Source of the DNA: a virus
Taxonomy: Duplodnaviria; Caudoviricetes
Length of the DNA: 64,000 nucleotides
Reading direction: 5' to 3' (one strand)
IMG/VR virus record: IMGVR_UViG_3300028887_000114
Coordinates: 6,588-70,587 of that record
Part shown: in pieces, positions 1-64,000 of the stretch
Position numbering within the stretch: the stretch's first letter is position 1
How the letters are laid out: each line of letters opens with the position of its first letter
Notes under the pieces: model-generated
What the model was told of the DNA's origin: nothing
The model's input: the letters and a program-made list of their open reading frames with translations, nothing else
The model's database searches: none
Program-made: the position numbers and the translations under genes

Positions 1-74
1 TCAGAATTCCCGAATAATACGAAGCCTTATATTATTGGTCTTCTTGGCTATTAATATTAACTGAAATAACAAAT

Positions 75-103
75 AAAAACCGTCTTTCAACAGACGGTTT
101 TTT
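75..103 (+). terminator. intrinsic terminator
   Basis: AAAAACCGTCT-ttcaac-AGACGGTTTTTT hairpin with T-tract, right after an upstream stop codon. Confidence 0.8.
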
Positions 104-105
104 AT

Positions 106-113
106 TATAAATA
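106..113 (+). promoter_or_regulatory. T4-type late promoter TATAAATA
   Basis: Exact gp55 late consensus 7 nt upstream of the ATG at 121. Confidence 0.65.
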
Positions 114-120
114 ATGTAAG

Positions 121-915
121 ATGATAACTAATAAAGATATCTTTAATATAAACAAGGTTGCAATACCTTTTACTAAGAAAGAGCTTGAAAACGTAATTAA
201 CCAGACTGTAACGAATGGTTATGTTTCAACTACTTATGATAATTTAATTCAAACTTTAGAAGAAATTGCTCGTTCTAAGGAATTTCCGGTTATTTTGAAT
301 CCTAATGAGATTTTTAAATCTTCTAACAATCCGTTAATTAGAGATGACGTTTTGATTAGGGTTGAAGGGATGCAGACTTATGCAGAATTTGTAGATAACG
401 TAATTCAGGATGCAGACGGTTACGCTTGGACTAATTTTATGACATATTCTGAGGTATTCAAGGATGATATTAAGAAATTAAAAACTCTTGCTTATAAGAA
501 GTTCTTGTGGAATTATCATAATATCGATACTTGGTTCTCTGAACACAATATTGGCTTGATTGATGATGAAAAGAATAATCTTGTAGGCGATTTCGAATTA
601 TTTAAAGAAAGAGTTTTAATGACAGACGACTATGAAACATTTATTGAATGCTGCAAAACAGAAGATGTAGAAAACGCAGTCAAGTTCGTTATAAAGAATG
701 GTTGTGCATTGTTAAAGAAATATAAGGTTGAATTGAATAACCATATTAGTATTGATAATAAGAGACAGACAACCGTTATGTTAAAGAATCCTATTATTAC
801 AAAGATTTTCTTACAATCGTCTGCTGCTTCTCGTTGCAAGAAAGACTGGCCAAAGATTAAGTTTACTACACTTGACAAGAAATCATTTGATACTATTGGT
901 ATTTGGGAAGTTTAA
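121..915 (+). CDS. hypothetical late (probably virion) protein, 264 aa
   Basis: Long ORF after a late promoter; no recognised motif. Confidence 0.7.
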   Translation: MITNKDIFNINKVAIPFTKKELENVINQTVTNGYVSTTYDNLIQTLEEIARSKEFPVILNPNEIFKSSNNPLIRDDVLIRVEGMQTYAEFVDNVIQDADGYAWTNFMTYSEVFKDDIKKLKTLAYKKFLWNYHNIDTWFSEHNIGLIDDEKNNLVGDFELFKERVLMTDDYETFIECCKTEDVENAVKFVIKNGCALLKKYKVELNNHISIDNKRQTTVMLKNPIITKIFLQSSAASRCKKDWPKIKFTTLDKKSFDTIGIWEV

Positions 916-917
916 AT

Positions 918-2237
918 ATGGCATTTAAAAGAAAAGACTCTGTTACTCAAGAAGGTGGTTTTAGAAGATTTAATGCCATCAATAATATGGTTACTGCTGA
1001 TTATTGGCAGTTTAAATATGTTACAAAAGATATAAATCGTCAAGACCAAACAGAAACAGGTGCAGAAGTTTGGCCAAATCCTAAAGATCCAGATTCACCT
1101 TATGATAGACCATTTGGTGATGTTTTAGGAACTATTTTCTTTGATGCTTCGTCAACTTTAATTTACATGAATACATCTATTGCTGATGTAATTATTGATA
1201 CAACCCCACCGAAATTCGTTGGTGAAGATATACAATATACTACATTCCAGCAAGACCATGTTTGTAAATTAACGATAGAGTCTGATACTTTAATTGACGT
1301 TTGCCAATTAGTAATAAAGAATGGTGATGATATTCTTTATCGTTGTTTAAGAAATTCCGATAACGGTGAACAAACAAAATCAGATAAGATTTCTAATATT
1401 TCTTATATTAAATCTGGTAATACTTATGTATTGTCATTTACTATAAAGAAAGGTAATGAAGAAGCCTTAAATACTAACCAGATTACAGTAGAAGTTTGGG
1501 ACATTGCTGCAAATAAAGCAACATATACTACATCTGGTAAATGGGAAAATCTTAAAACTCCAGATATATTACAACATCTTATAATTGAATTTGTCGATGT
1601 AGAACCAAAAGATAAGATTATTTCTAAGAATGTTGAAGGAACAGTTGTTGTATTAGTAACCAACCCTAATGTTGAATTATGGGAAATTCAACCGACATTT
1701 CATTTGACAGATTCAAGTATCGGTGTTATTGATGAGTCATCAATACATGAAATTTTAGACGAAGAAGATAAACATCAAGGAGTTTGGACATTTAATATTA
1801 CGCATATTGATAAGAAAGGAATGATTGACCTTGAAGCGTGGATTGATATTGCAAATAGCGATATTAGAGAAGCAGTAAAGAATCAAACCTATGCTGAAGG
1901 AATTTTAGGTCCGTTTATCTTTGCAGACGAAGGACGTAAGTATAAATTTAATACTTATACACCGTCCTATTTAAATGATGATTTATATAAGGCATTTGTT
2001 CAATTTACGCAAGATTTTTTGAATACTTCTCAGGAAAGTTTATCTACTGGTAATTCTATAAGTACATTGGAGAAGATTGCTAGAATAAATAATTTTAATG
2101 ATCCGTTTAGAACAGAACCACCATTTTTAACTGAATATGCAAAGCAATTTAATATTTCTATAACTCCAAAATTGGACGAATATATGTATTATCTTGATTC
2201 AAATCATAGACAGACAGATGAGGTAGTTGATGAGTAA
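918..2237 (+). CDS. putative baseplate wedge protein, N-terminal part (Ig-like region, then start of a P2 gpI/T4 gp7-like domain)
   Basis: ATG at 918 preferred over TTG at 903; C-terminal 'TPSYLNDDLYKAFVQFTQDFLN...DPFRTEPPFLTEYAKQF' resembles the first half of baseplate gpI-like domains. Confidence 0.5.
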   Translation: MAFKRKDSVTQEGGFRRFNAINNMVTADYWQFKYVTKDINRQDQTETGAEVWPNPKDPDSPYDRPFGDVLGTIFFDASSTLIYMNTSIADVIIDTTPPKFVGEDIQYTTFQQDHVCKLTIESDTLIDVCQLVIKNGDDILYRCLRNSDNGEQTKSDKISNISYIKSGNTYVLSFTIKKGNEEALNTNQITVEVWDIAANKATYTTSGKWENLKTPDILQHLIIEFVDVEPKDKIISKNVEGTVVVLVTNPNVELWEIQPTFHLTDSSIGVIDESSIHEILDEEDKHQGVWTFNITHIDKKGMIDLEAWIDIANSDIREAVKNQTYAEGILGPFIFADEGRKYKFNTYTPSYLNDDLYKAFVQFTQDFLNTSQESLSTGNSISTLEKIARINNFNDPFRTEPPFLTEYAKQFNISITPKLDEYMYYLDSNHRQTDEVVDE

Positions 2238-3378
2238 TGAAGTTCCACAATACTATAAAGATGAAGCATATAGTTTAATTCGTTCAATCTATAAGTTTAT
2301 TCCATTTTATAATCAGATAAAAGGAACTTATCTTGGTATTCAATTTATGATGAATACTATGGGTTTAAGTGCAGCTATTGTTGAATTATGGTCTACCAGA
2401 GATGATATTAAGAATTTCTCGAAAAATACAACATTATTCAGAGAAGACGAACTTAATGCAGTAAGACGTTTTCTTGTAGACCTTACAGAAGAAAGTGAAG
2501 AAGAAAAGTCAAAAATTGATTATATATCAGACCCAGCAAAAGTTAAGGATTATTATTTGACTTCTACTTTTGACGTTGATTTATCTTCTCAGAAAGGCAT
2601 TACATTTTCTGAATTTAACGGTATGGCAAATACAATTATTTCTGTTATTGAAGAAATAAAGCCAGTTACAAGATGTTTAAGAAAATTGTATTATCTTTTG
2701 GAGTTAAATACCGGTTTACATTTTAAATATTTGTTTGAAAATCAGACACCTGATGATGTATTAACAGTTGGTAGTAACCCAGATCCATATTTTGGTATTA
2801 ATTTCAAGAGATTTGATTATATCTGGTGGTTTAGTGAAGACCCTAGAACAGTTTATGATGGAGAACTTTTACAATTAAAGACTGTATTTTTATCATATAA
2901 ATCAATTCTTGCAAGAGTATCAAATAATGCTGCAGATGGCAGTGACGGTAAATATACATTATTAAATACTTACAATAATTTAAATAATTTACCATATAAA
3001 TTGAAAAATTCAAAAGTTGATAGAATTAAATTCCGTGTATATGGTAGAGATAATAGTAACATTGGAGATGATTGGTTTTCAAATAGAACACTTATTGCAA
3101 GAATAGGTCAAGATCTTAATATAAGAACTGATGAATGTGGAATTTATTTAGATATAATAAATCCAAGTTTAAGAAGTTTATTAAATTTGGAATATAATGT
3201 TGAAAACAAAGATATTTTCCTTGCAATATATTTTAATATACCATTAGGTACAAATTATATAACACAAGGAAATTTAGATGATTCTACTAAAACACTTATA
3301 TATGATTGGCCATTTACTCTTATAAATGATGTAGTTCCGCCTCGAGGTTATCTTTCTTCAGAACAGAGCATAGAATAA
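2230..3378 (+). CDS. putative baseplate protein (second half of gpI/gp7-like domain)
   Basis: 'YNQIKGTYLGIQFMMNTMG' matches the KGT..GI...L...G motif; GAGG RBS at 2220-2223; overlaps the upstream stop. Confidence 0.5.
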   Translation: MSNEVPQYYKDEAYSLIRSIYKFIPFYNQIKGTYLGIQFMMNTMGLSAAIVELWSTRDDIKNFSKNTTLFREDELNAVRRFLVDLTEESEEEKSKIDYISDPAKVKDYYLTSTFDVDLSSQKGITFSEFNGMANTIISVIEEIKPVTRCLRKLYYLLELNTGLHFKYLFENQTPDDVLTVGSNPDPYFGINFKRFDYIWWFSEDPRTVYDGELLQLKTVFLSYKSILARVSNNAADGSDGKYTLLNTYNNLNNLPYKLKNSKVDRIKFRVYGRDNSNIGDDWFSNRTLIARIGQDLNIRTDECGIYLDIINPSLRSLLNLEYNVENKDIFLAIYFNIPLGTNYITQGNLDDSTKTLIYDWPFTLINDVVPPRGYLSSEQSIE

Positions 3379-3383
3379 TGATT

Positions 3384-3420
3384 AAAAAGGGTTGACAAAA
3401 GTCAACCTTTTTTCTATATT
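3384..3420 (+). promoter_or_regulatory. terminator hairpin fused to sigma70 promoter (TTGACA 3392-3397, TATATT 3415-3420)
   Basis: AAAAAGGGTTGAC-aaaa-GTCAACCTTTT stem contains the -35 box; 17-bp spacer. Confidence 0.75.
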
Positions 3421-3431
3421 TTGGCAAAAAT

Positions 3432-3439
3432 TATAAATA
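3432..3439 (+). promoter_or_regulatory. T4-type late promoter TATAAATA
   Basis: Exact consensus 30 nt before the cadherin gene. Confidence 0.45.
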
Positions 3440-3469
3440 TATTGCAAAAACAAAAAACAAGGACTAAGA

Positions 3470-6400
3470 ATGAAGAAAATAATTGGATTACTCATATTTC
3501 TAATCTCATTCATATATGCGGCTGATGTAAAGCCATTTACCTATGAAGGAGTCCAAGATCAGCAAGCGCAATATGAATATATGCTACGCTATAAGCTTTT
3601 TGGTAAAGAATACTTTAAGCTTGGCGGTAACAACGATATTCCTGATTCCTCTGGTTGGACAGGAACTGCTAATAATTTCACTTCAACGGACCAGGTTGAA
3701 TTAGGTGGTCCTATTTTAGCAGGCGGTAGTATTTCAGTTGGTAACGGTAATAAGTTGACTACTGGACCAATTCGTGCTACTACATTTACAATGAATAACG
3801 ATAATAGTTCTATTTTCGCTGGAACTATGTGTTTACAGAATACAGATGTTGAAGATAAGGTAAAAACAGTAGTTGCTAGAAGCGGCGGCGAAATTACAGA
3901 TAATTGTCCAGATGTTCCTGAAGCACCAACTAATTTGTCAATTCCGACTATTACTTGGCCAGATACTATAACACAGTCAATTACTGTTGGTAGAAGAGAA
4001 GTAAAGTATATTGAAATTCCTGAAGTAGAAACATATGATTTATATGTTAATTCTATTACAACAGGTTCTTCTGGTGAAATTTATTTTAGAATGCGTGATG
4101 GTGGAACATTGACAAGAATTTTTGTTAATGGTCCTATTAATTTGTCTGACCATACTAAGATTAAGGTTGTTTATAAGACAGACTCTACTGATTATATTGT
4201 TCCACAAAATAAGTTCCGTGGTAACTTGTTATTCTATACTAATCAAGATTTTAAGATTGAAAATACAGACTATACAGAATTACAGGGAACTTTTATTACA
4301 ACACAGAAAGCTACACTTGTTTCCAATATTGAATTTGCTGGTCAGATTATAGCAAATGAACTTGATATTGGTTATAACTTTAGTGGTAAGAATTTCAGAT
4401 TTGTTAAGTTTGACCCAGATACAATCGATGTTAAGCTTGATAAGTATGGTGGTTTGAAGGAAAATGATTCTACTGTAGTTATTCCAGTTGAACTTAATGA
4501 CACTACTGATATTAATGTTTACTTTACATATTGCTTTGATTTAAAGGACGGTGTAACTGTTGAAGATTTCAACATTCCGCCAAAATTCCCACTTTGCAAT
4601 AATAATGAAAGCAAACGTGTTGTAATTCCTATTGGTTCTAAGACACCAAGTGATCCGATTTATGTAAACGTTAAGAAAGATACGATTAAAGAACCAGATG
4701 ATGTTTTGACATTAAGAATTTCAGATATTACCGGTGCTATTCTTCCAAATGGTCATGTAGACGGTGAATTAAAGATTAAGATTATTGATGCAACTAGAAG
4801 TGGATTTAATACATTATACAAGTATAAGGTTGAAGAAAATTATACTGGCGTAATCGATTATTTCCATATGATTGATTGCCCTATTTGTCAGATTCGTTTG
4901 GATTCTGCATATGAAGGTCGTTATAAGATTGAAGAAAATCCATATGGTAATACAAAGCTTTATTTGTTAGAACCACTTGATTATGAAAAAATTCAGTCAG
5001 ATACAATTAAAGTAACTGCTTATATTGGTGATGAGGATGTTCATACAGTTAAGCTTCCTATTGAAGTAATTGACGTAAATGAAATACCAGTTACACATGA
5101 TACTACATTCTATGTTTTAGAAAATTCTCCGATTGATTCTATTCTTGGAACATTGTGGTATTATGATGAAGATATTAATCCAGAATATAATCAGGTTATT
5201 TTTATGGATTATACTTGGCCAAATAAGTGCGATGCATTTAGTATTGATGAATATACTGGTGTTATTACAACTAATTTGACATTTGACTATGAAAAAGACC
5301 CACATGAAATTGAAGCATATTTCTTGGTTCAAGATATGTGGATTCGTAAGGATCTTGCAGCTCCGGCAAATGTAAAATTTGTTATTGTTGATGTCGATGA
5401 AGCACCAGAAGTTACAGGCGGTTCTTATACAATTCCAGAAAATGTAATTGATACTATTGGACGTGTAACAGCGGTTGACCCAGAAGGAAAGAAATTAACT
5501 TATACAATTACAAATAAGATTCCATTTAAGATTGATACAAATGGTGTTATTACTAATACACAACCATTTGATTATGAACAAATTACGAATTTTGTAATTA
5601 AAGTTGAAGTTTCTGATGGAACTAATGTTGTTCCTGTAGACGTAAAGGTTGCAGTTACTGATGAAAATGAGCCAGTTCATACAAAAGATACAACATTTAC
5701 TGTTCCTGAATATAAGAAAGGTGATATTGGTAAGATTACGGCATGGGATGAAGATGGAAAACCAGTTCAGTTCTCTGTAACTGATACAGCAAAGTATTCT
5801 ATCGATAAGATTGGTAATCTTTATCTTAAGACACCGTATGATTATAACAAGACAAAGACAGATACAGTTAAGGTTATTGTTACAGACGGAACATTCTATG
5901 ATACAGCTACGGTTGTTATCAATGTAACGAATGTTAATGATAAGCCGGTTTTACAAGAAAATGATTCTTTGTTTGTTCCTGAAAATTGTAAAAATTGTGT
6001 AGCAGGTTCTGTTATTGCTACTGATAAGGATAATGACCCTATTAGGTATGATATAATCGAAAAAGGTTTCACAATAGATTCAGCAGGTGTTATTAAGGTA
6101 ATTGAGCCGTTAGATTATGAAAAGACAAAGAAAGTCATGATTACAGTTACTGCAACAGACCCATCTGGTGCAGCTGATACTATGACTTATGTTATCAAAG
6201 TCTTCGATGTAAATGAACGTGCTTGGGTAAATGATACTACATTTACAGTTCCTGAAAACGACACGACTAGCTGGAAGGTTACAGGAGGTGATGAAGATGG
6301 AGACACTCTTAAATATACTATCTCTGATAGTCTTAATTATCATATTACTGATGATGGTATCATTACTCTGAAAAAACCATTCGACTATGAAAAGAAAAAT

Positions 6401-8218
6401 AAAGATACTGTTACCGTATATGTTGACGACGGACGTGGATCGAGAGATTCGGCAAAGATTGTTATCAATGTAACTGATGTTCCAGAAAATGTCAGAATTA
6501 CAGATATTGATGACAAGCCTCGTCAAGATACAATCAGAACAAACAAGCCTGATCATAAGATTGATTATCAGGAATGTGAAGGTAAAAAGTGCAAATATAA
6601 TGAATTGCCGGTTAAAACAAAGCGTGATACGACAGTTAAAGTTTGCAATGCAAAGAAAACATCTTGTGATTCTGTAGTTATCTTATATAACGATAAATCA
6701 CCAGTTGTAACAATCTCTAAACCAGATAATACTTCTGATTATATCGACTATATAACGATTGAAGAACAGAAAGACGATAAGATTTATATCAATAAGAAGA
6801 CAAATGAACTTACTGTAACTGTTAAAGACACAGTTAATAATACTAAGGAATCTTTCCCAATTACAGTAAAGTTAGATACTGTAAAGAATGTTTCGAAAGA
6901 AATAAAGGACTATAATTATGTAATTAATGAAAAGTCTGCAACAATTACAGAAATTGGTGATGGACTTGCAGAAATGACAGAAGTTATAGACGGTGTAAAA
7001 GTTACAGTTCTTGTTGATGCAAAGACACATAAGAGAAAAGATACAACCCAGACTGTTTCTTATACAAAGAAGATTGACGGTAAGGAAGTAATTATTTCTT
7101 ATAAAACAGATGATTTAACTGGAACCAGAGTTTCTAATTATTTCATTTCATATAAGGCTGACGATGCAACAGTTGTAACTTATGTTCTTGATGATAAGAA
7201 AAAGATTATTAAGAATAAAGAAGGCAATATTGCATATGAAATCAAGTATGAATATGTAGATGATTATGGTAATAAGGCAACAGCAAAGATTGATGTAGTC
7301 TTTGATGATATTCCGCCAAAAGTTGAAATTCTTGAACCATATAATGATATAACAGTTAATGCTAACTTTGTTAATGTTAAGTGGACAGTAAATGGTGAAG
7401 TTCAAGATACTTTAACTTTACAGAGACTTGAACGTGGTTTGAACAAAGTCATTAGAAGATATATTGATAAGGCTGGAAATGCAACTTCTGATACAGTATA
7501 TGTCTTTATGAAAGAAGCAAAAGACATTGATATTGAACTTATCAATCCGGTAACAAAGATTGATCAGGAAAAAGTCGATGAATATTATAAAGACCATAAG
7601 TATGACAGAAAGAATCCAGCAACTGTTACAATAATAGCTTCTGACGATTCTATTCCAGAACCATTAGGTGTTGGTTTCAAAGTTGACGTTCGTCTTCCTT
7701 CTGCATCACCAACTGGTGGTTTAGCTACACTCGATGACATCTCAAAGAATGGTCAAATTCCAGTTGATGATAAGGGAAATGTAGTCGGTGCATCTAATAT
7801 TAGCATACCAGTAGAACAATATATTGATGAACATTGTACAGATGATTTCAAGAAGGATTATAAGAAAAATGGAACTAAGATTCCATTATATGATGTAACA
7901 TATAGTCTTCATCTTTGGATTTATACAACAACAGCAAACTATGTAAATGATTTTAAAGTCGATTACAAGTTGAACGATGAAGATAAAGTTTCTTCTGCAG
8001 GAACTGTTCAGATGGTCATTGACTGGATGTCTGATAAAGACGGACATGTCAAGGCAAAGAATGGACATGCACTTGGAACTGGATCTTATATCACTAAGTT
8101 ATTCAGCACTTCTGATGCAAAACATCGTTGTGATTTCCAGAATACAAAGAAAGGAAAACGCACAGTAAAGAAGGATGAAGCAACTAAGATATTTGGTTAT
8201 AAGAGACCAACAAAGTAA
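3470..8218 (+). CDS. secreted Calx-beta plus six-cadherin-repeat surface protein, 1582 aa
   Basis: Signal peptide MKKIIGLLIFLISFIYA; Calx-beta-like 'ENDSTVVIPVEL...DTIKEPDDVLTLRIS'; six repeats with xEN, DxD, (L/F)DYE and DVNExP cadherin motifs. Confidence 0.85.
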   Translation: MKKIIGLLIFLISFIYAADVKPFTYEGVQDQQAQYEYMLRYKLFGKEYFKLGGNNDIPDSSGWTGTANNFTSTDQVELGGPILAGGSISVGNGNKLTTGPIRATTFTMNNDNSSIFAGTMCLQNTDVEDKVKTVVARSGGEITDNCPDVPEAPTNLSIPTITWPDTITQSITVGRREVKYIEIPEVETYDLYVNSITTGSSGEIYFRMRDGGTLTRIFVNGPINLSDHTKIKVVYKTDSTDYIVPQNKFRGNLLFYTNQDFKIENTDYTELQGTFITTQKATLVSNIEFAGQIIANELDIGYNFSGKNFRFVKFDPDTIDVKLDKYGGLKENDSTVVIPVELNDTTDINVYFTYCFDLKDGVTVEDFNIPPKFPLCNNNESKRVVIPIGSKTPSDPIYVNVKKDTIKEPDDVLTLRISDITGAILPNGHVDGELKIKIIDATRSGFNTLYKYKVEENYTGVIDYFHMIDCPICQIRLDSAYEGRYKIEENPYGNTKLYLLEPLDYEKIQSDTIKVTAYIGDEDVHTVKLPIEVIDVNEIPVTHDTTFYVLENSPIDSILGTLWYYDEDINPEYNQVIFMDYTWPNKCDAFSIDEYTGVITTNLTFDYEKDPHEIEAYFLVQDMWIRKDLAAPANVKFVIVDVDEAPEVTGGSYTIPENVIDTIGRVTAVDPEGKKLTYTITNKIPFKIDTNGVITNTQPFDYEQITNFVIKVEVSDGTNVVPVDVKVAVTDENEPVHTKDTTFTVPEYKKGDIGKITAWDEDGKPVQFSVTDTAKYSIDKIGNLYLKTPYDYNKTKTDTVKVIVTDGTFYDTATVVINVTNVNDKPVLQENDSLFVPENCKNCVAGSVIATDKDNDPIRYDIIEKGFTIDSAGVIKVIEPLDYEKTKKVMITVTATDPSGAADTMTYVIKVFDVNERAWVNDTTFTVPENDTTSWKVTGGDEDGDTLKYTISDSLNYHITDDGIITLKKPFDYEKKNKDTVTVYVDDGRGSRDSAKIVINVTDVPENVRITDIDDKPRQDTIRTNKPDHKIDYQECEGKKCKYNELPVKTKRDTTVKVCNAKKTSCDSVVILYNDKSPVVTISKPDNTSDYIDYITIEEQKDDKIYINKKTNELTVTVKDTVNNTKESFPITVKLDTVKNVSKEIKDYNYVINEKSATITEIGDGLAEMTEVIDGVKVTVLVDAKTHKRKDTTQTVSYTKKIDGKEVIISYKTDDLTGTRVSNYFISYKADDATVVTYVLDDKKKIIKNKEGNIAYEIKYEYVDDYGNKATAKIDVVFDDIPPKVEILEPYNDITVNANFVNVKWTVNGEVQDTLTLQRLERGLNKVIRRYIDKAGNATSDTVYVFMKEAKDIDIELINPVTKIDQEKVDEYYKDHKYDRKNPATVTIIASDDSIPEPLGVGFKVDVRLPSASPTGGLATLDDISKNGQIPVDDKGNVVGASNISIPVEQYIDEHCTDDFKKDYKKNGTKIPLYDVTYSLHLWIYTTTANYVNDFKVDYKLNDEDKVSSAGTVQMVIDWMSDKDGHVKAKNGHALGTGSYITKLFSTSDAKHRCDFQNTKKGKRTVKKDEATKIFGYKRPTK

Positions 8219-8222
8219 ATTT

Positions 8223-8250
8223 AAAACCAGGAGTAAAATCCTGGTTTTTT
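8223..8250 (+). terminator. intrinsic terminator
   Basis: AAAACCAGGA-gtaaaa-TCCTGGTTTTTT. Confidence 0.85.
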
Positions 8251-8259
8251 ATTTTAGGG

Positions 8260-8287
8260 TTTACAGAAAACATTTTTTTACTATATT
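8260..8287 (+). promoter_or_regulatory. sigma70-type promoter TTTACA-16-TATATT
   Basis: Matches the repeated phage early consensus; ATG 7 nt downstream (leaderless). Confidence 0.6.
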
Positions 8288-8294
8288 TTAAAAA

Positions 8295-8774
8295 ATGAAT
8301 TATTTAAAGATATATTTTGCAATTATTGCTAAAGCAGCAGGTCGAGAACCATCGATATTATATGATAAACATCATATAATTCCTCAGTCATTAGGTGGTC
8401 CAGACGTGCCTACAAATTGGATTTATTTGACCCCTAGGGAACATATGGTTGCACATCATTTGTTAGCCAGAGCATACCCGGATGTTGAATTATTGCAGTC
8501 TGGATTCAATCTAAAGAAAGTTTGCATTAAGTATTATGACTACTATAGATGGTCTATGAGGCTAAAAGATTTAGCAGGTATGATAGAATATAGTAAGAAT
8601 AAAAAAGAGATTATAACGCGTTTACGTGTGCTTCTGGACGCTATTGGTGATGTTGATTTAGATAAACATATTCCTGTTAAACAACAGCCTAATATGGTCA
8701 AACCTAAGCCAGCTACTGCAGAAAAACCAGAAAAACCAGAACCCAAGAAGTCCAAAAAGAAATCCAAAGAGTAA
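8295..8774 (+). CDS. HNH endonuclease-like protein with K/P-rich tail
   Basis: 'DKHHIIPQSLGGPDVPTNWIYLTPREHMVAHHLL' is a classic phage HNH motif. Confidence 0.8.
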   Translation: MNYLKIYFAIIAKAAGREPSILYDKHHIIPQSLGGPDVPTNWIYLTPREHMVAHHLLARAYPDVELLQSGFNLKKVCIKYYDYYRWSMRLKDLAGMIEYSKNKKEIITRLRVLLDAIGDVDLDKHIPVKQQPNMVKPKPATAEKPEKPEPKKSKKKSKE

Positions 8775-8973
8775 ATTCTCGTTAAACAAAAATTTACAAA
8801 ATAAATTAAAACTATGCAAAAAATTGCATAGTTTTTTTTATATTTGATATGAAAATTTTCACGCAAAAAATAATAAATAATTATATTTGTCGGTTAATGA
8901 GTATGTTTATTAGTAGTGAAAATGTTTTTAAAATGTAGCTTTATTGTAATAAAGGCTACATTTTTAATTGTGC

Positions 8974-8981
8974 TATAAATA
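8974..8981 (+). promoter_or_regulatory. T4-type late promoter TATAAATA upstream of nrdD
   Basis: Exact consensus just after the terminator hairpin at 8930-8965. Confidence 0.45.
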
Positions 8982-9056
8982 TATAACCGATAGAGAAAAT
9001 GAAAATATTAGTGATGTGAATTTAATGTTTATTGAGCGTTTATAAAGAGGAAATAG

Positions 9057-11528
9057 ATGATTAAAAACGTAATTAAGCGAGATAATCGCAGACGAAAATT
9101 CAATATAGCAAAGGTAACTACAGCCATAGAAAATGCATTTAAGTCAATTAATGAGAAATATACAGAAGAGAGCATAGACCAGCTAGTTGATGAAGTAGTC
9201 GAGAAAATCTCCGCTAATGATGCCAAATCAGCAAGAGTTGAAGATATTCAGAATATTATTGAAAAGATATTAATGAATAGCGGATATGGAGCTGTAGCAA
9301 AGGCATTTATTTTATATAGAGATGAACGTAATCGTGCTCGTGAAACAAAATCAGAAATTGTAAAGACTATTAAGGAAATTACAGAATCTGATATTAAAAG
9401 TTCTAATATTTTAAGAGACAATGCTAATGAATCTGGTGCAACACCTGCTGGAACATACGGTAAGATTGCATCTGAAACAAACAAGATGTATAACCTATTG
9501 AATAATATCAATAGAAAGTATGCACAGGAACATAAGGACGGACATTTACATATCCATGACCTTAACCAGTATAACTTGACGTTCAACTGCTTATTTGCGC
9601 CAGTTGGAAAGTTATTGAAGAATGGTTTTGACTCTGGAACTGGTTTCTTACGTTCCCCGAAGTCAATCCAGACTGCAGCAGCATTGACAGCAGTTATCCT
9701 TCAGCTCCAGTCCAACCAGCAATATGGTGGTATCGCTGATGATAATCTCGATTTTGATTTGGCACCGTTTGTCGATATTTCATTTAGAAAGAATCTTAAG
9801 GAAGAATTAGAAAGATATATAGAATACAATCCAGATCATGAAGAAATGACCAATCTTGATGAAGTTGAAACAGCTTCTATGAACTGGCCTTCTGCACTTC
9901 TTTATACTAAGTTCCCTAAGATTTGTGTTATTAAGGCAATTCAGAAGACAGATGATGATACTCATCAGGCTATGGAAGGTCTTATTGGTAATTTGAATTC
10001 TTTGCAGTCTCGTTCTGGAAACCAGGTTCCATTTAGTTCTTTGAACTTTGGTCTTAATACTTCTAATTGTGGTCGTATGATTAGCAAGAATCTTATTAAG
10101 TCTCAGATGGAAGGTCTCGGCGACGGATTGACAGCAATTTTCCCAATTTTGATTTTCAAGTTGATGAAAGGTTACACAAAGAATCCAGAAGATCCTAACT
10201 ATGATTTGTATCTCGAATCTATCAAGTGTCTTGCTCGTAGATTCTATCCGAACTTTGTAAAGGTCGATAGTTCTTTCAATAAGCCATACATCAAGTATGA
10301 AACTAAGGAAGTTGAAATTTTTGAAAATGCTATTGGTGTTAAGGTTCGTGGTAAAGATGAAGCAACAATTATTCCAATGCAAGATCAGAAGTTTGATAAG
10401 TTTATTTATCAGTATGATGTAGGTCAAGGTGACTATTGGGAAATTGAAGAAATTTCTGGAAATAAGTTGAAGTTGAAGAAGCTTATTGAAAATACAACTA
10501 TTTCTACTATGGGTTGTAGAACAAGAGTTATTGGTAATATCAATGGTGCTGAACAGACAACTGGTAGAGGTAATTTTGCATTCCATACAATTAACCTTCC
10601 TAGACTTGCTATCGAAGCCCATATCGCAGCAAAGGATGAAGAAGAACGTAAGACTATTTTCTTCGAAAAGCTTGCTGAAATGCTTGAAGATGCAAAGGGA
10701 AGTTTGCTTGACAGATTTGCATTGATTTCTAATAAGACATACGAGAATTTCCCGTTCACTATGCAACAGGGTCTTTATCTCACATCTGACGACCAACCGC
10801 ATGAAGTTACTGATAAGATTGGTGAAGTTCTTAAGCAGGCTTCGTTGTCAATCGGTTACGTCGGTCTTGCTGAAACTATGTTACTCTTGACAGGTAAGAC
10901 TTATGGTGTCGATCATGAAATTGATGATTATGCTTTCTCTATTATTAAGACAATTCGTGATTTCGTTGATAAGACTCAGAAGGAAACACACTTGAACTGG
11001 TCTTGTTTCGCAACACCAGCTGAAGCAGTTGCAGGTCGTTTTGCTAACATCGATAAAAATCTTTTCCAGAACGAAAAGAAGCTTGCTGATGTAGATTTAC
11101 AGAGAGTATTTGGTAAGGGTTATTACACAAATAGCCATATGCTTGATTATTCTTTGGAAACTACTCTTGAAAACAAGATTAAGATGGAAGCACCATATCA
11201 CAAGATTACAAATGCTGGTCATATCTTCTATTATAAGTTGAATGGTGACTTGTCTAAGAATCTTGAAGCAGTCAAGGCAACTATTGATGCTATGTATGAT
11301 GGCGACTTAGGATATTTCACTTGCACATTTGACAGTGATACTTGTACTAAGTGCCATTTCCATGGAATTATCAATAATGAATGTCCATGTTGCGGTAATA
11401 AGAACGAAGACGAGATTATTCGTGTTAGAAGAATTACCGGATATTTGACTGGTTCTCCTAAGAAGACTATTTTCAAGTCTTGGAATGATGGAAAATTAGC
11501 AGAATTAAGAGACCGTCATAATATTTAA
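9057..11528 (+). CDS. nrdD: anaerobic (class III) ribonucleoside-triphosphate reductase with ATP cone
   Basis: N-terminal ATP cone (VIKRD...FNIAKV..AI); HIHDL; MGCRT; INLPRLA; CxxC...CxxC; glycyl-radical RVRRITGYL. Confidence 0.97.
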   Translation: MIKNVIKRDNRRRKFNIAKVTTAIENAFKSINEKYTEESIDQLVDEVVEKISANDAKSARVEDIQNIIEKILMNSGYGAVAKAFILYRDERNRARETKSEIVKTIKEITESDIKSSNILRDNANESGATPAGTYGKIASETNKMYNLLNNINRKYAQEHKDGHLHIHDLNQYNLTFNCLFAPVGKLLKNGFDSGTGFLRSPKSIQTAAALTAVILQLQSNQQYGGIADDNLDFDLAPFVDISFRKNLKEELERYIEYNPDHEEMTNLDEVETASMNWPSALLYTKFPKICVIKAIQKTDDDTHQAMEGLIGNLNSLQSRSGNQVPFSSLNFGLNTSNCGRMISKNLIKSQMEGLGDGLTAIFPILIFKLMKGYTKNPEDPNYDLYLESIKCLARRFYPNFVKVDSSFNKPYIKYETKEVEIFENAIGVKVRGKDEATIIPMQDQKFDKFIYQYDVGQGDYWEIEEISGNKLKLKKLIENTTISTMGCRTRVIGNINGAEQTTGRGNFAFHTINLPRLAIEAHIAAKDEEERKTIFFEKLAEMLEDAKGSLLDRFALISNKTYENFPFTMQQGLYLTSDDQPHEVTDKIGEVLKQASLSIGYVGLAETMLLLTGKTYGVDHEIDDYAFSIIKTIRDFVDKTQKETHLNWSCFATPAEAVAGRFANIDKNLFQNEKKLADVDLQRVFGKGYYTNSHMLDYSLETTLENKIKMEAPYHKITNAGHIFYYKLNGDLSKNLEAVKATIDAMYDGDLGYFTCTFDSDTCTKCHFHGIINNECPCCGNKNEDEIIRVRRITGYLTGSPKKTIFKSWNDGKLAELRDRHNI

Positions 11529-11545
11529 TAAAAAATAATTAGATA

Positions 11546-11579
11546 AAAATCATACGTGTCCAAAAACCGTATGATTTTT
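11546..11579 (+). terminator. intrinsic terminator
   Basis: AAAATCATACG-loop-CGTATGATTTTT after nrdD. Confidence 0.7.
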
Positions 11580-11603
11580 CTATCTTTATATAAAAGGAAT
11601 TAA

Positions 11604-11897
11604 ATGGTAGAAGTTTTGATGTTAATTTGTGGGTTTTGTGGAGCTGGTGCTTTTGCACTTTGTTCATTACCTCAAGTTATTAAATCTTATAAAAGTAAAT
11701 CGACTGGTGATATAAGTATTTTTTATATTATTTTGTCAATTATCGGTAATTTATGTAGTGCCGCTTATATTTTCTATACCAATTATATAAGTGGAATGTG
11801 GCAATATCCGCAATATGTAAATTATACTTTGGCAACAATACTTATATTTATTCTTCTTGGTTTAAAGTTAAAATATGATAAGGAAAATAAAGAATGA
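11604..11897 (+). CDS. PQ-loop / SemiSWEET-like 3-TM transporter
   Basis: 97 aa, three hydrophobic helices, 'SLPQVIKSYKSKSTGDIS' PQ-loop signature. Confidence 0.8.
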   Translation: MVEVLMLICGFCGAGAFALCSLPQVIKSYKSKSTGDISIFYIILSIIGNLCSAAYIFYTNYISGMWQYPQYVNYTLATILIFILLGLKLKYDKENKE

Positions 11898-12547
11898 ATG
11901 GTGTTTTAAATCTTGTTGGTATTCAGAAAAAAGATGATTTTTTGTATGGTTTACCAGTAGCAATGCGATATTACCGTGAAGAAAGAGGTAATTTAACTTA
12001 TGGTAATTTTAGACCATTTACTGGCTCTCTTAATTGGCAAACATTTGAAGACGTTAAGACATCTTTAGAAAAAGAAGTTTATTTTAGATGTAGAGAAGTT
12101 GCTAAAGTTTCAGAAATGAAAGAACCAAGAAAAGAAGAATGCGTACGGATTAGTGAACGTGCATCTATGCTTGTTGCTAAATTGATGAGTCTTTGTAATG
12201 ATATTGCGATTACTACAGCTGTAGGACAGGGTAATGTTATTATTTTAAATTCTAAATTTTATGATTTGTTATATAAGTTAACTTTTAGTTTTGCGGATGC
12301 TCCATTTATCAATGTTCTTAATGGTGATAATGGTAATTTAACTATTTGTGGAAGAGATACATTTAAATTAGACTTTGATGACAATTCTAATTATCCAGAA
12401 GCATTAATTGCATATCATAGTAATCAATCAACAATTAACGGAGTAATTCTTGGAGTTAATTCAGAAGATAATACATATGCAATTTGTTCTGATATTCAAG
12501 GAACAGAAAATTTTTATAGATTATTAAGGATAACTGATGAATTTTAG
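11894..12547 (+). CDS. truncated T4 gp23-like major capsid protein paralog
   Basis: 'LNLVGIQ...VAMRYY', 'LEKEVYFRCREVAKV', 'NDIAITTAVGQGNVIIL' and 'ENFYRLLRI' parallel gp23 segments. Confidence 0.55.
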   Translation: MNGVLNLVGIQKKDDFLYGLPVAMRYYREERGNLTYGNFRPFTGSLNWQTFEDVKTSLEKEVYFRCREVAKVSEMKEPRKEECVRISERASMLVAKLMSLCNDIAITTAVGQGNVIILNSKFYDLLYKLTFSFADAPFINVLNGDNGNLTICGRDTFKLDFDDNSNYPEALIAYHSNQSTINGVILGVNSEDNTYAICSDIQGTENFYRLLRITDEF

Positions 12548-13079
12548 TAAAATTGATCCGATGAGTATTGTCGACGGTGACGGATGTCGAGTAACACTTT
12601 TTGTTTCAGGTTGTAGAAATCATTGTAAAGGTTGTTTTAATCCAGAAACATGGAATTTCGATTTTGGTCAACCATTTACAGAAATTGAAGAAAATGAAAT
12701 TATCGAAGCATGTAGTAAGCCATATATTGCTGGTTTGACAATTCTTGGTGGAGAACCGATGGAACAAGAAAACCAAGCAGATGTTTATAAGCTTATTAAC
12801 CGTTTCAAGAGAGAATATCCAGGTAAAAATGTTTGGTTATTTACTGGTTATATCTATGAAAAAGATTTATTAGAAGGTCAAAGAAAAAATATACCTGGGT
12901 TAACTTCTTCTTTATTGGAAATGGTTGATATTCTTGTTGACGGACCATTTATTCTTGAACAAAAAGATTTAAATTTAAGATTTAGAGGAAGTACTAATCA
13001 AAGATTATTAACAAGAGAAGATAGAAAAAGGATATACGATGAATATACTAGACATGGTTGCGCGTCAAAAGAAAACTGA
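12537..13079 (+). CDS. nrdG: anaerobic RNR activating enzyme (radical SAM)
   Basis: 'SIVDGDGCRVTLFVSGCRNHCKGCFNPETW', 'GLTILGGEP', 'DGPF', 'FRGSTNQR'. Confidence 0.96.
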   Translation: MNFSKIDPMSIVDGDGCRVTLFVSGCRNHCKGCFNPETWNFDFGQPFTEIEENEIIEACSKPYIAGLTILGGEPMEQENQADVYKLINRFKREYPGKNVWLFTGYIYEKDLLEGQRKNIPGLTSSLLEMVDILVDGPFILEQKDLNLRFRGSTNQRLLTREDRKRIYDEYTRHGCASKEN

Positions 13080-13686
13080 AAAATCTGGAAATTATGCAGC
13101 AGTTTTAAGATATGTTCCACAATTCGGACTTACTAATAAAGAATCTGATAAGCTTGATTTAGCAATGGTTTTGGAACGTCAGCTTATTTTAGATGAAGAC
13201 TGGAAAGACGGAAGTAATGAAGAACAGAAAGAGTTAGATTTGATTCATGCATGTGTAAATATCGCAACAGTCGATGAATTACATGAAGATCCAAATCCTA
13301 CAACAGATAAGCAAGAACGTTGTGCAAAATTGTTGACACGTATAATATTAAATTCTAATAGTATTAGAACAGAAACAAGGCGTGGTGCTGGTAATTATGC
13401 TCTTGCTAATAATGCATTTATGAAGAAAATTGAAGAACTTGGTGGTTTTCCAAAATTCTTTGTAAATCAGTCTATAGATGGAACAGAATATTTAATTAAT
13501 GGATGTATTAAAATGAGCATCGCAACTTTTGACGAAGATACACCAACAATATTGATTGGATATTCTGGAAGTGCTAATCTTGATGGTGGTATCGCATTAT
13601 TAGAAGATGATGAAAATAACAGATATGCTATTGCAAATAGATTCTATAATACTGACAAATATTATCGTGTAATTAAGCTTAAGTAA
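13039..13686 (+). CDS. truncated T4 gp23-like major capsid protein paralog
   Basis: 'LLTRIILNSNSIRTETRRGAGNYALA' and 'ILIGYSGSANLDGGI' match gp23 'EIARQTGRGxGNFIIAS' and 'VGYKGxNEMDAGI'. Confidence 0.7.
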   Translation: MNILDMVARQKKTEKSGNYAAVLRYVPQFGLTNKESDKLDLAMVLERQLILDEDWKDGSNEEQKELDLIHACVNIATVDELHEDPNPTTDKQERCAKLLTRIILNSNSIRTETRRGAGNYALANNAFMKKIEELGGFPKFFVNQSIDGTEYLINGCIKMSIATFDEDTPTILIGYSGSANLDGGIALLEDDENNRYAIANRFYNTDKYYRVIKLK

Positions 13687-13689
13687 AAT

Positions 13690-13717
13690 AAAACCTGGAT
13701 TTAAGTCCAGGTTTTTT
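13690..13717. terminator. bidirectional terminator
   Basis: AAAACCTGGA-tttaag-TCCAGGTTTTTT between convergent genes. Confidence 0.85.
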
Positions 13718-13720
13718 ATT

Positions 13721-14143
13721 TTAAAAGTTATTTAAAAATGCATGCATTATCGCACCTTTTTGATAAATCGCATTACACTCTTCATAAACTGCTTTTTTAC
13801 TCTTTAATTTCTTAAAAGTGTCTTCAGTCATTGGATTTGGGTCTTCTGATTCCCAACCTAAATTCCAAGATTCCTGAAGGTCTTTTTTATTAGATTCGAA
13901 ATCTTTACAGTAACGTTCAATAACGATTTCGCCAATATCTTTACCAGTTGCATTTAATTCTTTTTCAGAAAGCATGGTATTGATAGTACCAATTTTTACA
14001 GTGTTTTGATAATAACCTCTACTCTGTGTAAAAGAAAGGAACTGATCTGCAGTTGAAAAATGCAGGTCAGCCTCATTTAACATAGGAGATTTTACGTTGT
14101 AATGATTTTCTTTTAAGATTTGTAAAGCTTCTTTTAAGTTCAT
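13721..14143 (-). CDS. late protein with shared N-terminal leader (putative internal head protein)
   Basis: Starts MNLKEALQILKENHYNVKSPMLNE. Confidence 0.7.
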   Translation of the reverse strand: MNLKEALQILKENHYNVKSPMLNEADLHFSTADQFLSFTQSRGYYQNTVKIGTINTMLSEKELNATGKDIGEIVIERYCKDFESNKKDLQESWNLGWESEDPNPMTEDTFKKLKSKKAVYEECNAIYQKGAIMHAFLNNF

Positions 14144-14161
14144 AGATGTATTCTTTAAATA

Positions 14162-14800
14162 TTAGAGTTCTTCGTTAATTCGATCAGCAGCGTCTTGTGG
14201 TGAAATAAGTCCTTGATTATAAAGCTCAGATGCAATTTGCTGTGCTCTTTGTAAATCATCATCATCAATCATACCGCCATCTTCTTGTGCAAGAGATAAT
14301 GCTTTTGCAATATAGTCTTGTTCTGCATTTGGGACAATTTCTTCAAGTTCTGCATCATCGACCATCGGTGCAAATTCTTCTTCATTGAAATAAAGTTCAA
14401 CCTTGTGTCCTGGTTTCTTCTTTTCTTCAACATAACCAAGTTCTTTAAGAACTTCAGACCATTGCGTATTTCTATATTTTCTAAGAGAAGACTTTACGAA
14501 TGCAATTTCTCTAGGAGTCAAAACTTGACCAGCTTGAACTTTCTTAGCTAATGGAGTAAGATATGCAGCGTCAGTCTGGTTAAATCCTCTAAAGTTACGT
14601 AAAACTGTTCTACCAGAACGTTTTTCAAAGTCTACTTGACGACCAAACATACCGACAAGAAGAATAATAACAAATTTATCATTTTCCAAATATTCTTTAA
14701 TTCTCTGGTTAAGCTGGTAATTTGACGTATAAACCTCTTCGTTCATAACCTTATAACCATGTGCTTGAACCACTTTAATAGCTTCTGCAATTTTCTTCAT
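14162..14800 (-). CDS. late protein with shared N-terminal leader (putative internal head protein)
   Basis: Starts MKKIAEAIKVVQAHGYKVMNE; late promoter at 14821-14828. Confidence 0.7.
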   Translation of the reverse strand: MKKIAEAIKVVQAHGYKVMNEEVYTSNYQLNQRIKEYLENDKFVIILLVGMFGRQVDFEKRSGRTVLRNFRGFNQTDAAYLTPLAKKVQAGQVLTPREIAFVKSSLRKYRNTQWSEVLKELGYVEEKKKPGHKVELYFNEEEFAPMVDDAELEEIVPNAEQDYIAKALSLAQEDGGMIDDDDLQRAQQIASELYNQGLISPQDAADRINEEL

Positions 14801-14820
14801 GATTTAAATCTCCTTACTAT

Positions 14821-14859
14821 TATTTATAGCAATCTGATTCTTTTTAACGATTATAAATA
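14821..14859. promoter_or_regulatory. divergent pair of T4-type late promoters
   Basis: TATTTATA at 14821-14828 (minus strand) and TATAAATA at 14852-14859 (plus strand) between divergent genes. Confidence 0.75.
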
Positions 14860-14881
14860 ATATTAGAAAGGAATTTAAGCT

Positions 14882-17824
14882 ATGATTGTAAAAAATGGTC
14901 AAATAATTGCAATAGGTAACGTAAATACTGGCGGCACATTATCTGGTAATGGCTTAGCAGAAAGCCCATTAGGATTGAGAGATGATGCGGTCAAACTTAC
15001 ACCTGCTTCATCAGGTATTGACATTAAAAAAATCGTCGCCGAAGATGGTAAAATAGAATATCAGCTTGGTGTCAGTGCAAATATTACGGTTGGAAGCACA
15101 AAAGTTGAAGGCGACAAAGGAATCAAATCAGAATTACAACCAGACGGTGTTACTTATATCGTTTCTGTTTCTGGTGATTATTTGACCTCTGCTGATAATT
15201 CATTGGCAGGTAAAGATTTAATATTACGTGATAATCAATGGGTAGAATTATCTGCAGCACCAGAAACCAAAGAATATAGCGGTGGCGAAGGAATTAAGGT
15301 TGAAAACCATATAATTTCTGTTTCTAGTGAATATTATCCATTAAATACAAATCCTAGCGGTTATTTAGTAAAATCTGACCTTAACGAGTATGCAAAATCT
15401 GCTTGGGTTGACCGAGAATTTCAGAAGAAAGGTAATTATATTACTTCTGCTGGTATTGCAGGAGAATATTTAGTTTTAAAAGATAATACTTGGGTATTGA
15501 TGCCAAATCCTGGTGCTGTTTATAGTGCTGGTCCTTTTATTAAGATTACTGATGATAATAAAATTTCTGGTTATGATTGGAATCCAATAATTGACCAAAA
15601 ATTATTTACAAGCTCTTTCAATACATATAATTCTGCATATAGTGCATATATTGAAAATCAATTCAGTAGTTTCTCTGCAACTGTTTCTTCTACATATATT
15701 CAAAGTGCAGATGTTCCAAAATATAGTGCTGGTAATTTTATTAAAGTAAAACCGGTTGGTGAAAATTTTGAAATTATTGGTCATGATTGGACTGACAAGA
15801 TTGCAGAAAAATTATACACTAGTTCTTTTGAATCTTATAGTGCAGCATATAGTGCATATATTGAAAATCAATTCAGTAGTTTCTCTTCTACAATTTCTTC
15901 CACATATATTCAGAGTGCAGATATTCCAGTTTATAGTGCAAGAAATGATTATATTAAGGTAATTACAGATGGAGATAATTATGGTCTTTCTGGTTACGAT
16001 TGGTCAGATGAAATTGCTAAGAAAATAGATGTTACTGCATCAGCAGGTTGGGATGTAACGTCATATAGTGCTGGCGATTTTATTAAGATTGTTGACCATA
16101 AGATTTCTGGTTATGATTGGACTGATGAAATTGCTAAGAAGCAAGATGAATTAACAGAATATCAGCTTTCTGCTATCAGTTCTGTTAGTGGAAAACAGGA
16201 CATGTTGAGTAATGAACAATTATCAGCAATCAGTTCTGTTAGTGCAATTCAAGCATTCTCTGGAAATTGGGTTACTTCTGCAACAGAAACAATTTCTGCT
16301 GAAAATCTTTCTTATGTTTTGAAAAAAGACGGTAATAGTTCTAAATGGGAAGGTGTTGATTTATCAGAAGTTGGTAAGACATATAAAGTTGAATCTGAAA
16401 CTCCAGAATTACTTAAAGTAACTTCTGGCGACGGTAATACTACATTTACTTTAAGTGCTAAACCATATCCAGAAGTACCAGAAATTCCAGGTATTAGTGG
16501 TTATGGAACTTCTGCTTGGTATGATGAACCAAATAACCAATATAAAGTTAGTGCAAATATTGTTGGTATAAATGGTATTTCTGCAGAATACGATTCTGTA
16601 AATAATCAATGGAATATTGGTGCATCAGCAAGTAATCTTGCTTATTTAAATACATCATTTGAAAAAACTAATGCTGAAACAGTTACATCTGGAACAGTTA
16701 TTAAATTTACTAATGGCGTTCATCATGATATTACAGTAGATAATGATGGTTATATTACAGTTCCAAATACAGTCGATAAAATGACAGTATGTATGAATGC
16801 TACTATTGATAATAATATACCAGATGGAAATCCACATAATTATATGTTGAATCAATTTGTTCTTTCAGCAGTTAATGGTAATGCACTTGTTACAACACAT
16901 GATTATTATCCATCTGAAGTTGGCGCAGCTGATTCTAATATTGCTGCTACAATTCAACATTATCCTGGAACTAAATATTGTGTAGTTTATCTTGGAAGTG
17001 ATGCACTTCAGCAATCTAATCTTAATGTTCATCTTACTATGATTGAAGAAGTTATTAGTATGTCTGATAATTCTGGATTAGGTATTGAATATGCAGGTAT
17101 TGCGCCAATTACAGTAAATAATCAAGTTCATAAAATCGGTTTAAATTATGATGAAGAATTATTTACATTAAATGAAAATAATCAATTATCACTTGCACAA
17201 AAATCGGGTGACGTTGTTGAACCAGTTGATGCAAAGCTTTTTAATAAGCTTCTTAATTCAGTTAATCAGAGAATTGTTGAAACAATACCTATTGGTATGG
17301 TAAGTTCTACGAAAGATCAGAGTATTGATAATTCTAAATCTTATTTATTTAGACCAATGATTGAATTTGATATGCTTAGCACAACTACAGCACGTATTCT
17401 TACAAGTAATTGCTCAGCTGGCACATCAAGTGTAATGGTCGCAGTTTATGAAGTAGATGAAAACACTGCATTACTTACACCAATGTGGTGGTCAGTAAAT
17501 ACTGTACTTACAAAAACTCAAGGACAACATGTCTTATCTTGTCATCCAGATTGTACTGAAACAAGAGCACTTAAACCAGAAAAATTATATTATGTTGAAA
17601 TAATAGTTCATGGTCAAACAACACATTTCCTTGGAATTGATAATGCATTTAGAACCGATATTGGTGCATTTGATATTGCGTATGGTAGACAAAATGTAAC
17701 AAGTTCTTATAGTAATTGGAATCCAGCAAAGTTCAATAATCAACCTGCAGGCAGTCTTGGTGATACTGCATTAGCAGATTTTAAACCATATGTTGGATTT
17801 AGAAACGATCCTGTAAATAATTAG
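14882..17824 (+). CDS. tail fibre protein with internal repeats, 980 aa
   Basis: Repeated 'YSAGxFIKI...ISGYDW' units, S/T/G-rich, late promoter. Confidence 0.7.
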   Translation: MIVKNGQIIAIGNVNTGGTLSGNGLAESPLGLRDDAVKLTPASSGIDIKKIVAEDGKIEYQLGVSANITVGSTKVEGDKGIKSELQPDGVTYIVSVSGDYLTSADNSLAGKDLILRDNQWVELSAAPETKEYSGGEGIKVENHIISVSSEYYPLNTNPSGYLVKSDLNEYAKSAWVDREFQKKGNYITSAGIAGEYLVLKDNTWVLMPNPGAVYSAGPFIKITDDNKISGYDWNPIIDQKLFTSSFNTYNSAYSAYIENQFSSFSATVSSTYIQSADVPKYSAGNFIKVKPVGENFEIIGHDWTDKIAEKLYTSSFESYSAAYSAYIENQFSSFSSTISSTYIQSADIPVYSARNDYIKVITDGDNYGLSGYDWSDEIAKKIDVTASAGWDVTSYSAGDFIKIVDHKISGYDWTDEIAKKQDELTEYQLSAISSVSGKQDMLSNEQLSAISSVSAIQAFSGNWVTSATETISAENLSYVLKKDGNSSKWEGVDLSEVGKTYKVESETPELLKVTSGDGNTTFTLSAKPYPEVPEIPGISGYGTSAWYDEPNNQYKVSANIVGINGISAEYDSVNNQWNIGASASNLAYLNTSFEKTNAETVTSGTVIKFTNGVHHDITVDNDGYITVPNTVDKMTVCMNATIDNNIPDGNPHNYMLNQFVLSAVNGNALVTTHDYYPSEVGAADSNIAATIQHYPGTKYCVVYLGSDALQQSNLNVHLTMIEEVISMSDNSGLGIEYAGIAPITVNNQVHKIGLNYDEELFTLNENNQLSLAQKSGDVVEPVDAKLFNKLLNSVNQRIVETIPIGMVSSTKDQSIDNSKSYLFRPMIEFDMLSTTTARILTSNCSAGTSSVMVAVYEVDENTALLTPMWWSVNTVLTKTQGQHVLSCHPDCTETRALKPEKLYYVEIIVHGQTTHFLGIDNAFRTDIGAFDIAYGRQNVTSSYSNWNPAKFNNQPAGSLGDTALADFKPYVGFRNDPVNN
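15635..15886 (+). repeat. 210-bp-period intragenic duplication
   Basis: Identical 42-mer GCATATAGTGCATATATTGAAAATCAATTCAGTAGTTTCTCT at 15635-15676 and 15845-15886. Confidence 0.9.
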
Positions 17825-17835
17825 GAGTTTAAATA

Positions 17836-20484
17836 ATGGAATTAATACAAAATATAAAAAATCCGAGTCTTGTTCCTAATTGGTTCATTTATAGTGGTGA
17901 TAAAGTAGCCGGTATTCATGACGCAAATGGAAACGAATATCAATTTGTTGGTGCATCAGAAAAAGGTGAAGATGGTAAAACGCCAATTTTATATATTAGC
18001 GCAGATGATTGTCGTTGGTATGCAGACTATCGTGATGGTCGTGGTCCAATTTTAGTTTCTCAATCGCCAGCAGCATCTGGTTTAGTTGGTCCTCAAGGTG
18101 AAACTGGTCTTTCCGGTGATTCTGTAAAAGTTGATTCTATTGTAAATGAAAATGGTGGAACATGGGTTACATTAGCATGGGGTGAAAATTTTTCAGCAAC
18201 TTCTTCATTCTTTGTTCCAAGTGGTCTTTCTGGCGCAAATGGTAAAGATGGAACTGATGGTAAAGATGGTCAGAATGGTATTTCTCCAACTGTTACAACT
18301 GCAACAATTCAACCAGATACAACTCATACAAATGGAGGTATTGAAGTTACTATTAGTGGTGCAAATGGTGAATATAAGTATTCTGCATGGAATGGTAATA
18401 ATGGTGAAACAAGCCATATATTAGATGCTGGCAGTGGCATTAGTATACAAGATGATAAAATTAATGCTAAAATTGGAACAGATTTGACATTTGATGATGT
18501 AACATCAGCAATTAAAATTGATACTAATGGTAATCCAAATAATACTGCGTCAAATAATCGTAACTTTGTAGAAGGGTCATGGACTGTTGCTAATGGTTAT
18601 AACTGTCATGCTGAAGGTGCAGGAACATCCGCATTAGGTTATGGCGTTCATGCTCAAGGTATGTGGACATGCTTCAGTTCATCTAAATGGGGTGATAATA
18701 AACATATCGATACGGATATTTATTGGGCGATTGGCGCTGGTGCAGCAGTAGAGGGTTATTGTAATGCTACCACTTCTTGTCCAATGAGCGGAACTACCGG
18801 AGAAAGCAATTATGGTGCTGTCCATGGTGGTATTCTTAAAGTAATCGGTAATGGTTATATAGAGCATGACCAACAGCCTGATCCTGATGCACATTCGCAT
18901 ACGCATCATCCAAGTGATGCATTGATTCTTTATCGTGATGGTTCATTGAGTGCTGCCGGTAAGATTTCTGCTGCGGGTATTGAATTAGGTGCTGGTGGAG
19001 GAACTTCTTACCAAGGAAGAAATGGCGTAAATGTTGACAACGATTATATTGAATTAACGCAAACTGCCTATAATGCAGTAACATCAGTTTCTAGTAAAGT
19101 TGCTAAACCAGATTCTTCATTCAAAAATATGTATTTAGTATTACGAACAGATAATTCTGGTGATGTAAGTGGTTGGTATGATTTAAACGAACAATGTTAT
19201 TCTAAATCAGAAGCTACTGGAACATTCCAAAAGAAAACTGATATGACTGGTTATCTAACCACTGCAAAATATGCTACCGATTCAGCAACATTTGTAACAA
19301 GTTCATTTAATACAATTACTGGAACAAAACAATATGCTTTGACAACTACAGGATGGGCAGAAATAACTGGCGGAAGTATTGTTGGTAATTATATTCCATA
19401 TAGTGCTACTGAATTACCAATAGGTACAAATAATACAGCTACAACAAACGCTGCTGCTATTGGTGGTTTAAATAGTGCTATTGACCTTTCATTTGCTTTA
19501 GGTAATGGTAATAGTGCTAAAACTACAGGCTGTGCTATTGGCGAAAGTAACTATGCTTACAATAAATCAGTTGCTATTGGTTATCAAAATACTGCAAACT
19601 ATAATGTAGATATTGCTATTGGTTATCAAAACTCTGCTTATGACCATGCTGCTTCTTTGATAAACCATAATATAGCAAAAACATATTCATTTGCCGCAGG
19701 CGACTGTAATACAGCAATTAATTATTCTTTTACATTTGGTAGAGGATTAAAATTAGATAATACTAATGGAGGTTCAAATTCCTTTGGTGGTCTTGCTATT
19801 GGTGGTTGGAATTATACAACTGCAGATGCTATGTTTGTAATAGGAAATGGTTCACCATCAACTAAGAAGGATTATTTTGTATTAAAAAATGATGGTTCAG
19901 TTGCTTTCGGCGAAAGTACATCTGCACAATTCATTGGTTCATTCGCTGAAGGTTTCCATACATCTGCTATTGGTGTAGGTGTTCGTGCAGTTGGTGCTTT
20001 TACAAGATTTTCTGTATCTAATACTGCTGACCACGCTATATATGATTGGGAAGGAAGAGGTGTAACAGTTGAAGGTTATGCCAATGCTACAACTGCACAT
20101 CCTTTAGATGGTAATGGTAATAAAATACATGGCGGTATATTAAAAGTAATTGGTAATGGCGCTGCTAATAGTAATGGTATAACTGGAAGCGATGCTCTCA
20201 TACTTTATCGTGATGGTTCTTTGTCTGCAGCTGGTAAAATTAGTGCTGCTGGAGTAGAACTTGGTGGCGGTGGATCAACTGTAACTGTTAATCCAAATAC
20301 TAACGTAATTAAAGATGGAACATCTGCTATAAGTGCAGCTTCATATTACACAAATACTGATAATAGTAACTATAGAGCACAAAGATTCTTCGTCGTAACT
20401 GGAGACCAAGATTTAATTAACCATATACAATATACTAATGGTCAAGGTTCAATTTACTTTGTAGTAGGGCCACGTAGAACATAA
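17836..20484 (+). CDS. tail fibre / adhesin with collagen-like and YadA-head-like repeats, 882 aa
   Basis: GPQGETGLSGD and GKDGTDGKDGQNG; tandem 'AIGxxNxA' repeats; duplicated 'GGILKVIGNG...DALILYRDGSLSAAGKISAAG' module. Confidence 0.75.
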   Translation: MELIQNIKNPSLVPNWFIYSGDKVAGIHDANGNEYQFVGASEKGEDGKTPILYISADDCRWYADYRDGRGPILVSQSPAASGLVGPQGETGLSGDSVKVDSIVNENGGTWVTLAWGENFSATSSFFVPSGLSGANGKDGTDGKDGQNGISPTVTTATIQPDTTHTNGGIEVTISGANGEYKYSAWNGNNGETSHILDAGSGISIQDDKINAKIGTDLTFDDVTSAIKIDTNGNPNNTASNNRNFVEGSWTVANGYNCHAEGAGTSALGYGVHAQGMWTCFSSSKWGDNKHIDTDIYWAIGAGAAVEGYCNATTSCPMSGTTGESNYGAVHGGILKVIGNGYIEHDQQPDPDAHSHTHHPSDALILYRDGSLSAAGKISAAGIELGAGGGTSYQGRNGVNVDNDYIELTQTAYNAVTSVSSKVAKPDSSFKNMYLVLRTDNSGDVSGWYDLNEQCYSKSEATGTFQKKTDMTGYLTTAKYATDSATFVTSSFNTITGTKQYALTTTGWAEITGGSIVGNYIPYSATELPIGTNNTATTNAAAIGGLNSAIDLSFALGNGNSAKTTGCAIGESNYAYNKSVAIGYQNTANYNVDIAIGYQNSAYDHAASLINHNIAKTYSFAAGDCNTAINYSFTFGRGLKLDNTNGGSNSFGGLAIGGWNYTTADAMFVIGNGSPSTKKDYFVLKNDGSVAFGESTSAQFIGSFAEGFHTSAIGVGVRAVGAFTRFSVSNTADHAIYDWEGRGVTVEGYANATTAHPLDGNGNKIHGGILKVIGNGAANSNGITGSDALILYRDGSLSAAGKISAAGVELGGGGSTVTVNPNTNVIKDGTSAISAASYYTNTDNSNYRAQRFFVVTGDQDLINHIQYTNGQGSIYFVVGPRRT

Positions 20485-20494
20485 TAGGTAAATA

Positions 20495-21952
20495 ATGGCA
20501 TATATAATTGAAGGTAAAATCGGTGGATTTTTTCCAAATGCTGGTGATGATGCAATTAAAGATATTCATGAAATTGTATTTACTCCACCAGGTTCTACCG
20601 ATATGTATCAAGTGAATGAAGTATATTATGTTCCACCTGGTGAAACTCCAACATTACAGAATATACTTGATTATCGTTTTTGGTATCGTTATGAAAGAAC
20701 AGGAACATTATCTGAAGGTAATGCTAATCAGGTTGCTATTGAATTTACACCAAAAAGCGAATTTAATGTAGAAAAAATAGCTATATTTACTTCTCAAGGT
20801 GATGGAACAGATGGTACAAAAGTAAAGATAATTCACGAGTCAGGTTTATTTGTTGCTGCAGTAGATAGTGTCACTAGATATGAACAAATTACGTTATATG
20901 GAACATCTGGATATAGACGTGTTGCTGATTTTTCTGGTAAAAATGTTAAATTATATCCTGGTTTAAAATATTATATCGTATTTACTCGTGGTAGTGGTTC
21001 TTGGGCACCAGCACATTTTACTAATTTGAATACTGGTCTATATAAGTTTTATTCAAATGATAAAGATTCAAATAATACAAAAAATAGACAAGATTACACA
21101 GATACTAGCATGGATTTAATAGGAACAGTATTAGATCCATATAAATGTTATGGTGTTATGACTGATAGTTCTAGAATTTTCAGTCTTCCAGAAGGTGCTT
21201 GGTTTGTATGGAATAATAGCCAACAGCAAACCGGTTTAACTGTTGGTCATGTATATATTCGAACTTCTGTTGGTGCAGATTATACATTTACTGGAATTAT
21301 AGGTGATCCTACATCATATTATGAACCATTAAATTCTACTTATTTAGGTCAATTTTTAAGTAGACAAGTTGGTCAAGAATTTATTTGGTATGTAACTAAT
21401 ACTTCTTTAACTAGAAGTGATATTTATGTTAAAAGTGCAAGCACTAATAGTCTTGGTAGAGTTGAATTAGAAAATGTAACAGATGAAAATGATAAACTTG
21501 GTGTATTATTAAATATAATGTATAATACAAATGGTAAAGTTATTATTGCATCTGGATCTATATTTAACGCTAATACTTTAGGTTCTACTTATGAATTAAA
21601 ATCTGGTTATACATCACAAGCATCATCTGCTACGCGATTATATAGCTTACCATCAAATCCAGTTGAAAAAGGTATCTATTATTTAGATAGTTCTTGCGGA
21701 CAAGCAATAAGTTATAATACTGGAATATTTGCTTACGAAAATGGTTCATATAATCGTATTGATGAAAATAATATAGGAACTTATGCTACTGTTGGTTCAT
21801 ATACAGATTATGCAACAAGAGTAGGTAGTAATCAGGATTTCTTAACAGGTAATTACTACGGCAATGATAATGAAAACTTTGTAACGTTAGTAGACCAAAC
21901 TGGAAATCCAAGAACATATTACCTTGAAATAAATGGATATGAGGTTAAATAA
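20495..21952 (+). CDS. putative distal tail fibre / receptor-binding protein
   Basis: Y/G/T/S-rich beta-type ORF in the fibre operon. Confidence 0.5.
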   Translation: MAYIIEGKIGGFFPNAGDDAIKDIHEIVFTPPGSTDMYQVNEVYYVPPGETPTLQNILDYRFWYRYERTGTLSEGNANQVAIEFTPKSEFNVEKIAIFTSQGDGTDGTKVKIIHESGLFVAAVDSVTRYEQITLYGTSGYRRVADFSGKNVKLYPGLKYYIVFTRGSGSWAPAHFTNLNTGLYKFYSNDKDSNNTKNRQDYTDTSMDLIGTVLDPYKCYGVMTDSSRIFSLPEGAWFVWNNSQQQTGLTVGHVYIRTSVGADYTFTGIIGDPTSYYEPLNSTYLGQFLSRQVGQEFIWYVTNTSLTRSDIYVKSASTNSLGRVELENVTDENDKLGVLLNIMYNTNGKVIIASGSIFNANTLGSTYELKSGYTSQASSATRLYSLPSNPVEKGIYYLDSSCGQAISYNTGIFAYENGSYNRIDENNIGTYATVGSYTDYATRVGSNQDFLTGNYYGNDNENFVTLVDQTGNPRTYYLEINGYEVK

Positions 21953-22596
21953 TGAAACAAGTTTATGCTATTGACAAAACAACTGAAAAAATAAAATTTA
22001 TATCAGATAGTTTATTTCTTTTAAAGAAAACTATTGATGATGAAGGTTTTTCAGAAAGTGATTTTTATATCTTAGGAGATATTGACATGAAATATATTTC
22101 AAGAATTGTATCAGTAGATGATACTTGTATATATAATAACAAAAATTTCTGGATAAATAATGCATTAGCATTAATCGATGATTATGATAAACATGAAGTG
22201 TTAGATTTTATGGGATTACCAGTTGATATAATGCGTTTCCAAACAGAAATGTATAATAATCAATCTCGTATTGCTGCAATTGATGGATTAGCTGGAGAAA
22301 TCGATTATAATATGACAGTTGGCGATGAGTTTATAGCATTATTCCGTGAAGAATGTGTTAAGACTGATTTTAAGGGAATTACACCTCTTGAAATTGGCGT
22401 AAAGCTTGCACCAGTTATTTCATTGGTTCAGACTGGTTCGTTTAGAGAAGCAAAACAAGTTCTTCAAACAATGGAAACAGACCCATTCTTAACAGAAGAA
22501 CGTATGGCTAAGTATATTGCTATGATGGAAGCAGCTGATGCTATTGAATATGCGACAGATGAAAATTTCTTCTATACAGCGCAAGAAGATGTTTAA
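21952..22596 (+). CDS. hypothetical protein, possibly tail fibre assembly
   Basis: Translationally coupled (TAATG) last gene of the fibre operon. Confidence 0.5.
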   Translation: MKQVYAIDKTTEKIKFISDSLFLLKKTIDDEGFSESDFYILGDIDMKYISRIVSVDDTCIYNNKNFWINNALALIDDYDKHEVLDFMGLPVDIMRFQTEMYNNQSRIAAIDGLAGEIDYNMTVGDEFIALFREECVKTDFKGITPLEIGVKLAPVISLVQTGSFREAKQVLQTMETDPFLTEERMAKYIAMMEAADAIEYATDENFFYTAQEDV

Positions 22597-22598
22597 AT

Positions 22599-22631
22599 AA
22601 AAAAAGACAAGTCATTAAGACTTGCCTTTTT
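22599..22631. terminator. bidirectional terminator
   Basis: AAAAAAAGACAAGTC-atta-AGACTTGCCTTTTT between convergent genes. Confidence 0.75.
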
Positions 22632-22653
22632 ATTTTTGATTTAAAGTCAGAAA

Positions 22654-23085
22654 TTAGCCGACATTGAATTCGACCGGACGAGCTTCAGGGCAGACCGGAA
22701 TGTTGATGGTCAAGAGACCATTTTCAACCTTAGCGGTAAGTTCCTTCATGCTGAGGTTAGCCGGAACGAAGATCTTAATAGAGAGCTTGCCGCTACCCTT
22801 GATCTTGCGAAGTGTGTAAACACGCTTTGCTTCTGCTTCCTTTTCAGCATCGGTGACTTCCTTCTCAACAGTTTCGATGGTGAGATATGCCTTACCATCT
22901 TCAATGGTGCCCTTAAGCTTAATGTCTTCACGGGTCTTACCAACGACTGCGACTTCGATTGTGCTCGAACCATCTTCTTCATGAATGATGTTGAGCGGGA
23001 CGTTTACCTTTTCAACAGCGCCGCCAAACGAAGCGTCAAATGCATTGAGTTCAGTGAGAAGTTTTTCAAAAATATTCTTATCCAT
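22654..23085 (-). CDS. hsp20: small heat shock protein (Hsp20/alpha-crystallin)
   Basis: 'PLNIIHEEDGSSTIEVAVVGKTREDIKL' and 'LTAKVENGLLTINIP'. Confidence 0.9.
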   Translation of the reverse strand: MDKNIFEKLLTELNAFDASFGGAVEKVNVPLNIIHEEDGSSTIEVAVVGKTREDIKLKGTIEDGKAYLTIETVEKEVTDAEKEAEAKRVYTLRKIKGSGKLSIKIFVPANLSMKELTAKVENGLLTINIPVCPEARPVEFNVG

Positions 23086-23217
23086 AGTTTTATTATCCTT
23101 TTCGAGACCTTAACGTATCTCTTTTCGTTTACTTGTTAAGACATAAACCACATTTGTGTATCTATGTTTTAATCGGCGAAACTAACCGACTAAACTTTTT
23201 TAACCTCAATTTCGTTA

Positions 23218-23225
23218 TATTTATA
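23218..23225 (-). promoter_or_regulatory. T4-type late promoter for hsp20
   Basis: TATTTATA on the + strand, about 130 nt upstream of hsp20. Confidence 0.5.
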
Positions 23226-23235
23226 ACAAAATTTT

Positions 23236-23691
23236 TTAAACCGTTGCCATCATAATTTTCTTATAATCAAGATAATTTTTGATGGTAAATGATAAATTCT
23301 TGATATTATTTAAAGTATTTTCGATGAAATCTAAAAAGTATTTCTGTTGATTAACCTGTTTTAATTTTGCAACATAAGGAGCACAACAGTTAATTTGAGA
23401 GTCAATTTCTTTTGCTGTTTCCCAGAAATCATTGATTGTGATGTTATATTTCTGTTGTAATTCCTTTGTAACTCTAGGTTTCTTGAAACACTTTGTCAAA
23501 TCACCATATAATTCAAGTAATTCTACATTTAAACTTGCACAGACATATTTTTGGTCTTGATACAATTTAATCCAATCTTGAATGATAGCAGGAAGAAGAT
23601 TATTCTTTTTAATAATTGCTTCCATTGTATCAGGCATAGATAAATCTGTGTTTGCTTTTTCCTCTAATTTTTTAAACGTTTCTAAATTCAT
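23236..23691 (-). CDS. uvsY: UvsY-like recombination mediator
   Basis: 151 aa helical; C-terminal 'KYFLDFIENTLNNIKNLSFTIKNYLDY' resembles UvsY. Confidence 0.55.
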   Translation of the reverse strand: MNLETFKKLEEKANTDLSMPDTMEAIIKKNNLLPAIIQDWIKLYQDQKYVCASLNVELLELYGDLTKCFKKPRVTKELQQKYNITINDFWETAKEIDSQINCCAPYVAKLKQVNQQKYFLDFIENTLNNIKNLSFTIKNYLDYKKIMMATV

Positions 23692-24134
23692 ACCTTATTT
23701 ATGTCACGCTCTTTGTAGCGTTTGATACAATCAGCTACGAGCGGTCCCAAACTTCTGTAATATGTTTGGGTAGCAGTTTCATCAATCAATTTGTAATCAT
23801 CAACTTCTAAAGGAGTTCTTCCTTCAAAATTAAAAGTTGTAGAGCAGCTTAATTCTTTTAGATTGATGTCAACTTCAGCGACATAAAGATGTAAATCTTT
23901 ATATTTGGTATACAAAAACATACCGCAATCATAAAGATCATTTTCAGTTAGTACAATATTTGCTTCTTCTTTTAATTCACGTAAAGCCGTTTCTACATGC
24001 GATTCGTTACCTTCTACATGTCCTTTGGGAATATCCCAATTACCATCTCTATATGAGTGACAGGATGGATGACATGCTAAAAGCTTACGAGATGCTTTAT
24101 CGATAATAATTACACCACAACTAATAGCCTTCAT
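23688..24134 (-). CDS. Nudix hydrolase
   Basis: Nudix box 'PKGHVEGNESHVETALRELKEEANI'. Confidence 0.9.
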   Translation of the reverse strand: MKAISCGVIIIDKASRKLLACHPSCHSYRDGNWDIPKGHVEGNESHVETALRELKEEANIVLTENDLYDCGMFLYTKYKDLHLYVAEVDINLKELSCSTTFNFEGRTPLEVDDYKLIDETATQTYYRSLGPLVADCIKRYKERDINKV

Positions 24135-24151
24135 ATAATTCCTTTATCACA

Positions 24152-24180
24152 AATATAGTAAAAATGGTTTATTTTGTAAA
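24152..24180 (-). promoter_or_regulatory. sigma70-type promoter TTTACA-17-TATATT
   Basis: Exact match to the repeated consensus. Confidence 0.7.
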
Positions 24181-24204
24181 CGGTTAATGATTTATTTTTA
24201 TTTT

Positions 24205-24516
24205 TTAAAGATATTCTGGATGATTATCTTTAATCTGTTCATATTGGTTCATGAGACCAAGATACACTTCAGAAAGCTTGTCAATTTGCAAATTAAGCGT
24301 TTTAGACTTGTCTTTTGTTTCAGGTATAGATTCTTTAGCCTCTGCAAAAGAAACAAGTTTAAACGATATTTTAAAGCAATCTGGATGCATTTCGTTGACA
24401 CTCTTTAGCTTATTATACTTTTCGGTATAATATTCTTCAAGAGTATTCAAACGATTAGTTAAAGTCTCAATAGTAGCCGCTTGACGAGCTACACTTTCGT
24501 TTAATGTTTCTGCCAT
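24205..24516 (-). CDS. hypothetical protein
   Basis: ORF in operon context with AAGGA RBS. Confidence 0.65.
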   Translation of the reverse strand: MAETLNESVARQAATIETLTNRLNTLEEYYTEKYNKLKSVNEMHPDCFKISFKLVSFAEAKESIPETKDKSKTLNLQIDKLSEVYLGLMNQYEQIKDNHPEYL

Positions 24517-24525
24517 AGAATTTCC

Positions 24526-25824
24526 TTAGATACTGTAGTTAGGATTCTTGACCTTGAACGAAACATTATAATCGTCACGAAGTCTGAGAACGAAACCTTC
24601 TCTCTTATGACCAAGGTTATTACCAAAGACTGTATTCTTATCACTTTGTTCCAACATGACGTTGGCACCAGAAATGAATACACCCTTATCATTTACATGA
24701 CCTTCGGGCAACTTGTAATGTTCATCAAGGACTGGAACAAACTTCAATCCCCATTGTTCAGCAAAAAGCTTAGAATCTTCGAAATTAAGCTTTTCCCACT
24801 TGAACAACACTTTTCTATTTATAGTATCTTCAAAGTAGACTTTCTTGTAAAAATCGAAGAAGATAATATCAGTTCTTGGAAGGTTATAGATATTCTTTTG
24901 AATACCTGGACCGACATGTTCACCACGGCAGAACCATTCACCTGGAATCTTCTTAATCTTTTCATCAAGTTTAAGTCTAAGAACAGTGTCCCAGAAAGAC
25001 TTTCCAGTTCCATTCTTATTAAGTTCTCTGGTTCTAGAACATACACCGATTCTCTTATCTTCCTTCTTATGACGGAAGACTCTATTAAACCAGCTTGGTT
25101 CTACTTTTTCAGAGAAAATGGTAATATTTTGACCTTCAAGCTTTTCAGTCGCAACCCATTCCTTATCCTTGTATTGTTCATACATCTTGGTGTAAATCTT
25201 TTGGACATTTTCTTCATCAGACTTACCAGGGAAAGTCGGATCCCAAGTTTCAGAAACGTGATGACGCTTTCTCCACTTACGGAACCAACCAAATCTCATA
25301 AGCTTGCGAACTACCCAGTTATCCTTCTTACCGGTATTAATGCCAGCTTCTTCTTCATCTTGGACAATTTCAGTAATACCAAATTGAAGTGTATAATCCT
25401 TACCAACCTTTGCATCAGTAATACCAAGATCAGATGGCTTGAAAAGAATACCTTGAGAAATAACGCCAAACTTTCCAAGCTTCATACTCTTAATCTTGAA
25501 CTTCTTGTCTCTAAGAAATTCAAAATACGGGTACTTAGAAGATTCTTGAATTGTCTTAAGTGCAGCGTCAATTGCTTCCTTTGACGATTCAGCCATCAAA
25601 GTACCATCCTTAATTCCGTTATACTTAGCACGAAGGTCGTCAGTCAAACCATCTGGAAGCAATGAGTCAACTTCGACATACATTGCCAAATCACCAGCTT
25701 GATATTCATGCTTTTTTACAACTACAGTATAATCCATAACTGTAGCAAGTTCAATTCTATCCGCTCCAGGAATCTCTCTGATTTCCTTAATTTTTACAAT
25801 ATAAGCTAACGGCTTACCAAACAT
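24526..25824 (-). CDS. ATP-dependent RNA ligase (DRB0094/Rnl2-like) with N-terminal OB-like domain
   Basis: Start moved to MFGKPLAY (GAGG RBS); 'IREIPGADRIELATV', motif I 'ATEKLEGQN', 'CRGEHVGPGIQKN', 'REGFVLR...SFKVKN'. Confidence 0.9.
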   Translation of the reverse strand: MFGKPLAYIVKIKEIREIPGADRIELATVMDYTVVVKKHEYQAGDLAMYVEVDSLLPDGLTDDLRAKYNGIKDGTLMAESSKEAIDAALKTIQESSKYPYFEFLRDKKFKIKSMKLGKFGVISQGILFKPSDLGITDAKVGKDYTLQFGITEIVQDEEEAGINTGKKDNWVVRKLMRFGWFRKWRKRHHVSETWDPTFPGKSDEENVQKIYTKMYEQYKDKEWVATEKLEGQNITIFSEKVEPSWFNRVFRHKKEDKRIGVCSRTRELNKNGTGKSFWDTVLRLKLDEKIKKIPGEWFCRGEHVGPGIQKNIYNLPRTDIIFFDFYKKVYFEDTINRKVLFKWEKLNFEDSKLFAEQWGLKFVPVLDEHYKLPEGHVNDKGVFISGANVMLEQSDKNTVFGNNLGHKREGFVLRLRDDYNVSFKVKNPNYSI

Positions 25825-25849
25825 TTTATTACCTCTTTTGTATGTCCAT

Positions 25850-25885
25850 AATATAGAAAAAGGATTGACACTTGTCAACCCTTTT
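25850..25885 (-). promoter_or_regulatory. terminator-fused sigma70 promoter (TTGACA-17-TATATT)
   Basis: -35 at 25873-25878 lies inside the GGGTTGAC/GTCAATCC stem. Confidence 0.75.
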
Positions 25886-25893
25886 TAATAGTA

Positions 25894-26592
25894 TTAATAT
25901 CTTCCGTCAACCGAACCGTAACCAGTTATCGGTAAATAATTAATTTCAACACCATCTCTTGTTACTTTACAGAAAATTCCAGATTCATGATTAAAATATT
26001 CACCAGTAATTAGTTCGCTATTTGGACCACTGCTATAAAGTTCATCTCTAAAACGACTTAATGCTTCTTGAATTGCCCAATAAATATATTCTTGAATTTC
26101 TTTTACTTCATAATATCCAGGTTCATGAATAATATAAGTTTGTTCTAATGTTTCGTCACCATTGGTATTGTGGTATTTAACATCAGTAAATTTGGCTTTT
26201 CTGTAATTAAGCATTTCTGTAATATCAGCAAAGTCAATTTCCATATAGGCATGGAATGCAGCTTCTTGAAGATTATGCATGAGTTTTTGATTTTCATTTT
26301 CTTCTTTAGCAGCTTCGACTTCTTCCCAAGTATGATCCTCACGATAAACATCCTTGAAAAAACCAATATTACAACCAATAAGATTATAAGATAATTCTTT
26401 AAGCGTAGGATGATTTTCTTGCTTTTCTATACTTTTAATAAGATTTTCTTCACAATCAACTAACATATTAGCAGTAGCACTGATTTTATATGCTTTTTCT
26501 TCTGCTTCTTCCTTACTAAGAGTATTTTTAACAATGTCTGTTATACAACCAATAATTTTTTCACGGTCATATTTAAACGGTTTAGCAGCCAT
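25894..26592 (-). CDS. hypothetical protein
   Basis: 232-aa ORF with GGAG RBS. Confidence 0.7.
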   Translation of the reverse strand: MAAKPFKYDREKIIGCITDIVKNTLSKEEAEEKAYKISATANMLVDCEENLIKSIEKQENHPTLKELSYNLIGCNIGFFKDVYREDHTWEEVEAAKEENENQKLMHNLQEAAFHAYMEIDFADITEMLNYRKAKFTDVKYHNTNGDETLEQTYIIHEPGYYEVKEIQEYIYWAIQEALSRFRDELYSSGPNSELITGEYFNHESGIFCKVTRDGVEINYLPITGYGSVDGRY

Positions 26593-26602
26593 ATTAGTCT
26601 CC

Positions 26603-26830
26603 TTAATATACAGATTTAAAGCTTTCTAACATCGCTTCGACATCAGTTCTAAATTTCAGAGAACAACCATTTGGAAGTGATCTTAATACTGAAGTTTTCC
26701 AAGTATTAAGATTGTCTTCAATTACTGTTTCATCAATTTCATATGCGTCATCAAGCGAGTATGCTATATTATCGACTAATTGTTGTACTTTGTAAAGCTT
26801 TTCTCTTACGGTTTCATCAATAGCAATCAT
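26603..26830 (-). CDS. hypothetical protein
   Basis: 75-aa ORF with AAGGA RBS. Confidence 0.6.
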   Translation of the reverse strand: MIAIDETVREKLYKVQQLVDNIAYSLDDAYEIDETVIEDNLNTWKTSVLRSLPNGCSLKFRTDVEAMLESFKSVY

Positions 26831-26874
26831 TTATTTCCTTTATTATAATTTTACTTATAATATAGAAAATTATT

Positions 26875-27522
26875 TTACTCTACTGATGGTGTAAATTCTT
26901 TTTCTGAGTCTTTTTCAAGCCAACCGTCAGGTGTTTCTTTAAAGTTAACTTCAATACATTTGTGTTTATTGTATTGTTTATAACCGAAACCTTCACAGAC
27001 ATGTTTCATTTCTTCAAGTTCTTCTTCGATTTTATCTTCTGGAACTTTCATTTCTCTTAAATATGCAGTAGCACAATTTTTACAAAGATTTGTAATCCAA
27101 CCGTCAGTTGTCCAGATTACTCTTGTTCCATGTTCGTCTCTTGGTTCTGTTCCACAATATTCGCACGTATAGCCAGAAAGTGCTTCAGCAATATCTTCAA
27201 GACGTTGATTAAAGAAACTCATACAATAAATTCTCATTGTACCGTATTTGGACTTTACTTCTTCAAACTTAAATGCTCGTTGCTGGTCTTTTGGCAATCG
27301 GTTAAATGTTTCAAATAGTCTAGGAAGATACTTGTATTTCCACAAGTATTCCCAACCAGTTCCATCCCAGCACTTATAATAATTATGTTCTATATTCTGA
27401 GATTTTCCATGATACTGTTGTTCACGTTTACGAGACCATGGATTTTGATAATATAAAAAAGGATATTTATGCAAAAGTGCAAGCATATCCTTATCAGAAA
27501 TTGGGTATCTAGGTGTTGACAT
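26875..27522 (-). CDS. hypothetical phage protein with CxxC...CxxC
   Basis: 'FEEVKSKYGTMRIY', 'CEYCG...WITNLCKNC'. Confidence 0.7.
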   Translation of the reverse strand: MSTPRYPISDKDMLALLHKYPFLYYQNPWSRKREQQYHGKSQNIEHNYYKCWDGTGWEYLWKYKYLPRLFETFNRLPKDQQRAFKFEEVKSKYGTMRIYCMSFFNQRLEDIAEALSGYTCEYCGTEPRDEHGTRVIWTTDGWITNLCKNCATAYLREMKVPEDKIEEELEEMKHVCEGFGYKQYNKHKCIEVNFKETPDGWLEKDSEKEFTPSVE

Positions 27523-27530
27523 GAATTCCT

Positions 27531-27956
27531 TTAAATGTAATGATTATAATATTCTTTTTCGATTGTTTCATCAACTTCTTTTTGAATAATCTTTACATTA
27601 TCCTTTGTAGGATTTGCAAATCCAACAGAACCTCCGAGCGGTGACCAGAAAGTAACGTCATTATCTTTAGAAATACCTTCAGGTGGTTCCATAAATTCTA
27701 CCTTATCGATAAGGCAAGTTTCAAAAAGATGATTTGTTGTTCCAATATCTGTAACACCTTCTACAACGACGGTCTTGATAATCGGTTTTGTAAAATACAT
27801 ATAAAGCGTAGGAATTCTGAAATTAATAGGAAGTTTATTTTCCTTTCTCCAACTCTGAATTGCTGCTCTAATTTCAGAACCAATCATTGCTGTAACGACG
27901 GAATGATTCTTTTTCTTTTCATTATTGTAGATATAAACCGGTGTTTTAACAGACAT
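27531..27956 (-). CDS. hypothetical protein
   Basis: Start moved to MSVKTPVY (GGAG RBS at 27963-27966). Confidence 0.6.
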   Translation of the reverse strand: MSVKTPVYIYNNEKKKNHSVVTAMIGSEIRAAIQSWRKENKLPINFRIPTLYMYFTKPIIKTVVVEGVTDIGTTNHLFETCLIDKVEFMEPPEGISKDNDVTFWSPLGGSVGFANPTKDNVKIIQKEVDETIEKEYYNHYI

Positions 27957-28024
27957 AAAATTCTCCAAAATATTTTTACAAAATATAATAAAATATATTA
28001 ATATCGTCAACCTATAAATATTAT

Positions 28025-28144
28025 ATGAATTTAGATGAAGCAATTAATTTATTAAAAGAAAAAACCAGGAATAAATCCTGGTTTTATTTTTACTCACCAA
28101 CAGGTGTATCAGACAGCAAAGTAATACCACCTTGTGAGTTTTGA
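28025..28144 (+). pseudogene. remnant of a leader-family gene (MNLDEAINLLKE...) cut by a terminator
   Basis: TATAAATA at 28013-28020, ATG at 28025; the first 12 codons match the family leader, then run into the terminator at 28061-28085. Confidence 0.5.
28061..28090. terminator. bidirectional terminator
   Basis: AAAACCAGGA-ataaa-TCCTGGTTTT. Confidence 0.85.
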
Positions 28145-28308
28145 TAACTTACAACGCAACCGCCGCGATGTTCTATGATGACAAGATTTGGAACACCTTC
28201 CGCCTGTAACATAGTAGCAATAACAGTATTATATTTTGCTGGTTGTTCTTGTTCAACAGCCATTTTAAGTAATCCAGTAATTAATGAATTAAGCTTTTTC
28301 TCATCCAT
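28090..28308 (-). CDS. hypothetical protein
   Basis: 72-aa ORF in operon. Confidence 0.6.
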   Translation of the reverse strand: MDEKKLNSLITGLLKMAVEQEQPAKYNTVIATMLQAEGVPNLVIIEHRGGCVVSYQNSQGGITLLSDTPVGE

Positions 28309-28310
28309 AT

Positions 28311-28688
28311 TTATTTTCCCTTCTTCTGTTCAGAACCTATTGCATAATTGTGAATAATTGTCGTAACGTCCTTATAAAGCTGCGTTGTCGTTACATTTGC
28401 ATTAGTATTCAGTTCATGTAAATAATCGACACCATACATCATAACAAGTGTTTTTGGACTTGGTGTAAATATCATTATAACAGATAAGATAATTAAACTT
28501 ATAAAAGATTTTTTATACCAACCATAAACTGTTGTTGGAAGATCCTCTTTCCAACAGCTATCACTTTTAAACATGATATATAAAACAACTAAAGCTGCTG
28601 TAATAATTACAGCAAGTATTTCTGTAAATATAAGAACATCATATATTTTGTTATAGACATTAAAACCATAAATTAATGAACTAGTCAT
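28311..28688 (-). CDS. 2-TM membrane protein
   Basis: Two hydrophobic helices; terminator-fused promoter at 28719-28747. Confidence 0.7.
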   Translation of the reverse strand: MTSSLIYGFNVYNKIYDVLIFTEILAVIITAALVVLYIMFKSDSCWKEDLPTTVYGWYKKSFISLIILSVIMIFTPSPKTLVMMYGVDYLHELNTNANVTTTQLYKDVTTIIHNYAIGSEQKKGK

Positions 28689-28750
28689 ATTTTCCTTTAA
28701 TTATATTTTGTAATATAAAATATAATAAAAATGTTGACTGCTGTCAACCC

Positions 28751-29968
28751 CTAATTTTCAATAAATTTAAAAGTATAACCGCCAGCTTTTTTATTTTTAC
28801 CATTACATACTCTAGAAATACAGCATTTATCGATATTTAATTGTCTTGCGCATTCATTTATACAATCATAAACAATACCAGTTTCTATACATATTACTTT
28901 CTTTTTATGTTCACTATTATATAAATTTTTTGAGGCTGACAGTCTCATTTTATTTTTTGTTTCTTCAGATAATTTTCTACCAGGTCGTCCTTTCTTTTTA
29001 TTAACTTCATCCGAATAATGTTTACCTAAATTTGCTATACGTAATTTTTCACGTTCTTCTAATGATTTAACTCTACCTTTTTGAATATTAGATAATTTTT
29101 CAGAAATTAACTTTTTCTTATTAGGATCTATTTTAGTTTTTCCAATGTTATTTAAATCCACGAATTCAAAATGTAAATCAGATACAGTATGTTGTTTATT
29201 ATTACAGCATTTACTTATACTATTATCATTTATACCGATTTTAATAGAAGCGTCCATAATAGATTCGTATATAATACCAGTTTCTATACACCTAACTTCT
29301 TTTTTATTAGATTTATTTAATTTGTAATAATATTGTTTTAATGTTATATTATTTTTCTTTATATAATCATCTATAGTTTGACAGTTTTGTATAAATTCAT
29401 TTATATCATCTGACATTTTACAAAATCTGTAATTTAATGCTTGATTATCTTGTTTTGTAATTACATGTCTAATAGAATCTTTACAAATTTTTAATTCTCG
29501 TGCAGCATTTCCAATAGAAGTATAATATTTATTTGTTTCATAGCAATATATAACAATTTGATTATCTCTAATTATATTTCTAAATTCTTCAAGTTGTTCG
29601 GTAGTAAATTTGCGACCAGTATTAGTCAATCTAATTTTATTCTTTGTTTCTTCAGTCATTACAAAAGTACGACCTAGTGTACCAGTCCCGCCTAATGTTT
29701 TATTATAACCGAAATTTCTGTCAAATGAATTATAAACATTAATCCAAAATTTTTCGCGTTCATTTAATAAACTTGGTTCACATTCTTCTATAATTTCAAA
29801 ATCGAAATTTTCAAGACCATATTTATTAAATGCAGATTGTAAATGATTATTTAATTTATGCCATTTATATTCTGTTTTCCAACGTTTAATTATATCTTTA
29901 GATTGCCCAATATAGCATTTATTATTGACTTTATTTGTTATTTTATAAATACCACAAATTTTTTCCAT
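28751..29968 (-). mobile_element. free-standing GIY-YIG homing endonuclease with NUMOD3/NUMOD1 repeats
   Basis: 'CGIYKITNKVNNKCYIGQSKDIIKRW', 'LNEREKFWI', 'GYNKTLGG', three 'V.CIETG..Y.SI..A' repeats. Confidence 0.93.
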
Positions 29969-29983
29969 AAATTACCTAAAAAG

Positions 29984-30097
29984 AAAAACGGTTAGAAATC
30001 GTTATTGTGGTAGTTACGAAATCTAACCGTTTTTAAAACTTAGATATTTTAATAAGAATAAAACTACCACATATTATTCTTTTATAATATATTTATA
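29984..30097 (-). promoter_or_regulatory. late promoter plus structured 5' leader of the GIY-YIG gene
   Basis: TATAAATA at 30090-30097 (minus); 13-bp stem 29984-29996/30022-30034; 10-bp complementarity 30006-30015/30062-30071. Confidence 0.65.
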
Positions 30098-30117
30098 ATT
30101 TTATTCTTTTAAAATAA

Positions 30118-30864
30118 TTAAATACCAAAATTTTCTAAGAAATAATCAGGAAGCTTTGGATCGAAATGCGAAATACGGATAATTTCAAGTTTGAATTTAT
30201 TTCGTTTATACATATCGATAATTTTATCAGCGTGTTCGCCCTTAATACCCTTTCTAATAAGCTCATTAACTTCATGATAAGTAAATCCTAATTTATCCTC
30301 ATCAGTTAATGGTTGTAATCCATCAATAGGAATTTTATGTGTAAGTTCATAAGGCAAACCAAGATCATCACCGATTTCAATAACTTCTTCAGTAGTCAGC
30401 ATATCAAGTGGAGAAAAAGAACCAGCTGCATCACCAAATAATGTAGCATATCCGCAGCAATTTTCCGCCCTGTTGCATGTGTTAGCCATTAACCAATTAT
30501 TGGTCTGTGCTGTTACCATGATTTGATTCATTCTAATACGTGCTGGAACATTTGTCTTAGCATCATAAGACTTATCTGCGCCAGGAACAAGTGCTAAAGA
30601 TTCTTTAACAAGTGTTTCAATATCTTGAACATCATAATCAATACCTAGATGATCGACTAATTGGTAAGAGCAAGAAATATCCTTTTGAATACCACATGGA
30701 AGTAATACACCATGTACATGTTCTTTACCTAATGCTGCTACACAAATTGCTGCTACCACACTAGAATCTTTACCGCCAGAAATTCCAAGAACCGCGTCGG
30801 TTTTACCTACACGATTAAAAAAATCTCTAGTCCAGTCAATTACATCTTTTGTTAATGTATTCAT
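30118..30864 (-). CDS. nadE: NH3-dependent NAD+ synthetase
   Basis: 'LGISGGKDSSVVAA', 'NVPARIRM', 'TCNRAE..GYATLFGD', 'TDEDKLGFTY'. Confidence 0.95.
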   Translation of the reverse strand: MNTLTKDVIDWTRDFFNRVGKTDAVLGISGGKDSSVVAAICVAALGKEHVHGVLLPCGIQKDISCSYQLVDHLGIDYDVQDIETLVKESLALVPGADKSYDAKTNVPARIRMNQIMVTAQTNNWLMANTCNRAENCCGYATLFGDAAGSFSPLDMLTTEEVIEIGDDLGLPYELTHKIPIDGLQPLTDEDKLGFTYHEVNELIRKGIKGEHADKIIDMYKRNKFKLEIIRISHFDPKLPDYFLENFGI

Positions 30865-30936
30865 AATTTTTTCCTCATTTAAATTTTAAACTCATATTAT
30901 TAAAGATAGGAAAGAAAATTATGATGATATGTAAAA

Positions 30937-31086
30937 TTATTTTTTACCGTCATCACCCGTTTCAAACCAACGAAGCTCCTGAAGCTGCTTTCTAATATCA
31001 TTAATTGTATTTCTTTCCTTAACGATTACACCACCAACCAGTGTAATACCCAAAAGTGCCAGGATTGTTTTTAAAAATTTATTCAT
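30937..31086 (-). CDS. 49-aa single-TM protein (not in ORF track)
   Basis: MNKFLKTILALLGITLVGGVIVKERNTINDIRKQLQELRWFETGDDGKK; AAGGAG RBS; own promoter at 31116-31144. Confidence 0.7.
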   Translation of the reverse strand: MNKFLKTILALLGITLVGGVIVKERNTINDIRKQLQELRWFETGDDGKK

Positions 31087-31146
31087 TATATATCTCCTTA
31101 AAAAGTTCTGGCACAAATATAGTAAATTTTACTTAAATTGTAAACC

Positions 31147-31509
31147 TTACTTCTTTTTTAATAATTCTGTAAATTTATCAGCTAATTTACCAGCATCTGA
31201 TTTTTCTCTTTCCTGAAACATCGGATCAACTTTATTTTTAGGTGGAGTTGATTTTGCTTTAGGATAATGTTGCGGAAAATTACCTTTTGGATATTGTCTA
31301 GGATAATATGGATCAGCAATAAAAGCAGATGTACTACCATAACATTTTTCAATATGTTCAGATATTGCATCTATTTGGTTAGAAACTTTTTCAACACCTT
31401 TTTCAATTTCTTTCATATCATGTTCGAAATCGGTAGGTTTTAAAATTTTCCAACCCATACCTTCCATCATATTTTTTACTTCATCAACAGTCATATAGAG
31501 ATACCTCAT
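31147..31509 (-). CDS. hypothetical protein
   Basis: 120 aa, coupled to the upstream PARG gene. Confidence 0.6.
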   Translation of the reverse strand: MRYLYMTVDEVKNMMEGMGWKILKPTDFEHDMKEIEKGVEKVSNQIDAISEHIEKCYGSTSAFIADPYYPRQYPKGNFPQHYPKAKSTPPKNKVDPMFQEREKSDAGKLADKFTELLKKK

Positions 31510-32321
31510 CCTAGTATTTCTTTAAATACTTTGTAATTAGTATCATCCTTTCCACAATAGACAGCGAATTCAATATTCTTAAAGTAAATTTTTCCGATTT
31601 CCAAAGCTTTTTTATAAGCCTTAGCTACGATTTCAGGTGGATTTTTAAATGCACCACAGCCAAATGCACCGAGAATAATTGTTTCATTACCATGTGAATA
31701 AGCTAATTCAAAAATATGAACTGCTCTACGGAAATGAATGTTAAACAATTCTTCATTAGTAACGTCTGGCTTTTCGCCACGTTCATGGTTATATGCATTT
31801 GCAGGTGTTTCACGAAGATTAGGTGCTGCACAAGTAACTACATTTACAGAGAATGGACGATACAATAAATTATAATTATCTGACTTGATAATTTGAATAT
31901 TGGGTGTGTAAATTGCATCATGATTATGAAGTGCATTTCCATGTTCTTTATGCGGTTTATAAAAGATTTCATCAAACTTAGGGTCAGATAAAACATTATA
32001 AAGCGTAGAACAACGACAAAGACATTCTTCTTGTGCGTTAGAACCCTTTGTTACACCACCACCAGGATTTGTAGCAGAAGCAAAATTAAGAACTGCTACT
32101 TTGCCTGTATAATTTCTTGCTGCATTAAAAGTGCTATTCTTAGTGACCTTGACATTTCCTGGAGTTTTATTATCGCAGAAAATGTCCATTGTCATATCAG
32201 CAGCGAAGAAATCAGAATTTTCAATCGAATACTTAATAGAATCCTGTAAGGTTTTATCCTTACTAATTATTTCTTGAGTATGATTGAAAACTTTAATATT
32301 TTCTTCTTTGATATTAGCCAT
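31506..32321 (-). CDS. microbial-type poly(ADP-ribose) glycohydrolase (TIGR02452/DUF2263 macrodomain)
   Basis: 'VLNFASATNPGGGVTKGSNAQEECLCRCSTLY' (GGG-x-QEE catalytic motif); 'ILGAFGCGAFKNPP'. Confidence 0.9.
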   Translation of the reverse strand: MANIKEENIKVFNHTQEIISKDKTLQDSIKYSIENSDFFAADMTMDIFCDNKTPGNVKVTKNSTFNAARNYTGKVAVLNFASATNPGGGVTKGSNAQEECLCRCSTLYNVLSDPKFDEIFYKPHKEHGNALHNHDAIYTPNIQIIKSDNYNLLYRPFSVNVVTCAAPNLRETPANAYNHERGEKPDVTNEELFNIHFRRAVHIFELAYSHGNETIILGAFGCGAFKNPPEIVAKAYKKALEIGKIYFKNIEFAVYCGKDDTNYKVFKEILG

Positions 32322-32323
32322 AA

Positions 32324-32605
32324 TTAAGCCTTAAACATGTCATCACACTTTAAGAGCAAACGGTCAATCTTTGGTTGAATTCTCTTTTGGTTATACGGAT
32401 CATCACCAACAATGTCATTCTTGGTCCAGTTGCAAAGTCTTGCGATAATAAGGAACCAGAAGACGTTTGCGAGCGGTGACATAATAACATCAAGCATACT
32501 TGGATGGAACGGCACATGGTCCATTCTATGGCCAACATAGAGCGCAAGAAAGCCTGCTACGTAGAGTGCGATTGTTGTGATAATGATAGTAGTAATTGTT
32601 GTCAT
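32324..32605 (-). CDS. small membrane protein
   Basis: Two hydrophobic segments; promoter at 32638-32666. Confidence 0.65.
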   Translation of the reverse strand: MTTITTIIITTIALYVAGFLALYVGHRMDHVPFHPSMLDVIMSPLANVFWFLIIARLCNWTKNDIVGDDPYNQKRIQPKIDRLLLKCDDMFKA

Positions 32606-32680
32606 GTTATTTTTCCTTTAATTATAGTTTTTTATAAAATATAATAAAAAGCAGGGTCGTTGTCAACCCTTATTATGTTC

Positions 32681-32992
32681 TTATTTCCACTTAATGTCTT
32701 CAGTCTTAATTTTACTATCGCAATATTCTCGATAATGACGTTTGACTTCAATCGTGTCTTTTTCAGTATTTGGGTCGTCATCATTATTTAAATAATTAGC
32801 AAAATCAATCGCTTCTTGTTTTGTTTTAAATTCTCTACTATGAGGCCAACCTGACCAATCACCAGTCCATGGTTCTACTTGGTCCCAATAAACAAAGAAT
32901 GACTCATATGTTATATTGTTATAAAAATTTGCAGTTTTCTTAACTACTTTAACTGCCTCAGCCATAGCTGAATGACTATTTAATAAAATCAT
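32681..32992 (-). CDS. hypothetical protein
   Basis: 103-aa ORF with GAGG RBS. Confidence 0.6.
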   Translation of the reverse strand: MILLNSHSAMAEAVKVVKKTANFYNNITYESFFVYWDQVEPWTGDWSGWPHSREFKTKQEAIDFANYLNNDDDPNTEKDTIEVKRHYREYCDSKIKTEDIKWK

Positions 32993-33067
32993 AAAATACC
33001 TCTATAATAAAAAAGTGAGATTGTCGCCAACCTCACTTTGATTTTTATTTAGGAGAAATCCTTTTTA

Positions 33068-33718
33068 TTAGACACCCTTGTAAGCCTTGACGACTTCTTC
33101 GAATTCAGTGTCGAGAGCGACAGTTTCGATAGTCTGAGTGCCCTTACCACCCTTACCGGTGATTTCGGCAATTTCCTGCTTAGCTTCGATGTGGAACTGA
33201 GTGGTCTTAACTTCGCTTTCGATTTCAGCAATCATAGCGTTGCAATCGATACCGAAGTCACCGATCTTGTTACGGTCACACATCTTGAGTGTATCAATCT
33301 GGACCTGAAGAGCAGTAAGCTTAGCTTCGATGAGAGCCTTGTTAGTGTCGATGTTCTTGAGAGTATCGCGAACCTGGACACACTGCTTTTCAGTATTCTG
33401 CCAAGCAGTTTCAATGGTATCACGAGCAGTCTTCATGCCCTTATAAACAATATACTTAATCTTAGCTTCATCGAGCTTGTCAGCAGCGATGAGAGTTTCA
33501 TAGACCTTCTTGCTGGTGTTGGTCTTTTCGTCGAGTTCCTCGAACTTGGCCTTAAGTTCCTTGGCATTTACCAGCATATCTTCAGCCGACTTGATATACT
33601 GAGCGGCATTCTTATTATACTGATAACGGATTTCCTCAATCTTATCCTTGGTGGAGATGAGGCCTTCGAGACCACGCTGAGCCTTGTGAGCGAAGATTTT
33701 GAAGATATTGAAAGACAT
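33068..33718 (-). CDS. PspA/IM30-like coiled-coil protein
   Basis: 216 aa all-helical, amphipathic N-terminus, 'AADKLDEAK' and 'LDTEFEEV' in PspA-like positions. Confidence 0.6.
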   Translation of the reverse strand: MSFNIFKIFAHKAQRGLEGLISTKDKIEEIRYQYNKNAAQYIKSAEDMLVNAKELKAKFEELDEKTNTSKKVYETLIAADKLDEAKIKYIVYKGMKTARDTIETAWQNTEKQCVQVRDTLKNIDTNKALIEAKLTALQVQIDTLKMCDRNKIGDFGIDCNAMIAEIESEVKTTQFHIEAKQEIAEITGKGGKGTQTIETVALDTEFEEVVKAYKGV

Positions 33719-33818
33719 AGTTTTATTTCCTTATGTTAATTGTTGAATTGTTTAAATTGTTTTTGTTTATGTTTTAAATATAGTAAATTGTTTTTGGTTT
33801 GTAAACCCCTTTTTTAAA

Positions 33819-34070
33819 CTATCGTGCATTAAACTTGGTTAGGGTTTCGGAATTATCAGAATTAACTGACGAATCGAAATGCACGATTAGTTTAGATGGT
33901 TCGTAATTTACCGCCACCGGATTGGACATGTATAAATTAATGCTCTCAATCGACTTGGCGTTATTTACCATATCCTTTGGACCAGATAAATATGAACCAG
34001 TTAAATAAGTAACTGCTGCAATCGCAATAACCGCGACACTTGAAGCTACATACTTTATTGTTTTATTCAT
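33819..34070 (-). CDS. small exported/membrane-anchored protein
   Basis: N-terminal TM helix; promoter at 34111-34139. Confidence 0.65.
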   Translation of the reverse strand: MNKTIKYVASSVAVIAIAAVTYLTGSYLSGPKDMVNNAKSIESINLYMSNPVAVNYEPSKLIVHFDSSVNSDNSETLTKFNAR

Positions 34071-34159
34071 TAGTTTTCCTTGTTATTAACTGATTTGTTT
34101 TACATGATTAAATATAGTATTATTCAATGAAGTTGTAAACCCCCTTTTATAAAATATTT

Positions 34160-34591
34160 TTAGACGCATACTTGGTCAGGATCTACTTTATATTTTAGGT
34201 GTTTATTGAGATTATTAATTTCTTCCATTTTAATATCATGCAACGCGTTAAAAACTTCTGGAATGCAAAGTCCGTGCGGTGCATTATAATAATGTTCTAA
34301 TATAGGTTTAATTCGTTCGTTTAACCTAGTTTTAAACTTGTTAATCATATCTAATTCTTCATCAGACGTATATTGTGCTCGTGCACCACGTATAAGCACA
34401 GCTCCTTTGACAGGAAACTCTAATTCTTTTAGATAATCATTAAATTCATTTATTACTTCATGCAACACATTGTTAAAATATGAATCATTAATAGCTTTAG
34501 GATCATCTTTAGCTAAATAATATAGTCTATTAACTTTGTCCTTAGTAGTAGAATGCATAGGTATCGGTGGAAGTGCTGTTGCTGGACCCAT
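34160..34591 (-). CDS. hypothetical protein (paralog of 34606-35103)
   Basis: Pro-rich N-terminus; 'INEFNDYLK', 'LNKHLKYKVD'. Confidence 0.7.
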   Translation of the reverse strand: MGPATALPPIPMHSTTKDKVNRLYYLAKDDPKAINDSYFNNVLHEVINEFNDYLKELEFPVKGAVLIRGARAQYTSDEELDMINKFKTRLNERIKPILEHYYNAPHGLCIPEVFNALHDIKMEEINNLNKHLKYKVDPDQVCV

Positions 34592-34605
34592 AAATAATCC
34601 TTTAA

Positions 34606-35103
34606 TTAATATAAAACACTATCTACATTAATAGATATATTCCTATCTATTTTATAGACCAAATGTTTATTTAACCAATCGATTTCAAATCGTTTAGCTT
34701 TACGAATATCATCATGAATAGAATTTACAGATTCACCTTTTTTATAACGAGGATGATTTTTAACATCCCAAGCAAGGCTAAATTTTGATGCTTCAATATA
34801 GCCTTTTTCATTAATCGACGTTATAGGTACTTTAACACCGAAAAAATCAACATAATCTATAATTGGATGTTCATACGGTTTCAAAAGTTCATTATACTCA
34901 TTAATAAGTATAGGTAAAAGTTCTTTAAAAACGCTATCATCTTTACGATGGCGTTCAACTTTGAAATAATCTTTTCCAGTATGAACTAATCCATTATAAG
35001 TATAATATGTTTCACCGTAAACATGATCTACTTTTGGATAGCCTTCATATTTTGGTTTTTTCGGTTCTGGCGGTGGTGAAGCTGGACAAGGTGCATATCC
35101 CAT
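34606..35103 (-). CDS. hypothetical protein (paralog of 34160-34591)
   Basis: Pro-rich N-terminus; 'INEYNELLK', 'LNKHLVYKID'. Confidence 0.7.
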   Translation of the reverse strand: MGYAPCPASPPPEPKKPKYEGYPKVDHVYGETYYTYNGLVHTGKDYFKVERHRKDDSVFKELLPILINEYNELLKPYEHPIIDYVDFFGVKVPITSINEKGYIEASKFSLAWDVKNHPRYKKGESVNSIHDDIRKAKRFEIDWLNKHLVYKIDRNISINVDSVLY

Positions 35104-35111
35104 AATATTTC

Positions 35112-35690
35112 TTAATCATCTAATAAATCGTTAAACTTCTGTATCATGCCACGTTCTGGCGATTTCGGTTTATAAATTGTCTTACGTGCTATAGAATCAA
35201 TACCATTAGCAATTAGTTTATAGATACCTATAAACATGTATATTACCAACATAAGAACTGAAATCGGTATAATTGCAAACGAAAGAATTACAAACATCCA
35301 ATATGTTGCTTTCATTTTAATTTCGGCGGCAGTTCCGTCTTTAATAGCTTCCCATTCATAATCTGCCCTGCAATCTGTTTGAACTTTTTCAATACGTTGT
35401 TTGTCTCTATATAAATATACCCATGCGTCATATCTATCTATGAGAATAAACATATTAATTATTGCAATAAGGCTACTAGCGAATGTTACACCATAAATCC
35501 AAGTCATTCCTATTGTTCTAAAATAAAATACGCCAGGATTTTGTGCTGAAATGTCCTGAGTATTTACTAAACAAATAAGTGACAGCATAACAACTATAGC
35601 ACAAATTATGCCAGAAGCGATACTGACAAAAGCAGTATCGAATGTATCAAATACATAACCTTCTAAAAGATTTTTATGAAATTTTTTCAT
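35112..35690 (-). CDS. multi-TM membrane protein (tandem family)
   Basis: Three TM segments; ends 'MIQKFNDLL'. Confidence 0.7.
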   Translation of the reverse strand: MKKFHKNLLEGYVFDTFDTAFVSIASGIICAIVVMLSLICLVNTQDISAQNPGVFYFRTIGMTWIYGVTFASSLIAIINMFILIDRYDAWVYLYRDKQRIEKVQTDCRADYEWEAIKDGTAAEIKMKATYWMFVILSFAIIPISVLMLVIYMFIGIYKLIANGIDSIARKTIYKPKSPERGMIQKFNDLLDD

Positions 35691-36232
35691 TATCTTATTC
35701 CTACGAGTTTATTGTATTCATCGATAATTGTTTGTTTATACTTTTCTGGTTCTTTCTTTTTATAACTAGCCATCATATTTTTAACTGATAGTTTATTACG
35801 AAATCCAATGAAACATTCGCATAAGAATGCAAAAAACTTAGATGCATTAGTCATAATAAGTACTATAATAGCAATCGGTGTAAGTACAAAACTACCAGCA
35901 AAAACTATATTACATCCTAGATAAAAAATACATTCAAAATATGTTTTATCATTATTATTATAATAGTTTTCTCGATATTTACTTTCTGCAAATATCATAG
36001 CAATATCGCCAGTAATAAAAAGAATAATTATTGTTGGGATTGTCCACCAGTGTGCTTGGAAAAAATTGTGCATATAAATTGTACTTTCCCAATGTTTATT
36101 TGACCCTAAATCACCGACACCAACTGCAAATATATAAGCAAATCCAATAAGTTGTAAAATTATTTCAAAACAAATAAGACCTATATACCATTCTTCTTTA
36201 TTGCTAAAGAATTCATCTAAAAATTTTTTCAT
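35690..36232 (-). CDS. multi-TM membrane protein (tandem family)
   Basis: Three TM segments; ends 'IIDEYNKLV'. Confidence 0.7.
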   Translation of the reverse strand: MKKFLDEFFSNKEEWYIGLICFEIILQLIGFAYIFAVGVGDLGSNKHWESTIYMHNFFQAHWWTIPTIIILFITGDIAMIFAESKYRENYYNNNDKTYFECIFYLGCNIVFAGSFVLTPIAIIVLIMTNASKFFAFLCECFIGFRNKLSVKNMMASYKKKEPEKYKQTIIDEYNKLVGIR

Positions 36233-36241
36233 AATATCTCC

Positions 36242-36541
36242 TTATTTAAAAACAGATGGAACTACGCTAAATGGTAACGGTTTTCCTGGAATTGCTTTAC
36301 CACCATTTGGAAGTTTATTTAGTTCTCTTCGTTCTTTTACATATTTGTCATGCTTATATTCTTGTATACTTTCAACATAAGCCATACGTCTATCTTCAGC
36401 TACCTGTTTTCTATATTCTTCATTATACATAGCATATAATATAAATTTAGTCATAACAAATGCAAATATAACTAATAATGCAATAATGATTGTAGAAACA
36501 TAATGCTGGTCATAATTATCACGATGTGATTCAGTTCGCAT
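36242..36541 (-). CDS. single-TM protein
   Basis: Hydrophobic helix near the N-terminus. Confidence 0.65.
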   Translation of the reverse strand: MRTESHRDNYDQHYVSTIIIALLVIFAFVMTKFILYAMYNEEYRKQVAEDRRMAYVESIQEYKHDKYVKERRELNKLPNGGKAIPGKPLPFSVVPSVFK

Positions 36542-36544
36542 AGT

Positions 36545-37054
36545 TTATCTCCTATTAAGATGTCTGTTAAGTTTATTAAGCACATTAGACAAATTAGTAA
36601 CTACAGTTTCATTAGTAGTAGTCATTAAATTAATCTTTTTTTGTTTATGGTTTTTAGGAAAATATACAAAGAATAGTATAGTTTCGGTCATAGGTAAAAT
36701 AAAATACCAATAATCTGTAGAAATACTAGATACTAGTGCACTAATTAATCCAATTAATAAGAAATAAGCAGCTAAAACTAATATTCTATCTGACCAATAT
36801 GATACAACATGTTTTACTTCTGTTACTAAAATAGTTTTATTGTCATAATATTCATCATATACAATATCTGCTTCTCTTGCATTTATTCCATATCGATTAT
36901 TCATATCTGCGAATGTGTCTGGCTTACCGCAATTACATTCTGTATCTTTTGCTTTTACTTTTTCTGTTATTTTTGTGCTTTTAGTTGGAATTCCCATAAC
37001 TATTAAAATAATCATGGTAGCTAATATTACTTCAGAGATAACTTTTTTCCACAT
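36545..37054 (-). CDS. multi-TM membrane protein
   Basis: Three hydrophobic segments; ends 'VLNKLNRHL'. Confidence 0.65.
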   Translation of the reverse strand: MWKKVISEVILATMIILIVMGIPTKSTKITEKVKAKDTECNCGKPDTFADMNNRYGINAREADIVYDEYYDNKTILVTEVKHVVSYWSDRILVLAAYFLLIGLISALVSSISTDYWYFILPMTETILFFVYFPKNHKQKKINLMTTTNETVVTNLSNVLNKLNRHLNRR

Positions 37055-37068
37055 TATTGTGCTCCAGG

Positions 37069-37590
37069 TTAATGGTTCAAGAAATTATTAAATTTATATA
37101 GCATTTCTTTTTCTGTTCTTGTAATATCAGTATTTGTTGGTTTTTTCTTTGGAATAAATAAAGCGAAAAAATGATTACAACAAAAAACAATAATATTAAC
37201 AATAGTCATAAAAATAATTGCAACTATCCATAATGCTAAAACAACAAAAAAAGAACCACTAGCAATAATAAATATCCAGATATAATAGATTGACAAATAT
37301 CTATTTTCATTACCTACTGGATATGAATTATATGTAAAGAGTGAAATAATTGCAAACAATGCACCTACCATTTCAACACTAAATATAATTTTCCAAATTA
37401 AAGCGCCAGGTTCTCCAATTTTTATCAAATCACCAAGTTCTTTAGGATCTGTAGTAAAAGATGCAACACCTGATATACCGCCAATAATTATTATCGCAAA
37501 AACAGAAACTAGCATTATAAGCATTAATGCCTCTGTAAAAGTTTCATCGTTTAAAATACAACGATGTGCTTCTTTAATTGTTTCAAGCAT
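37069..37590 (-). CDS. multi-TM membrane protein (tandem family)
   Basis: Three TM segments; ends 'MLYKFNNFL'. Confidence 0.7.
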   Translation of the reverse strand: MLETIKEAHRCILNDETFTEALMLIMLVSVFAIIIIGGISGVASFTTDPKELGDLIKIGEPGALIWKIIFSVEMVGALFAIISLFTYNSYPVGNENRYLSIYYIWIFIIASGSFFVVLALWIVAIIFMTIVNIIVFCCNHFFALFIPKKKPTNTDITRTEKEMLYKFNNFLNH

Positions 37591-37602
37591 TATTATACTC
37601 CT

Positions 37603-38103
37603 TTATTTTTTAAGAAAATTGTCATAAAGTAATGCAACTTCTCTTTGATTTTTTGGTTGTTCTTGCTTAACAATCTTTTTTGGTTTTTTCTTTTTATTAG
37701 GTGCAAATAACATGAAGAAATGTTCAAAACAAAAACTAATAAGCAAGAAGAAATTTTTACACAAATAATATACAATAATAAACGGGAAGCAAAGGAAAAT
37801 AGAACCACTAAAGAAGAAAAATGCCCAATAATAACAAATAACTACAAATCTTTCATCATCGTTAACTTTATAACGTGAATCAGAAAAAAGTGCAAATAAA
37901 CCAAAAATAACAGCAAGAATAGTAAATATTGCTGCAATCTTTCCAGCAGTTGAAAAATGTAATTCAGAATTAGTTGCAATAATCAAAACTGGAAAAATAC
38001 AAAAAGCTAAAATTACACAAGAAAATGTTGCTAATACACATCCTAAGTCATTAAAATGACCTTTCATAATTGATTTATTTGTATCTTTAAGTAATTTAAG
38101 CAT
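37603..38103 (-). CDS. multi-TM membrane protein (tandem family)
   Basis: Three TM segments; ends 'VALLYDNFL'. Confidence 0.7.
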   Translation of the reverse strand: MLKLLKDTNKSIMKGHFNDLGCVLATFSCVILAFCIFPVLIIATNSELHFSTAGKIAAIFTILAVIFGLFALFSDSRYKVNDDERFVVICYYWAFFFFSGSIFLCFPFIIVYYLCKNFFLLISFCFEHFFMLFAPNKKKKPKKIVKQEQPKNQREVALLYDNFLKK

Positions 38104-38294
38104 TATGGATTTTCTCCTTTAATAAATTTATCCATTAATTCTAAAAATTTATCTTCTTCCATAAAAAATGGATCTTGTCCATACCAATCGAAGAAGTTAA
38201 ACATAAACTGTCCAAATCTCCAACTTGGAAAATTGGTTTTATGGACAGTTTTAAGTTTATCATAAAAGTCATCAAGCCGATTAGGATCTCGCAT
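38103..38294 (-). CDS. small hypothetical phage protein
   Basis: 'MRDPNRLD...PSWRFGQF...DPFFMEED'; translationally coupled on both sides. Confidence 0.7.
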   Translation of the reverse strand: MRDPNRLDDFYDKLKTVHKTNFPSWRFGQFMFNFFDWYGQDPFFMEEDKFLELMDKFIKGENP

Positions 38295-38908
38295 TAATAA
38301 CCTCTACATTTTTCACGAATAATAAATGTAAAAGCATCATTAATAGGATCAGACTTTCTAGTAGTTCTAACCGAAACAGGCTGAACTTTAGGTTGCTGTG
38401 TAGCAGTAACAATAGGACGTTGCGTCTGAACAGCTAATTCTCTAATAAGTCCAGTAGCTTCATGATAACTGGTCCAAAGATCCTTAGGTGTTTTTTGCTG
38501 AGTAGCCTCAGACTTAACTACTGTTACATTACCATAATACGGTTTAAAGTCACTAAACAAATCCTGTTCCTCGATATACTTATCATATTGCTTATCAAAT
38601 GTATCAGCATTATCGAGAATAGAAGGTTTGCCAGTTCCAAGGAACCGATTGAGCTTATACCATACTTCCGGCAATTTCTTATTATACTTATTTACAAATT
38701 CATCTTCCCTTTTCTTTTTAGAAGTCCATTGAGCGATGAAAGCAGATAGAGTATTAATAATTAAACCGATGAACATCATTGGTGCCAATAAAAGGCAAGC
38801 AATTGGATGATCTTCAGAAGCGTCAATCATTTTTCGTTCTTTTAAAAAACGAATTATGATACGGCAACCAACGTATGAAGCAAAATAGATTAGAATTAAT
38901 TTAAGCAT
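38294..38908 (-). CDS. membrane-anchored hypothetical protein
   Basis: Two N-terminal hydrophobic segments; promoter at 38941-38969. Confidence 0.65.
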   Translation of the reverse strand: MLKLILIYFASYVGCRIIIRFLKERKMIDASEDHPIACLLLAPMMFIGLIINTLSAFIAQWTSKKKREDEFVNKYNKKLPEVWYKLNRFLGTGKPSILDNADTFDKQYDKYIEEQDLFSDFKPYYGNVTVVKSEATQQKTPKDLWTSYHEATGLIRELAVQTQRPIVTATQQPKVQPVSVRTTRKSDPINDAFTFIIREKCRGY

Positions 38909-39005
38909 TTTATTATCCTTTTTATTGTTTTACTTAATATAATATAGAAAAAAGAACCACTTTTGTAAATGGTTCTTTTTATAAATTATTTGTAAAATAT
39001 TATTA

Positions 39006-40229
39006 TTAGTGTTCGACACGCCACTTGATAGCGCCCTTCAGATTCTGATGATATTCTTCATTCTTACCCATGAACTTACCATCATCGTCAGAGACCTTAC
39101 AAACTGGAATGCCGTTAACTTCTGTCAACTTGATGACCTGGTTCATTGGATCAAACCAGCCAGTATCATTAAGCAACCAAGTACCGATACCGAATGCAAC
39201 CTTGCAGCGAAGAGCAAATCTGTCATGAATTACTTGTGCTTTATCGAAGTTCAAGCTATCACTAAACAAAAGTGTCTTGTTTGCATATGGAACGCCAATC
39301 TTCATATAATGTGCAAGCATCTTTTCACCCCAAACAATCGGATCTGCGGAGTCATGTCTAACACCGCTGAAAAGATTTGCATAAGTTTCAGTAAAGTCCT
39401 TCAAGAAGCAGTCTGTAGTAATACAGTCAGTAAGGTAAATACCGTTTTTAGTTCCGTATTCCTTAATCCAGTGCTTCATCATGTAAAGGTTAGAATATGC
39501 TGGATTGTGCTGAGGCAAGCCCTGTCCAACAAGTTCGATAGCTTCGTGTGCCATAGTTCCAACCGGCTTTGTGCCAAGCAAGAAACTGAAGTAAACGTTG
39601 GAAGTACCAACAAAGTTTGTGCCATTGAACTTGAACTGACTAATGTAACGAAGTGCCCATTCCTGGAATTCCTTACAGAATCTACGTCTTGTACCGAATT
39701 CAGAGAAAGCACCAATCTTGATTTCGCCTTTAAGAAGCTTGTCAACCTTTGCGATAAAGCGTTGCTTTGCATCTTCGATAATCTGCTTTTGCTGTTCTTC
39801 AGTATATGTCATTCTGAACCAAACTTCAGAAACAATAGACATAACCGGAACTTCATGATAAGAAACGTCAACATTGTAACCACGGAACTTAATATCCGGT
39901 TGCTGAAGTTTTTCATCATATGTACAGATAATTTCATCTCTGTCAATCGTATATCTCTTGAGGAACCGAACATAGTCGTTCTTCATGAAATCAATCAACT
40001 GGAAATGTTCAAGTTCCCATGGTGTATAACGAAGCTTAGAATAGAGATCAATCTGATAATTGATTTCGTCAATCATTTCCTTCGTAAACTTACGACCTGG
40101 GTCTCTGTTCTTGTAAGTCCATTCAACATACATGTCATGGAACTGGTGAACAAACATTTGACCCATTGTATACTTATAAAAATCGTTGTCGGTCAAATGC
40201 GTGATAATTTGTGGTAAATGCTTTGCCAT
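39006..40229 (-). CDS. pncB: nicotinate phosphoribosyltransferase
   Basis: 'TDNDFYKYTM', 'EFGTRRRF', 'GTSNV', 'GTMAHE', 'GVRHDSADP', 'FSDSL', 'FGIGT', 'KVSDDDGK'. Confidence 0.95.
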   Translation of the reverse strand: MAKHLPQIITHLTDNDFYKYTMGQMFVHQFHDMYVEWTYKNRDPGRKFTKEMIDEINYQIDLYSKLRYTPWELEHFQLIDFMKNDYVRFLKRYTIDRDEIICTYDEKLQQPDIKFRGYNVDVSYHEVPVMSIVSEVWFRMTYTEEQQKQIIEDAKQRFIAKVDKLLKGEIKIGAFSEFGTRRRFCKEFQEWALRYISQFKFNGTNFVGTSNVYFSFLLGTKPVGTMAHEAIELVGQGLPQHNPAYSNLYMMKHWIKEYGTKNGIYLTDCITTDCFLKDFTETYANLFSGVRHDSADPIVWGEKMLAHYMKIGVPYANKTLLFSDSLNFDKAQVIHDRFALRCKVAFGIGTWLLNDTGWFDPMNQVIKLTEVNGIPVCKVSDDDGKFMGKNEEYHQNLKGAIKWRVEH

Positions 40230-40249
40230 TTTTGTATTTCCTTTAAAAA

Positions 40250-40606
40250 TTATTCAAAATATCCTTTGAGTTTATCAACATAGAAATTCAGCGGCTTATC
40301 TTCCTTATCCGCATTTTCCATGCATACATCATAAAGTTTCTGGTCAAAATACTTTGACTTCTTCTTGAAAACCATTTCATATAAGTCATTGAACATCTTA
40401 TAACGATGTTGCATACCTGAGTCAGCGACTTTTTCTGCCTTGACGATATGATAATCAAATGTACGTGCTAAAGCCTTCTGATCAGCCTTATGGATATATT
40501 GTGCACTTACTTCATACTGACCAGATGCAAGAAGCCTGCCAATATCTGAAACATATTTGTTACTAGGTGGGAAAAGTTTTAAAAGAAATTTCATTTTAGT
40601 CTCCAT
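40250..40606 (-). CDS. hypothetical protein
   Basis: First gene after the promoter at 40622-40650. Confidence 0.65.
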   Translation of the reverse strand: METKMKFLLKLFPPSNKYVSDIGRLLASGQYEVSAQYIHKADQKALARTFDYHIVKAEKVADSGMQHRYKMFNDLYEMVFKKKSKYFDQKLYDVCMENADKEDKPLNFYVDKLKGYFE

Positions 40607-40653
40607 TATTATTTTTATACAAATATAGTAAAAATAACCATTTTTGTAAATGG

Positions 40654-40872
40654 TTATTCTTTAATATTAATTTTGATTTGTGTTGCTAATGTTCTAATGA
40701 CAATATCTACATTTTCCCTAGTAACAGGTTTGTGTAGTTTTTTAACTACATCTTCTGCTAGGGTATAAATCTGCTGTTCAGTCGCACCATCTGCAACTGT
40801 TAGCAAATCGGTCCAAATGTTTGTAAGATCATTTAGACCATCTGTATTATATTTGTCAGGAATATTAGGCAT
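40654..40872 (-). CDS. small hypothetical protein (start uncertain)
   Basis: ATG overlaps the pncA stop; MPNIPDKYNT... Confidence 0.5.
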   Translation of the reverse strand: MPNIPDKYNTDGLNDLTNIWTDLLTVADGATEQQIYTLAEDVVKKLHKPVTRENVDIVIRTLATQIKINIKE

Positions 40873-41452
40873 TGATAACATCAATCTGTTGACGTTGGAG
40901 GCAAAGAATTGCAGCCTTCTGACCAGCTTCATCAAGGTCAGCAATGCAGCTTGCATCGACAGTAATCTTCATGTTCGGGAAAGCAGCTCTTAAAATAACC
41001 GCATTTGCAAGAACACAGATTGTACTTACAAAACCCCAAATTTCGATTTCATCGAATTCAATTCCAAGTTTTCTAATATAATCCGGAAGATCAAGCTTAC
41101 CGAATGTATACTTATCTACAGAGAAGAAATTATGCTTACCATCTTGGTTCTTCTTTTCAAGTTCTGCAAGAATAGTTGCTTCAATTTCCCAACCTGGAGT
41201 AAGCTTGATACAGTGTGGAACTGGAAGCTTTTGACCTTCCAAAGTTTCTTCATACGGCTTACCTTCAAGTGGAGGCCAACCAGTAGTAACCTGAAACTTA
41301 TTAAAATGAGTATCGTGCGTAGCAATGATAGCACCATCCCAGTGCTTAATCTTGTTAACAATATTAGGAACCTTTGCTTGTGCGAATTTGTTTTCAAGTG
41401 CGCCAGTGATAAAATCTACTTGTGCATCAACTAAAATACCGAGTTTTGCCAT
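40865..41452 (-). CDS. pncA: nicotinamidase (isochorismatase-like family)
   Basis: 'VDAQVDFITGAL', 'THDTH', 'HC...GWEI', 'KYTFG', 'GFVSTICV' (Asp-Lys-Cys triad, metal-binding His). Confidence 0.88.
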   Translation of the reverse strand: MAKLGILVDAQVDFITGALENKFAQAKVPNIVNKIKHWDGAIIATHDTHFNKFQVTTGWPPLEGKPYEETLEGQKLPVPHCIKLTPGWEIEATILAELEKKNQDGKHNFFSVDKYTFGKLDLPDYIRKLGIEFDEIEIWGFVSTICVLANAVILRAAFPNMKITVDASCIADLDEAGQKAAILCLQRQQIDVINA

Positions 41453-41476
41453 TGTTTTATCCTCTTTTAATAAAAT

Positions 41477-42121
41477 CTATTTATTTTCTGTTTCTTTATA
41501 AAGTTTCAAGAATTCTCTCGAAATAAAATTTGTGTGAATACGTTTTTCTTCAAAAGGTTTATCCTGACCGTGAACTGCAACATGCATATTATATGCTAAT
41601 CTACGCATACATTGTAAACCTTCTTTATCATGTTCAAGTTCTTCTGGAAAATCTCCATGCACTTCATTCCAATACTGACTTCCTACGACAGTCATGGAAT
41701 GCATGAGAAAGTAAGAATTTAAATGTGCAAATGCTAGTTCATTTCCTGCTCGTCTCGAAACGGTTATTCCTGCTGCATACTTATTACGCATAACAGCTGC
41801 TGCAGAATAAAATACACGAGACATAAAATTTGCAAGCTGACCAGTAATACCAGCATAGTAAACTGGAGATGCAAAAATAAAACCATCGGCTTTCTGTGCT
41901 TTTTCAATAAATCGATTAACTAAATCATTATCAAAAACACAATGACCAAGTTTCTGGTTTTTACAGGCATTACAACAAATGCAACCGTTCATTTGTGTTC
42001 CTAACCACATATTATCGATTACATTGTCTCCGAGAATTTTAAATTCTTCTTCGACTTCGTGTAATGCCCTAGCAGTACAACCGTCACGGTGTGGACTACC
42101 ATTTACCATTAAGATATTCAT
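41477..42121 (-). CDS. flavodoxin-fold NAD(P)H-dependent FMN reductase / iron-sulfur flavoprotein
   Basis: 'NGSPHRDGCT', 'CICCNAC...C', 'ASPVYYAG', 'RRAG'. Confidence 0.88.
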   Translation of the reverse strand: MNILMVNGSPHRDGCTARALHEVEEEFKILGDNVIDNMWLGTQMNGCICCNACKNQKLGHCVFDNDLVNRFIEKAQKADGFIFASPVYYAGITGQLANFMSRVFYSAAAVMRNKYAAGITVSRRAGNELAFAHLNSYFLMHSMTVVGSQYWNEVHGDFPEELEHDKEGLQCMRRLAYNMHVAVHGQDKPFEEKRIHTNFISREFLKLYKETENK

Positions 42122-43074
42122 TACTTTTCTGCCTCAAGTGCAATCAAAGAATTACCACAAGTAATACGGTCTGCATCTTCTTCATGCGACGGGATGAAAA
42201 CAATAACCTGCCAACCTGCATCAACGAGCGGCTTTTCAAACTTATCGTAAACATCGAAATCAAATTCAGAACTAAAGTTATTTGCTGCTGCAGCTTCAGT
42301 TGCATGGATAGGAGTAATCTTGACAATAAAACGTTCCTTATCAAAATACTTATCCATGAGTGCTGGGTCAAGATTGCACTTACTAGTTACAGCAAAGTTC
42401 AATGTATACTTTCTGCCTGCTGGAGGAGGAAGACGCTTTGCTAAATCCGAAATTTCCTGCAAACTCAACGACTGGTTATTAAACATATCGTTTCTATCAG
42501 CTTCATCAAGCGTATTGATAGAGAATTGAAGACCAATACCACCGTTCCACTTTGCTTCATAACCAAGAGCACACCAGTCTTGTAGGAATGCTTCAAGCTT
42601 CTTGTTGTTATTCGGAAGCATAGTAGAAACAACCGGATGATATTCCTTGAACCAGTTATTGGAAATCATACCAATATCGTGAGCAACCTTAATTACGTTT
42701 AGATTCCAAGTCGGTTCACCCATTCTTGCAAAGTGAACATTAAGTCTTTCACCTTTGGTAATCTTAGAGAACGCAATACCGTTAATGATTTCAGACATCA
42801 ATTCAAAATAAGGAACATTTCCTCTAAATTTGAACTTAGGACAGTCACAGAATTTACAGGATTCAAGACAACCCTTTTGAGTTGATACAGTAACGACCAA
42901 CTTATCTGCTACGTCGACAGGCTTATGAACGACCTTTTCGATTCTTTTGGTATAACCTAAGAAATCTGCCTTAATGTTATTTTCTTTACCATAATCGCCT
43001 ACATAAAGATACTCCAAATTAAGGTCAGTATCAGAAACGATCATGCCAGTATGTGTTTGAGTTATTGTTCTCAT
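42121..43074 (-). CDS. RlmN/Cfr-like radical SAM enzyme
   Basis: 'VSTQKGCLESCKFC', 'FARMGEPTWN', C-terminal 'ITCGNS'. Confidence 0.8.
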   Translation of the reverse strand: MRTITQTHTGMIVSDTDLNLEYLYVGDYGKENNIKADFLGYTKRIEKVVHKPVDVADKLVVTVSTQKGCLESCKFCDCPKFKFRGNVPYFELMSEIINGIAFSKITKGERLNVHFARMGEPTWNLNVIKVAHDIGMISNNWFKEYHPVVSTMLPNNNKKLEAFLQDWCALGYEAKWNGGIGLQFSINTLDEADRNDMFNNQSLSLQEISDLAKRLPPPAGRKYTLNFAVTSKCNLDPALMDKYFDKERFIVKITPIHATEAAAANNFSSEFDFDVYDKFEKPLVDAGWQVIVFIPSHEEDADRITCGNSLIALEAEK

Positions 43075-43087
43075 TTATTATTCTCCA

Positions 43088-43159
43088 TTAAAAAGCGAAT
43101 GCTAAAAATTTAAAAATTTCTTCCCATGTAATGGTAACTAATTCTTCATCTGTAAACAT
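43088..43159 (-). CDS. 23-aa peptide MFTDEELVTITWEEIFKFLAFAF (not in ORF track)
   Basis: GGAG RBS and promoter at 43175-43203; the stop abuts the RBS of the radical SAM gene. Confidence 0.5.
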   Translation of the reverse strand: MFTDEELVTITWEEIFKFLAFAF

Positions 43160-43237
43160 GGTTAATCTCCTTCAAATATAAAAAAATAGACCGCTTTTGT
43201 AAGCGGTCCTTAATTGTTAAATGTGGTAAAAAATTAT

Positions 43238-43315
43238 TTACAATATACTAACAACCACAAACCGCGGTGACGATTTGTATGATGATGAATAGTTGTAAGT
43301 ATTATTGATAAACAT
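43238..43315 (-). CDS. 25-aa peptide MFINNTYNYSSSYKSSPRFVVVSIL (not in ORF track)
   Basis: GAGG RBS 6 nt upstream; fills an otherwise empty intergenic gap. Confidence 0.35.
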   Translation of the reverse strand: MFINNTYNYSSSYKSSPRFVVVSIL

Positions 43316-43341
43316 TTGTTTCCTCTGTCTTATATATAATT

Positions 43342-43830
43342 TTATTTTTCGTTATTTTGCAAAATTTCCTCAAGCTTATGTAATACTTCTTTATATGTCG
43401 TATAAAGAATAGCATTGCTTCCAGCTTTTACGAAATCATCGCAATTTTCTGGTTTATCGTCGATTAATAAACGATTTGGTTTTGCATGTTCGACTTTATG
43501 GAAAGAACGGTCACAAATAATAACATTTTCCTGATTTATTTCAGGACAGTTACATTCTAGCCAATATCTTTTTCCTCTTTTACCAGAATTAAAATAAATT
43601 GCAGAAAGAATACCAAGCTTAAAATTATACTTTTTCTGTAATTCAAGCACACCGAGATAAAGATCATGTCCTTCTACCAGCCATGGCATATCAATCCAGA
43701 ACTTGGCACCGATTTTATGAATCTTATCCCAATTCGCTTTACCCGTCTGTTTTCGGGCGTTGTAAAAATCGACCTGATAATCCCAGTTCGTTAATACACC
43801 GTCCATATCTAAATAAATTTCATTAATCAT
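43342..43830 (-). CDS. HAD-family 5'(3')-deoxyribonucleotidase-like protein
   Basis: 'IYLDMDGVL', 'GKRYWL', 'LLIDDKPEN'. Confidence 0.85.
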   Translation of the reverse strand: MINEIYLDMDGVLTNWDYQVDFYNARKQTGKANWDKIHKIGAKFWIDMPWLVEGHDLYLGVLELQKKYNFKLGILSAIYFNSGKRGKRYWLECNCPEINQENVIICDRSFHKVEHAKPNRLLIDDKPENCDDFVKAGSNAILYTTYKEVLHKLEEILQNNEK

Positions 43831-44822
43831 AGTGTAGAAATGTTTAAAAGTTCAGAAATTGTTTCTTGTCCAGTTATTTTATGGAAGTTTTCTCTAGGCA
43901 TATCTACAGAAATGCTTACTTCCATTTTTGGCAAATCTATGTAAATGTCAGGAACGATGATATTGCCAACAGTATCACGTTTCTTAATTCCTTCAATATT
44001 ATAAATTGATGTTGATGGAACGTCAAACAAATGTAATACTCTTGCAGGATTAACTTGTTTAAGACCAAGAATATCAAAATTTATAATCTTGCACATACTA
44101 TGCAATGCTGGAATTTTCTTTTGTAACCATGAAATATTCTTTTCAATCGGTTTCTTATACTTTTCGAAAAGTTCTGCACCACGACCGGTATTTTTAAAAC
44201 CTTGAATCAAAACTCTTCTTCCTTGTAAAGCAGGCAGGTCATGCTTATTAAGAATTCCAGCAATTACATGTATAACGACTCTATCTCCAAGTTTATCAAT
44301 GAATTTAAAATCTTCCTTGCAATGTGCGTCATGCAATGTAATTCCAAGACCATAAATGAGCTGTTCATCGATTAATTTCTTAATAAGGTCTTTATTTTCC
44401 TTAATATGAACTTGATTAATATTAAGGTTAGTAATAATTCCTCTTGCCTTAAGAATTTCCAGAATAGTTATAAGCTGTGGATGTGCTAAAGGATTTCCAC
44501 CAGTAATATTAACTTCAAGACCAGGATAGAAAGAATTAATCATAGGCAACAGTTTTGACAAATCTGCATGTTTTGTTGCACTGTTACTTCCTTCTGAACA
44601 GAACTGACAACCTGCATTACAGAAATCTGTAATTTTTATAGTTATATTCTCTGGCATTTCATAAATGAAATTTTCAGAATCAGTTTCAACCCAACGGCTA
44701 ATTCTTTTGCCATCGTTTGCTGTTTCGCTAATATAGTAACCAGTTTCTTTGACTTTCGTACCATCAGTATAAATAGTGGTGCGATGATTGCCATTTATAT
44801 AACTACTTATAATATTATTCAT
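43827..44822 (-). CDS. radical SAM protein
   Basis: 'KITDFCNAGCQFCSE', 'ITGGNPL'. Confidence 0.85.
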   Translation of the reverse strand: MNNIISSYINGNHRTTIYTDGTKVKETGYYISETANDGKRISRWVETDSENFIYEMPENITIKITDFCNAGCQFCSEGSNSATKHADLSKLLPMINSFYPGLEVNITGGNPLAHPQLITILEILKARGIITNLNINQVHIKENKDLIKKLIDEQLIYGLGITLHDAHCKEDFKFIDKLGDRVVIHVIAGILNKHDLPALQGRRVLIQGFKNTGRGAELFEKYKKPIEKNISWLQKKIPALHSMCKIINFDILGLKQVNPARVLHLFDVPSTSIYNIEGIKKRDTVGNIIVPDIYIDLPKMEVSISVDMPRENFHKITGQETISELLNISTL

Positions 44823-44844
44823 AAAAATACCTTATTTTAATTCA

Positions 44845-44882
44845 AATATAGTAAAAATAATTTAATCTGTAAACTATAAATA
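44845..44882. promoter_or_regulatory. back-to-back early (minus) and late (plus) promoters
   Basis: TTTACA-17-TATATT at 44845-44873 (minus); TATAAATA at 44875-44882 (plus). Confidence 0.7.
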
Positions 44883-44912
44883 ATATAAAATGATAAAAAA
44901 TTTGAGGATTTT

Positions 44913-45560
44913 ATGATAGACTTTTTAAACGAATCATTATATTTGGGCGATGATGTTGAAGATTACGACAACAGAAATAAAGCCAAGGGTTCTGTTACAT
45001 TCCGTAGTTTCATTATGACAGAAGCTGCAGATGAAGCATATAACCAGAGAATTACAAATAAGATTTGCACAGAAATTCGTGATATTATGGGCGATATTTA
45101 TATTGCATCACCTTCTGGCACTCGTTCTGCAAATAAGATTAGACTTATTCGTAAAGGCGGTGGCGGTGCATATCAGTTCGAATTGAAGATTAATACTGAT
45201 GGAACTATCAGTGTAAATGATAATAGCCAAGCTAGAGGTTTCATTAAGACATTAAAGGATGGTTCTAAGAAATTTATCTTGTTAAATGCTAATGAATTCT
45301 ATAGAACAAGCAGAACGAATGATGCTGGTGTTAATGAACTTGTTGAATGGTTAACAGATAATTACGATAAGTATGAACCAGCAAATGCTGCAGCAAGAGA
45401 CAGAAGAAACGGTATTACAACCGCAGCACGCACGTCTGCCGCAATGCCAGCAAGAAGATCTTCAGGACCAAGACGCACGACTGAAATTTCAAGAAGACAT
45501 GGAATTACAAGCGTTGCTGATTTCTTGAGAAATGGCGGTAATATTAGAGATTTAATCTAA
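44913..45560 (+). CDS. late hypothetical protein with Arg-rich tail (candidate internal head protein)
   Basis: Starts MIDFLNE; late promoter. Confidence 0.7.
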   Translation: MIDFLNESLYLGDDVEDYDNRNKAKGSVTFRSFIMTEAADEAYNQRITNKICTEIRDIMGDIYIASPSGTRSANKIRLIRKGGGGAYQFELKINTDGTISVNDNSQARGFIKTLKDGSKKFILLNANEFYRTSRTNDAGVNELVEWLTDNYDKYEPANAAARDRRNGITTAARTSAAMPARRSSGPRRTTEISRRHGITSVADFLRNGGNIRDLI

Positions 45561-45577
45561 TATAAAATACAGATTTG

Positions 45578-45617
45578 AAAAAACCAGTCAGTAATGGCTG
45601 GTTTTTTATTATAAATA
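45578..45617 (+). terminator. terminator followed directly by late promoter TATAAATA (45610-45617)
   Basis: AAAAACCAGTC-agtaat-GGCTGGTTTTTT. Confidence 0.75.
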
Positions 45618-45645
45618 ATATAAAGAAAATTAATTGAGAGGAAAT

Positions 45646-47382
45646 ATGACTTTTAATGAAGCAAAACAGCTATTAAAATCAAGAAATGTATATTTTATCA
45701 AGGAAAGCGAAACATTTGGCACTTTGGAAGAATATAAGGCTAAATTAAGCGACTTGTGGGCAGATAACTATTCCAGCGATGATCCAGATGAAGCATCATT
45801 TGATGAAATGCTTGCAATCGATCCAGATGCAGAAGAATTGGTAAAAAGCTATTTTGAGAGAGATCTTGACCCTACTGAAGCGGTTGAAGAATTATATAAT
45901 ACATTGAATTCTACACCAGATAATACAGAAGATTATGGTGAAGTTTCTGAAGAAGATAATCTTGACGCATTAGATTTAGATGATAATGTTTCTTATGATG
46001 AAGCAGATTTAGAAAATTTCGATGAAGATAATTTTGATGCAACCAATTTTATTGAAAATGACCTTTCGCCAGAAGAAGAATTGAATTTTGACGAGGCAGT
46101 TAAGTATTTAAAGCAACATGGTTATACACTTAACGAAGATGCACAGTTACTTTTGGAAGATTGGTATGATAATATTGGATTAACCAATGAAGATAAGACA
46201 TTCGTTAAAAGAATAATTCAGGGCTTTGATTCATATAAAGTTAAGCCGAAGGTAATTAACGGCCATCGTATTAAAGGTGGTTACATGTTACCGAATACTC
46301 GTTCGTACTACTACCGTTCATTAGAGCGTGTTTTACAACTTGCACAAGAACATCATGCAAGTGGTCGTACTATAACATCTATTCAAAATAGATTAAACCT
46401 TATGACTGACCAGAACTGGTATCAGTTTATTAGAGAAAATAACCCAGATCTTGATCCAGATGATATTCCGCATCTTTTCGGTACTGCAGTAGCTGGTGAA
46501 GCTGATGATACTACTCCAGAAGAAGCTGCACAGCGAGCAGAAGAAGAACGTGCAGAAGAATTACGTCGTGAAGAAGCAGAACGTCGTGCTCGTGAAGAAG
46601 CAGAACGTGCTGAACGTGAACGTCAGCGTCGTGAAAATCCGGAACCAGAAGACTTGATTTCTGATGAAGAATTTGAAGAAACACCGGAAACAATTACGAC
46701 TCGCCCAGTTACTCGTCACCGCATGAGAACTGTTAACAGAAACTTTACTGACCATTATTCTTATCCGAAGAGTGTAATTAAGATTAATATCGATGTTACT
46801 GATGATGAAGAATCTAAGAATGACGTTGATGAAATTATTTCTGCAATCAAGGATAAGTTACGTATTGCATTCGAAGACGATGAAGGTAAGTTTGCAATGT
46901 GTAAAGTTGATGCAGCAGTTGTCGATGTTGAAGAAGACGGTCAAGCAAAGCAAGAATATCATGTTGTTATTAGCATGCCTGCAGAAATTAAGGCGGAAAT
47001 CAGCAGATTTGCTCAGCGTGAACTTGAAGACGCATTCCCGTTCGTTAACTCTGAACATCCAGAAGATTCTGTTTATGAATTCGATAATACTGGAAACCGT
47101 AATGAAATCGATGACGAAACTTACGAATATAATGAACCAGTTGTTCAGCCGGCACGTAGAAGACCACAAACAACAGTTACCCGTCGTGTTAACAGAATAC
47201 CACGCTGGAGAGTTTACTATAAGGTCGCTGATGAAAACGGTCGTCCGACAAATAGAATCAAAGCTGTTATTGTTCCTGCAGCAACTGAAGCTGATGCTAA
47301 AAACAAGGTTGAAAACCCAGAAGACATCGATAGCGCATACGCTACAAACGTCGCTCAGGTAATTAGAGCTGAAAGAATATAA
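45646..47382 (+). CDS. acidic late protein with two copies of the family leader motif
   Basis: ATG at 45646 (GAGAGG RBS); MTFNEAKQLLKSRNVYFIKE; internal LNFDEAVKYLKQHGYTLNE; E/R single alpha-helix stretch. Confidence 0.75.
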   Translation: MTFNEAKQLLKSRNVYFIKESETFGTLEEYKAKLSDLWADNYSSDDPDEASFDEMLAIDPDAEELVKSYFERDLDPTEAVEELYNTLNSTPDNTEDYGEVSEEDNLDALDLDDNVSYDEADLENFDEDNFDATNFIENDLSPEEELNFDEAVKYLKQHGYTLNEDAQLLLEDWYDNIGLTNEDKTFVKRIIQGFDSYKVKPKVINGHRIKGGYMLPNTRSYYYRSLERVLQLAQEHHASGRTITSIQNRLNLMTDQNWYQFIRENNPDLDPDDIPHLFGTAVAGEADDTTPEEAAQRAEEERAEELRREEAERRAREEAERAERERQRRENPEPEDLISDEEFEETPETITTRPVTRHRMRTVNRNFTDHYSYPKSVIKINIDVTDDEESKNDVDEIISAIKDKLRIAFEDDEGKFAMCKVDAAVVDVEEDGQAKQEYHVVISMPAEIKAEISRFAQRELEDAFPFVNSEHPEDSVYEFDNTGNRNEIDDETYEYNEPVVQPARRRPQTTVTRRVNRIPRWRVYYKVADENGRPTNRIKAVIVPAATEADAKNKVENPEDIDSAYATNVAQVIRAERI

Positions 47383-47433
47383 TTAATCTCAATTAATATA
47401 AGAAAGGCGGCAAATTAATTGCCGTCTTTTTTA

Positions 47434-48756
47434 TTAATATGTTTTAGCAAATGCCATATAACCTAAGTAAGCGTTATAAATGTCATTTACATGTGCTAGT
47501 TCCAAAGGCGAATGCATATTCAGAATAGGAACACCAGCATCAAGAACATTAATATTCAGTTCACAAACCATGCTTGCGATTGTTCCGCCACCGCCAACAT
47601 CAACCTTGCCAAGACTATCAAACTGATACTTGATACCTGCATCCTTCATAATCCTTCTAACATAAGCGATAAATTCAGGATTTGCGTCAGCACCGCCAGA
47701 CTTACCACGACCTCCGTTATACTTGGAGAACATGATACCACCATTTAACTTAGCAGAAGACTTCTTATCATAAGCATCTGCATAAAGCGGGTCATAAGCT
47801 GCAGTAACATCAGAAGAAAGCATACCAGAACGTGCAAGAATTGTTGCAAATTCAACTTCATCCTTAGGTCTTGTCATACAACGCAATACATCTTCAAACC
47901 ATCTTGATTTTGCTCCTGTAGCGCAGCAAGAACCAATTTCTTCCTTATCTACTAATACAACACCTGCTGTAACATCTGGGGTCTCTGTGAGGTCCAGAAT
48001 GGCCATTAATGACGTATATGCACAAACTCTATCGTCTTGACCGTAACCAGCAACCAAAGATTTATCAAAACCAGAATATCTAGCTCTTCCAGCTGGGACA
48101 ATTTCAAGTTCAGAAGAAACTAAATCTTCTTCTTCAATATTATACTTTTCCTTAAGGAACTTCAAAACCCATTCCTTAACCTTCTTCTTATCTTTATCTT
48201 CAGTTTCAAGTTCTGTTGTTGCTACGAGAATATCAAGCTTTTCACCATTAATAAAGTCACTTGCCTTCTTTTCTGCAAGCTTTTTATCAAGATGCGGAAG
48301 AAGGTCACAAATACAGAAAATCGGGTCATCTGGATCTTCACCAATAGAAATATTAACTTTACCACCATCAATAAGACAAACAACGCCATGGATTGCAAGC
48401 GGAGTAGTTGTCCACTGATACTTTTTAATACCGCCATAATATTGCGTATCAAAATAAGCAATTCCATCGCTTTCATATAATGGCTTCTGTTTAACATCAA
48501 TTCTAGGTGCATCAATATGTGCGCCAAGAATATTTACTGCATTATTTGCTTTACCGACAATAAATGCAGCAAAATTTTTATTTTTATTTTTAAAATAAAA
48601 TTTATTGCCTGGTAATAAAATACCGTCGTCATGTTTATATGGTCTAAAACCTGCCTTAATTGCAAGTTTTTCGGCTTCATCAACGCAAATACGTTCAGTC
48701 TTTGCAGTGGAAATAAAATCAATATAATTTTTAATAAAAGTTTCTTGTGTAGTCAT
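47434..48756 (-). CDS. M18 family (aspartyl) aminopeptidase
   Basis: 'GAHIDAPR', 'YYGGIKKYQW', 'GQDDR', 'DKEEIGS', 'SSDV', 'MHSP'. Confidence 0.92.
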   Translation of the reverse strand: MTTQETFIKNYIDFISTAKTERICVDEAEKLAIKAGFRPYKHDDGILLPGNKFYFKNKNKNFAAFIVGKANNAVNILGAHIDAPRIDVKQKPLYESDGIAYFDTQYYGGIKKYQWTTTPLAIHGVVCLIDGGKVNISIGEDPDDPIFCICDLLPHLDKKLAEKKASDFINGEKLDILVATTELETEDKDKKKVKEWVLKFLKEKYNIEEEDLVSSELEIVPAGRARYSGFDKSLVAGYGQDDRVCAYTSLMAILDLTETPDVTAGVVLVDKEEIGSCCATGAKSRWFEDVLRCMTRPKDEVEFATILARSGMLSSDVTAAYDPLYADAYDKKSSAKLNGGIMFSKYNGGRGKSGGADANPEFIAYVRRIMKDAGIKYQFDSLGKVDVGGGGTIASMVCELNINVLDAGVPILNMHSPLELAHVNDIYNAYLGYMAFAKTY

Positions 48757-48822
48757 AGTAATATTAAATATAAAAAAATAACGGGTTTTGTAAACCCGTT
48801 ATGATTAATTTGTTGAAAATTA

Positions 48823-50067
48823 TTATGCGTTGTCCTTGAAGTCCTTAGCAAAGTTTTCAAACAATGCAGTAAGATGTTCTTCAGTCAAACCAAGCTTAAA
48901 TACTGGCTTATAAGTATCATAGAATTCCTGAAGCGTATGTGCATTAAATGGCTTATCGGTATCAGTCTTATAATGAGTATTCAAACGTGTCATTGCGGTT
49001 CTGCAGATATTGCTGACAACAGACGAACTTGGAGAACCAACTGCATCGCCGATAACACCACCGTTTCTGAAAATTCTTGGATTGTCGCTAAAGTATTTCT
49101 TGACAATTTCCTTAACTTTCAATGCATAACTAGAACCATTACGTAATGGAATTTGAATGGTTGTTGGAATTTCATTTTCGATGAGTGCAGTAACTTCTTC
49201 AGAAATGCGACGTGCGTCAGAGCTTAAGAATGCACGGCATTCTTCGACACTTGGCAATGTTTCCATTTGAGCATTATTTCTGAAAAAGTCAAGAACTGTT
49301 GTATTAACACTAGCCCAGTTTGTTTCGATATTGTTTGCTAACAATAGCTTTGCATTTTCTGGTTCTTCCTGAATGAACAATGCAAGCTTATATGCAAGTT
49401 CTTCAGACATCTTTGGCTTTTCTTCTGCAGAAAGATTTGGATTTCTAATAACGTGACACAAGTCAAACCACTGGTCAGCCAATGCATATTTAGAACTCTT
49501 ATATTCTTCTTGCGGCATAGTCCAACGAAGAATATCACGTTTGATGTTCTTATAAGTCTTGGCACCGAATCTATCCAAAGCTTCTTCTGGATTATGCTGG
49601 AACCAATCAATAAACTCAGCAAGGTTCAACTGGTCATAAGCGTCTTGTGCACTTGTATATTGCTTAGTGGTTTTATGACGGAATGCCATACCCTTATCAT
49701 AATAATTTCTATCAATATCGTCCTTATTACGTTCAACTGTTCTTTCAATTCTTGCGAAAAGCTTATGATATGAACTTGCGTTAAACTTACGAACAAGCTC
49801 ACTCCAAGAAATGCTACTTAAATCAATGTCGAGTCTATCATTGATTAAAGCAACATAGTTATCCCAATCAAAACTATTCTGAATAATATAGTTTTTCAAT
49901 GAAGCTTTTTGACGATCTGTTTGACCTTTATCAGCAATTAATTCATTAAGTGCCTTATCAGTAAGATAAAATTGTTTCTTTTCAGGTGAAAGTTTGTCGT
50001 AAATACGACGATATGCATTCTTTGCCATTTCAGTAATATATCTTCTTCTATTAGAGAACAAGCTCAT
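48823..50067 (-). CDS. late hypothetical protein (candidate internal head protein)
   Basis: Late promoter at 50095-50102; N-terminus MSLFSNRRRYITE. Confidence 0.7.
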   Translation of the reverse strand: MSLFSNRRRYITEMAKNAYRRIYDKLSPEKKQFYLTDKALNELIADKGQTDRQKASLKNYIIQNSFDWDNYVALINDRLDIDLSSISWSELVRKFNASSYHKLFARIERTVERNKDDIDRNYYDKGMAFRHKTTKQYTSAQDAYDQLNLAEFIDWFQHNPEEALDRFGAKTYKNIKRDILRWTMPQEEYKSSKYALADQWFDLCHVIRNPNLSAEEKPKMSEELAYKLALFIQEEPENAKLLLANNIETNWASVNTTVLDFFRNNAQMETLPSVEECRAFLSSDARRISEEVTALIENEIPTTIQIPLRNGSSYALKVKEIVKKYFSDNPRIFRNGGVIGDAVGSPSSSVVSNICRTAMTRLNTHYKTDTDKPFNAHTLQEFYDTYKPVFKLGLTEEHLTALFENFAKDFKDNA

Positions 50068-50153
50068 ATAATCTCCTTGTAATTTACTTTATATTATTTA
50101 TAATAAAAAATGAGAGAAATAATCCCTCATTTATTATAAAAAATACAGAAGTA

Positions 50154-50345
50154 TTAGAGATTATCAGCTATAATTTCTTCTGATTTTTCTTCTAGTTTGC
50201 GTTCTGCCTCAACTGCTTGAATTTTTTGATCAGTAACTACATCTGTGTCAAATCTGTCAATATGCATAATTGCACGTTTAAGTTCTTCTACAGGGAAATT
50301 AGAAATCATTTCACCCAATTGAGGTTTTGTCTTTTCGTTATCCAT
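50154..50345 (-). CDS. small hypothetical protein
   Basis: 63-aa ORF after nadD-Nudix. Confidence 0.55.
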   Translation of the reverse strand: MDNEKTKPQLGEMISNFPVEELKRAIMHIDRFDTDVVTDQKIQAVEAERKLEEKSEEIIADNL

Positions 50346-50357
50346 ATTAATTATTTA

Positions 50358-51464
50358 TTACTGTTTTAAAGCATCTTCGATAATTGTGCCATGATGGAAA
50401 CCAAGTTTTGGCAAATTATCAAGCTTAAACCAGCCTACATCTGCAGCATCGTCACCAGCAATAACTTTTTTCTTATCCTTGCCAGGAACATGAACAACAA
50501 ATGCAGTATCAATAATACGAAGTCGCGGATCAAACATATGGCTATATGTTTTAATCTGACTAAACTTTTCTACTGGAATATTAAGACCAGCTTCTTCTCT
50601 AAATTCTCTTTGTGCTGCATGTTCAAGATCAGCATCTGGTTTTTCCATCAAACCAGTTTCCTTATTTTTAAATGCAGAATGATTAAAGAATCCACCAGGA
50701 GTACACCAGTGACCCATGAAAGGCGGTTTCTTTCTACGAATCAAAAGAACTTCATCACCAGAAATTGCACAAATATCTACAGTATTTGCAAATGCGCCCC
50801 AACCCTGCTTCTTGTAGTTTTCAACCCATTTCTTTTCCAAATCTGCATAATTGGTCGGATTCTGGTTATACAAACAAGTAGAAACAATTTCATTCTTTGC
50901 ATTAAGTGTTCCTTCATGCTTAATGACATTGAAAACTACTTTGCTAATATATTTCTGAACATCCTTATAATGGCAATCCGGATTAGTTCTAAATATTTCT
51001 CTAACAGCACTGCTAGAAACATCCCAGTTTTTAACATTATTAACAACTGTGCAATTTGCTTGCTTATATGCAATTTCCTCAGTTCCTCTTGCAAAAACAA
51101 GGAAATTATAAGTAGTCAATAAACGATTACTGTATAACCATTTACCTGCCACAAGGCTTCGCCATTCATCGTCACCCATAACAATAGTAATATCCTTAGG
51201 GTCATATTGTCTATACTTAACCCAAAGATATTCATGCATTCTATTTGTCTGAATGTCAATATCATATTTAACATTCTTAGATGCTAATGCAGCAGTAACC
51301 ATTTGCTTACGAAATTCTACTGGGGTGCGATTAGTCTTTTCATCATTATCTGTAACAAGAATATGAAGCTTATCACCTGCTCTCATCTTTTTCTTGACAG
51401 TCTTAATGATTTCTTCATGTCCATGCGTAAACGGATCAAACCAGCTTCCAAAAATATAATGCAT
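50358..51464 (-). CDS. nadD: bifunctional nicotinate-mononucleotide adenylyltransferase / ADP-ribose pyrophosphatase (Nudix)
   Basis: 'FGSWFDPFTHGH', 'MGDDEW..L..W', 'VSSSAVR'; C-terminal 'PGGF...AQREFREEAGL', 'DPR', 'AGDDA'. Confidence 0.85.
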   Translation of the reverse strand: MHYIFGSWFDPFTHGHEEIIKTVKKKMRAGDKLHILVTDNDEKTNRTPVEFRKQMVTAALASKNVKYDIDIQTNRMHEYLWVKYRQYDPKDITIVMGDDEWRSLVAGKWLYSNRLLTTYNFLVFARGTEEIAYKQANCTVVNNVKNWDVSSSAVREIFRTNPDCHYKDVQKYISKVVFNVIKHEGTLNAKNEIVSTCLYNQNPTNYADLEKKWVENYKKQGWGAFANTVDICAISGDEVLLIRRKKPPFMGHWCTPGGFFNHSAFKNKETGLMEKPDADLEHAAQREFREEAGLNIPVEKFSQIKTYSHMFDPRLRIIDTAFVVHVPGKDKKKVIAGDDAADVGWFKLDNLPKLGFHHGTIIEDALKQ

Positions 51465-51502
51465 AAATTATTCCTTTTTTATTAAATATAGCAAAACAAC
51501 TG

Positions 51503-52582
51503 TTAGTTGTCAGCCCTAACAATCGTTTCGCCTGGATAGTCAGCAAACTGTGCCTTCATGCGGTCAATCGTTTCCATTGGAACATTATGAATAGAACCGA
51601 AATCGTTTGCCATGCGGAAAACTGAAACGTTATATCCATGTGCTGCAGCTTCGTTTAAATAAGGATTTAACTCCTTACGCTTTACGAAAGTATTAGAAAC
51701 AATGACAAAAGAATCGTCACCCTTTAACGCATTGAATACATCATCGAAGCACTTGCTATGAGCAACGCCCAATAATGCAGGATTGAACTTATATTCACCT
51801 GCTTCGTTAATCCAGAAATTATCAGATTCAAAATGGCTAGCCTTGTGTCCTTGGGACTGCAAGTCAGCAAGCAACTTCTTTGCAAAAGTAGACTTGCCAG
51901 AACCTGGAATACCACGAACAATGACTAATGTCTTACCATCGTCCTTTGGTTGTAACTCATGGATTCTTACTGGTCTATAATAAGATTCCCAGTTAACGTT
52001 ATTTTGCACTAATTCTACTCCTTTATAATTGCACTTTGTTGTCTGTGCAAATTCATGTGTATGACCATGAACAAGATAAGTAATGAATGTTCCTTCAGAA
52101 TCATAATGATTTAATGCTGAATCATCAGAATCCTTATATGCCTTATCATTTGTGTCATTATAAGTATAATGTTGCAAAAGATAATTTACACCATTATGTG
52201 TTAATAAGATATGGTTATCATGAACTAAAGTAATTTTTGGAAATTCATCAAGAACCTTTAATAATTTCTTGAAAATATCGTGGTCATGATTTCCCATTAA
52301 CCAATACATATGTTTGAAATGCAACTTGGCATAATACTCTCTAAACAAATCAACTAACTTGCTTCCTGGAGTTCCAAGTGTAAAATCGCCAAGGAAGAAA
52401 ACTGTAGTCTCGTCGTCAACTACATCATTCCATTGTTTCTCAATATCTGCGTTCATTTCATCGATTGTTGCATACTTTCTTGTTCTATCGAAGTGGTCTT
52501 CGTAGCTAGTACATAACTTACGATGGTTTAAATGTAAATCGCTTGTAAAGACAATCTTATTGTCATCTAATGTTATTCTCAT
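51503..52582 (-). CDS. calcineurin-like phosphoesterase fused to AAA_33 P-loop kinase (PNKP-like)
   Basis: 'FTSDLHLNH', 'LGDF', 'MGNHD', 'HGHTH'; 'RGIPGSGKST', 'VSNTF', 'HNVP'. Confidence 0.88.
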   Translation of the reverse strand: MRITLDDNKIVFTSDLHLNHRKLCTSYEDHFDRTRKYATIDEMNADIEKQWNDVVDDETTVFFLGDFTLGTPGSKLVDLFREYYAKLHFKHMYWLMGNHDHDIFKKLLKVLDEFPKITLVHDNHILLTHNGVNYLLQHYTYNDTNDKAYKDSDDSALNHYDSEGTFITYLVHGHTHEFAQTTKCNYKGVELVQNNVNWESYYRPVRIHELQPKDDGKTLVIVRGIPGSGKSTFAKKLLADLQSQGHKASHFESDNFWINEAGEYKFNPALLGVAHSKCFDDVFNALKGDDSFVIVSNTFVKRKELNPYLNEAAAHGYNVSVFRMANDFGSIHNVPMETIDRMKAQFADYPGETIVRADN

Positions 52583-52671
52583 ATTACTCCTTTAAATTTT
52601 TTGTTTAAATATAGAAAAAAGGGACAAGCTAGAAGCTGGTCCCTTAAAAAGTTTTGAACTTTTATTATTTT

Positions 52672-54615
52672 TTACTTTTCGACTGTAGAGAACAAATCGA
52701 TTAAAGTGTCCTTGCTTAACTGGGTTAAATCAAGTGCAACTTCAGTCTTTTCGTCACCATCTTCAACGAAAGTGAAACCTGCCTTTTCAAGAATAGGCTT
52801 CAAGTCCACGAAGGAACGACACTTATTCTTGAGATTTTCAATGTATACCTGGGCATACTTCTGGTTAGGTACACGACCGCCGCCTTGAGTAAGATCCATG
52901 AGATAAACTCTATTATCGACGATCAATGCACACTGCTTGTCACGTTCACCATCAACTGGAATAATGAATTCTGCCTTGATGTTGTTCGGATCACACATCG
53001 GGCAAGGCTTACCGCCATAAGAACCATAACCACGATCCTTCATGTTGGAACGATTTTCACGTGCAACAAAGAACTTGAACTGTGACTTGGAAGCACCAGA
53101 GAATTGAGATACAGATACCTTACCATCTGGGCATTCCTTACTGATATAGAACAATTCAGTAGCTTCCGGTTCGGCATTTGTCATGTCACCCGAGAAGATA
53201 ATCTGATTTCTTCCATCAGTATAACCAGCATTCCAACCATAACTATTACCATCAATATCAGCCAAATGGAGGTCGAAGTCTCGAGTTCCCCATTCGTTAC
53301 GCCAATAGATACCAATGACGTTATGATCTTCGCCCATGTCAACGGAAGTACCGAACGGATAGTTTCCAATAAAGTTCTTTTCCGAAGTCGGGACTGTTAA
53401 GTTGACGTTCTTTGGATAACGGACCGCACAGGCCTTACCCTTAATTGATTGGACAATGGAATCTTCAAGCATGCCATAAACTCTCATGAGATAAGAGTTC
53501 ATGCCCTGAGAAACCTTAGGTGCGTCTTCACGAACCCACATCTTACCATTTCTGATTACATACATCTTTCCTGATGCATTCTGAATCTTTGCAAGAATAC
53601 CTTGCATAAGTGTAATCTTCTTGAAATTGGTAATTTTGTCCTTTGCAAGACGATTTGCAACCTCAGTAAGAGACTTTTCTTCAGTGAGGATGGTTTCCCA
53701 AAAGCCCGGTGTAAATGGCTTATGTGCCTTAACTGCCAAACGTCTAATATGGTTAATAACAGAGGCATTAGTAGGACAGCTGGTAACCGCAGCCTTGAGC
53801 TTAGAAGCAGCCTTACGGAATGCTTCATTCTTGAAAACCTTTGCAGAACCCTGATCTGCAGTATGCTTGAATGCAAGGAACAACGGCTTGAATCTGTAGA
53901 AAACAGAAGCCAAAATATTACATTCAGTTTCAGAAAGACGAGTAAAGTCTACCTTTTCTGTGTTTTCCTTAATAGTCTGAATGGTGCGGCGATCCTTGAT
54001 AAGCATTGCCTTTCCAGTTGCCTTGAAAACAAAGTAACGGAGCATATTAAACGGATCAGTACCGAAAATGTTGGTAGTGTCCATGAGCATAATGATAGCT
54101 TCTTTGTTCTTAATTGAATCAATATTCAATCCGTACTTTGTATAGCGGTCTTCCTTAACGATATAATCGATAAGAATATTAAGAGTTTCAGATTCAAGTG
54201 CAATACCTGATTGAAGCATCTTAATACAACGGTTGTAGATTTCTTCTTCAGTCGCTGGCATAATAACCTTAAACGACTGATACGGAATTTCTACATCAGC
54301 CTCCTGGTTAGGAACATAGCCCTGGCCTGCAGTAAAACCAGTGCCATATGTGGTGGCGTAATGAATAAGTTGATCAACCAAGAGTTCGAAACGAGTCTTG
54401 GATGTAATGTCTTCCCACTTTGCATAGAAGGTCTTATTATAATTGGTTCTTGCTTCAGCCTTGATCCAAGCCAAAGTAGTCTTGGAACAACAATCAGGAT
54501 GAACAATCCAACCATACTTAGCGGATTCTGCATTGACCTTTTCAAATGAAAGCTTTTCATCATCAGATGCCTTAGGCGCGACATTAAACATTGTAATCAA
54601 CTTAAGATTAATCAT
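52672..54615 (-). CDS. 647-aa conserved protein with probable TerD-like C-terminal region
   Basis: 'GIYW...RDFDLH...GWN...FSGDMTNA.PEATE' resembles TerD-type stress domains (from recall). Confidence 0.45.
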   Translation of the reverse strand: MINLKLITMFNVAPKASDDEKLSFEKVNAESAKYGWIVHPDCCSKTTLAWIKAEARTNYNKTFYAKWEDITSKTRFELLVDQLIHYATTYGTGFTAGQGYVPNQEADVEIPYQSFKVIMPATEEEIYNRCIKMLQSGIALESETLNILIDYIVKEDRYTKYGLNIDSIKNKEAIIMLMDTTNIFGTDPFNMLRYFVFKATGKAMLIKDRRTIQTIKENTEKVDFTRLSETECNILASVFYRFKPLFLAFKHTADQGSAKVFKNEAFRKAASKLKAAVTSCPTNASVINHIRRLAVKAHKPFTPGFWETILTEEKSLTEVANRLAKDKITNFKKITLMQGILAKIQNASGKMYVIRNGKMWVREDAPKVSQGMNSYLMRVYGMLEDSIVQSIKGKACAVRYPKNVNLTVPTSEKNFIGNYPFGTSVDMGEDHNVIGIYWRNEWGTRDFDLHLADIDGNSYGWNAGYTDGRNQIIFSGDMTNAEPEATELFYISKECPDGKVSVSQFSGASKSQFKFFVARENRSNMKDRGYGSYGGKPCPMCDPNNIKAEFIIPVDGERDKQCALIVDNRVYLMDLTQGGGRVPNQKYAQVYIENLKNKCRSFVDLKPILEKAGFTFVEDGDEKTEVALDLTQLSKDTLIDLFSTVEK

Positions 54616-54644
54616 ATAAATTCCTTATTTGTGTTGTTAAAAAA

Positions 54645-54747
54645 TCGCTATCGCGAAAAGTAGATATTGCCTAAAAAATTATTCATCTATAGGAACTTTC
54701 TTTGCGATAGCGAGATTAAATATAGTAAATTATTTTACTCTTGTAAA
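54645..54747 (-). promoter_or_regulatory. sigma70 promoter plus structured 5' UTR
   Basis: Promoter at 54719-54747; perfect 10-bp stem TCGCTATCGC (54645-54654) / GCGATAGCGA (54703-54712) starting at the predicted TSS. Confidence 0.65.
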
Positions 54748-54750
54748 CCC

Positions 54751-55866
54751 CTATTTAGAGATTATTTCCATTTCATAGAAATACTTTTGCATGATACCAA
54801 CTAGTTTTTCATACCAGATTTTTCCATCATTAATCCATTCTTCAAGATTTGGCATTTCCATGTTAATTAAGTCACCAACATTCTTCCATCTCAAACACTT
54901 CTTCATTCTGAACATGGTTTTAAGCTGGTTAATTATAATTTCATATCTTTCCCTTGTAAGATACTTCGTAATATCTTTACACATATCTTTAAAAATATCT
55001 TCAAGTTCTTTCTGATGTTCCTTATCGGTGCAGGCATTCATGTATAAAATACCATTCTTGGTAATAAGATGAATGTCACCGATGACAAAATAGCTTAATC
55101 CACGTTTTTCTCTAATTTCTTGACAGAACGGAGAATTTAAACCTTCGCAAAGCATTTGCATACCAATAAGTGCGAGTGGATATTCTGTCTTAATAACGGG
55201 ATGCTTACTAAAAACAAATACATTAACTTTTTCAGAATCTGTAACTGGGAGAATTTCTTGCTTTCTGTCTCTAAATTTTAAAGTAACAGGTTCTGGTAAA
55301 GTGTCTAAATATTCAATATTGCTAAAGTCTGTTTTATCCTTACCAACTTCAACAATTCTAAGGGGTTTCGTATACTGTTCTCTTGCGACCTGAAGCATAT
55401 CTGCATAAGTAAAAGCTTCAATATCTGCCGGAATACCGGTTGGGTCATGAACGCCGAAATAGTTATAAATTAAGTTTGTATAATGACCGTCATTTGGGTC
55501 TTCATAAGTATCGAGAAGTTCTTGCATAACGATTTTCTTTTCGTTTTCAAATTCCTTCTCTGTAATATTTACATAATCATTTAAAATTGCTCTGACCAGT
55601 TCTTGTTTAAAATCTGCGGATAATTTGTCTTCTAATCCCCTGAAGTAAACAACAACATAATTTTGTGAGGTTGAGGCATTGAAATCTATACAGTCATTTG
55701 TAAATCTGTCCATATATTTATCAACGCCTTTTGTAATCAAATGTTCCATTAGGTGTGATATTCCTCTACGACCTGGTTTTTCATATGCAGCGCCTGTAGG
55801 GAATACAATATTTAACGATGTTAGTCCAAGCTTACTCTTTTTGAATACATGTCCTGCTTTTATCAT
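54751..55866 (-). CDS. M16 (insulinase-like) zinc peptidase
   Basis: Inverted zinc motif 'GISHLMEH'; 'FNAST'; 'QEIREKRGLSY'. Confidence 0.9.
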   Translation of the reverse strand: MIKAGHVFKKSKLGLTSLNIVFPTGAAYEKPGRRGISHLMEHLITKGVDKYMDRFTNDCIDFNASTSQNYVVVYFRGLEDKLSADFKQELVRAILNDYVNITEKEFENEKKIVMQELLDTYEDPNDGHYTNLIYNYFGVHDPTGIPADIEAFTYADMLQVAREQYTKPLRIVEVGKDKTDFSNIEYLDTLPEPVTLKFRDRKQEILPVTDSEKVNVFVFSKHPVIKTEYPLALIGMQMLCEGLNSPFCQEIREKRGLSYFVIGDIHLITKNGILYMNACTDKEHQKELEDIFKDMCKDITKYLTRERYEIIINQLKTMFRMKKCLRWKNVGDLINMEMPNLEEWINDGKIWYEKLVGIMQKYFYEMEIISK

Positions 55867-56221
55867 TCCTTTCCTTTAATTTACTCTTTAATTCATTCTC
55901 GCGGGCAGGATCGTAATGTTCACCGAGCAATGATTTTCTCAATTCATCGACTGACATATTGTCTGAATTTTTGACAAGACTTCTCAAAAAGTCTAAATCA
56001 AAATTAATGGCATTACTATAATATGCCATATTCTTATTATATCCAGGCTTTCCTGGTCCACACTTAAATGCTTCGTTAACCCAATAGAATGAAGGTTTCT
56101 GATCGTCATAAATCTTAAATAACAGATCGTCAGAATAATACCTACGAAGAAACATATCGTAAGCATCCAGCTCTTCCGTATGTGCTGGGTAATCCTTCTT
56201 TAATCTTTCAATAATATACAT
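55832..56221 (-). CDS. hypothetical protein
   Basis: 129-aa ORF in operon. Confidence 0.6.
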   Translation of the reverse strand: MYIIERLKKDYPAHTEELDAYDMFLRRYYSDDLLFKIYDDQKPSFYWVNEAFKCGPGKPGYNKNMAYYSNAINFDLDFLRSLVKNSDNMSVDELRKSLLGEHYDPARENELKSKLKERNDKSRTCIQKE

Positions 56222-56226
56222 ATTAA

Positions 56227-56823
56227 TTAAAAGTGTGTAATGTGGTCTCTATTGTGATAATCTTTAATTTCCTTGGTCTCGGTATCATATACGAGAAGGT
56301 CAAGGTTATAAAATTTAAAACCGTTACTGTTGATTACATCGTATGCAGAAATTCCCTTGTTACCAGTTAAATAATGATAGATATATCTAGTAACCATACC
56401 GTGACTGATATTTACGATATTATTAATATTTGGGAATGCATCATGTAATGTATCAAAAAACTTGAATACCAAATCAATTTGCTTTTCCATATCTTCTGGC
56501 TTTAAAGGAACAATCTTTTCAAATTCTTCCTTTGTAATTTCCCAGAATTTCAAGTTATTCAATTCGCTACAATCAAATTCGTTCAATTCATTTAAAGTCA
56601 TCATCGGCGGCATTTTAAACAACAATTCTGCCGTTTGCTGACATCTCTTTGCTGGAGAAGAAACAATAGGAGTATTAATATCAATCTTCGGCAAGTATTG
56701 ACCAATATCTTCCTGCCAATGTTCTGGCATAGTTCCAGCAATAGGTTCCTGACTGTAATCCTGAACCATAGCTCCAGTCAAGTTAGGTGCAGTCGGTGCA
56801 TGTCTTAAAAAATATAGTTTCAT
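56227..56823 (-). CDS. histidine phosphatase family protein
   Basis: 'LYFLRHA', 'SSPAKRCQQTAE', 'LNE', 'ISHG'. Confidence 0.85.
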   Translation of the reverse strand: MKLYFLRHAPTAPNLTGAMVQDYSQEPIAGTMPEHWQEDIGQYLPKIDINTPIVSSPAKRCQQTAELLFKMPPMMTLNELNEFDCSELNNLKFWEITKEEFEKIVPLKPEDMEKQIDLVFKFFDTLHDAFPNINNIVNISHGMVTRYIYHYLTGNKGISAYDVINSNGFKFYNLDLLVYDTETKEIKDYHNRDHITHF

Positions 56824-56825
56824 TA

Positions 56826-57194
56826 TTAAATCCTATTATATTTTTCAATAAATTTAGCTTCGCACTTATGTAATCTAGGTGCAAAAACAACTTTTAAAAT
56901 AGCTTCTGGTTTTTCGGTTCGATAAATAACATCTTCAGTACATTTGAACGGATTTTTATCAACACCGTCAAAGTAAAGATAGTAATTATTTTCATCGAAG
57001 ACAAGCATTGCATTAATATATCCGGAGTTTTCATCCTGAATATAAAACTTATAACCCAAAACACCTTCTACCTGTGTCTTGCATAATGCTGTCATTTGAA
57101 TATCAAGACCTGATTTGAATTTTTCATACATTTCATTACATGTAGCATGAACAGTTAAAATGCAGAAGAGTAATGCAAGAATGATTTTCTTCAT
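56826..57194 (-). CDS. small secreted protein
   Basis: Start moved to MKKIILALLFCILTVHA (signal peptide). Confidence 0.65.
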   Translation of the reverse strand: MKKIILALLFCILTVHATCNEMYEKFKSGLDIQMTALCKTQVEGVLGYKFYIQDENSGYINAMLVFDENNYYLYFDGVDKNPFKCTEDVIYRTEKPEAILKVVFAPRLHKCEAKFIEKYNRI

Positions 57195-57202
57195 GGTATT
57201 AC

Positions 57203-57427
57203 CTACTTTGTATTGGCAATCATTGTCATGCAATTTGCCAGGTCCTCTATGTTAGAAATGCTATTGGCTATCAATTTATTGTTTTTGGTGTATATATTAA
57301 AACAGTTATTTTGCTGTTTTACAATAAACTGACGACCAGATTTAGCTAAAAATTTGAAATGATCTAAATGTCTTGCCTTAGTCTCATCCCAAATTCTACG
57401 AATTTCAATGATTTCTTTATCCAACAT
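57203..57427 (-). CDS. small hypothetical protein
   Basis: Promoter at 57446-57474; ATG at 57427 preferred. Confidence 0.55.
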   Translation of the reverse strand: MLDKEIIEIRRIWDETKARHLDHFKFLAKSGRQFIVKQQNNCFNIYTKNNKLIANSISNIEDLANCMTMIANTK

Positions 57428-57477
57428 ATACACCTTTTTTTACAAAATATAGTAAAGGTGCAATATATTGTAAATGC

Positions 57478-58218
57478 CTATTTCTTAAATATTTTTAGGA
57501 TCATATCAATTAATGACTCTAAAAGGCCTTTTTCTTTTTGTTTTTCTTCAATAATTTCTTCTTTTTCTTCTCTAACTTCTGGAACCTTTACTTCCATTAT
57601 TTCTTCCTTTGGTTCTTCTACTACAGTTTCTTCGGCTTCTTCGATGATTACGTTTTCAAGCTTTGGAGAAACTTTAATAATAAATTCCTGCCATTTAGAA
57701 ATATCACCAGTATCTTCATTCCAACCAATGACTCCTGGACATGGCTTACCATTAACATCATAATGTCTAATTATATGTTTTGAATCGATTTTATATTCTT
57801 CCATCAATTTCTTTGTAAGCTCTATGCAGTTAGCTATTACGGCTGGAGTAAAATACCAGTTTATATCGTTTGGAGAAGTGACTTTCTTTGTCAAGTTAGT
57901 AGAACACATTTCAATACCGATAGAATTAGCACTTGTGCATACTTTATATAATGAACCGCCTTTGGTTTTATACTTATTACCGCCGCAATGCCAACAGTAT
58001 CTATTCTTTATATCAGGATTATACTGGACTATATTTTCGTCATCAATAATGAAGTCTGCAGAAGCTTTTGTAGTTTCCTTAGCAAAATACTTAGCATTTG
58101 ATTTCGCAGTCCCAGGCTTGCTTGTAACGCCCGCTGTGTAGTGTATAACAATATACTTGATTTTTCTATTTTTCAATTCTGTTGTATTGGCAGTATTTGT
58201 GCATTCTATGATATTCAT
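57478..58218 (-). CDS. N-acetylmuramoyl-L-alanine amidase (Amidase_2) endolysin
   Basis: 'YIVIHYTAG', 'WHCGG', 'NSIGIEMC', 'IRHYDVNGKPCPG'; late promoter at 58223-58230. Confidence 0.92.
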   Translation of the reverse strand: MNIIECTNTANTTELKNRKIKYIVIHYTAGVTSKPGTAKSNAKYFAKETTKASADFIIDDENIVQYNPDIKNRYCWHCGGNKYKTKGGSLYKVCTSANSIGIEMCSTNLTKKVTSPNDINWYFTPAVIANCIELTKKLMEEYKIDSKHIIRHYDVNGKPCPGVIGWNEDTGDISKWQEFIIKVSPKLENVIIEEAEETVVEEPKEEIMEVKVPEVREEKEEIIEEKQKEKGLLESLIDMILKIFKK

Positions 58219-58234
58219 ACTATATTTATAAATG

Positions 58235-58263
58235 AAAAAACTGGAACTAAATTCCAGTTTTTT
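58235..58263 (-). terminator. intrinsic terminator
   Basis: AAAAAACTGGAA-ctaaa-TTCCAGTTTTTT. Confidence 0.75.
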
Positions 58264-58281
58264 TCTTTGTACATGCTATAA

Positions 58282-58749
58282 TTATTTACGGTTTAACTTT
58301 GCCTTTGCAGCATTAATTGCACGAGAACCAAGTGCATTATGTAATTCATCAAAACTCAAACCATTAAAATCAGCATTTAAGTCAAATGGTTCACCTGGAT
58401 TATTTTGTTTGTATGCTAAATATTCATCAGTTGCTGCAATAAACATAGCTTTTAATTCTATAATATCATTAGGATCTTCGTTACCGCTTAACCAACCACA
58501 ATCATCTATTGCAATTCTAATTATACCAGGTAAAAATCTGTCTTGACCTTTTTCTCTCCAATAGAAATGAGAAAATTCATGACGTGCTTGTTCAATAAGC
58601 TCGTTAGCAGAAGAACAGCCAGTACGAGTTAATGCGTCTGAAAATTCGATCCATTGTTTTGCTTTTCTAACACCATCAGAATTAGCATCTTCTTTAAGCA
58701 GTGTATAACCTTTATTTCTAAGAATTTGTTTAGCTTCTTGTAAATTCAT
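58282..58749 (-). CDS. late protein with shared N-terminal leader
   Basis: Starts MNLQEAKQILRNKGYTLLKE. Confidence 0.75.
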   Translation of the reverse strand: MNLQEAKQILRNKGYTLLKEDANSDGVRKAKQWIEFSDALTRTGCSSANELIEQARHEFSHFYWREKGQDRFLPGIIRIAIDDCGWLSGNEDPNDIIELKAMFIAATDEYLAYKQNNPGEPFDLNADFNGLSFDELHNALGSRAINAAKAKLNRK

Positions 58750-58762
58750 TTTATCTCCTATA

Positions 58763-58834
58763 TTTTATAATATTTATAATAAAAACTTTTATAATATTTA
58801 TAATAAAAACTTTTATAATATTTATAATAAAAAC
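58763..58834 (-). repeat. three exact tandem 24-bp repeats, each carrying a late promoter
   Basis: (TTTTATAATATTTATAATAAAAAC)x3; TATTTATA at 58771, 58795 and 58819. Confidence 0.9.
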
Positions 58835-58857
58835 CGGATAAAAATATCCGGTTTTTT
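58829..58857 (-). terminator. intrinsic terminator
   Basis: AAAAACCGGATA-aaaa-TATCCGGTTTTTT. Confidence 0.8.
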
Positions 58858-58887
58858 GAATGCATTCACAAGTTCTAAGCTAAAGGA

Positions 58888-58950
58888 TTAGACCTTTCCG
58901 CCCTTTGCCCAAGGTGGTACATTCGCTTTTGTTTCTTTTGATTTTGCCAT
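58888..58950 (-). CDS. 20-aa basic late peptide MAKSKETKANVPPWAKGGKV (not in ORF track)
   Basis: GGAGG RBS 5 nt upstream, own late promoter at 58971-58978, downstream terminator. Confidence 0.7.
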   Translation of the reverse strand: MAKSKETKANVPPWAKGGKV

Positions 58951-58973
58951 TTTTTCCTCCATTATATTATTAT

Positions 58974-60257
58974 TTATAAGGCGTCTCTGATTAATTTATT
59001 GATTTTATCCTTATTGAAATTATGTTTGGTTATTTCAGGGTGTGTCTTAATAACTTGACATAATTTAAGAATTTCGTCGAAATATTTTTGTTGCTTAGCC
59101 TTTGGCAACTTATTAAATTGGTTACTAAAGAGCTTTGTAACAAGATTCTTAGCAATCTTAGATACACTGTTCTTAGAACGCTGGATAGCATCGATATAAT
59201 CTGGAAGTTTCTGGTGTAATTTTGCTTCATATTCAAGTTCGTCAGAAGCATAAGCACCTGAAGCCATTACTTGATGAGCATCATAGTCATGTGCATCTTC
59301 AGTTCCATCTAATTGCTTATTATTAGCCTGAATATAGTGAGTTAATTCATGATGAAGAACTTCCTGGAAGAAATCACCAAAATATTCTTCCATAATCTTA
59401 TCAACAACCTGCATTGGTGTTTCTGCATCAGCTTCAACTTCTTCTACAGCATCCTTGAACTTGAATGAATCGTCAACATAAGTATAGCTACTATAACCAT
59501 AATTACCACCGTAACCATATCCGCCATAGCCATAACTACCATAATAACCATTGCTGCTGGAACCATATCTATCACGGAAACGAGCATATAATGCATCACG
59601 TTCTGCGGTTCGACCAGTAGTCGGAGTTGCTGTCTTTTTCTTACCCTTGTTCTTTTCAAGGTTAGCTAAAATCCTATCAACTTGTTCTTGACCTTCTGAA
59701 GCTTTTTCTCTAGCTTTTGGGAATGGAATTGTATTGATTTTTCTACTTGTATACTTACCTTCTGTAATTTTCTTAGTTCCTTTTGTAGTAGAACCAGCGG
59801 TCTTAGTTGTAGCAGCAGAAATAACGTTTGGTAAGTTAATCATCAAAATGACTGGATCTGTATCTGGGTTTGTATCACCCATGGCGTTAGCATATAATGC
59901 ACCTTTTCCTCTACCTTTCTGTGCATCATAATCACTACGAATATCTTTTTTATCACCATAGAGTTTAACAGTCAATGCTTTCATTCTGACTGGTTCTGGA
60001 CGATAAGTAACAGGAACCATCAATGCTGGGATTTCGATTGTAATTGTCTTTTCTACATCTTCGCCATCATAAACCTTGTCAAGCATCTGTGTGAGCTTTT
60101 GTCTTAACAATTTCATGATACGTGCTTTATATTTTGTAACAAGTTCCTCTACGTCAAACGTTCTATTTTCTGTGACTAAACGATTTTCAGAAATGATATA
60201 ACCTGACTCTGTAAGAACCTTTAATGCCTTATATATTTCCAGTTCATTGAGCTTCAT
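58974..60257 (-). CDS. late protein with family leader, Gly/Tyr-rich linker and HExxH metallopeptidase-like motif
   Basis: MKLNELEIYKALKVLTESGYIISE; 'EVLHHELTHYIQ...ELEYEA'; late promoter at 60280-60287. Confidence 0.75.
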   Translation of the reverse strand: MKLNELEIYKALKVLTESGYIISENRLVTENRTFDVEELVTKYKARIMKLLRQKLTQMLDKVYDGEDVEKTITIEIPALMVPVTYRPEPVRMKALTVKLYGDKKDIRSDYDAQKGRGKGALYANAMGDTNPDTDPVILMINLPNVISAATTKTAGSTTKGTKKITEGKYTSRKINTIPFPKAREKASEGQEQVDRILANLEKNKGKKKTATPTTGRTAERDALYARFRDRYGSSSNGYYGSYGYGGYGYGGNYGYSSYTYVDDSFKFKDAVEEVEADAETPMQVVDKIMEEYFGDFFQEVLHHELTHYIQANNKQLDGTEDAHDYDAHQVMASGAYASDELEYEAKLHQKLPDYIDAIQRSKNSVSKIAKNLVTKLFSNQFNKLPKAKQQKYFDEILKLCQVIKTHPEITKHNFNKDKINKLIRDAL

Positions 60258-60343
60258 AAAGTTCCTTTTTATTTTATATTATTTATAACAAAAAAGGTAG
60301 TCAAATTAATGACTACCTTTAAGGTACTATGCGATACAATATA

Positions 60344-60907
60344 TCACACTCTTAGGAACATATCTAAAATTGATTCTGATTTTTTCTGTAATTCTGCATG
60401 TAATCGTTCGTTTTCTTTTATGACATTCATAATGTCATGAATAATCATATTTTTAGAGAACTTCTGGTCATATTCGTCGCAGTATTCAGTTAACCTGGAA
60501 ATGCTGTCTTCAATACTACAATGAATTTCAGTTTTTTCTGTTTCCAAAGGTTTATCTTTGTCGATTACTTCCTTGATAGCATTGAAATATTTTTCAAACT
60601 TATCAAACTTAAACCTTACTCTAGTATCACCATCGAACTCATAATATTCAGACATAATGAAGTCTGGAATATCCTTAATTTTCTGTTTTACATACTTATA
60701 AAGACGAATATTACAGTATGTAAAATCATCTTCAGCGGTTCTGAACGTGATCGTTCCAATGACAGCTTCTCGATAAAGAACATGCCAAACCCTATCATTC
60801 ATAATATGGATTGACTGAATATCGATATTCATTCGGTCAAGAAGAACATGTAATAGATAAGATGACTGGTTTAAATAGTCAAATATTTGTTTTTCATCTT
60901 GTCTCAT
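60344..60907 (-). CDS. hypothetical protein
   Basis: 187-aa ORF. Confidence 0.65.
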   Translation of the reverse strand: MRQDEKQIFDYLNQSSYLLHVLLDRMNIDIQSIHIMNDRVWHVLYREAVIGTITFRTAEDDFTYCNIRLYKYVKQKIKDIPDFIMSEYYEFDGDTRVRFKFDKFEKYFNAIKEVIDKDKPLETEKTEIHCSIEDSISRLTEYCDEYDQKFSKNMIIHDIMNVIKENERLHAELQKKSESILDMFLRV

Positions 60908-60911
60908 GGTT

Positions 60912-61094
60912 TTACGAAGGTAAATACGTTAAAAGAGCTACAAAAGCAATATTCAAAATATAAAATTTAGCAAGAGAACCAAAAACATCGCCGACACTCA
61001 TTGGTTTGTTCATATCGATAGATGTCGTGGTGACAATAAGAAATACAAGTTCAACTATGAACAGAATTGAACCATAACCAAGAACACTAAGCAT
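60912..61094 (-). CDS. small 2-TM protein
   Basis: Start moved to MLSVLGYGSILF, overlapping the upstream stop. Confidence 0.55.
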   Translation of the reverse strand: MLSVLGYGSILFIVELVFLIVTTTSIDMNKPMSVGDVFGSLAKFYILNIAFVALLTYLPS

Positions 61095-61287
61095 GTGCAA
61101 TCTCCTCTTTCTTTTTATAAGGGTGAGTTTTATCCTTTTCAATAGAGATAATTGTCGGAATTGAACCATAAGCTTCGCTGATGAATGATTCAAGTTCCTT
61201 CTGGACTTCTTCCTCATTTTCACCATAACGCTTAAAAATCATGGGTTCATTCATAATTGTTACTACACACTTATATCTTTCTTTCAT
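61087..61287 (-). CDS. small hypothetical protein
   Basis: GGAG RBS; promoter at 61315-61343. Confidence 0.6.
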   Translation of the reverse strand: MKERYKCVVTIMNEPMIFKRYGENEEEVQKELESFISEAYGSIPTIISIEKDKTHPYKKKEEIAHA

Positions 61288-61371
61288 AAAATAAAAACTC
61301 CTTTTTACCTCTATAATATAGCAAAAAGGAGAAGAATTGTAAATAGGTTATTGACTAGTTAATTTATTCAG

Positions 61372-61830
61372 TCACCATTCAACCGATTGACCATCTGGAA
61401 TGCTTTTAAATATTGCTTCAGTAAAATTGATAATTAACATAGAACCGTCAATATATCTAAATGCAATATATGTACAACCATCTTTGGTGTCTTCGTCAAA
61501 TTCTTGTGCATATAAATCTGTAACACATGGATATGTTCCATGATAGTTTAAAAACTTTTCAAATGATGGACATCCATCTTTATTAACATTTGTAATTAAT
61601 GCACAAAGTTCATCATTTTTGCCTACATATCCAATAGTGCTACAAACAGTAAGTGCATCTGGTGACATAACGACATTCATCAGTTTATCCCAGTTTACAT
61701 ACCTGTCAAAAACCTTTAATATTTCAGCAAATCTTTCATGAGACCATCTACCATAAGTATCTTCTTTCCAGAATTGCCACCATTTCTTTTTAGTATCTGA
61801 GAATTTAAAATTTACTTGTTTAATTTTCAT
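61372..61830 (-). CDS. hypothetical protein
   Basis: 152-aa ORF. Confidence 0.65.
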   Translation of the reverse strand: MKIKQVNFKFSDTKKKWWQFWKEDTYGRWSHERFAEILKVFDRYVNWDKLMNVVMSPDALTVCSTIGYVGKNDELCALITNVNKDGCPSFEKFLNYHGTYPCVTDLYAQEFDEDTKDGCTYIAFRYIDGSMLIINFTEAIFKSIPDGQSVEW

Positions 61831-62545
61831 AATTTATATTATTTCCTTGAACTTCATTTACAATAGCATTAATTATTTTAGAACATTCTTGATTTTTGCG
61901 TCTTCTTTCTTGTGTTCTATCATATCTTGCATTAAAAACATGTGGAAGATTTACTAAACAAACTGGAGTATCAAATTCAATTCTTTCAATATTATTTTTC
62001 TTTACATAATTAGCAAATTCAGATATAATTGATTTTTTATATTCAGCTTGATCTTTAACTACAAAATTTTTAAAAATGATATTTAAATATTCATCAACCT
62101 GACCTGGTGCAAGTTTAACAGAATTACAATCAGTCCAACAAGTACCTAGATAAAAACCTTTATCCAATAATTCTTTATATTGCATTACAGTATTATCAAG
62201 TGCTCTACGATTGTTAATAATATTCTGACAACCGTCCTTTAATAAATTATATATTTCATCATCTGTTTTTTCATATAAATCTGGTGCCCAAAATTCAAAT
62301 GGTTTTGCCATCTTTTTAAGATAATTTTGTTGAAAATGATCAGTAATATGGCTAAGATATTTTTCTGGAACAATTGTTTTATATTTACATGGTGCAATAA
62401 TATTAGAATTATCTCCATTAATTTCCAATGTAAAATATTGAGTAAAAAATTTAATAAATAAAAAATCTTTATCAATGCGTTCAACTAACATTTTAAATTT
62501 TTCATTAACAATTTTTACCTTTTCTTCTATTGTAATACTACTCAT
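61820..62545 (-). CDS. hypothetical protein
   Basis: 241-aa ORF. Confidence 0.65.
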   Translation of the reverse strand: MSSITIEEKVKIVNEKFKMLVERIDKDFLFIKFFTQYFTLEINGDNSNIIAPCKYKTIVPEKYLSHITDHFQQNYLKKMAKPFEFWAPDLYEKTDDEIYNLLKDGCQNIINNRRALDNTVMQYKELLDKGFYLGTCWTDCNSVKLAPGQVDEYLNIIFKNFVVKDQAEYKKSIISEFANYVKKNNIERIEFDTPVCLVNLPHVFNARYDRTQERRRKNQECSKIINAIVNEVQGNNINYEN

Positions 62546-62547
62546 TA

Positions 62548-62985
62548 TTATTCCTCTATAATTTGCTTTTGTATTTCATCATGGAGTTTGAAAACAATAT
62601 CATCACCCCAAACATTTTTAGCACAATTAATATTATACTTAATAGTTTCGATTGTCTCTTGAATTGCCTTAGTTCTATTTGTCATATCAAAATAAATTTC
62701 TGAATAACAACATGATTCATCATAACTATACCAAGTATTAATAAAATAGACTTCTCCGTCTATTAAATCGCCAACTTCATCTTGAATTTTTTTACCAATA
62801 TAATCTGGTTTAAAATCATTTATATTATCTGCATACGAAGAACAATCATCTGCTTCTAAAACACATTCGCTAAGGAATTCTAAGAATTCTTTTGTATGAT
62901 CAATATGATAAGTTACAAAAAATTGTTGTGGATCTTTTTCATCATATCGTTTATAATTAAATAATGTCTTATATGTCTCGGTCAT
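62548..62985 (-). CDS. hypothetical protein
   Basis: 145-aa ORF. Confidence 0.65.
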   Translation of the reverse strand: MTETYKTLFNYKRYDEKDPQQFFVTYHIDHTKEFLEFLSECVLEADDCSSYADNINDFKPDYIGKKIQDEVGDLIDGEVYFINTWYSYDESCCYSEIYFDMTNRTKAIQETIETIKYNINCAKNVWGDDIVFKLHDEIQKQIIEE

Positions 62986-63006
62986 ATTTTAATTCCTTAA
63001 TAGATA

Positions 63007-63564
63007 CTAAATAATTAAATTCTTCGGATGTAAAAATTCAATATCTAATTTAAAACCATTTTTATTTGTAAAGAATCTAGCTTCTGTTTCTTCTTCATTA
63101 TTAGTATCGTCAATCAAGAAAAATCGATCTGTATTTATCAAACCTTCAAACTGTTTATTTTTAAAATCAATCCAGTCTTTTACTTGCTGAATAAAACAAG
63201 TCTGTTTTTCAAGACCAAAACGTTTCATTGCACCAGGAATATGCAAATCTTCAAGTTCTACTTCATCAGTAGTGTTTACCCATTTATGATTAAATACACA
63301 TTGAATAGAATCATCTTTTGTCCAAACGATTCCTCTATTAGCTTCTGGAATTTCTAAGCGGTCAAATATATTTTTGACAATTTCTTCATTAATTTCTGAA
63401 CGTTCTTTCCAGCCCCAGGTAAATAAATGACACTTAAGATATGGAGTAAAACAAAAATGTTTACGTAACCATTTACTAATTCTATCACAATTATCTTGTA
63501 GAAAATTACAATTCCACAAGTCATCAATAATCGTATTTTCTATATCAAAAAATATATTAATCAT
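63007..63564 (-). CDS. HAD-like hypothetical protein
   Basis: 'IFFDIENTII' and 'FLIDD' resemble degenerate HAD motifs I and IV. Confidence 0.5.
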   Translation of the reverse strand: MINIFFDIENTIIDDLWNCNFLQDNCDRISKWLRKHFCFTPYLKCHLFTWGWKERSEINEEIVKNIFDRLEIPEANRGIVWTKDDSIQCVFNHKWVNTTDEVELEDLHIPGAMKRFGLEKQTCFIQQVKDWIDFKNKQFEGLINTDRFFLIDDTNNEEETEARFFTNKNGFKLDIEFLHPKNLII

Positions 63565-63949
63565 ATAAAATTACATCAGTATTTGTCGCGATATTTACTT
63601 TATCGAGATCAAGATATTTCATTCCTTCTTGCCAAGGTTTTGTGAGTTTTGGACTAATGACGCAAAATGCACCTATACCATAAACAATTTCTACTTCTGA
63701 CCACATATTATTGTATTTTAAATAAACATGGTAATTTTCCCAATTATCATCTGTATTTGACCAGACAAATTCTCTGAAATCCTTATTCCAAAGATTTTGA
63801 TAGAAAAATTCCATGCATGACCAGATTTCTTCTTTGTCTTTACCTTTATAATGATACATTAAAGATTCTTCTACAAAAATCTTTTCCTTAGCTACAATTT
63901 CTTTAAGCTTAGAAAGCATTTTAGTAAGCTTAACCTTTTCTTTAAGCAT
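63557..63949 (-). CDS. hypothetical protein
   Basis: 130-aa ORF. Confidence 0.6.
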   Translation of the reverse strand: MLKEKVKLTKMLSKLKEIVAKEKIFVEESLMYHYKGKDKEEIWSCMEFFYQNLWNKDFREFVWSNTDDNWENYHVYLKYNNMWSEVEIVYGIGAFCVISPKLTKPWQEGMKYLDLDKVNIATNTDVILYD

Positions 63950-64000
63950 TACATCAAAATGTCCTTTATATTCAGGATTTTCAGAATTCTTTACAATAAC

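What the first reader, a model, noticed from the sequence alone, without database searches (positions are those of the whole stretch)
11894..13686. Two approximately 215-aa major-capsid (gp23) mini-paralogs flanking nrdG
Seen: both ORFs keep ordered gp23 landmarks: a 'GVQPM..G..FALR'-like N-segment, 'RRGAGN/VGQGN', 'GY.G....D.GI' and a terminal 'YYRVIKL'. They are less than half the size of gp23 and appear to lack most of the P-domain, E-loop and insertion domain. They are translationally coupled in a nucleotide-metabolism operon, not a head operon. Established: several defences sense capsid protein (CapRel-SJ46, Lit/Gol peptide, PifA). Inference: these may be A-domain-only decoys or antagonists of capsid-sensing immunity, or modulators of assembly.
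Basis: partly seen in the sequence, partly recalled or inferred. Interest (0 to 1): 0.7.

Follow-up and report, generated by a model that had tools for sequence, protein, structure and literature searches.

The report
Two mini capsid paralogs flanking nrdG
An uncultured giant gut phage carries two intact, fast-evolving 215-residue cut-down copies of the T4-type head protein inside its anaerobic ribonucleotide-reductase operon. They keep the core of the capsid fold but lack the parts that lock subunits into a shell, and they belong to an old family I could not find described, whose job is unknown.

Summary
ORF A (11894-12547) and ORF B (13039-13686) are real gp23/HK97-fold proteins. Pfam Gp23 scores 30.9 bits for B (above the cut-off) and 20.9 for A. 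AlphaFold models have pLDDT 88.6 and 90.3. VIA-align to T4 gp23 gives Z 14.4 and 14.9, with 197/215 and 200/217 residues aligned.

They are not A-domain-only. The whole compact HK97 core is kept. By sequence alignment the propeptide, N-arm, insertion domain, long spine helix and P-loop are missing, so they should not be able to build a lattice.

They are not decaying copies. Both are intact in dozens of sequence clusters, dN/dS is below 1, and they sit in an old clade of about 35 mini clusters, far from the resident full-length capsid protein. They evolve much faster than their neighbours: 47-58% amino-acid identity against 86-98%, and omega 0.3-0.8 (A) against 0.03-0.28.

The order SemiSWEET - mini - nrdG, with overlapping genes, persists in relatives whose mini is only 26% identical. 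Distant minis also lie in non-head modules.

Function is unproven. My best guess (about 0.3) is a soluble capsomer-core mimic acting in phage-host or phage-phage conflict. Rivals are a radical-SAM/RNR accessory resembling A-domain encapsulins, or a head-assembly factor. This scan noted similar minis before on other DNA.

The parts
8974..8981 (+). T4-type late-promoter core TATAAATA, 83 nt upstream of nrdD
   Evidence: Exact motif. It is conserved at -83/-84 in L003 and L006, and the same core lies 51-58 nt upstream of the capsid and scaffold genes of the complete relative G001. This is a consensus match only; expression timing is not shown.
9057..11528 (+). nrdD, anaerobic ribonucleotide reductase (823 aa)
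   Evidence: NCBIfam TIGR02487 NrdD, 472.7 bits against a cut-off of 326. 98% amino-acid identity to relatives, omega 0.03-0.07.
11545..11583 (+). Conserved hairpin plus T-run between nrdD and the SemiSWEET gene (terminator/attenuator-like)
   Evidence: 12-pair consensus stem in 4 relatives, 2 pairs with compensatory changes. Sequence read. Only about 20 nt lie between the T-run and the next start codon, which leaves no room for a promoter.
11604..11897 (+). 97-aa PQ-loop / SemiSWEET-like membrane protein
   Evidence: Pfam PQ-loop, 45.5 bits. NCBIfam SemiSWEET_2 is weak at 28 bits. Its stop overlaps the start of A (ATGA).
11894..12547 (+). Mini-gp23 A (217 aa), a pared-down HK97 core
   Evidence: Pfam Gp23 20.9 bits. 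AF2 pLDDT 90.3. gp23 Z 14.9 with 200/217 residues aligned. 15 homologous clusters, mostly 210-219 aa. omega 0.29-0.77.
12537..13079 (+). nrdG, radical-SAM activase of NrdD (180 aa)
   Evidence: Fer4_12 166 bits. TIGR02491 NrdG 170.3 bits against a cut-off of 126.1.
13039..13686 (+). Mini-gp23 B (215 aa), a pared-down HK97 core
   Evidence: Pfam Gp23 30.9 bits, above the cut-off. phrog_138 major head protein 27.5 bits. AF2 pLDDT 88.6. gp23 Z 14.4 with 197/215 residues aligned. 27 homologous clusters of 214-223 aa. omega 0.09-0.43.
13690..13715 (.). Bidirectional intrinsic terminator that closes the operon
   Evidence: 11-pair G+C-containing stem followed by a T-run on both strands.

Best explanation
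Shown: A and B are intact members of an old 'mini-gp23' subfamily that I could not find described. Each is a complete but pared-down HK97 core. It keeps the short hairpin that replaces the E-loop/insertion domain, one short helix, part of the P-domain sheet and the whole A-domain, including the TRRGxGN loop and the helix that forms the intracapsomer interface in T4 gp23. By sequence alignment it lacks the propeptide that docks on the scaffold, the N-arm, the insertion domain, the long spine helix and the P-loop, which are the elements that join capsomers.

Inferred: they therefore cannot be shell building blocks. They act as soluble proteins through the retained capsomer-core surface, by forming small rings or by docking on whatever binds a gp23-type A-domain. 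They are made from the nrdD-SemiSWEET-A-nrdG-B transcription unit and not with the head genes.

My most likely role, held at low confidence, is a capsid-protein mimic used in conflict. It would be a non-assembling look-alike of the major capsid protein that occupies host sensors of gp23-type capsid protein, or poisons the capsomers of rival co-infecting phages. Two divergent paralogues would widen its reach.
For: Fold and homology.
Deleted lattice elements, mapped on T4 gp23 and on the relative's 439-aa capsid protein. The functional sites of gp23 are taken from PMC9546572: P-loop residues 457-461 and the short P helix make intercapsomer contacts, and the helix carrying residues 381/387 is the intracapsomer interface.
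The best-conserved segment in both families is the TRRGxGN loop.
Not a recent or decaying copy: 34 of 35 minis fall in one clade (SH-like support 0.80). A and B fall in a 21-member clade (0.91). The resident-type capsid protein lies far away. ORFs are intact in at least 42 clusters, and about 35 mini clusters at 50% identity were found library-wide.
Conflict-like evolution: against L003 the amino-acid identities are nrdD 98%, SemiSWEET 92%, nrdG 86%, A 47% and B 58%. dN of A is 0.44 against 0.01-0.12 for nrdD, SemiSWEET, nrdG and down2 and 0.22 for down1, at comparable dS except for nrdD. omega is 0.29-0.77 for A and 0.09-0.43 for B, against 0.03-0.28 for neighbours.
The slot upstream of nrdG holds an A-type mini here but a B-clade mini (26% identical) in L100, and a P0044-like mini in L007, while nrdG stays 70-72% identical.
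Every context examined was a non-head neighbourhood of a phage fragment carrying T4-type genes. That fits a role tied to gp23 biology and not to one enzyme.
Against: There is no direct evidence of any binding partner. No precedent for a capsid-mimic anti-defence protein turned up in the literature searches. PADLOC gave nothing.
Elevated omega could simply reflect weak, fold-only constraint. No site-level test for positive selection was possible with 5-7 DNA sequences.
The conserved, overlapping SemiSWEET-mini-nrdG arrangement, and the mini + radical-SAM pairs in relatives, point instead to the enzyme module.
The hairpin/T-run upstream suggests low expression.
A late-promoter-like TATAAATA upstream of nrdD means early expression, which a decoy would need, is not established.
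Ring formation is inferred from retained elements and was not modelled, because no multimer prediction was available.
Confidence: 0.3

Rival explanations
1. Enzyme-module accessory, working like Family 4 'A-domain encapsulins'. The minis would form small oligomers that bind, stabilise or shield the oxygen-sensitive radical-SAM activase NrdG (and a second radical-SAM enzyme in relatives). They might do this at the membrane with the SemiSWEET-like protein.
For: SemiSWEET-mini-nrdG with overlapping genes is kept in lineages whose mini is only 26% identical, while the surrounding genes are reshuffled.
In the G001 clade the order is A-nrdG-B-radical SAM 2. The best NCBIfam hits of the second enzyme are NrdG2/NrdG, which is compatible with duplication of a mini+activase pair.
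Distant minis sit beside ThyX, MazG, a deoxyribosyltransferase-like gene and RNR.
Precedent: truncated HK97 proteins lie in two-gene operons with hydrogenase, OsmC, GAPDH or DeoC, and a GAPDH complex is reported (PMC8346489). B residues 90-215 match the Family 4 structure 2PK8 at Z 8.4.
The attenuator implies NrdG-like low dosage.
Against: The mini diverges far faster than its supposed partner (26-47% identity against 70-86% for NrdG).
The pairing is not fixed. A B-clade mini precedes nrdG in L100 and a P0044-like mini does so in L007. B persists here without the second radical-SAM enzyme.
Other minis lie next to unrelated genes: a PD-(D/E)XK nuclease, a Metallophos protein and TerL.
Gene overlap is the default in this phage, and synteny among relatives is not independent evidence.
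Confidence: 0.25
2. Factor for the phage's own head assembly. The mini would be a holdase or cap that binds the A-domain interface of the full-length capsid protein, to delay or steer capsomer formation or size determination in a very large capsid. Alternatively it is a low-copy head component.
For: The intracapsomer interface elements are retained and are among the best-conserved segments.
Every context examined carried T4-type genes, and the complete relative G001 has a gp23-type capsid protein.
A T4-type late-promoter core lies upstream of nrdD, the same motif as upstream of the capsid and scaffold genes of G001.
G001 has only one full-length Gp23-family gene and no gp24-like vertex paralogue.
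Against: The genes are never in the head module in the loci examined.
There is no propeptide or capsid-targeting leader, and none of the elements needed to sit in a lattice.
A partner of a conserved capsid protein would be expected to evolve slowly, yet A and B are the fastest genes in the block.
The copy number (one or two) varies among close relatives.
Confidence: 0.2
3. Functionless remnants: capsid-gene fragments trapped inside an operon and drifting.
For: omega is high for A in distant comparisons (0.66-0.77). No function is known.
Against: The ORFs are full-length, with conserved start and end, in at least 42 clusters at 90% identity and about 35 clusters at 50% identity across very different phages. 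omega is 0.09-0.30 in close pairs. The predicted folds are confident and compact. The same deletion boundaries are shared family-wide, and an aromatic residue conserved across most minis (W55 in B, W48 in A) aligns with a non-aromatic residue in the capsid proteins. The clade is old and monophyletic.
Confidence: 0.03

Closest known systems
T4 gp23 major capsid protein and gp24 vertex protein (Pfam PF07068, HK97 fold)
   Same: They are homologous: Pfam and PHROG hits, shared motifs, and the best structural matches (Z 14-15). The A-domain, the TRRGxGN-type loop, the interface helix and the C-terminal strand are retained.
   Different: The minis are 215 aa against 521 and 427 aa. They have no propeptide, N-arm, insertion domain, long spine helix or P-loop. 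They are not in a head module. They form a separate old clade and evolve fast.
Family 4 'A-domain encapsulins' (DUF1884; PDB 2PK8, P. furiosus PF0899; Andreas and Giessen 2021, PMC8346489)
   Same: Both are truncated HK97-fold proteins that cannot form a normal shell and are encoded in tight operons with enzymes, some oxygen-sensitive or nucleotide-related. Function is unknown in both. 2PK8 matches B residues 90-215 at Z 8.4.
   Different: Family 4 proteins are about 100 aa and A-domain only, and occur in hyperthermophilic archaea and a few Bacteroidota. They have no detectable sequence link to gp23. The minis here are twice as long, keep P-domain parts, are clearly gp23-derived, are phage-encoded, and gave no DUF1884 hit in the Pfam scan.
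Shell-forming encapsulins (Families 1-3)
   Same: HK97 fold used outside virion building. The structural matches are Z 9.6-10.6.
   Different: Encapsulins keep the N-arm/N-helix, E-loop and P-domain and form closed shells with cargo-targeting peptides. None of this is present or shown here.
Capsid-protein triggers of abortive-infection systems
   Same: These are the systems a gp23 look-alike could interfere with. MAFFT left that stretch gapped.
   Different: No such defence or interaction was tested. No capsid-mimic inhibitor turned up in the searches.

Membership tests
Gp23 family (PF07068), HK97-fold capsid proteins | Sequence match to the family profile above the curated cut-off | tested here: met
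   B scores 30.9 bits against a cut-off of 24.4. A scores 20.9 bits (E 2.7e-4), below the cut-off, but is linked to B by BLASTP E 3e-9 and by a shared profile.
Gp23 family (PF07068), HK97-fold capsid proteins | HK97 fold | tested here: met
   VIA-align to T4 gp23: Z 14.4 (197/215 aligned, rmsd 4.1) for B and Z 14.9 (200/217, rmsd 3.9) for A. Foldseek E 9e-8 to 7vrt.
Functional major capsid / vertex protein (gp23 / gp24 role) | Lattice-forming elements: N-arm, E-loop or I-domain linkers, spine helix, P-loop | tested here: not met
   In the alignment to T4 gp23 and the G001 capsid protein, 0-2 of 28 spine-helix residues, 4-12 of 111 I-domain residues and 1 of 40 N-arm residues are covered, and the P-loop hairpin is replaced by a 4-6 residue turn.
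Functional major capsid / vertex protein (gp23 / gp24 role) | N-terminal propeptide and location in the head module with scaffold and protease | tested here: not met
   The minis start at the equivalent of gp23 residue about 105. They lie in the nrdD-nrdG operon. The true capsid gene of relative G001 lies about 60 kb away, next to a scaffold-like gene.
Family 4 A-domain encapsulins (DUF1884) | About 100-aa protein consisting of the A-domain only; Pfam DUF1884 match | tested here: not met
   The proteins are 215-217 aa with the whole model aligned to gp23. No DUF1884 hit appeared at E up to 1 in the Pfam scan.
Family 4 A-domain encapsulins (DUF1884) | Structural likeness to 2PK8 | tested here: met
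   2pk8_A: Z 8.4, rmsd 2.9, 90 residues aligned, on B residues 90-215.
Family 4 A-domain encapsulins (DUF1884) | Conserved operon with an enzyme component | tested here: met
   Mini-nrdG overlap in the window, L003-L006 and L100, and adjacency in L007. B is followed by a second radical-SAM gene in L003-L006. Physical association is not testable here.
Shell-forming encapsulins (Families 1-3) | Self-assembly into closed shells and a cargo-loading peptide on the partner enzyme | not testable with these tools
   No multimer prediction was available and no cargo motif was searched. The lattice elements are missing, which argues against a closed shell.
Anti-defence decoy of capsid-sensing immunity | Binds or blocks a capsid-sensing defence protein; expressed before the capsid protein | not testable with these tools
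   PADLOC gave no hit. Timing is unresolved: sigma-70-like matches are at chance level, and a late-type TATAAATA lies upstream of nrdD.

The most novel reading that the evidence does not exclude
Mini-gp23 proteins are a phage-borne counterpart of A-domain encapsulins. They would be capsomer-sized rings, possibly A/B hetero-rings, that dock onto and protect oxygen-labile radical-SAM activases such as NrdG. That would be a capsid fold repurposed inside a virus as an enzyme chaperone or mini-compartment. Equally novel would be the first capsid-protein mimic that disarms capsid-sensing immunity or poisons the heads of rival phages.
Probability: 0.25. Interest if true: 0.85.

Novelty: new variant of a known kind. 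Interest (0 to 1): 0.6.

Why it matters
HK97-fold proteins are known as shell builders, in phage and herpesvirus capsids and in encapsulins. Here a phage keeps, beside its real capsid gene, an old and widespread family of cut-down HK97 cores that cannot build a shell. The family is conserved as intact genes, evolves fast, and is wired into non-structural operons.

That implies a second, non-structural use of the capsid fold within viruses. It would be either an enzyme partner, which would give an experimental handle on the equally unexplained A-domain encapsulins, or a capsid look-alike used in conflict, a counter-measure type I found no report of.

At about 215 residues the family also marks how small a still-foldable HK97 core can be, which is useful for protein design. 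Databases currently label such proteins 'major capsid protein', which will mislead annotation and counts of capsid genes.

Tried and rejected
Cultured-phage searches found nothing. Megablast of the locus and tblastn of B and of a distant mini (P0066) against 50,697 phage records gave no match. The minis have no PHROG of their own, only weak hits to phrog_138.

phmmer of B against PDB sequences gave only noise, so fold comparison was needed.

The ESM Atlas holds a poor model of B (pLDDT 0.34) and returned only unrelated rows.

PADLOC gave no hits for A, B, the SemiSWEET protein or the two downstream genes. NCBIfam gave none for A or B.

The 427-kb and 244-kb contigs holding B homologues could therefore not be read, and IMG/VR loci were used instead.

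The search for related loci failed on the most diverse alignment and found nothing for two subfamilies.

Rejected readings:
- A-domain-only: nearly the whole protein aligns to gp23.
- Recent copy of the resident capsid gene: the tree places the G001 capsid protein far from the minis.
- Vertex (gp24-like) protein: the lattice elements are missing.
- DNA mimic: the pI of about 5 is not unusual compared with neighbours.
- Fixed pairing of A with NrdG and B with the second radical-SAM enzyme: B-clade minis precede nrdG in L100 and L007.

Literature searches for truncated capsid paralogues or capsid decoys found no description of this family.
Full report
WHAT IS THERE. The window is an IMG/VR fragment of 70.6 kb. 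CheckV rates it 17% complete, which points to a genome of roughly 400 kb. G+C is about 32%.

At the stated coordinates lie, on the + strand:
- nrdD, 9057-11528
- a 97-aa PQ-loop/SemiSWEET-like membrane protein, 11604-11897
- ORF A, 11894-12547 (217 aa)
- nrdG, 12537-13079
- ORF B, 13039-13686 (215 aa)

The gene overlaps are 4, 11 and 41 nt, and a bidirectional terminator at 13690-13715 closes the unit. nrdD and nrdG pass NCBIfam equivalog cut-offs.

Between nrdD and the SemiSWEET gene is a hairpin followed by a T-run. It is conserved in four relatives, with two compensatory pairs. There is no room for a promoter behind it, so SemiSWEET-A-nrdG-B probably depends on read-through. That is an inference.

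A and B are paralogues (24% identity, E 3e-9). Both hit Pfam Gp23 at profile positions 216-317: B scores 30.9 bits, above the cut-off, and A scores 20.9 bits. B also hits PHROG 138, major head protein.

AlphaFold models built on family alignments are confident: B has pLDDT 88.6 and pTM 0.85, A has pLDDT 90.3 and pTM 0.89. Foldseek ranks T4 gp23 and gp24 first. An independent all-against-all alignment gives T4 gp23 Z 14.4 (197 of 215 residues) for B and Z 14.9 (200 of 217) for A, with gp24 at Z 14.0 and 14.2. Many other HK97 capsids and encapsulins follow at Z 9-13.

WHICH PARTS ARE KEPT. I aligned A and B to T4 gp23 and to the 439-aa capsid protein of a complete relative. Functional sites of gp23 were taken from PMC9546572.

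Kept:
- the strand corresponding to 'GVQP...FALR'
- the return strand of the I-domain linker (E-loop equivalent), now a tight hairpin
- one 14-15-residue helix
- the A-domain (83 of 94 positions), including the TRRGxGN loop and the short helix that carries the gp24-bypass sites at the intracapsomer interface
- the C-terminal 'YYR' strand

Lost:
- the propeptide and N-arm
- the insertion domain
- the long spine helix (0-2 of 28 positions by sequence)
- most of the region after it
- the P-loop hairpin that makes the quasi-threefold contacts

An aromatic residue (W55 in B, W48 in A) is conserved across most minis and aligns with a non-aromatic residue in the capsid proteins.

So these are not 'A-domain-only' proteins. 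They are minimal whole HK97 cores stripped of every lattice-forming extension. Because I could not read model coordinates, it is unsettled whether the short helix is a remnant of the spine helix or the short P-domain helix.

NOT DECAYING, NOT RECENT COPIES. B has 27 homologous clusters of 214-223 aa at 57-97% identity. A has 15, mostly of 210-219 aa.

An exhaustive profile search of 1.8 billion representatives found 117 hits. About 35 clusters of 178-252-aa proteins cover the whole profile and score highest. Full-length capsid proteins score lower and match only the C-terminal half.

I built a tree of the shared 129 columns. 34 of 35 minis fall in one clade (SH-like support 0.80). A and B fall in a 21-member subclade (0.91) with different nearest neighbours. 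The relative's own capsid protein sits among full-length proteins elsewhere. The tree is short and only moderately supported. Together with the shared deletion boundaries, it argues for one old origin.

The complete relative G001 (415,750 bp, terminal repeats) has one full-length gp23-type gene, exactly two minis and a 73-aa ORF with a weak Gp23 match.

EVOLUTIONARY RATE. Against relative L003 the amino-acid identities are nrdD 98%, SemiSWEET 92%, nrdG 86%, downstream genes 68-79%, A 47% and B 58%.

Nei-Gojobori estimates of omega:
- nrdD 0.03-0.07
- SemiSWEET 0.06-0.14
- nrdG 0.10-0.28
- downstream genes 0.04-0.20
- A 0.29-0.60 in close pairs and 0.66-0.77 in distant ones
- B 0.09-0.43

Selection is therefore purifying but much weaker, or partly diversifying. 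Only 5-7 DNA sequences were at hand, so no site test was possible.

CONTEXT IN RELATIVES.
- L003-L006 keep nrdD-SemiSWEET-A-nrdG-B and add a 309-aa radical-SAM gene directly after B. That gene is absent from this record.
- In L100 the SemiSWEET tail is 90% identical and nrdG 72% identical. The mini between them is a 245-aa member of the B clade, only 26% identical to A or B, and overlaps nrdG by 8 nt. There is no second mini.
- In L007 a P0044-like mini precedes nrdG (70% identical) and tail-fibre-like genes follow directly.
- Distant minis lie between a deoxyribosyltransferase-like gene and ThyX/MazG near RNR and the clamp loader (L013-L015).
- Others lie between gp32 and a PD-(D/E)XK nuclease (L094), or between a Metallophos gene and a T4-type terminase N-domain in another fragment, estimated 40% complete at 165 kb, so probably another giant phage (L096).

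None of these loci is a head module.

EXPRESSION TIMING IS OPEN. Sigma-70-like matches are at chance level. A T4-type late-promoter core, TATAAATA, lies 83 nt upstream of nrdD and is conserved in relatives. The same core lies 51-58 nt upstream of the capsid and scaffold genes of G001.

INTERPRETATION. What is shown: a conserved, fast-evolving, shell-incompetent HK97 core family, encoded in non-structural operons in every phage context I examined.

What is inferred: the proteins act in solution through the retained capsomer-core surface.

For the biological role I rank four readings:
1. A capsid-protein mimic in conflict, acting against host sensors or rival capsomers (0.30). This rests on the rate pattern, the turnover of paralogues in a fixed slot, and the family-wide link to gp23-type phages rather than to one enzyme.
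2. An accessory of the radical-SAM/RNR module, analogous to Family 4 A-domain encapsulins (0.25). This rests on the persistent SemiSWEET-mini-nrdG unit, the mini + radical-SAM pairs, the 2PK8 match and the published precedent (PMC8346489).
3. A factor in the phage's own head assembly (0.20).
4. Functionless remnants (0.03).

The remainder is other, unknown roles. None of the first three is excluded.

COMPARISON WITH WHAT IS KNOWN. I found no paper describing truncated gp23 paralogues. UniProt-derived viral models include small unnamed or 'major capsid protein' entries of 149-250 aa that match B, so the family exists in databases under a misleading name.

Earlier notes of this scan describe similar minis in three other genomes. 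I checked one claim, the mini/radical-SAM alternation, and it holds in L003-L006 but not in this window.

LIMITS. No cultured relative exists. No multimer modelling or site-level selection test was possible.

Noticed in passing
window 11545-11583: A hairpin plus T-run lies between nrdD and the SemiSWEET gene. It is conserved in four relatives, with two compensatory base-pair changes. It is a likely attenuator that sets lower expression of SemiSWEET-A-nrdG-B than of nrdD.
   Followed up: partly
window 8974-8981; L008 about 1206 and 148: The T4-type late-promoter core TATAAATA lies 83 nt upstream of nrdD and is conserved in L003 and L006. It also lies 51-58 nt upstream of the capsid and scaffold genes of the complete relative. 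The window has 22 copies against 13.8 expected, many of them 20-40 nt upstream of start codons.
   Followed up: partly
window 11604-11897: A 97-aa PQ-loop/SemiSWEET-like membrane protein is encoded inside the anaerobic RNR operon. It is 89-92% conserved in relatives. Its role in a phage is unexplained.
   Followed up: no
L003 10655-11584 (also L004-L006): A 309-aa radical-SAM gene with weak NrdG2/NrdG-like and pVip-like N-terminal matches follows mini B in relatives. It is absent from this 70.6-kb record.
   Followed up: partly
window 9057-11528: nrdD is far more conserved than its neighbours even at synonymous sites (dS 0.22 against 0.36-1.07), which suggests recent exchange or a sweep. Its NrdD model matches are split (residues 1-421 and 479-820), which implies an insertion of about 58 aa.
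   Followed up: no
L009 1408-1629 (-), in relative G001: A 73-aa ORF scores 28 bits to Gp23 profile positions 288-327 ('...GFKG...GIIYCPY'). It is a possible third, tiny capsid-derived fragment in the 416-kb genome.
   Followed up: no
L097, L098: Contigs of 191 kb and 173 kb that carry a B homologue (60% identity) are binned in goat-gut MAGs labelled Methanobrevibacter. This is probably a composition-binning artefact, but it places the phage group in ruminant guts and leaves the host open.
   Followed up: no
P0085, P0091 (about 800 aa): Long proteins near the mini clade carry gp23-like matches in more than one stretch of a single polypeptide. They may be tandem HK97 domains or fused gene calls.
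   Followed up: no
window 8295-8774 and 28751-29968: Homing-endonuclease genes (GIY-YIG/HNH types) are present. One lies directly upstream of the nrdD promoter region, as is common around nrd genes in T4-like phages.
   Followed up: no
window 13721-14800 (-): The two genes downstream of B on the opposite strand begin with a similar short N-terminal motif ('..EA(L/I)..(L/V)....Y.V'). The pairwise match is not significant (E 0.72). It may relate to the leader motif noted elsewhere in this window.
   Followed up: partly

Follow-up and report, generated by a model that had tools for sequence, protein, structure and literature searches.

Capsid-targeting propeptides in described phages

In phage T4, the capsid-targeting sequence (CTS) of IPI, IPII, IPIII and Alt, together with the short propeptide of gp24, is removed by the prohead protease gp21 (PMC3012670, PMC5694885). 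The hypervariable internal-protein loci of T-even phages, as summarised in PMC3012670 from its ref. 23, hold diverse open reading frames (ORFs) with only the CTS in common. In the phiKZ-like giants (SPN3US, phiKZ and 201phi2-1), head and ejection proteins have propeptides that mostly exceed 100 residues, and the prohead protease cuts them at A/S/G-x-E, a small-x-Glu site; N-termini are identical between paralogues, and in one ejection protein the propeptide is directly followed by a transmembrane segment (PMC5694885, PMC7411985).

The DNA analysed here (the window) comprises 64,000 nt of the IMG/VR record IMGVR_UViG_3300028887_000114 (positions 6,588-70,587; Caudoviricetes). Its contig is a 70.6-kb fragment, 17% complete, of an uncultured giant phage related to T4. 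Several of its proteins begin with a common leader, which is probably a propeptide of the T4 CTS type. The leader profile scored below 0 bits on T4 IPI, IPII, IPIII, Alt, gp24, gp67 and gp68; homology to the T4 CTS was rejected on these scores, and the leader resembles the T4 tags in format only.

A leader shared by otherwise unrelated proteins

The leader spans about 20 residues and reads M-N-L-x-E-A-K-x-I-L-x-x-x-G-Y, followed by hydrophobic-x-E. All six frames of the contig were searched with a profile built from five window leaders. The top scores (20.5-36.2 bits) belonged to the five window N-termini, all of which begin where the preliminary description had placed them, and to an ORF upstream of the window (428 aa; contig 2517-3803), giving six leader-bearing N-termini on the contig. 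A 39-aa remnant ORF came next (13.4 bits), then one internal copy each of the upstream ORF (11.5 bits) and of gene C (11.0 bits), with noise at or below 6.9 bits. The same description held the payloads to be otherwise unrelated, and BLASTP between them beyond the leader found a single weak similarity, between the upstream ORF and gene C (E 8e-8).

Among the five window genes, A (13721..14143, minus strand; 140 aa; 31.0 bits) has a leader of residues 1-24 (14072-14143, minus strand) ending M-L-N-E. Gene B (14162..14800, minus strand; 212 aa; 31.0 bits), the payload of which matches phrog_21015 (unknown function), has one of residues 1-21 (14738-14800, minus strand) ending V-M-N-E. Gene C (45646..47382, plus strand; 578 aa; 31.0 bits) carries the leader in residues 1-20 (45646-45705, plus strand) and a second, internal copy at 46081-46137 on the same strand. 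The leader of gene D (58282..58749, minus strand; 155 aa; 36.2 bits) covers residues 1-20 (58690-58749, minus strand) and ends L-L-K-E; the counterpart of D in relatives is 312 aa long with a second internal leader. The leader of gene E (58974..60257, minus strand; 427 aa; 20.5 bits) is a variant that contains a 5-residue insert; it covers residues 1-30 (60168-60257, minus strand) and ends I-S-E and V-T-E. The remnant (28025..28144, plus strand) retains the first 12 leader residues, which are followed by a terminator hairpin.

Two further genes had been listed as carrying shorter variants: gene F (44913..45560, plus strand; 215 aa), whose N-terminal variant is 7 residues long and ends L-N-E, and gene G (48823..50067, minus strand; 414 aa), where it has 13 residues and ends I-T-E. 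Both variants exist and are conserved in a relative but receive no profile score; each is regarded as a candidate short propeptide outside the profile family.

Neither megablast of the window nor tblastn of a 26-residue leader matched any of 50,697 GenBank phage records; contigs with the leader come from rumen or gut samples. A degenerate DNA pattern searched against IMG/VR gave 77 matches, every one a true leader at an ORF start, and the motif is matched by 403 protein clusters (E≤0.001; among 1.84 billion representatives). The main relative used for comparison, the complete genome G001 (415,750 bp), holds at least 22 N-terminal copies. The leader genes also form tandem arrays: three or four are consecutive in G001, and one IMG/VR contig has four of them inside 4 kb.

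Promoter box and timing of expression

The box TATAAATA lies 28-38 nt before the starts at 14800, 45646, 58749, 60257, 44913 and 50067 and before that of the upstream ORF. Gene A has no TATAAATA of its own; its start is 18 nt past the stop of gene B, and it therefore shares the operon of B, the box of which (14821..14828, minus strand; 28 nt before the start of B) serves both. The boxes of C, E, F and G are at 45610-45617, 60280-60287, 44875-44882 and 50095-50102, respectively, and gene D is preceded by three tandem 24-bp repeats (58771..58826, minus strand) with TATAAATA in each. The earlier proposal that the box precedes each leader gene or its operon thus holds for all six, A by way of B. 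Even the remnant has TATAAATA 12 nt upstream (28013-28020). The box of B and A is divergent from tail-fibre genes.

TATAAATA precedes 13/23 leader genes as against 99/672 genes overall (odds ratio 8.5, P=2e-6), and the 99 compare with 14 expected from shuffles. Capsid, scaffold, protease and tail-fibre genes are likewise preceded by it. When three complete or near-complete relatives were queried with T4 gp55, neither a homologue nor a late sigma factor came up, so that the label 'late promoter' rests on the association with structural genes; with this meaning, the leader genes appear to lie behind late-type promoters. As a separate observation, a second T4-like N-terminal motif (M-N-F-K-D/E-Y-hydrophobic) is found on 6 late genes of G001, where 2.2 would be expected; this excess is too small to support a claim.

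Head genes and the double-leader protein

An S77 (gp21-type) prohead protease is encoded in five of the six large relatives searched (G001 and G004-G007), including every one that is at least 98% complete. G001, the sole relative examined for both, also has a gp22-family scaffold protein (85068-86045) and a gp23-like capsid protein (86133-87452); its protease gene is at 89806-90471. The gp21-like protease on which the preliminary description depended is thus present in relatives, but the search of the window's own contig for an S77 protease found none, because that contig is a fragment.

In G001, the protease gene is adjoined by the gene of a conserved protein with two leaders; a double-leader ORF lies about 3 kb from the protease gene in G006, and leader ORFs flank it in G004 and G007. 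Variable modules are inserted behind the second leader of the double-leader protein. Its AlphaFold model did not show the two leaders packed against each other, and the confident C-terminal helical domain had no BFVD match at E≤0.001.

Predicted cleavage site and payload boundary

Of 66 non-redundant leaders, 50 have a [LIVMF]-x-E that ends at residue 18-20, and 12 of the remaining 16 have the site at residues 21-28, compared with 18.6% of other ORFs (P=1.5e-6). Over residues 18-28 the site is found in 62/66 against 25% of other ORFs, although the leader Glu is part of the conserved motif and its enrichment alone is therefore no proof of cleavage. In an independent global set, the site ends at residue 18-20 in 121/132.

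The orthologues of genes B and E place the boundary in another way. Their leader is variable, swapped or cut to 10 residues, and their conserved payload nearly always starts directly past hydrophobic-x-Glu. For example, in the B orthologue of one relative a 10-residue N-terminus replaces the long leader, which the neighbouring genes retain. Hence, the long leader is dispensable for the B payload, and the leader type is not simply genome-specific.

The capsid protein offers a further comparison. The gp23-like protein of G001 has L-T-E exactly 33 residues ahead of a conserved V-R-R, the same spacing as that of the known cleavage site of T4 gp23. A 195-aa paralogue in G001 has a leader ending L-D-E, to which a copy of the N-arm of the mature capsid protein is directly joined, at 55% identity (E 4e-13); this leader/N-arm joint is the site homologous to the T4 gp23 cleavage site. 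Several lines of circumstantial evidence would thus place the cut right after the leader Glu.

Payloads and their possible roles

The payload of gene E has an alpha/beta domain and a conserved HExxH domain, as well as a disordered linker rich in Gly and Tyr. Across 24 homologues, H-E-L-T-H and, downstream of it, E-x-E-A-x-L-H do not vary. The payload matches the Pfam SprT-like family weakly (E 0.09). Structure prediction agreed with the boundary: the AlphaFold model has a low-confidence helix at residues 3-17, a linker at 19-30 and a confident fold from residue 31, just past V-T-E. It did not reveal the family of the payload, as Foldseek against the PDB gave no match at E≤0.001 and the best zincin or YbeY-like rows of a wide VIA-align search reached Z 3.8-4.3, with no convincing fold match.

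Searches with Pfam and PHROGs of 7 window and 27 G001 proteins matched only SLT, the T4 scaffold family, S77 and one unknown PHROG. The SLT lytic transglycosylase is the sole Pfam domain found among the payloads; the protein also has a hydrophobic segment, a combination typical of ejected virion proteins.

If the leader does target the prohead core, it may still be that most payloads are core, scaffold or assembly parts that are degraded or expelled at maturation, as the T4 core components gp22, gp67 and gp68 are, rather than injected effectors. The predicted mature payloads are mostly acidic (20/29; median pI 4.9) and rich in low-complexity acidic stretches, as in T4 gp67, the gene of the best conserved member lies next to those of the protease and the scaffold, and Pfam and PHROGs gave no match to a known anti-defence family for any payload. 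However, more than 20 payloads per genome and 403 clusters are far beyond what a scaffold needs, and the payloads include the transglycosylase with its membrane segment and the conserved HExxH protein. Moreover, payloads diverge faster than the adjoining enzymes (53-84% against 89-95% identity to G001). This account is a serious contender, if somewhat unlikely.

Alternative readings of the leader itself

The leader is not strictly N-terminal, since internal, tandem (up to three) and two C-terminal copies occur, and there it cannot act as a removable N-terminal signal. The internal and C-terminal copies are at odds with a simple cleavable N-terminal signal. These copies would suit a small, non-cleaved interaction or oligomerisation module acting independently of position (for example, by the pairing of copies) with no necessary link to the protease, as would the conservation of about 15 residues ahead of the site, which is more than a protease site needs. 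Such a module is nevertheless quite improbable. An N-terminal copy (within the first three residues) is present in 134 of the 145 top representatives examined, hydrophobic-x-Glu is kept despite variable spacing, the conserved payload starts, nearly always, right past the Glu, and the end of the leader coincides with the capsid maturation site. The internal copies also close with hydrophobic-x-Glu, which fits fused cassettes or cleavable polyproteins.

A recognition or modification tag of a dedicated enzyme is very hard to credit: a radical-SAM gene (43827-44822) divergently adjoins genes F and C (44913/45646), but neither of the two radical-SAM proteins of the window had a tblastn homologue in the 560 kb of context around 60 leader loci on other contigs, a result on which the linkage was rejected, and G001 has one syntenic radical-SAM copy only, whereas its leader genes are spread over about 270 kb. 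The chance that conservation acts on the nucleic acid, either as a 5' coding element acting in translation initiation or in the control of the mRNA, or as a patch of homology at which cassettes recombine, is just as slight: the leader codons are AT-rich and lie directly behind a strongly conserved promoter and ribosome-binding site, and T-even internal-protein genes are thought to shuffle via common 5' ends, but the invariant Gly is encoded by four codons and Leu, Ala and Tyr by two or three, which indicates selection on the protein. Mean leader identity is 63% at the nucleotide and 49% at the amino acid level, and where residues are identical the codon is the same in only 61%; substitutions are conservative (I/L/V/F), and internal copies are far from any start codon. 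The nucleotide-level element was rejected on the synonymous variation at conserved residues.

Proposed route of the tagged proteins

The preferred reading is that of a propeptide of the CTS type. The core proposal of the preliminary description, a modular address tag, is supported well, if circumstantially, by the S77, gp22 and gp23 genes, the payload boundary, the alignment with the capsid site and the late-type promoters. The leader is proposed to have two parts, namely an amphipathic helix of about 12 residues with Gly-Tyr and a short strand, and then the hydrophobic-x-Glu site. By analogy with T4, we infer docking, cleavage, packaging and ejection as follows. Through its helix-Gly-Tyr part, a freshly synthesised late protein would attach to the prohead's scaffolding core, and the shell would close round this core. 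The S77 protease would then cut past the Glu, freeing the mature payload in the head. Some payloads would exit with the DNA at infection; the membrane-anchored lytic transglycosylase would be one of these, and the HExxH protein may be another. Further payloads could instead serve in the core or in assembly. Where a protein carries two or more leaders, the cuts would divide it into modules.

A more far-reaching version joins these elements: a self-associating leader would dock cargo on leader-like repeats of the conserved core protein encoded beside the protease gene, more than 20 proteins, including polyproteins jointed by protease sites, would be loaded per head by a programmable system in phages of about 410-425 kb, and a substantial share of the mostly acidic, fast-evolving payloads would be injected and act as new kinds of effector in counter-defence or host takeover. 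As a whole this version is unlikely.

If the tag works as in T4, sequence alone marks the proteins carried in the capsid of an uncultured clade of phages of about 400 kb. The 22 or more proteins per genome and about 400 clusters would then be a catalogue of candidate first-wave proteins, spanning cell-wall enzymes, the conserved HExxH protein and many unknowns. The leader would also give phage engineering, which uses the T4 CTS, a second natural packaging signal to compare with it; this signal is longer, and its docking part and cut site are predicted to be separately defined.

Comparison with known systems

Short, transferable tags are also known from encapsulins, whose cargo-loading peptides dock diverse cargo inside an HK97-fold shell. 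Those peptides are C-terminal and uncleaved and bind the shell protein directly with no protease step, whereas the leader is N-terminal with a predicted protease step. Like the phiKZ-like phages, the leader phages are giants in which many proteins would be headed for the capsid via propeptides; the phiKZ-like phages, however, are a different lineage with longer propeptides and no confirmed gp22-type scaffold. The leader genes resemble the T-even internal-protein loci in their tandem arrays of small, fast-diverging genes with the leader alone in common. They differ in that the arrays are dispersed genome-wide.

The T4 CTS is likewise an N-terminal tag on unrelated proteins that ends in hydrophobic-x-Glu, and the leader's length of about 20 residues agrees with the 10-20 residues quoted for T4 propeptides. 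Similarly, most of the large relatives searched have the S77 protease and, in G001, the gp22-type scaffold and gp23-type capsid protein, and the leader genes lie behind TATAAATA boxes as CTS genes lie behind theirs. Unlike the 10-residue tag of T4 IPII and IPIII, the leader is twice as long and has an extra conserved Gly-Tyr-strand element. It also occurs in internal, tandem and C-terminal positions, marks at least 22 genes per genome as against about 4-5 in T4, and heads mostly acidic payloads in place of the basic, DNA-associated internal proteins of T4. The leader is most likely a longer version of the T4 tag: the principle of tagging has been known since the 1990s, but this tag and its scale are new; the gain is one of breadth and detail and not of concept.

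Members and spread of the leader family

The leader is an N-terminal motif of about 20 residues ending in hydrophobic-x-Glu, found on putative late proteins, and it is almost certainly a real family. All five N-termini quoted in the preliminary description are present at the claimed ORF starts (genes A to E: 13721-14143(-), 14162-14800(-), 45646-47382(+), 58282-58749(-) and 58974-60257(-)), and a profile built from them and scanned over six frames of the contig recovers all five with scores of 20.5-36.2 bits, a range that also takes in a sixth N-terminus, at contig 2517-3803, shortly before the window begins. Lower down come a 39-aa remnant ORF starting at 28025(+) and copies lying inside the upstream ORF and 45646-47382; all other scores are at most 6.9 bits. 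The payloads, that is, the remainders of the proteins, are dissimilar past the leader as had been claimed, except for a weak relation of the upstream ORF to 45646-47382. The two proposed short variants, genes F (44913-45560(+), L-N-E) and G (48823-50067(-), I-T-E), have real and conserved N-termini but are not family members by profile.

The source contig measures 70,587 bp (17% complete by CheckV; the window is bases 6588-70587). No near relative of the window was found among GenBank phages, and IMG/VR holds close relatives (protein D 83% identical, protein E identical). One of these, G001, is complete at 415,750 bp and has terminal repeats; there are also fragments of 230 kb and 50 kb. The suggested scan of relatives yields at least 22 leader-initial genes in G001, frequently grouped as tandem runs of three or four genes, besides six good internal and two C-terminal copies. 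A degenerate DNA pattern covering the first 15 codons of the leader matched 77 places in IMG/VR (60 stretches, about 45 contigs), all 77 being true leaders at an ORF start. Likewise, a 57-sequence leader profile matched 403 proteins (median length 128 aa) among 1.84 billion cluster representatives at E<=0.001; among 145 matches examined, 134 have a copy that starts no later than residue 3, and 36 have two or more copies. The motif is not described by Pfam or PHROGs.

Some copies are altered. The 39-aa ORF (28025-28144(+)) still has the putative late box and leader residues 1-12, followed by a bidirectional terminator hairpin, and looks like a decayed leader-gene cassette. Gene D is truncated on this contig (155 aa); its counterpart in relatives encodes 312 aa and includes another, internal leader.

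The proposed cut site at the leader end

The consensus is M-N-L-x-E-A-K-x-I-L-x-x-x-G-Y, then two to five residues, then Glu; AlphaFold predicts, with low to moderate confidence, a helix in protein E (residues 3-17) and in a double-leader protein (residues 3-12). The leader is likely to be a head-targeting propeptide removed by the prohead protease, judging from several features of the sequences. Of 66 non-redundant leaders, 50 have the site [LIVMF]-x-E ending at residue 18-20; 12 of the remaining 16 have it at residues 21-28, against 18.6% of other ORFs (P=1.5e-6), and only two of the 66 lack it entirely. In an independent global set it falls at residues 18-20 in 121 of 132. An alignment of 18 B orthologues shows 48% conservation over its first ~20 columns, rising to 76-87% in the three 20-column blocks that follow. 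Some of these orthologues have a replaced leader or one of just 10 residues, and hydrophobic-x-Glu stands immediately before the conserved payload start in nearly all. The 20 orthologues of E show the same payload boundary, with canonical and variant leader types interchanged, and the AlphaFold model of E has a confident fold from residue 31, right behind V-T-E.

The capsid protein offers a further junction. In T4 gp23 the cleavage follows L-T-E at residue 65, as is clear from the mature PDB chains of 456 residues against 521 in the precursor and from the T4 sequence. The G001 capsid protein has L-T-E 33 residues before a conserved V-R-R, the identical distance to that in gp23. A 195-aa G001 protein (66419-67006; L038:6422-7006:-) has a leader ending in L-D-E, followed directly by a 55%-identical copy (E 4e-13) of the mature capsid N-arm, covering ~25 residues from the start of the mature major capsid protein, and then by unrelated Cys-rich sequence. 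Here the leader takes the place of the predicted capsid propeptide, at the same junction, and the protein may be a capsid N-arm mimic.

Many predicted mature N-termini begin with Asp or Glu; hence a phage Peptidase_M18 (aspartyl aminopeptidase family, E 2.6e-88), encoded at 47434-48756(-) between leader genes C and G, could trim them.

A non-cleaved interaction module is an unlikely alternative and fits poorly with the N-terminal bias of the leader and with the payload boundary. Internal copies likewise end in hydrophobic-x-Glu, which would fit fused cassettes or cleavable polyproteins; a C-terminal copy cannot serve as a removable N-terminal signal. A recognition tag for a radical-SAM enzyme, considered in view of the radical-SAM gene at 43827-44822, is rejected, as no homologue was found across the 560 kb of sequence flanking 60 leader loci elsewhere. 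A nucleotide-level element is rejected on codon variation: the leader is conserved at the protein level, because synonymous codons vary at conserved residues (four for the near-invariant Gly, two or three each for Leu, Ala and Tyr).

Head genes and the putative late box

The gp21-like protease on which the proposed reading depended is found among relatives: an S77 prohead protease was detected in five of the six large genomes with leader genes that were searched, among them all that are at least 98% complete. In G001 it belongs to a T4-type head module (protease, 89806-90471; gp22-family scaffold, 85068-86045; gp23-like major capsid protein, 86133-87452), and a conserved two-leader protein is encoded beside it. 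In other large relatives, leader ORFs flank the protease gene (G004, G007) or a double-leader ORF lies ~3 kb from it (G006). Relatives of the protease-adjacent protein have differing modules inserted directly behind the second leader, and some have repeated linkers, each ending in L-D-E. NCBI MAG records label its homologues (P0110, P0115) 'Methanobrevibacter sp.', one on a 417,694-bp contig; that record is probably a mis-binned phage, and the SLT and Amidase_2 genes of the phage point to a bacterial host.

The upstream box described earlier also holds, as TATAAATA lies 28-38 nt before each leader gene or operon, usually inside a longer shared box. It is upstream of 99 of 672 G001 genes (14 expected from shuffles), including capsid, scaffold, protease and fibre genes, and precedes 13 of 23 leader genes, most others being downstream in the same operons. 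No late sigma factor was found with T4 gp55 as query in three complete or near-complete relatives. Three tandem 24-bp repeats, each with the box, lie upstream of gene D (58771-58826(-)). In 26 of the 672 genes TATAAATA stands exactly 12 nt before the start (box, A-T-A-T, ATG), as at 28013-28027 and at 58230 upstream of 57478-58218 in the window, a spacing that suggests late mRNAs with little or no 5' untranslated region.

Payloads

One payload combines a hydrophobic segment with an SLT lytic transglycosylase, recalling what is described of ejection proteins in giant phages (PMC5694885); no other payload has a family assignment. Protein E has HExxH and a downstream Glu/His motif invariant in 24 homologues; its predicted structure gave a model but no convincing fold match. 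The D domain also begins two ~900-aa G001 proteins carrying a variant leader. The predicted mature payloads are mostly acidic (20 of 29; median pI 4.9 against 5.7 for the genome), whereas T4 internal proteins are described as Lys-rich and DNA-bound (PMC3012670); hence many payloads may serve in the core or in assembly instead of being injected as effectors. That most are injected effectors is unlikely, and that every one is an anti-defence or takeover protein, as first proposed, is conjecture.

Other proteins in the window include an Hsp20/alpha-crystallin family member (22654-23085(-), E 2e-6) and a ~215-aa ORF (13039-13686(+)) with a match (E 2.5e-7) to the C-terminal region of the Pfam family Gp23, which, with 11894-12547(+), looks like a capsid-protein mini-paralogue.

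Comparison with the T4 capsid targeting sequence

The leader has no detectable similarity to T4's own tags. Six late G001 genes (4909, 49504, 113218, 261013, 280523 and 379773; 2.2 expected by chance) begin M-N-F-K-D/E-Y-hydrophobic, near the T4 IPI and IPII tags, and may form a second, classic-type propeptide class. The leader family resembles the T4 system in format, machinery and genomic behaviour (PMC3012670, PMC5694885). Unlike the T4 system, it has its own sequence, length, Gly-Tyr element and copy number, as well as multi-copy proteins and acidic payloads.

What the first reader, a model, noticed from the sequence alone, without database searches (positions are those of the whole stretch)
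30118..51464. Complete phage-encoded deamidating (Preiss-Handler) NAD+ rebuilding pathway: candidate third NARP-type anti-defence route
Seen: pncA (40865-41452), pncB (39006-40229), a NadD-like adenylyltransferase fused to an ADP-ribose Nudix hydrolase (50358-51464) and nadE (30118-30864), all with intact catalytic motifs. pncA, pncB and nadD-Nudix sit downstream of sigma70-type early promoters. Established: Sir2/TIR/SEFIR defences (Thoeris, DSR, SEFIR and others) cleave NAD+ to nicotinamide plus ADPR. The described phage counter-pathways NARP1 (Adps + Namat) and NARP2 (Nampt + Nmnat, as in vibriophage KVP40 NadV/NatV) both use the amidated route. Inference: this phage runs Nam -> NA -> NaMN -> NaAD -> NAD+, with the Nudix domain recycling ADPR to ribose-5-P + AMP. 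This is a chemically different four-enzyme solution. It is spread over about 21 kb, so cluster-based mining would miss it.
Basis: partly seen in the sequence, partly recalled or inferred. Interest (0 to 1): 0.9.

Follow-up and report, generated by a model that had tools for sequence, protein, structure and literature searches.

The report
Gut megaphage NAD+ salvage genes
A fragment of a roughly 415-kb gut or rumen phage carries all the enzymes needed to rebuild NAD+ from nicotinamide by the "deamidated" route. The genes are real and conserved, but this gene set and its possible anti-defence role in giant phages were already described in 2024, by computer analysis only.

Summary
**Observation: confirmed.** Four intact minus-strand genes sit at the stated coordinates.
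- nadE: NAD_synthase family, scores above the TIGR00552 cut-off.
- pncB: scores above both NAPRTase curated cut-offs.
- pncA-type nicotinamidase: its family profile and its AlphaFold model both match solved nicotinamidases first, and the catalytic and metal-binding residues are conserved.
- An adenylyltransferase-Nudix fusion: the N-domain is NadD-type rather than NadM-type, and the Nudix domain belongs to the ADP-ribose-binding NadM/NrtR group.

**Context.** The window is part of a 70.6-kb fragment of a megaphage. Three complete or near-complete relatives (411-424 kb) all carry the four genes. In other relatives the genes form a compact cluster (L019: 5.6 kb, one strand). Two cultured jumbo phages, Sinorhizobium phage Phosso and Agrobacterium phage Atu_ph07, carry analogous sets.

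**Interpretation: partly supported.** The Preiss-Handler reading is well supported by homology and gene neighbourhood. The anti-defence role is untested.

**Novelty is weaker than claimed.**
- "NARP3" already names a different system, PnuC plus NadR (Sci Adv 2026).
- A 2024 Microbiome paper reported gut jumbo phages with complete Preiss-Handler pathways (pncB, nadD, nadE) and proposed counter-defence against NAD+ depletion.

What remains modestly new is the virus-specific NadD-type/Nudix fusion and the inclusion of pncA. Verdict: a new member of a known kind, of moderate to low interest.

The parts
30118..30864 (-). nadE: single-domain, ammonia-type NAD+ synthetase (248 aa)
   Evidence: PF02540 at 8e-45 and TIGR00552 at 151.6 bits, above its cut-off. 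SGGKDS PP-loop present. Best solved match is P. horikoshii NadE 2e18 at 6e-28. 80-86% identical copies in G001-G003 and G005.
31116..31144 (-). Promoter-like motif TTTACA-N17-TATATT heading the unit of a small membrane-peptide ORF plus nadE
   Evidence: Motif family occurs 14 times against 0.54 expected. Sequence read directly.
31506..32321 (-). Microbial-type PARG (ADP-ribose glycohydrolase) gene; associated, releases ADP-ribose
   Evidence: PF10021 at 3.9e-34. Conserved in G001-G003 and G005, but not always near nadE.
39006..40229 (-). pncB: nicotinate phosphoribosyltransferase (407 aa)
   Evidence: TIGR01514 at 336.7 and NF003704 at 395.2, both above their curated cut-offs; NAPRTase_N and NAPRTase domains found. 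It is the only PF04095-family gene in the contig and in each complete relative.
40250..40606 (-). 118-aa ORF of unknown function, first gene of the pncB transcription unit
   Evidence: No Pfam hit. It lies between the promoter motif and pncB.
40622..40650 (-). Composite hairpin and promoter-like motif (TTTACA in the hairpin loop, then ACTATATT) upstream of the pncB unit
40865..41452 (-). pncA: nicotinamidase (195 aa)
   Evidence: Isochorismatase domain at 1e-11. Family profile hits nicotinamidases 1ilw, 3s2s, 2wt9, 2h0r and 3pl1. AlphaFold model pLDDT 92.5, and the top 13 fold matches are nicotinamidases. Catalytic D9/K114/C146 and metal-binding D47/H49/H80 are conserved.
41477..42121 (-). FMN_red-type flavoprotein gene directly upstream of pncA (24-nt gap), probably co-transcribed
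   Evidence: PF03358 at 2.2e-24. This neighbour is also kept next to pncA in L002 and L003.
50895..51464 (-). NadD-type (NaMN) adenylyltransferase domain of the fusion protein (residues 1 to about 190)
   Evidence: TxGH and VSSSAVR motifs. Profile hits S. aureus NadD 2h29 at 4e-8 and P. falciparum NaMNAT 5llt at 7e-8, with no NadM at E<=1. Fold matches to NadD 1kaq, 3e27 and 2h2a, TM 0.75-0.77.
50358..50852 (-). Nudix hydrolase domain of the fusion protein (residues about 205-368), ADP-ribose-binding NadM/NrtR type
   Evidence: PF00293 at 1.9e-14. Nearest solved relatives are 2fml, 2qjo (NadM-Nudix) and 3gz8 (NrtR Nudix bound to ADP-ribose). R286, E287, E290 and E291 are invariant in the family.
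51485..51513 (-). Promoter-like site CTGACA-N17-TATATT with TG extension, 21 nt upstream of the fusion gene's ATG

Best explanation
The window belongs to a roughly 415-kb gut or rumen megaphage that encodes a complete deamidated (Preiss-Handler type) NAD+ salvage pathway.

**Proposed steps**
1. PncA deamidates nicotinamide to nicotinate.
2. PncB makes NaMN from nicotinate, PRPP and ATP.
3. The NadD-type domain of the fusion protein adenylates NaMN to NaAD.
4. The ammonia-type NadE amidates NaAD to NAD+.
5. The fused Nudix domain most likely splits ADP-ribose into AMP and ribose-5-phosphate. The host's own PRPP synthetase can return ribose-5-phosphate to the pathway, because the phage has none.

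**Net effect.** NAD+ is kept up in the infected cell. This serves phage NAD+ consumers, such as the NAD-dependent DNA ligase found in the complete relatives. It would also buffer any NAD+ loss, including loss caused by NADase defences.

**Shown:** gene presence, family membership, conserved catalytic residues, co-occurrence and clustering.
**Inferred:** every substrate specificity, the flux, the timing and the biological purpose.
For: - Family assignments with curated cut-offs passed for pncB and nadE.
- Nicotinamidase identity from profile, fold and conserved triad plus metal site.
- NadD-type N-domain. Nudix domain of the ADP-ribose group with an intact catalytic box.
- All four genes present in 3 of 3 complete or near-complete relatives of 411-424 kb.
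- Compact same-strand cluster nadD-Nudix, pncB, pncA, three small ORFs, nadE in L019. Contiguous pncB-pncA-nadE in L014. Adjacent pncB-nadE in five more loci.
- Independent recurrence in cultured jumbo phages. Phosso has a cluster of nadE, pncB, Nudix, adenylyltransferase and an isochorismatase-family hydrolase. Atu_ph07 has an adjacent adenylyltransferase and ADP-ribose pyrophosphatase with pncB 3 kb away.
- The complete relatives have no second NAPRTase or NAMPT-family gene and no PRPS-like gene, so no NARP1 or NARP2 route competes with this one.
- An NAD-dependent ligase domain is present in all three relatives.
- Three of the four genes lie behind a strongly over-represented promoter motif or a close variant of it.
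- Published parallel: PMC11662467.
Against: - No enzyme activity has been measured.
- The adenylyltransferase domain scores below every NCBIfam curated cut-off, so its NaMN preference rests on its nearest relatives only.
- The NadE belongs to the short subgroup that also contains the Francisella NMN synthetase (3fiu, 3e-20).
- The Nudix substrate is inferred.
- PRPP supply depends on the host.
- The window's contig is only about 17% of a genome, so other NAD genes may lie outside it. The closest relative, G001, also has a PnuC-like transporter.
Confidence: 0.7

Rival explanations
1. Dedicated counter-defence. The module's main selective value is to rebuild NAD+ from the two products of Sir2/TIR/SEFIR NADases (nicotinamide through PncA, ADP-ribose through Nudix). 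That would make it a fourth, deamidating NARP-type pathway.
For: - It takes in both NADase products.
- The domain architecture mirrors the Nmnat-Nudix enzyme of the NARP2 type.
- A PARG-type ADP-ribose hydrolase is conserved in the same phages.
- Sigma-70-like promoters suggest host-polymerase, possibly early, expression.
- The module is conserved and repeatedly clustered in unrelated jumbo phages.
- The same idea is put forward in PMC11662467.
Against: - No experiment supports it, here or in the searched literature.
- The host and its defences are unknown.
- The route costs more ATP and has more steps than NARP1-3.
- It needs host PRPP synthetase.
- These phages carry many other metabolic genes and NAD+ consumers, so general supply explains the genes equally well.
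Confidence: 0.35
2. Francisella-type order of steps. NadE acts as an NMN synthetase (NaMN -> NMN), and the adenylyltransferase then converts NMN to NAD+.
For: - The short single-domain NadE matches the Francisella enzyme 3fiu at 3e-20.
- An adenylyltransferase-Nudix architecture is also what Francisella NadM has (2qjt is the top full-length fold hit).
- The route is documented in PMC3376133.
Against: - The N-domain is NadD-type, not NadM-type. NadD enzymes prefer NaMN (established knowledge).
- The NadE is closer to the archaeal type (2e18, 6e-28). The characterised archaeal member, M. jannaschii NADS, used NaAD and showed no appreciable NMN synthetase activity.
Confidence: 0.1
3. The genes do not form one pathway. 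For example, the Nudix fusion could act on other dinucleotides or on ADP-ribose-derived immune signals, and the isochorismatase-like protein could hydrolyse another amide.
For: - Substrates are inferred only.
- In this window the genes are spread over 21 kb, in four transcription units.
- The adenylyltransferase domain is below the curated cut-offs.
Against: - Tight clustering of the same four genes in relatives and in Phosso.
- A nicotinamidase-specific metal site and matching folds.
- pncB and nadE pass their curated (equivalog-type) cut-offs.
Confidence: 0.08

Closest known systems
'NAD-jumbo phages' with a Preiss-Handler pathway (Microbiome 2024, PMC11662467; for example the Kuafu_71 pncB-nadD-nadE cluster)
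   Same: - Gut or rumen phages of more than 200 kb.
- A complete deamidated route from phage genes.
- Phage pncA is mentioned.
- NAD-dependent ligase and other NAD+ consumers are present.
- Counter-defence against NAD+ depletion is proposed.
   Different: - That work is computational only, and in the passages I read it does not describe the NadD-type/Nudix fusion or the pncA step as part of the pathway.
- I could not check whether this very clade is among their genomes.
- In this window the genes are dispersed rather than clustered.
NARP2 (Nampt + Nmnat; vibriophage KVP40 NadV/NatV type)
   Same: Starts from nicotinamide. Uses a phage adenylyltransferase fused to an ADP-ribose-type Nudix domain. 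Needs PRPP.
   Different: - It is the amidated two-step route through NMN.
- No Nampt is present here: the only PF04095-family gene passes the NAPRTase equivalog cut-off.
- The adenylyltransferase domain here is NadD-type, not NadM-type.
- Two extra enzymes, PncA and NadE, are needed.
NARP1 (Adps + Namat)
   Same: Would also reuse ADP-ribose and nicotinamide.
   Different: NARP1 uses ADP-ribose directly, through ADPR-pyrophosphate. The relatives have no PRPS-like Adps and no second NAMPT-like gene. Here ADP-ribose would be broken down to AMP and ribose-5-phosphate.
NARP3 (PnuC + NadR; Sci Adv 2026, PMC13464706)
   Same: Phage-encoded NAD+ restoration. The closest complete relative, G001, also has a PnuC-like gene.
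   Different: NARP3 imports nicotinamide riboside and phosphorylates and adenylates it. It shares no enzyme with the set described here. The name 'third NARP' is therefore already taken.
Bacterial Preiss-Handler / pyridine nucleotide cycle (PncA, PncB, NadD, NadE)
   Same: Same four enzyme families and the same predicted chemistry.
   Different: It is phage-encoded. NadD is fused to a Nudix hydrolase; all 30 nearest ESM Atlas clusters with this architecture are viral. NadE is the short ammonia-type form.
Sinorhizobium phage Phosso and Agrobacterium phage Atu_ph07 NAD gene sets (GenBank annotations)
   Same: Cultured jumbo phages of 469 and 490 kb with pncB, nadE, an adenylyltransferase and an ADP-ribose-type Nudix. 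Phosso also has an isochorismatase-family hydrolase in the same cluster.
   Different: The proteins are only about 27-28% identical to those in the window. The adenylyltransferase and Nudix are separate adjacent genes rather than a fusion. The hosts are Alphaproteobacteria.

Membership tests
Nicotinamidase (PncA; isochorismatase-like hydrolases) | Isochorismatase-like fold, closest to solved nicotinamidases | tested here: met
   AlphaFold model pLDDT 92.5. The top 13 Foldseek PDB matches are nicotinamidases, with TM 0.65-0.79. The family profile's top hits are also nicotinamidases.
Nicotinamidase (PncA; isochorismatase-like hydrolases) | Asp-Lys-Cys catalytic triad, plus the Asp/His/His metal site (DxH and PxHC motifs) that sets nicotinamidases apart | tested here: met
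   D9, K114 and C146, and D47, H49 and H80, are present and invariant or at least 90% conserved in 27 homologues. The residue equivalences were read by eye against known motifs.
Nicotinamidase (PncA; isochorismatase-like hydrolases) | Hydrolyses nicotinamide to nicotinate | not testable with these tools
   Needs an enzyme assay.
Nicotinate phosphoribosyltransferase (PncB) | Scores above the curated equivalog cut-off; both N-terminal and catalytic domains present | tested here: met
   TIGR01514 at 336.7 against 269.55. NF003704 at 395.2 against 379. PF17767 plus PF04095.
NaMN adenylyltransferase (NadD) | (H/T)xGH and ISSTxxR nucleotidyltransferase motifs | tested here: met
   T13-H-G-H16 and V-S-S-S-A-V-R155 are present. 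H16, S150, S151 and R155 are invariant in 29 homologues.
NaMN adenylyltransferase (NadD) | Closer to NadD than to NadM or NadR by sequence profile and fold | tested here: met
   Profile A3 hits 2h29 at 4e-8 and 5llt at 7e-8, with no NadM at E<=1. Single-domain fold matches 1kaq, 3e27 and 2h2a have TM 0.75-0.77.
NaMN adenylyltransferase (NadD) | Scores above the curated family cut-off | tested here: not met
   TIGR00482 scores 50.1 bits against a cut-off of 112.45, and all NF0008xx models are below their cut-offs. This is a divergent, virus-specific branch.
NaMN adenylyltransferase (NadD) | Prefers NaMN over NMN | not testable with these tools
   Needs kinetics.
Bifunctional NadM-Nudix (NatV/NARP2-type Nmnat) | Adenylyltransferase followed by an ADP-ribose Nudix domain in one chain | tested here: met
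   Pfam architecture. The best full-length fold hits are 2qjt and 2qjo.
Bifunctional NadM-Nudix (NatV/NARP2-type Nmnat) | NadM-type adenylyltransferase domain; curated cut-off passed | tested here: not met
   NF003786 scores 59.9 against 397. The N-domain profile finds no NadM structure. The full-length superposition has an rmsd of about 16 A.
ADP-ribose pyrophosphatase (Nudix) | Intact Nudix catalytic box, with nearest relatives that bind ADP-ribose | tested here: met
   R286, E287, E290 and E291 are invariant. Nearest solved relatives are 2fml, 2qjo and 3gz8 (NrtR Nudix with ADP-ribose). The substrate itself was not tested.
Ammonia-dependent NAD+ synthetase (NadE) | PP-loop SGGxDS, single synthetase domain without a glutaminase domain, curated cut-off passed | tested here: met
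   SGGKDS motif, 248 aa, TIGR00552 at 151.6 against 63.65. The full-length equivalog models NF010587 and NF001979 are below their cut-offs.
Ammonia-dependent NAD+ synthetase (NadE) | Uses NaAD rather than NaMN (that is, it is not an NMN synthetase) | tested here: inconclusive
   The best match is the archaeal-type 2e18 (6e-28), but the Francisella NMN synthetase 3fiu also matches at 3e-20.
NARP-type anti-defence pathway | Phage-encoded enzymes that rebuild NAD+ from NADase products and rescue the phage from NAD+-depleting defences | not testable with these tools
   Phage origin and the predicted chemistry are supported. Rescue has not been tested anywhere in the searched literature.
NARP1 / NARP2 / NARP3 specifically | Adps + Namat; Nampt + Nmnat; PnuC + NadR | tested here: not met
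   No PRPS-like gene. The only NAPRTase/NAMPT-family gene is pncB. No PnuC in the window's contig; one in relative G001 only.
'NAD-jumbo phage' (PMC11662467) | Phage genome over 200 kb encoding at least one complete NAD+ synthesis pathway | tested here: met
   The own contig is a 70.6-kb fragment (CheckV 17%). Relatives with the same four genes, at about 50-94% protein identity except G001's pncB at 38%, are 411-424 kb, two of them with terminal repeats.

The most novel reading that the evidence does not exclude
The PncA, PncB, NadD~Nudix and NadE set is a genuine fourth, deamidating NAD+ reconstitution pathway. It recycles both NADase products: nicotinamide directly, and ADP-ribose through ribose-5-phosphate and host PRPP synthetase. 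It is built around a virus-specific NadD-type/Nudix fusion and measurably overcomes Sir2/TIR NADase defences.
Probability: 0.35. Interest if true: 0.6.

Novelty: new member of a known kind. Interest (0 to 1): 0.3.

Why it matters
NAD+ depletion is a widespread bacterial defence, and three phage NAD+ restoration pathways have so far been shown by experiment. If the deamidated route also rescues phages, then phages exploit every bacterial salvage chemistry, not only the short amidated routes. NAD+-targeting defences would then be easier to evade than thought, especially for giant gut phages.

The practical value of this window is limited, because the phage is uncultured and the idea is already in print. 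The useful additions here are:
- a clear statement of which enzyme type each gene is, notably NadD-type rather than NadM-type;
- evidence from gene neighbourhood in relatives that the four genes form one unit;
- two cultured phages, Phosso and Atu_ph07, in which the hypothesis could be tested.

Tried and rejected
- **Megablast of the pncB-pncA region against GenBank phages:** no match. Only distant protein-level relatives exist there.
- **Generic sigma-70 promoter scan:** at chance level, so it was not used as evidence. A specific motif was tested instead.
- **Sorci et al. 2009 (PMC2651253), wanted for NMN-synthetase determinants:** not held. The NaAD versus NaMN question stays open.
- **Scan of bacterial genomes with a pncB alignment, to find a donor or host:** it returned only one rumen MAG contig at 42% identity, labelled Ruminococcus sp. 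RUG13235. That is not enough to name a host.
- **tRNA scan of the window:** none found.
absent from the contig and from three complete relatives.
- **AAA_28 (NadR-kinase-like) search:** it found only weak hits, 29-36 bits, to small P-loop kinases. I do not read these as NadR.
- **Bacterial contamination of the contig:** rejected. It is an IMG/VR virus record, relatives have direct terminal repeats, and most large ORFs lack any Pfam or PHROG family.

Full report
**1. What is in the sequence**

- **nadE.** Pfam gives NAD_synthase at 8e-45. It passes TIGR00552 and carries the SGGKDS PP-loop.
- **pncB.** Pfam gives NAPRTase_N plus NAPRTase. It scores above the curated cut-offs of both TIGR01514 (336.7 against 269.55) and NF003704 (395.2 against 379).
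- **pncA-like.** Pfam gives Isochorismatase at 1e-11.
- **Fusion.** Pfam gives CTP_transf_like plus NUDIX.

**2. The two less certain enzymes**

*The isochorismatase-family protein.* It has no NCBIfam hit, so I tested it further.
- A profile of 27 homologues finds solved nicotinamidases first: P. horikoshii 1ilw, S. mutans 3s2s, A. baumannii 2wt9, yeast Pnc1 2h0r and M. tuberculosis 3pl1.
- An AlphaFold model with pLDDT 92.5 has nicotinamidases as its 13 best Foldseek matches.
- The catalytic Asp, Lys and Cys (D9, K114, C146) and the Asp/His/His metal site (D47, H49, H80) are present and conserved.

I accept it as a nicotinamidase.

*The fusion protein.* Its model has pLDDT 89.8.
- Over its full length it resembles the NadM-Nudix enzymes of Francisella and Synechocystis. 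The rmsd is about 16 A, so only the architecture is shared.
- The N-domain alone matches bacterial NadD at TM 0.75-0.77.
- A profile of the N-domain hits S. aureus NadD and P. falciparum NaMNAT, with no NadM at E<=1.
- The domain scores below every curated cut-off, so it is a divergent NadD-type branch.
- The Nudix domain is nearest to ADP-ribose-binding Nudix domains: 2fml, the NadM-Nudix 2qjo, and the NrtR domain 3gz8 solved with ADP-ribose. Its catalytic box is invariant in the family.
- All 30 nearest ESM Atlas clusters with this architecture are viral.

**3. What the element is**

The window is 64 kb of a 70.6-kb IMG/VR contig with no terminal repeats, estimated at 17% complete.

Relatives include two complete genomes with direct terminal repeats, G001 (415,750 bp) and G002 (424,163 bp), and one at 98% completeness, G003 (411,059 bp). 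Many homologues sit on contigs of up to 463 kb.

A bacterial-genome scan returned only a rumen MAG contig. Together with the sample context of the published work, this points to a gut or rumen megaphage. I could not assign a host.

**4. Do the genes belong together?**

- All four genes are present in all three complete or near-complete relatives.
- In this window they span 21 kb, but elsewhere they are clustered.
  - L019 has nadD-Nudix, pncB, pncA, three small unknown ORFs and nadE on one strand within 5.6 kb.
  - L014 has pncB, pncA and nadE contiguous.
  - Five further loci have pncB next to nadE.
- Unrelated cultured jumbo phages repeat the pattern.
  - Sinorhizobium phage Phosso has nadE, pncB, a Nudix gene, an adenylyltransferase and an isochorismatase-family hydrolase within about 6 kb.
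  - Agrobacterium phage Atu_ph07 has an adenylyltransferase adjacent to an ADP-ribose pyrophosphatase, with pncB 3 kb away and nadE elsewhere.

Conserved neighbourhood in shuffled orders is good evidence for one functional unit.

**5. What else bears on function**

- The complete relatives have no PRPS-like gene and only one NAPRTase/NAMPT-family gene. NARP1 (Adps, Namat) and NARP2 (Nampt) are therefore absent, and PRPP must come from the host.
- All three carry an NAD-dependent DNA ligase domain.
- G001 also has a PnuC-like transporter.
- A microbial-type PARG lies two genes upstream of nadE and is conserved in the relatives, though not always nearby.

**6. Promoters**

- The generic sigma-70 scan is at chance level.
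- The motif TTTACA-N16-18-TATAWT occurs 14 times against 0.54 expected. Twelve copies are on the coding (minus) strand; the ones I read directly lie between genes.
- It heads the nadE unit and the pncB unit. A close variant with a TG extension heads the fusion gene.
- pncA follows the FMN-reductase-like gene after 24 nt and has no promoter of its own.
- That these promoters are early ones is an inference by analogy with T4-like phages.

**7. Mechanism**

The best reading is the canonical deamidated route: PncA, then PncB, then the NadD domain, then NadE. The Nudix domain would turn ADP-ribose into AMP and ribose-5-phosphate.

The main mechanistic rival is the Francisella order, NaMN to NMN to NAD+. 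It cannot be excluded, because the NadE is of the short type and also matches the Francisella enzyme.

That rival is made less likely by two things:
- the N-domain is NadD-type;
- the NadE is closer to archaeal NadE, whose characterised member is NaAD-specific.

**8. Comparison with the literature**

- NARP3 is already published as PnuC plus NadR (PMC13464706).
- PMC11662467 reports 174 of 668 gut jumbo phages with complete salvage or Preiss-Handler pathways. It shows a pncB-nadD-nadE cluster, mentions phage pncA, and proposes that phage NAD+ synthesis counters NAD+-depleting defence, pending experiments.
- I found no paper that tests the deamidated route experimentally.

**9. Verdict**

The pathway interpretation is well supported, while the anti-defence role is plausible but untested.

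The novelty claim does not hold as written. This is a new member of the published class of NAD-synthesising jumbo phages.

Two smaller points appear to be undescribed in the papers I read: the virus-specific NadD-type/Nudix fusion, and the explicit nicotinamidase entry step.

Interest is moderate to low.

Noticed in passing
window, 14 sites (e.g. 24152-24180, 33777-33805, 38941-38969, 44845-44873, 48767-48794, 54719-54747): A promoter-like motif, TTTACA-N16-18-TATAWT (mostly ...TTTACTATATT), occurs 14 times against 0.54 expected. Twelve copies are on the minus (coding) strand. In several, the TTTACA sits in the loop of a terminator-like hairpin, which gives a composite terminator and promoter cassette.
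   Followed up: partly
window 31506-32321 (-): A microbial-type PARG (ADP-ribose glycohydrolase) gene, PF10021 at 3.9e-34. It is conserved in all relatives tested but is not always near nadE.
   Followed up: partly
G001:C1:175681-176844 versus window 39006-40229: In the closest complete relative the neighbouring NAD genes are 86-93% identical to the window's, but its pncB is only 38% identical. The pncB gene appears to have been replaced by a different copy within the clade.
   Followed up: no
G001:C1:405146-405673: The closest complete relative also carries a PnuC-like nicotinamide riboside transporter (PF04973 at 1e-34). It is absent from G002 and G003. All three have small AAA_28-type kinases, but the hits are weak.
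   Followed up: partly
window 28751-29968 (-): A GIY-YIG / NUMOD homing-endonuclease gene lies immediately downstream of nadE. Such mobile genes may help explain why the NAD genes are rearranged between relatives.
   Followed up: no
window 24526-25878 (-) and 51503-52582 (-): An RNA ligase gene (phrog_968) and a Metallophos plus P-loop kinase (AAA_33) gene look like a T4-style RNA repair pair. The second sits directly upstream of the nadD-Nudix gene.
   Followed up: no
window 47434-48756 (-) and 54751-55866 (-): An M18 aminopeptidase (PF02127 at 2.6e-88) and an M16 insulinase-type peptidase. Both are unusual cargo for a phage.
   Followed up: no
window 41477-44822 (-): An FMN_red flavoprotein and two radical-SAM-like genes lie upstream of pncA. 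The flavoprotein stays next to pncA in L002 and L003 (96% identical), so it may be functionally linked.
   Followed up: partly
window 30937-31087 (-): A small ORF with a good ribosome-binding site encodes a peptide with one predicted membrane helix. It lies between the promoter motif and nadE.
   Followed up: no
L019:11916-13390 (+): Three small ORFs (152, 161 and 174 aa) with no Pfam family sit inside the compact NAD cluster of a relative, between pncA and nadE. They could be unrecognised pathway components.
   Followed up: partly
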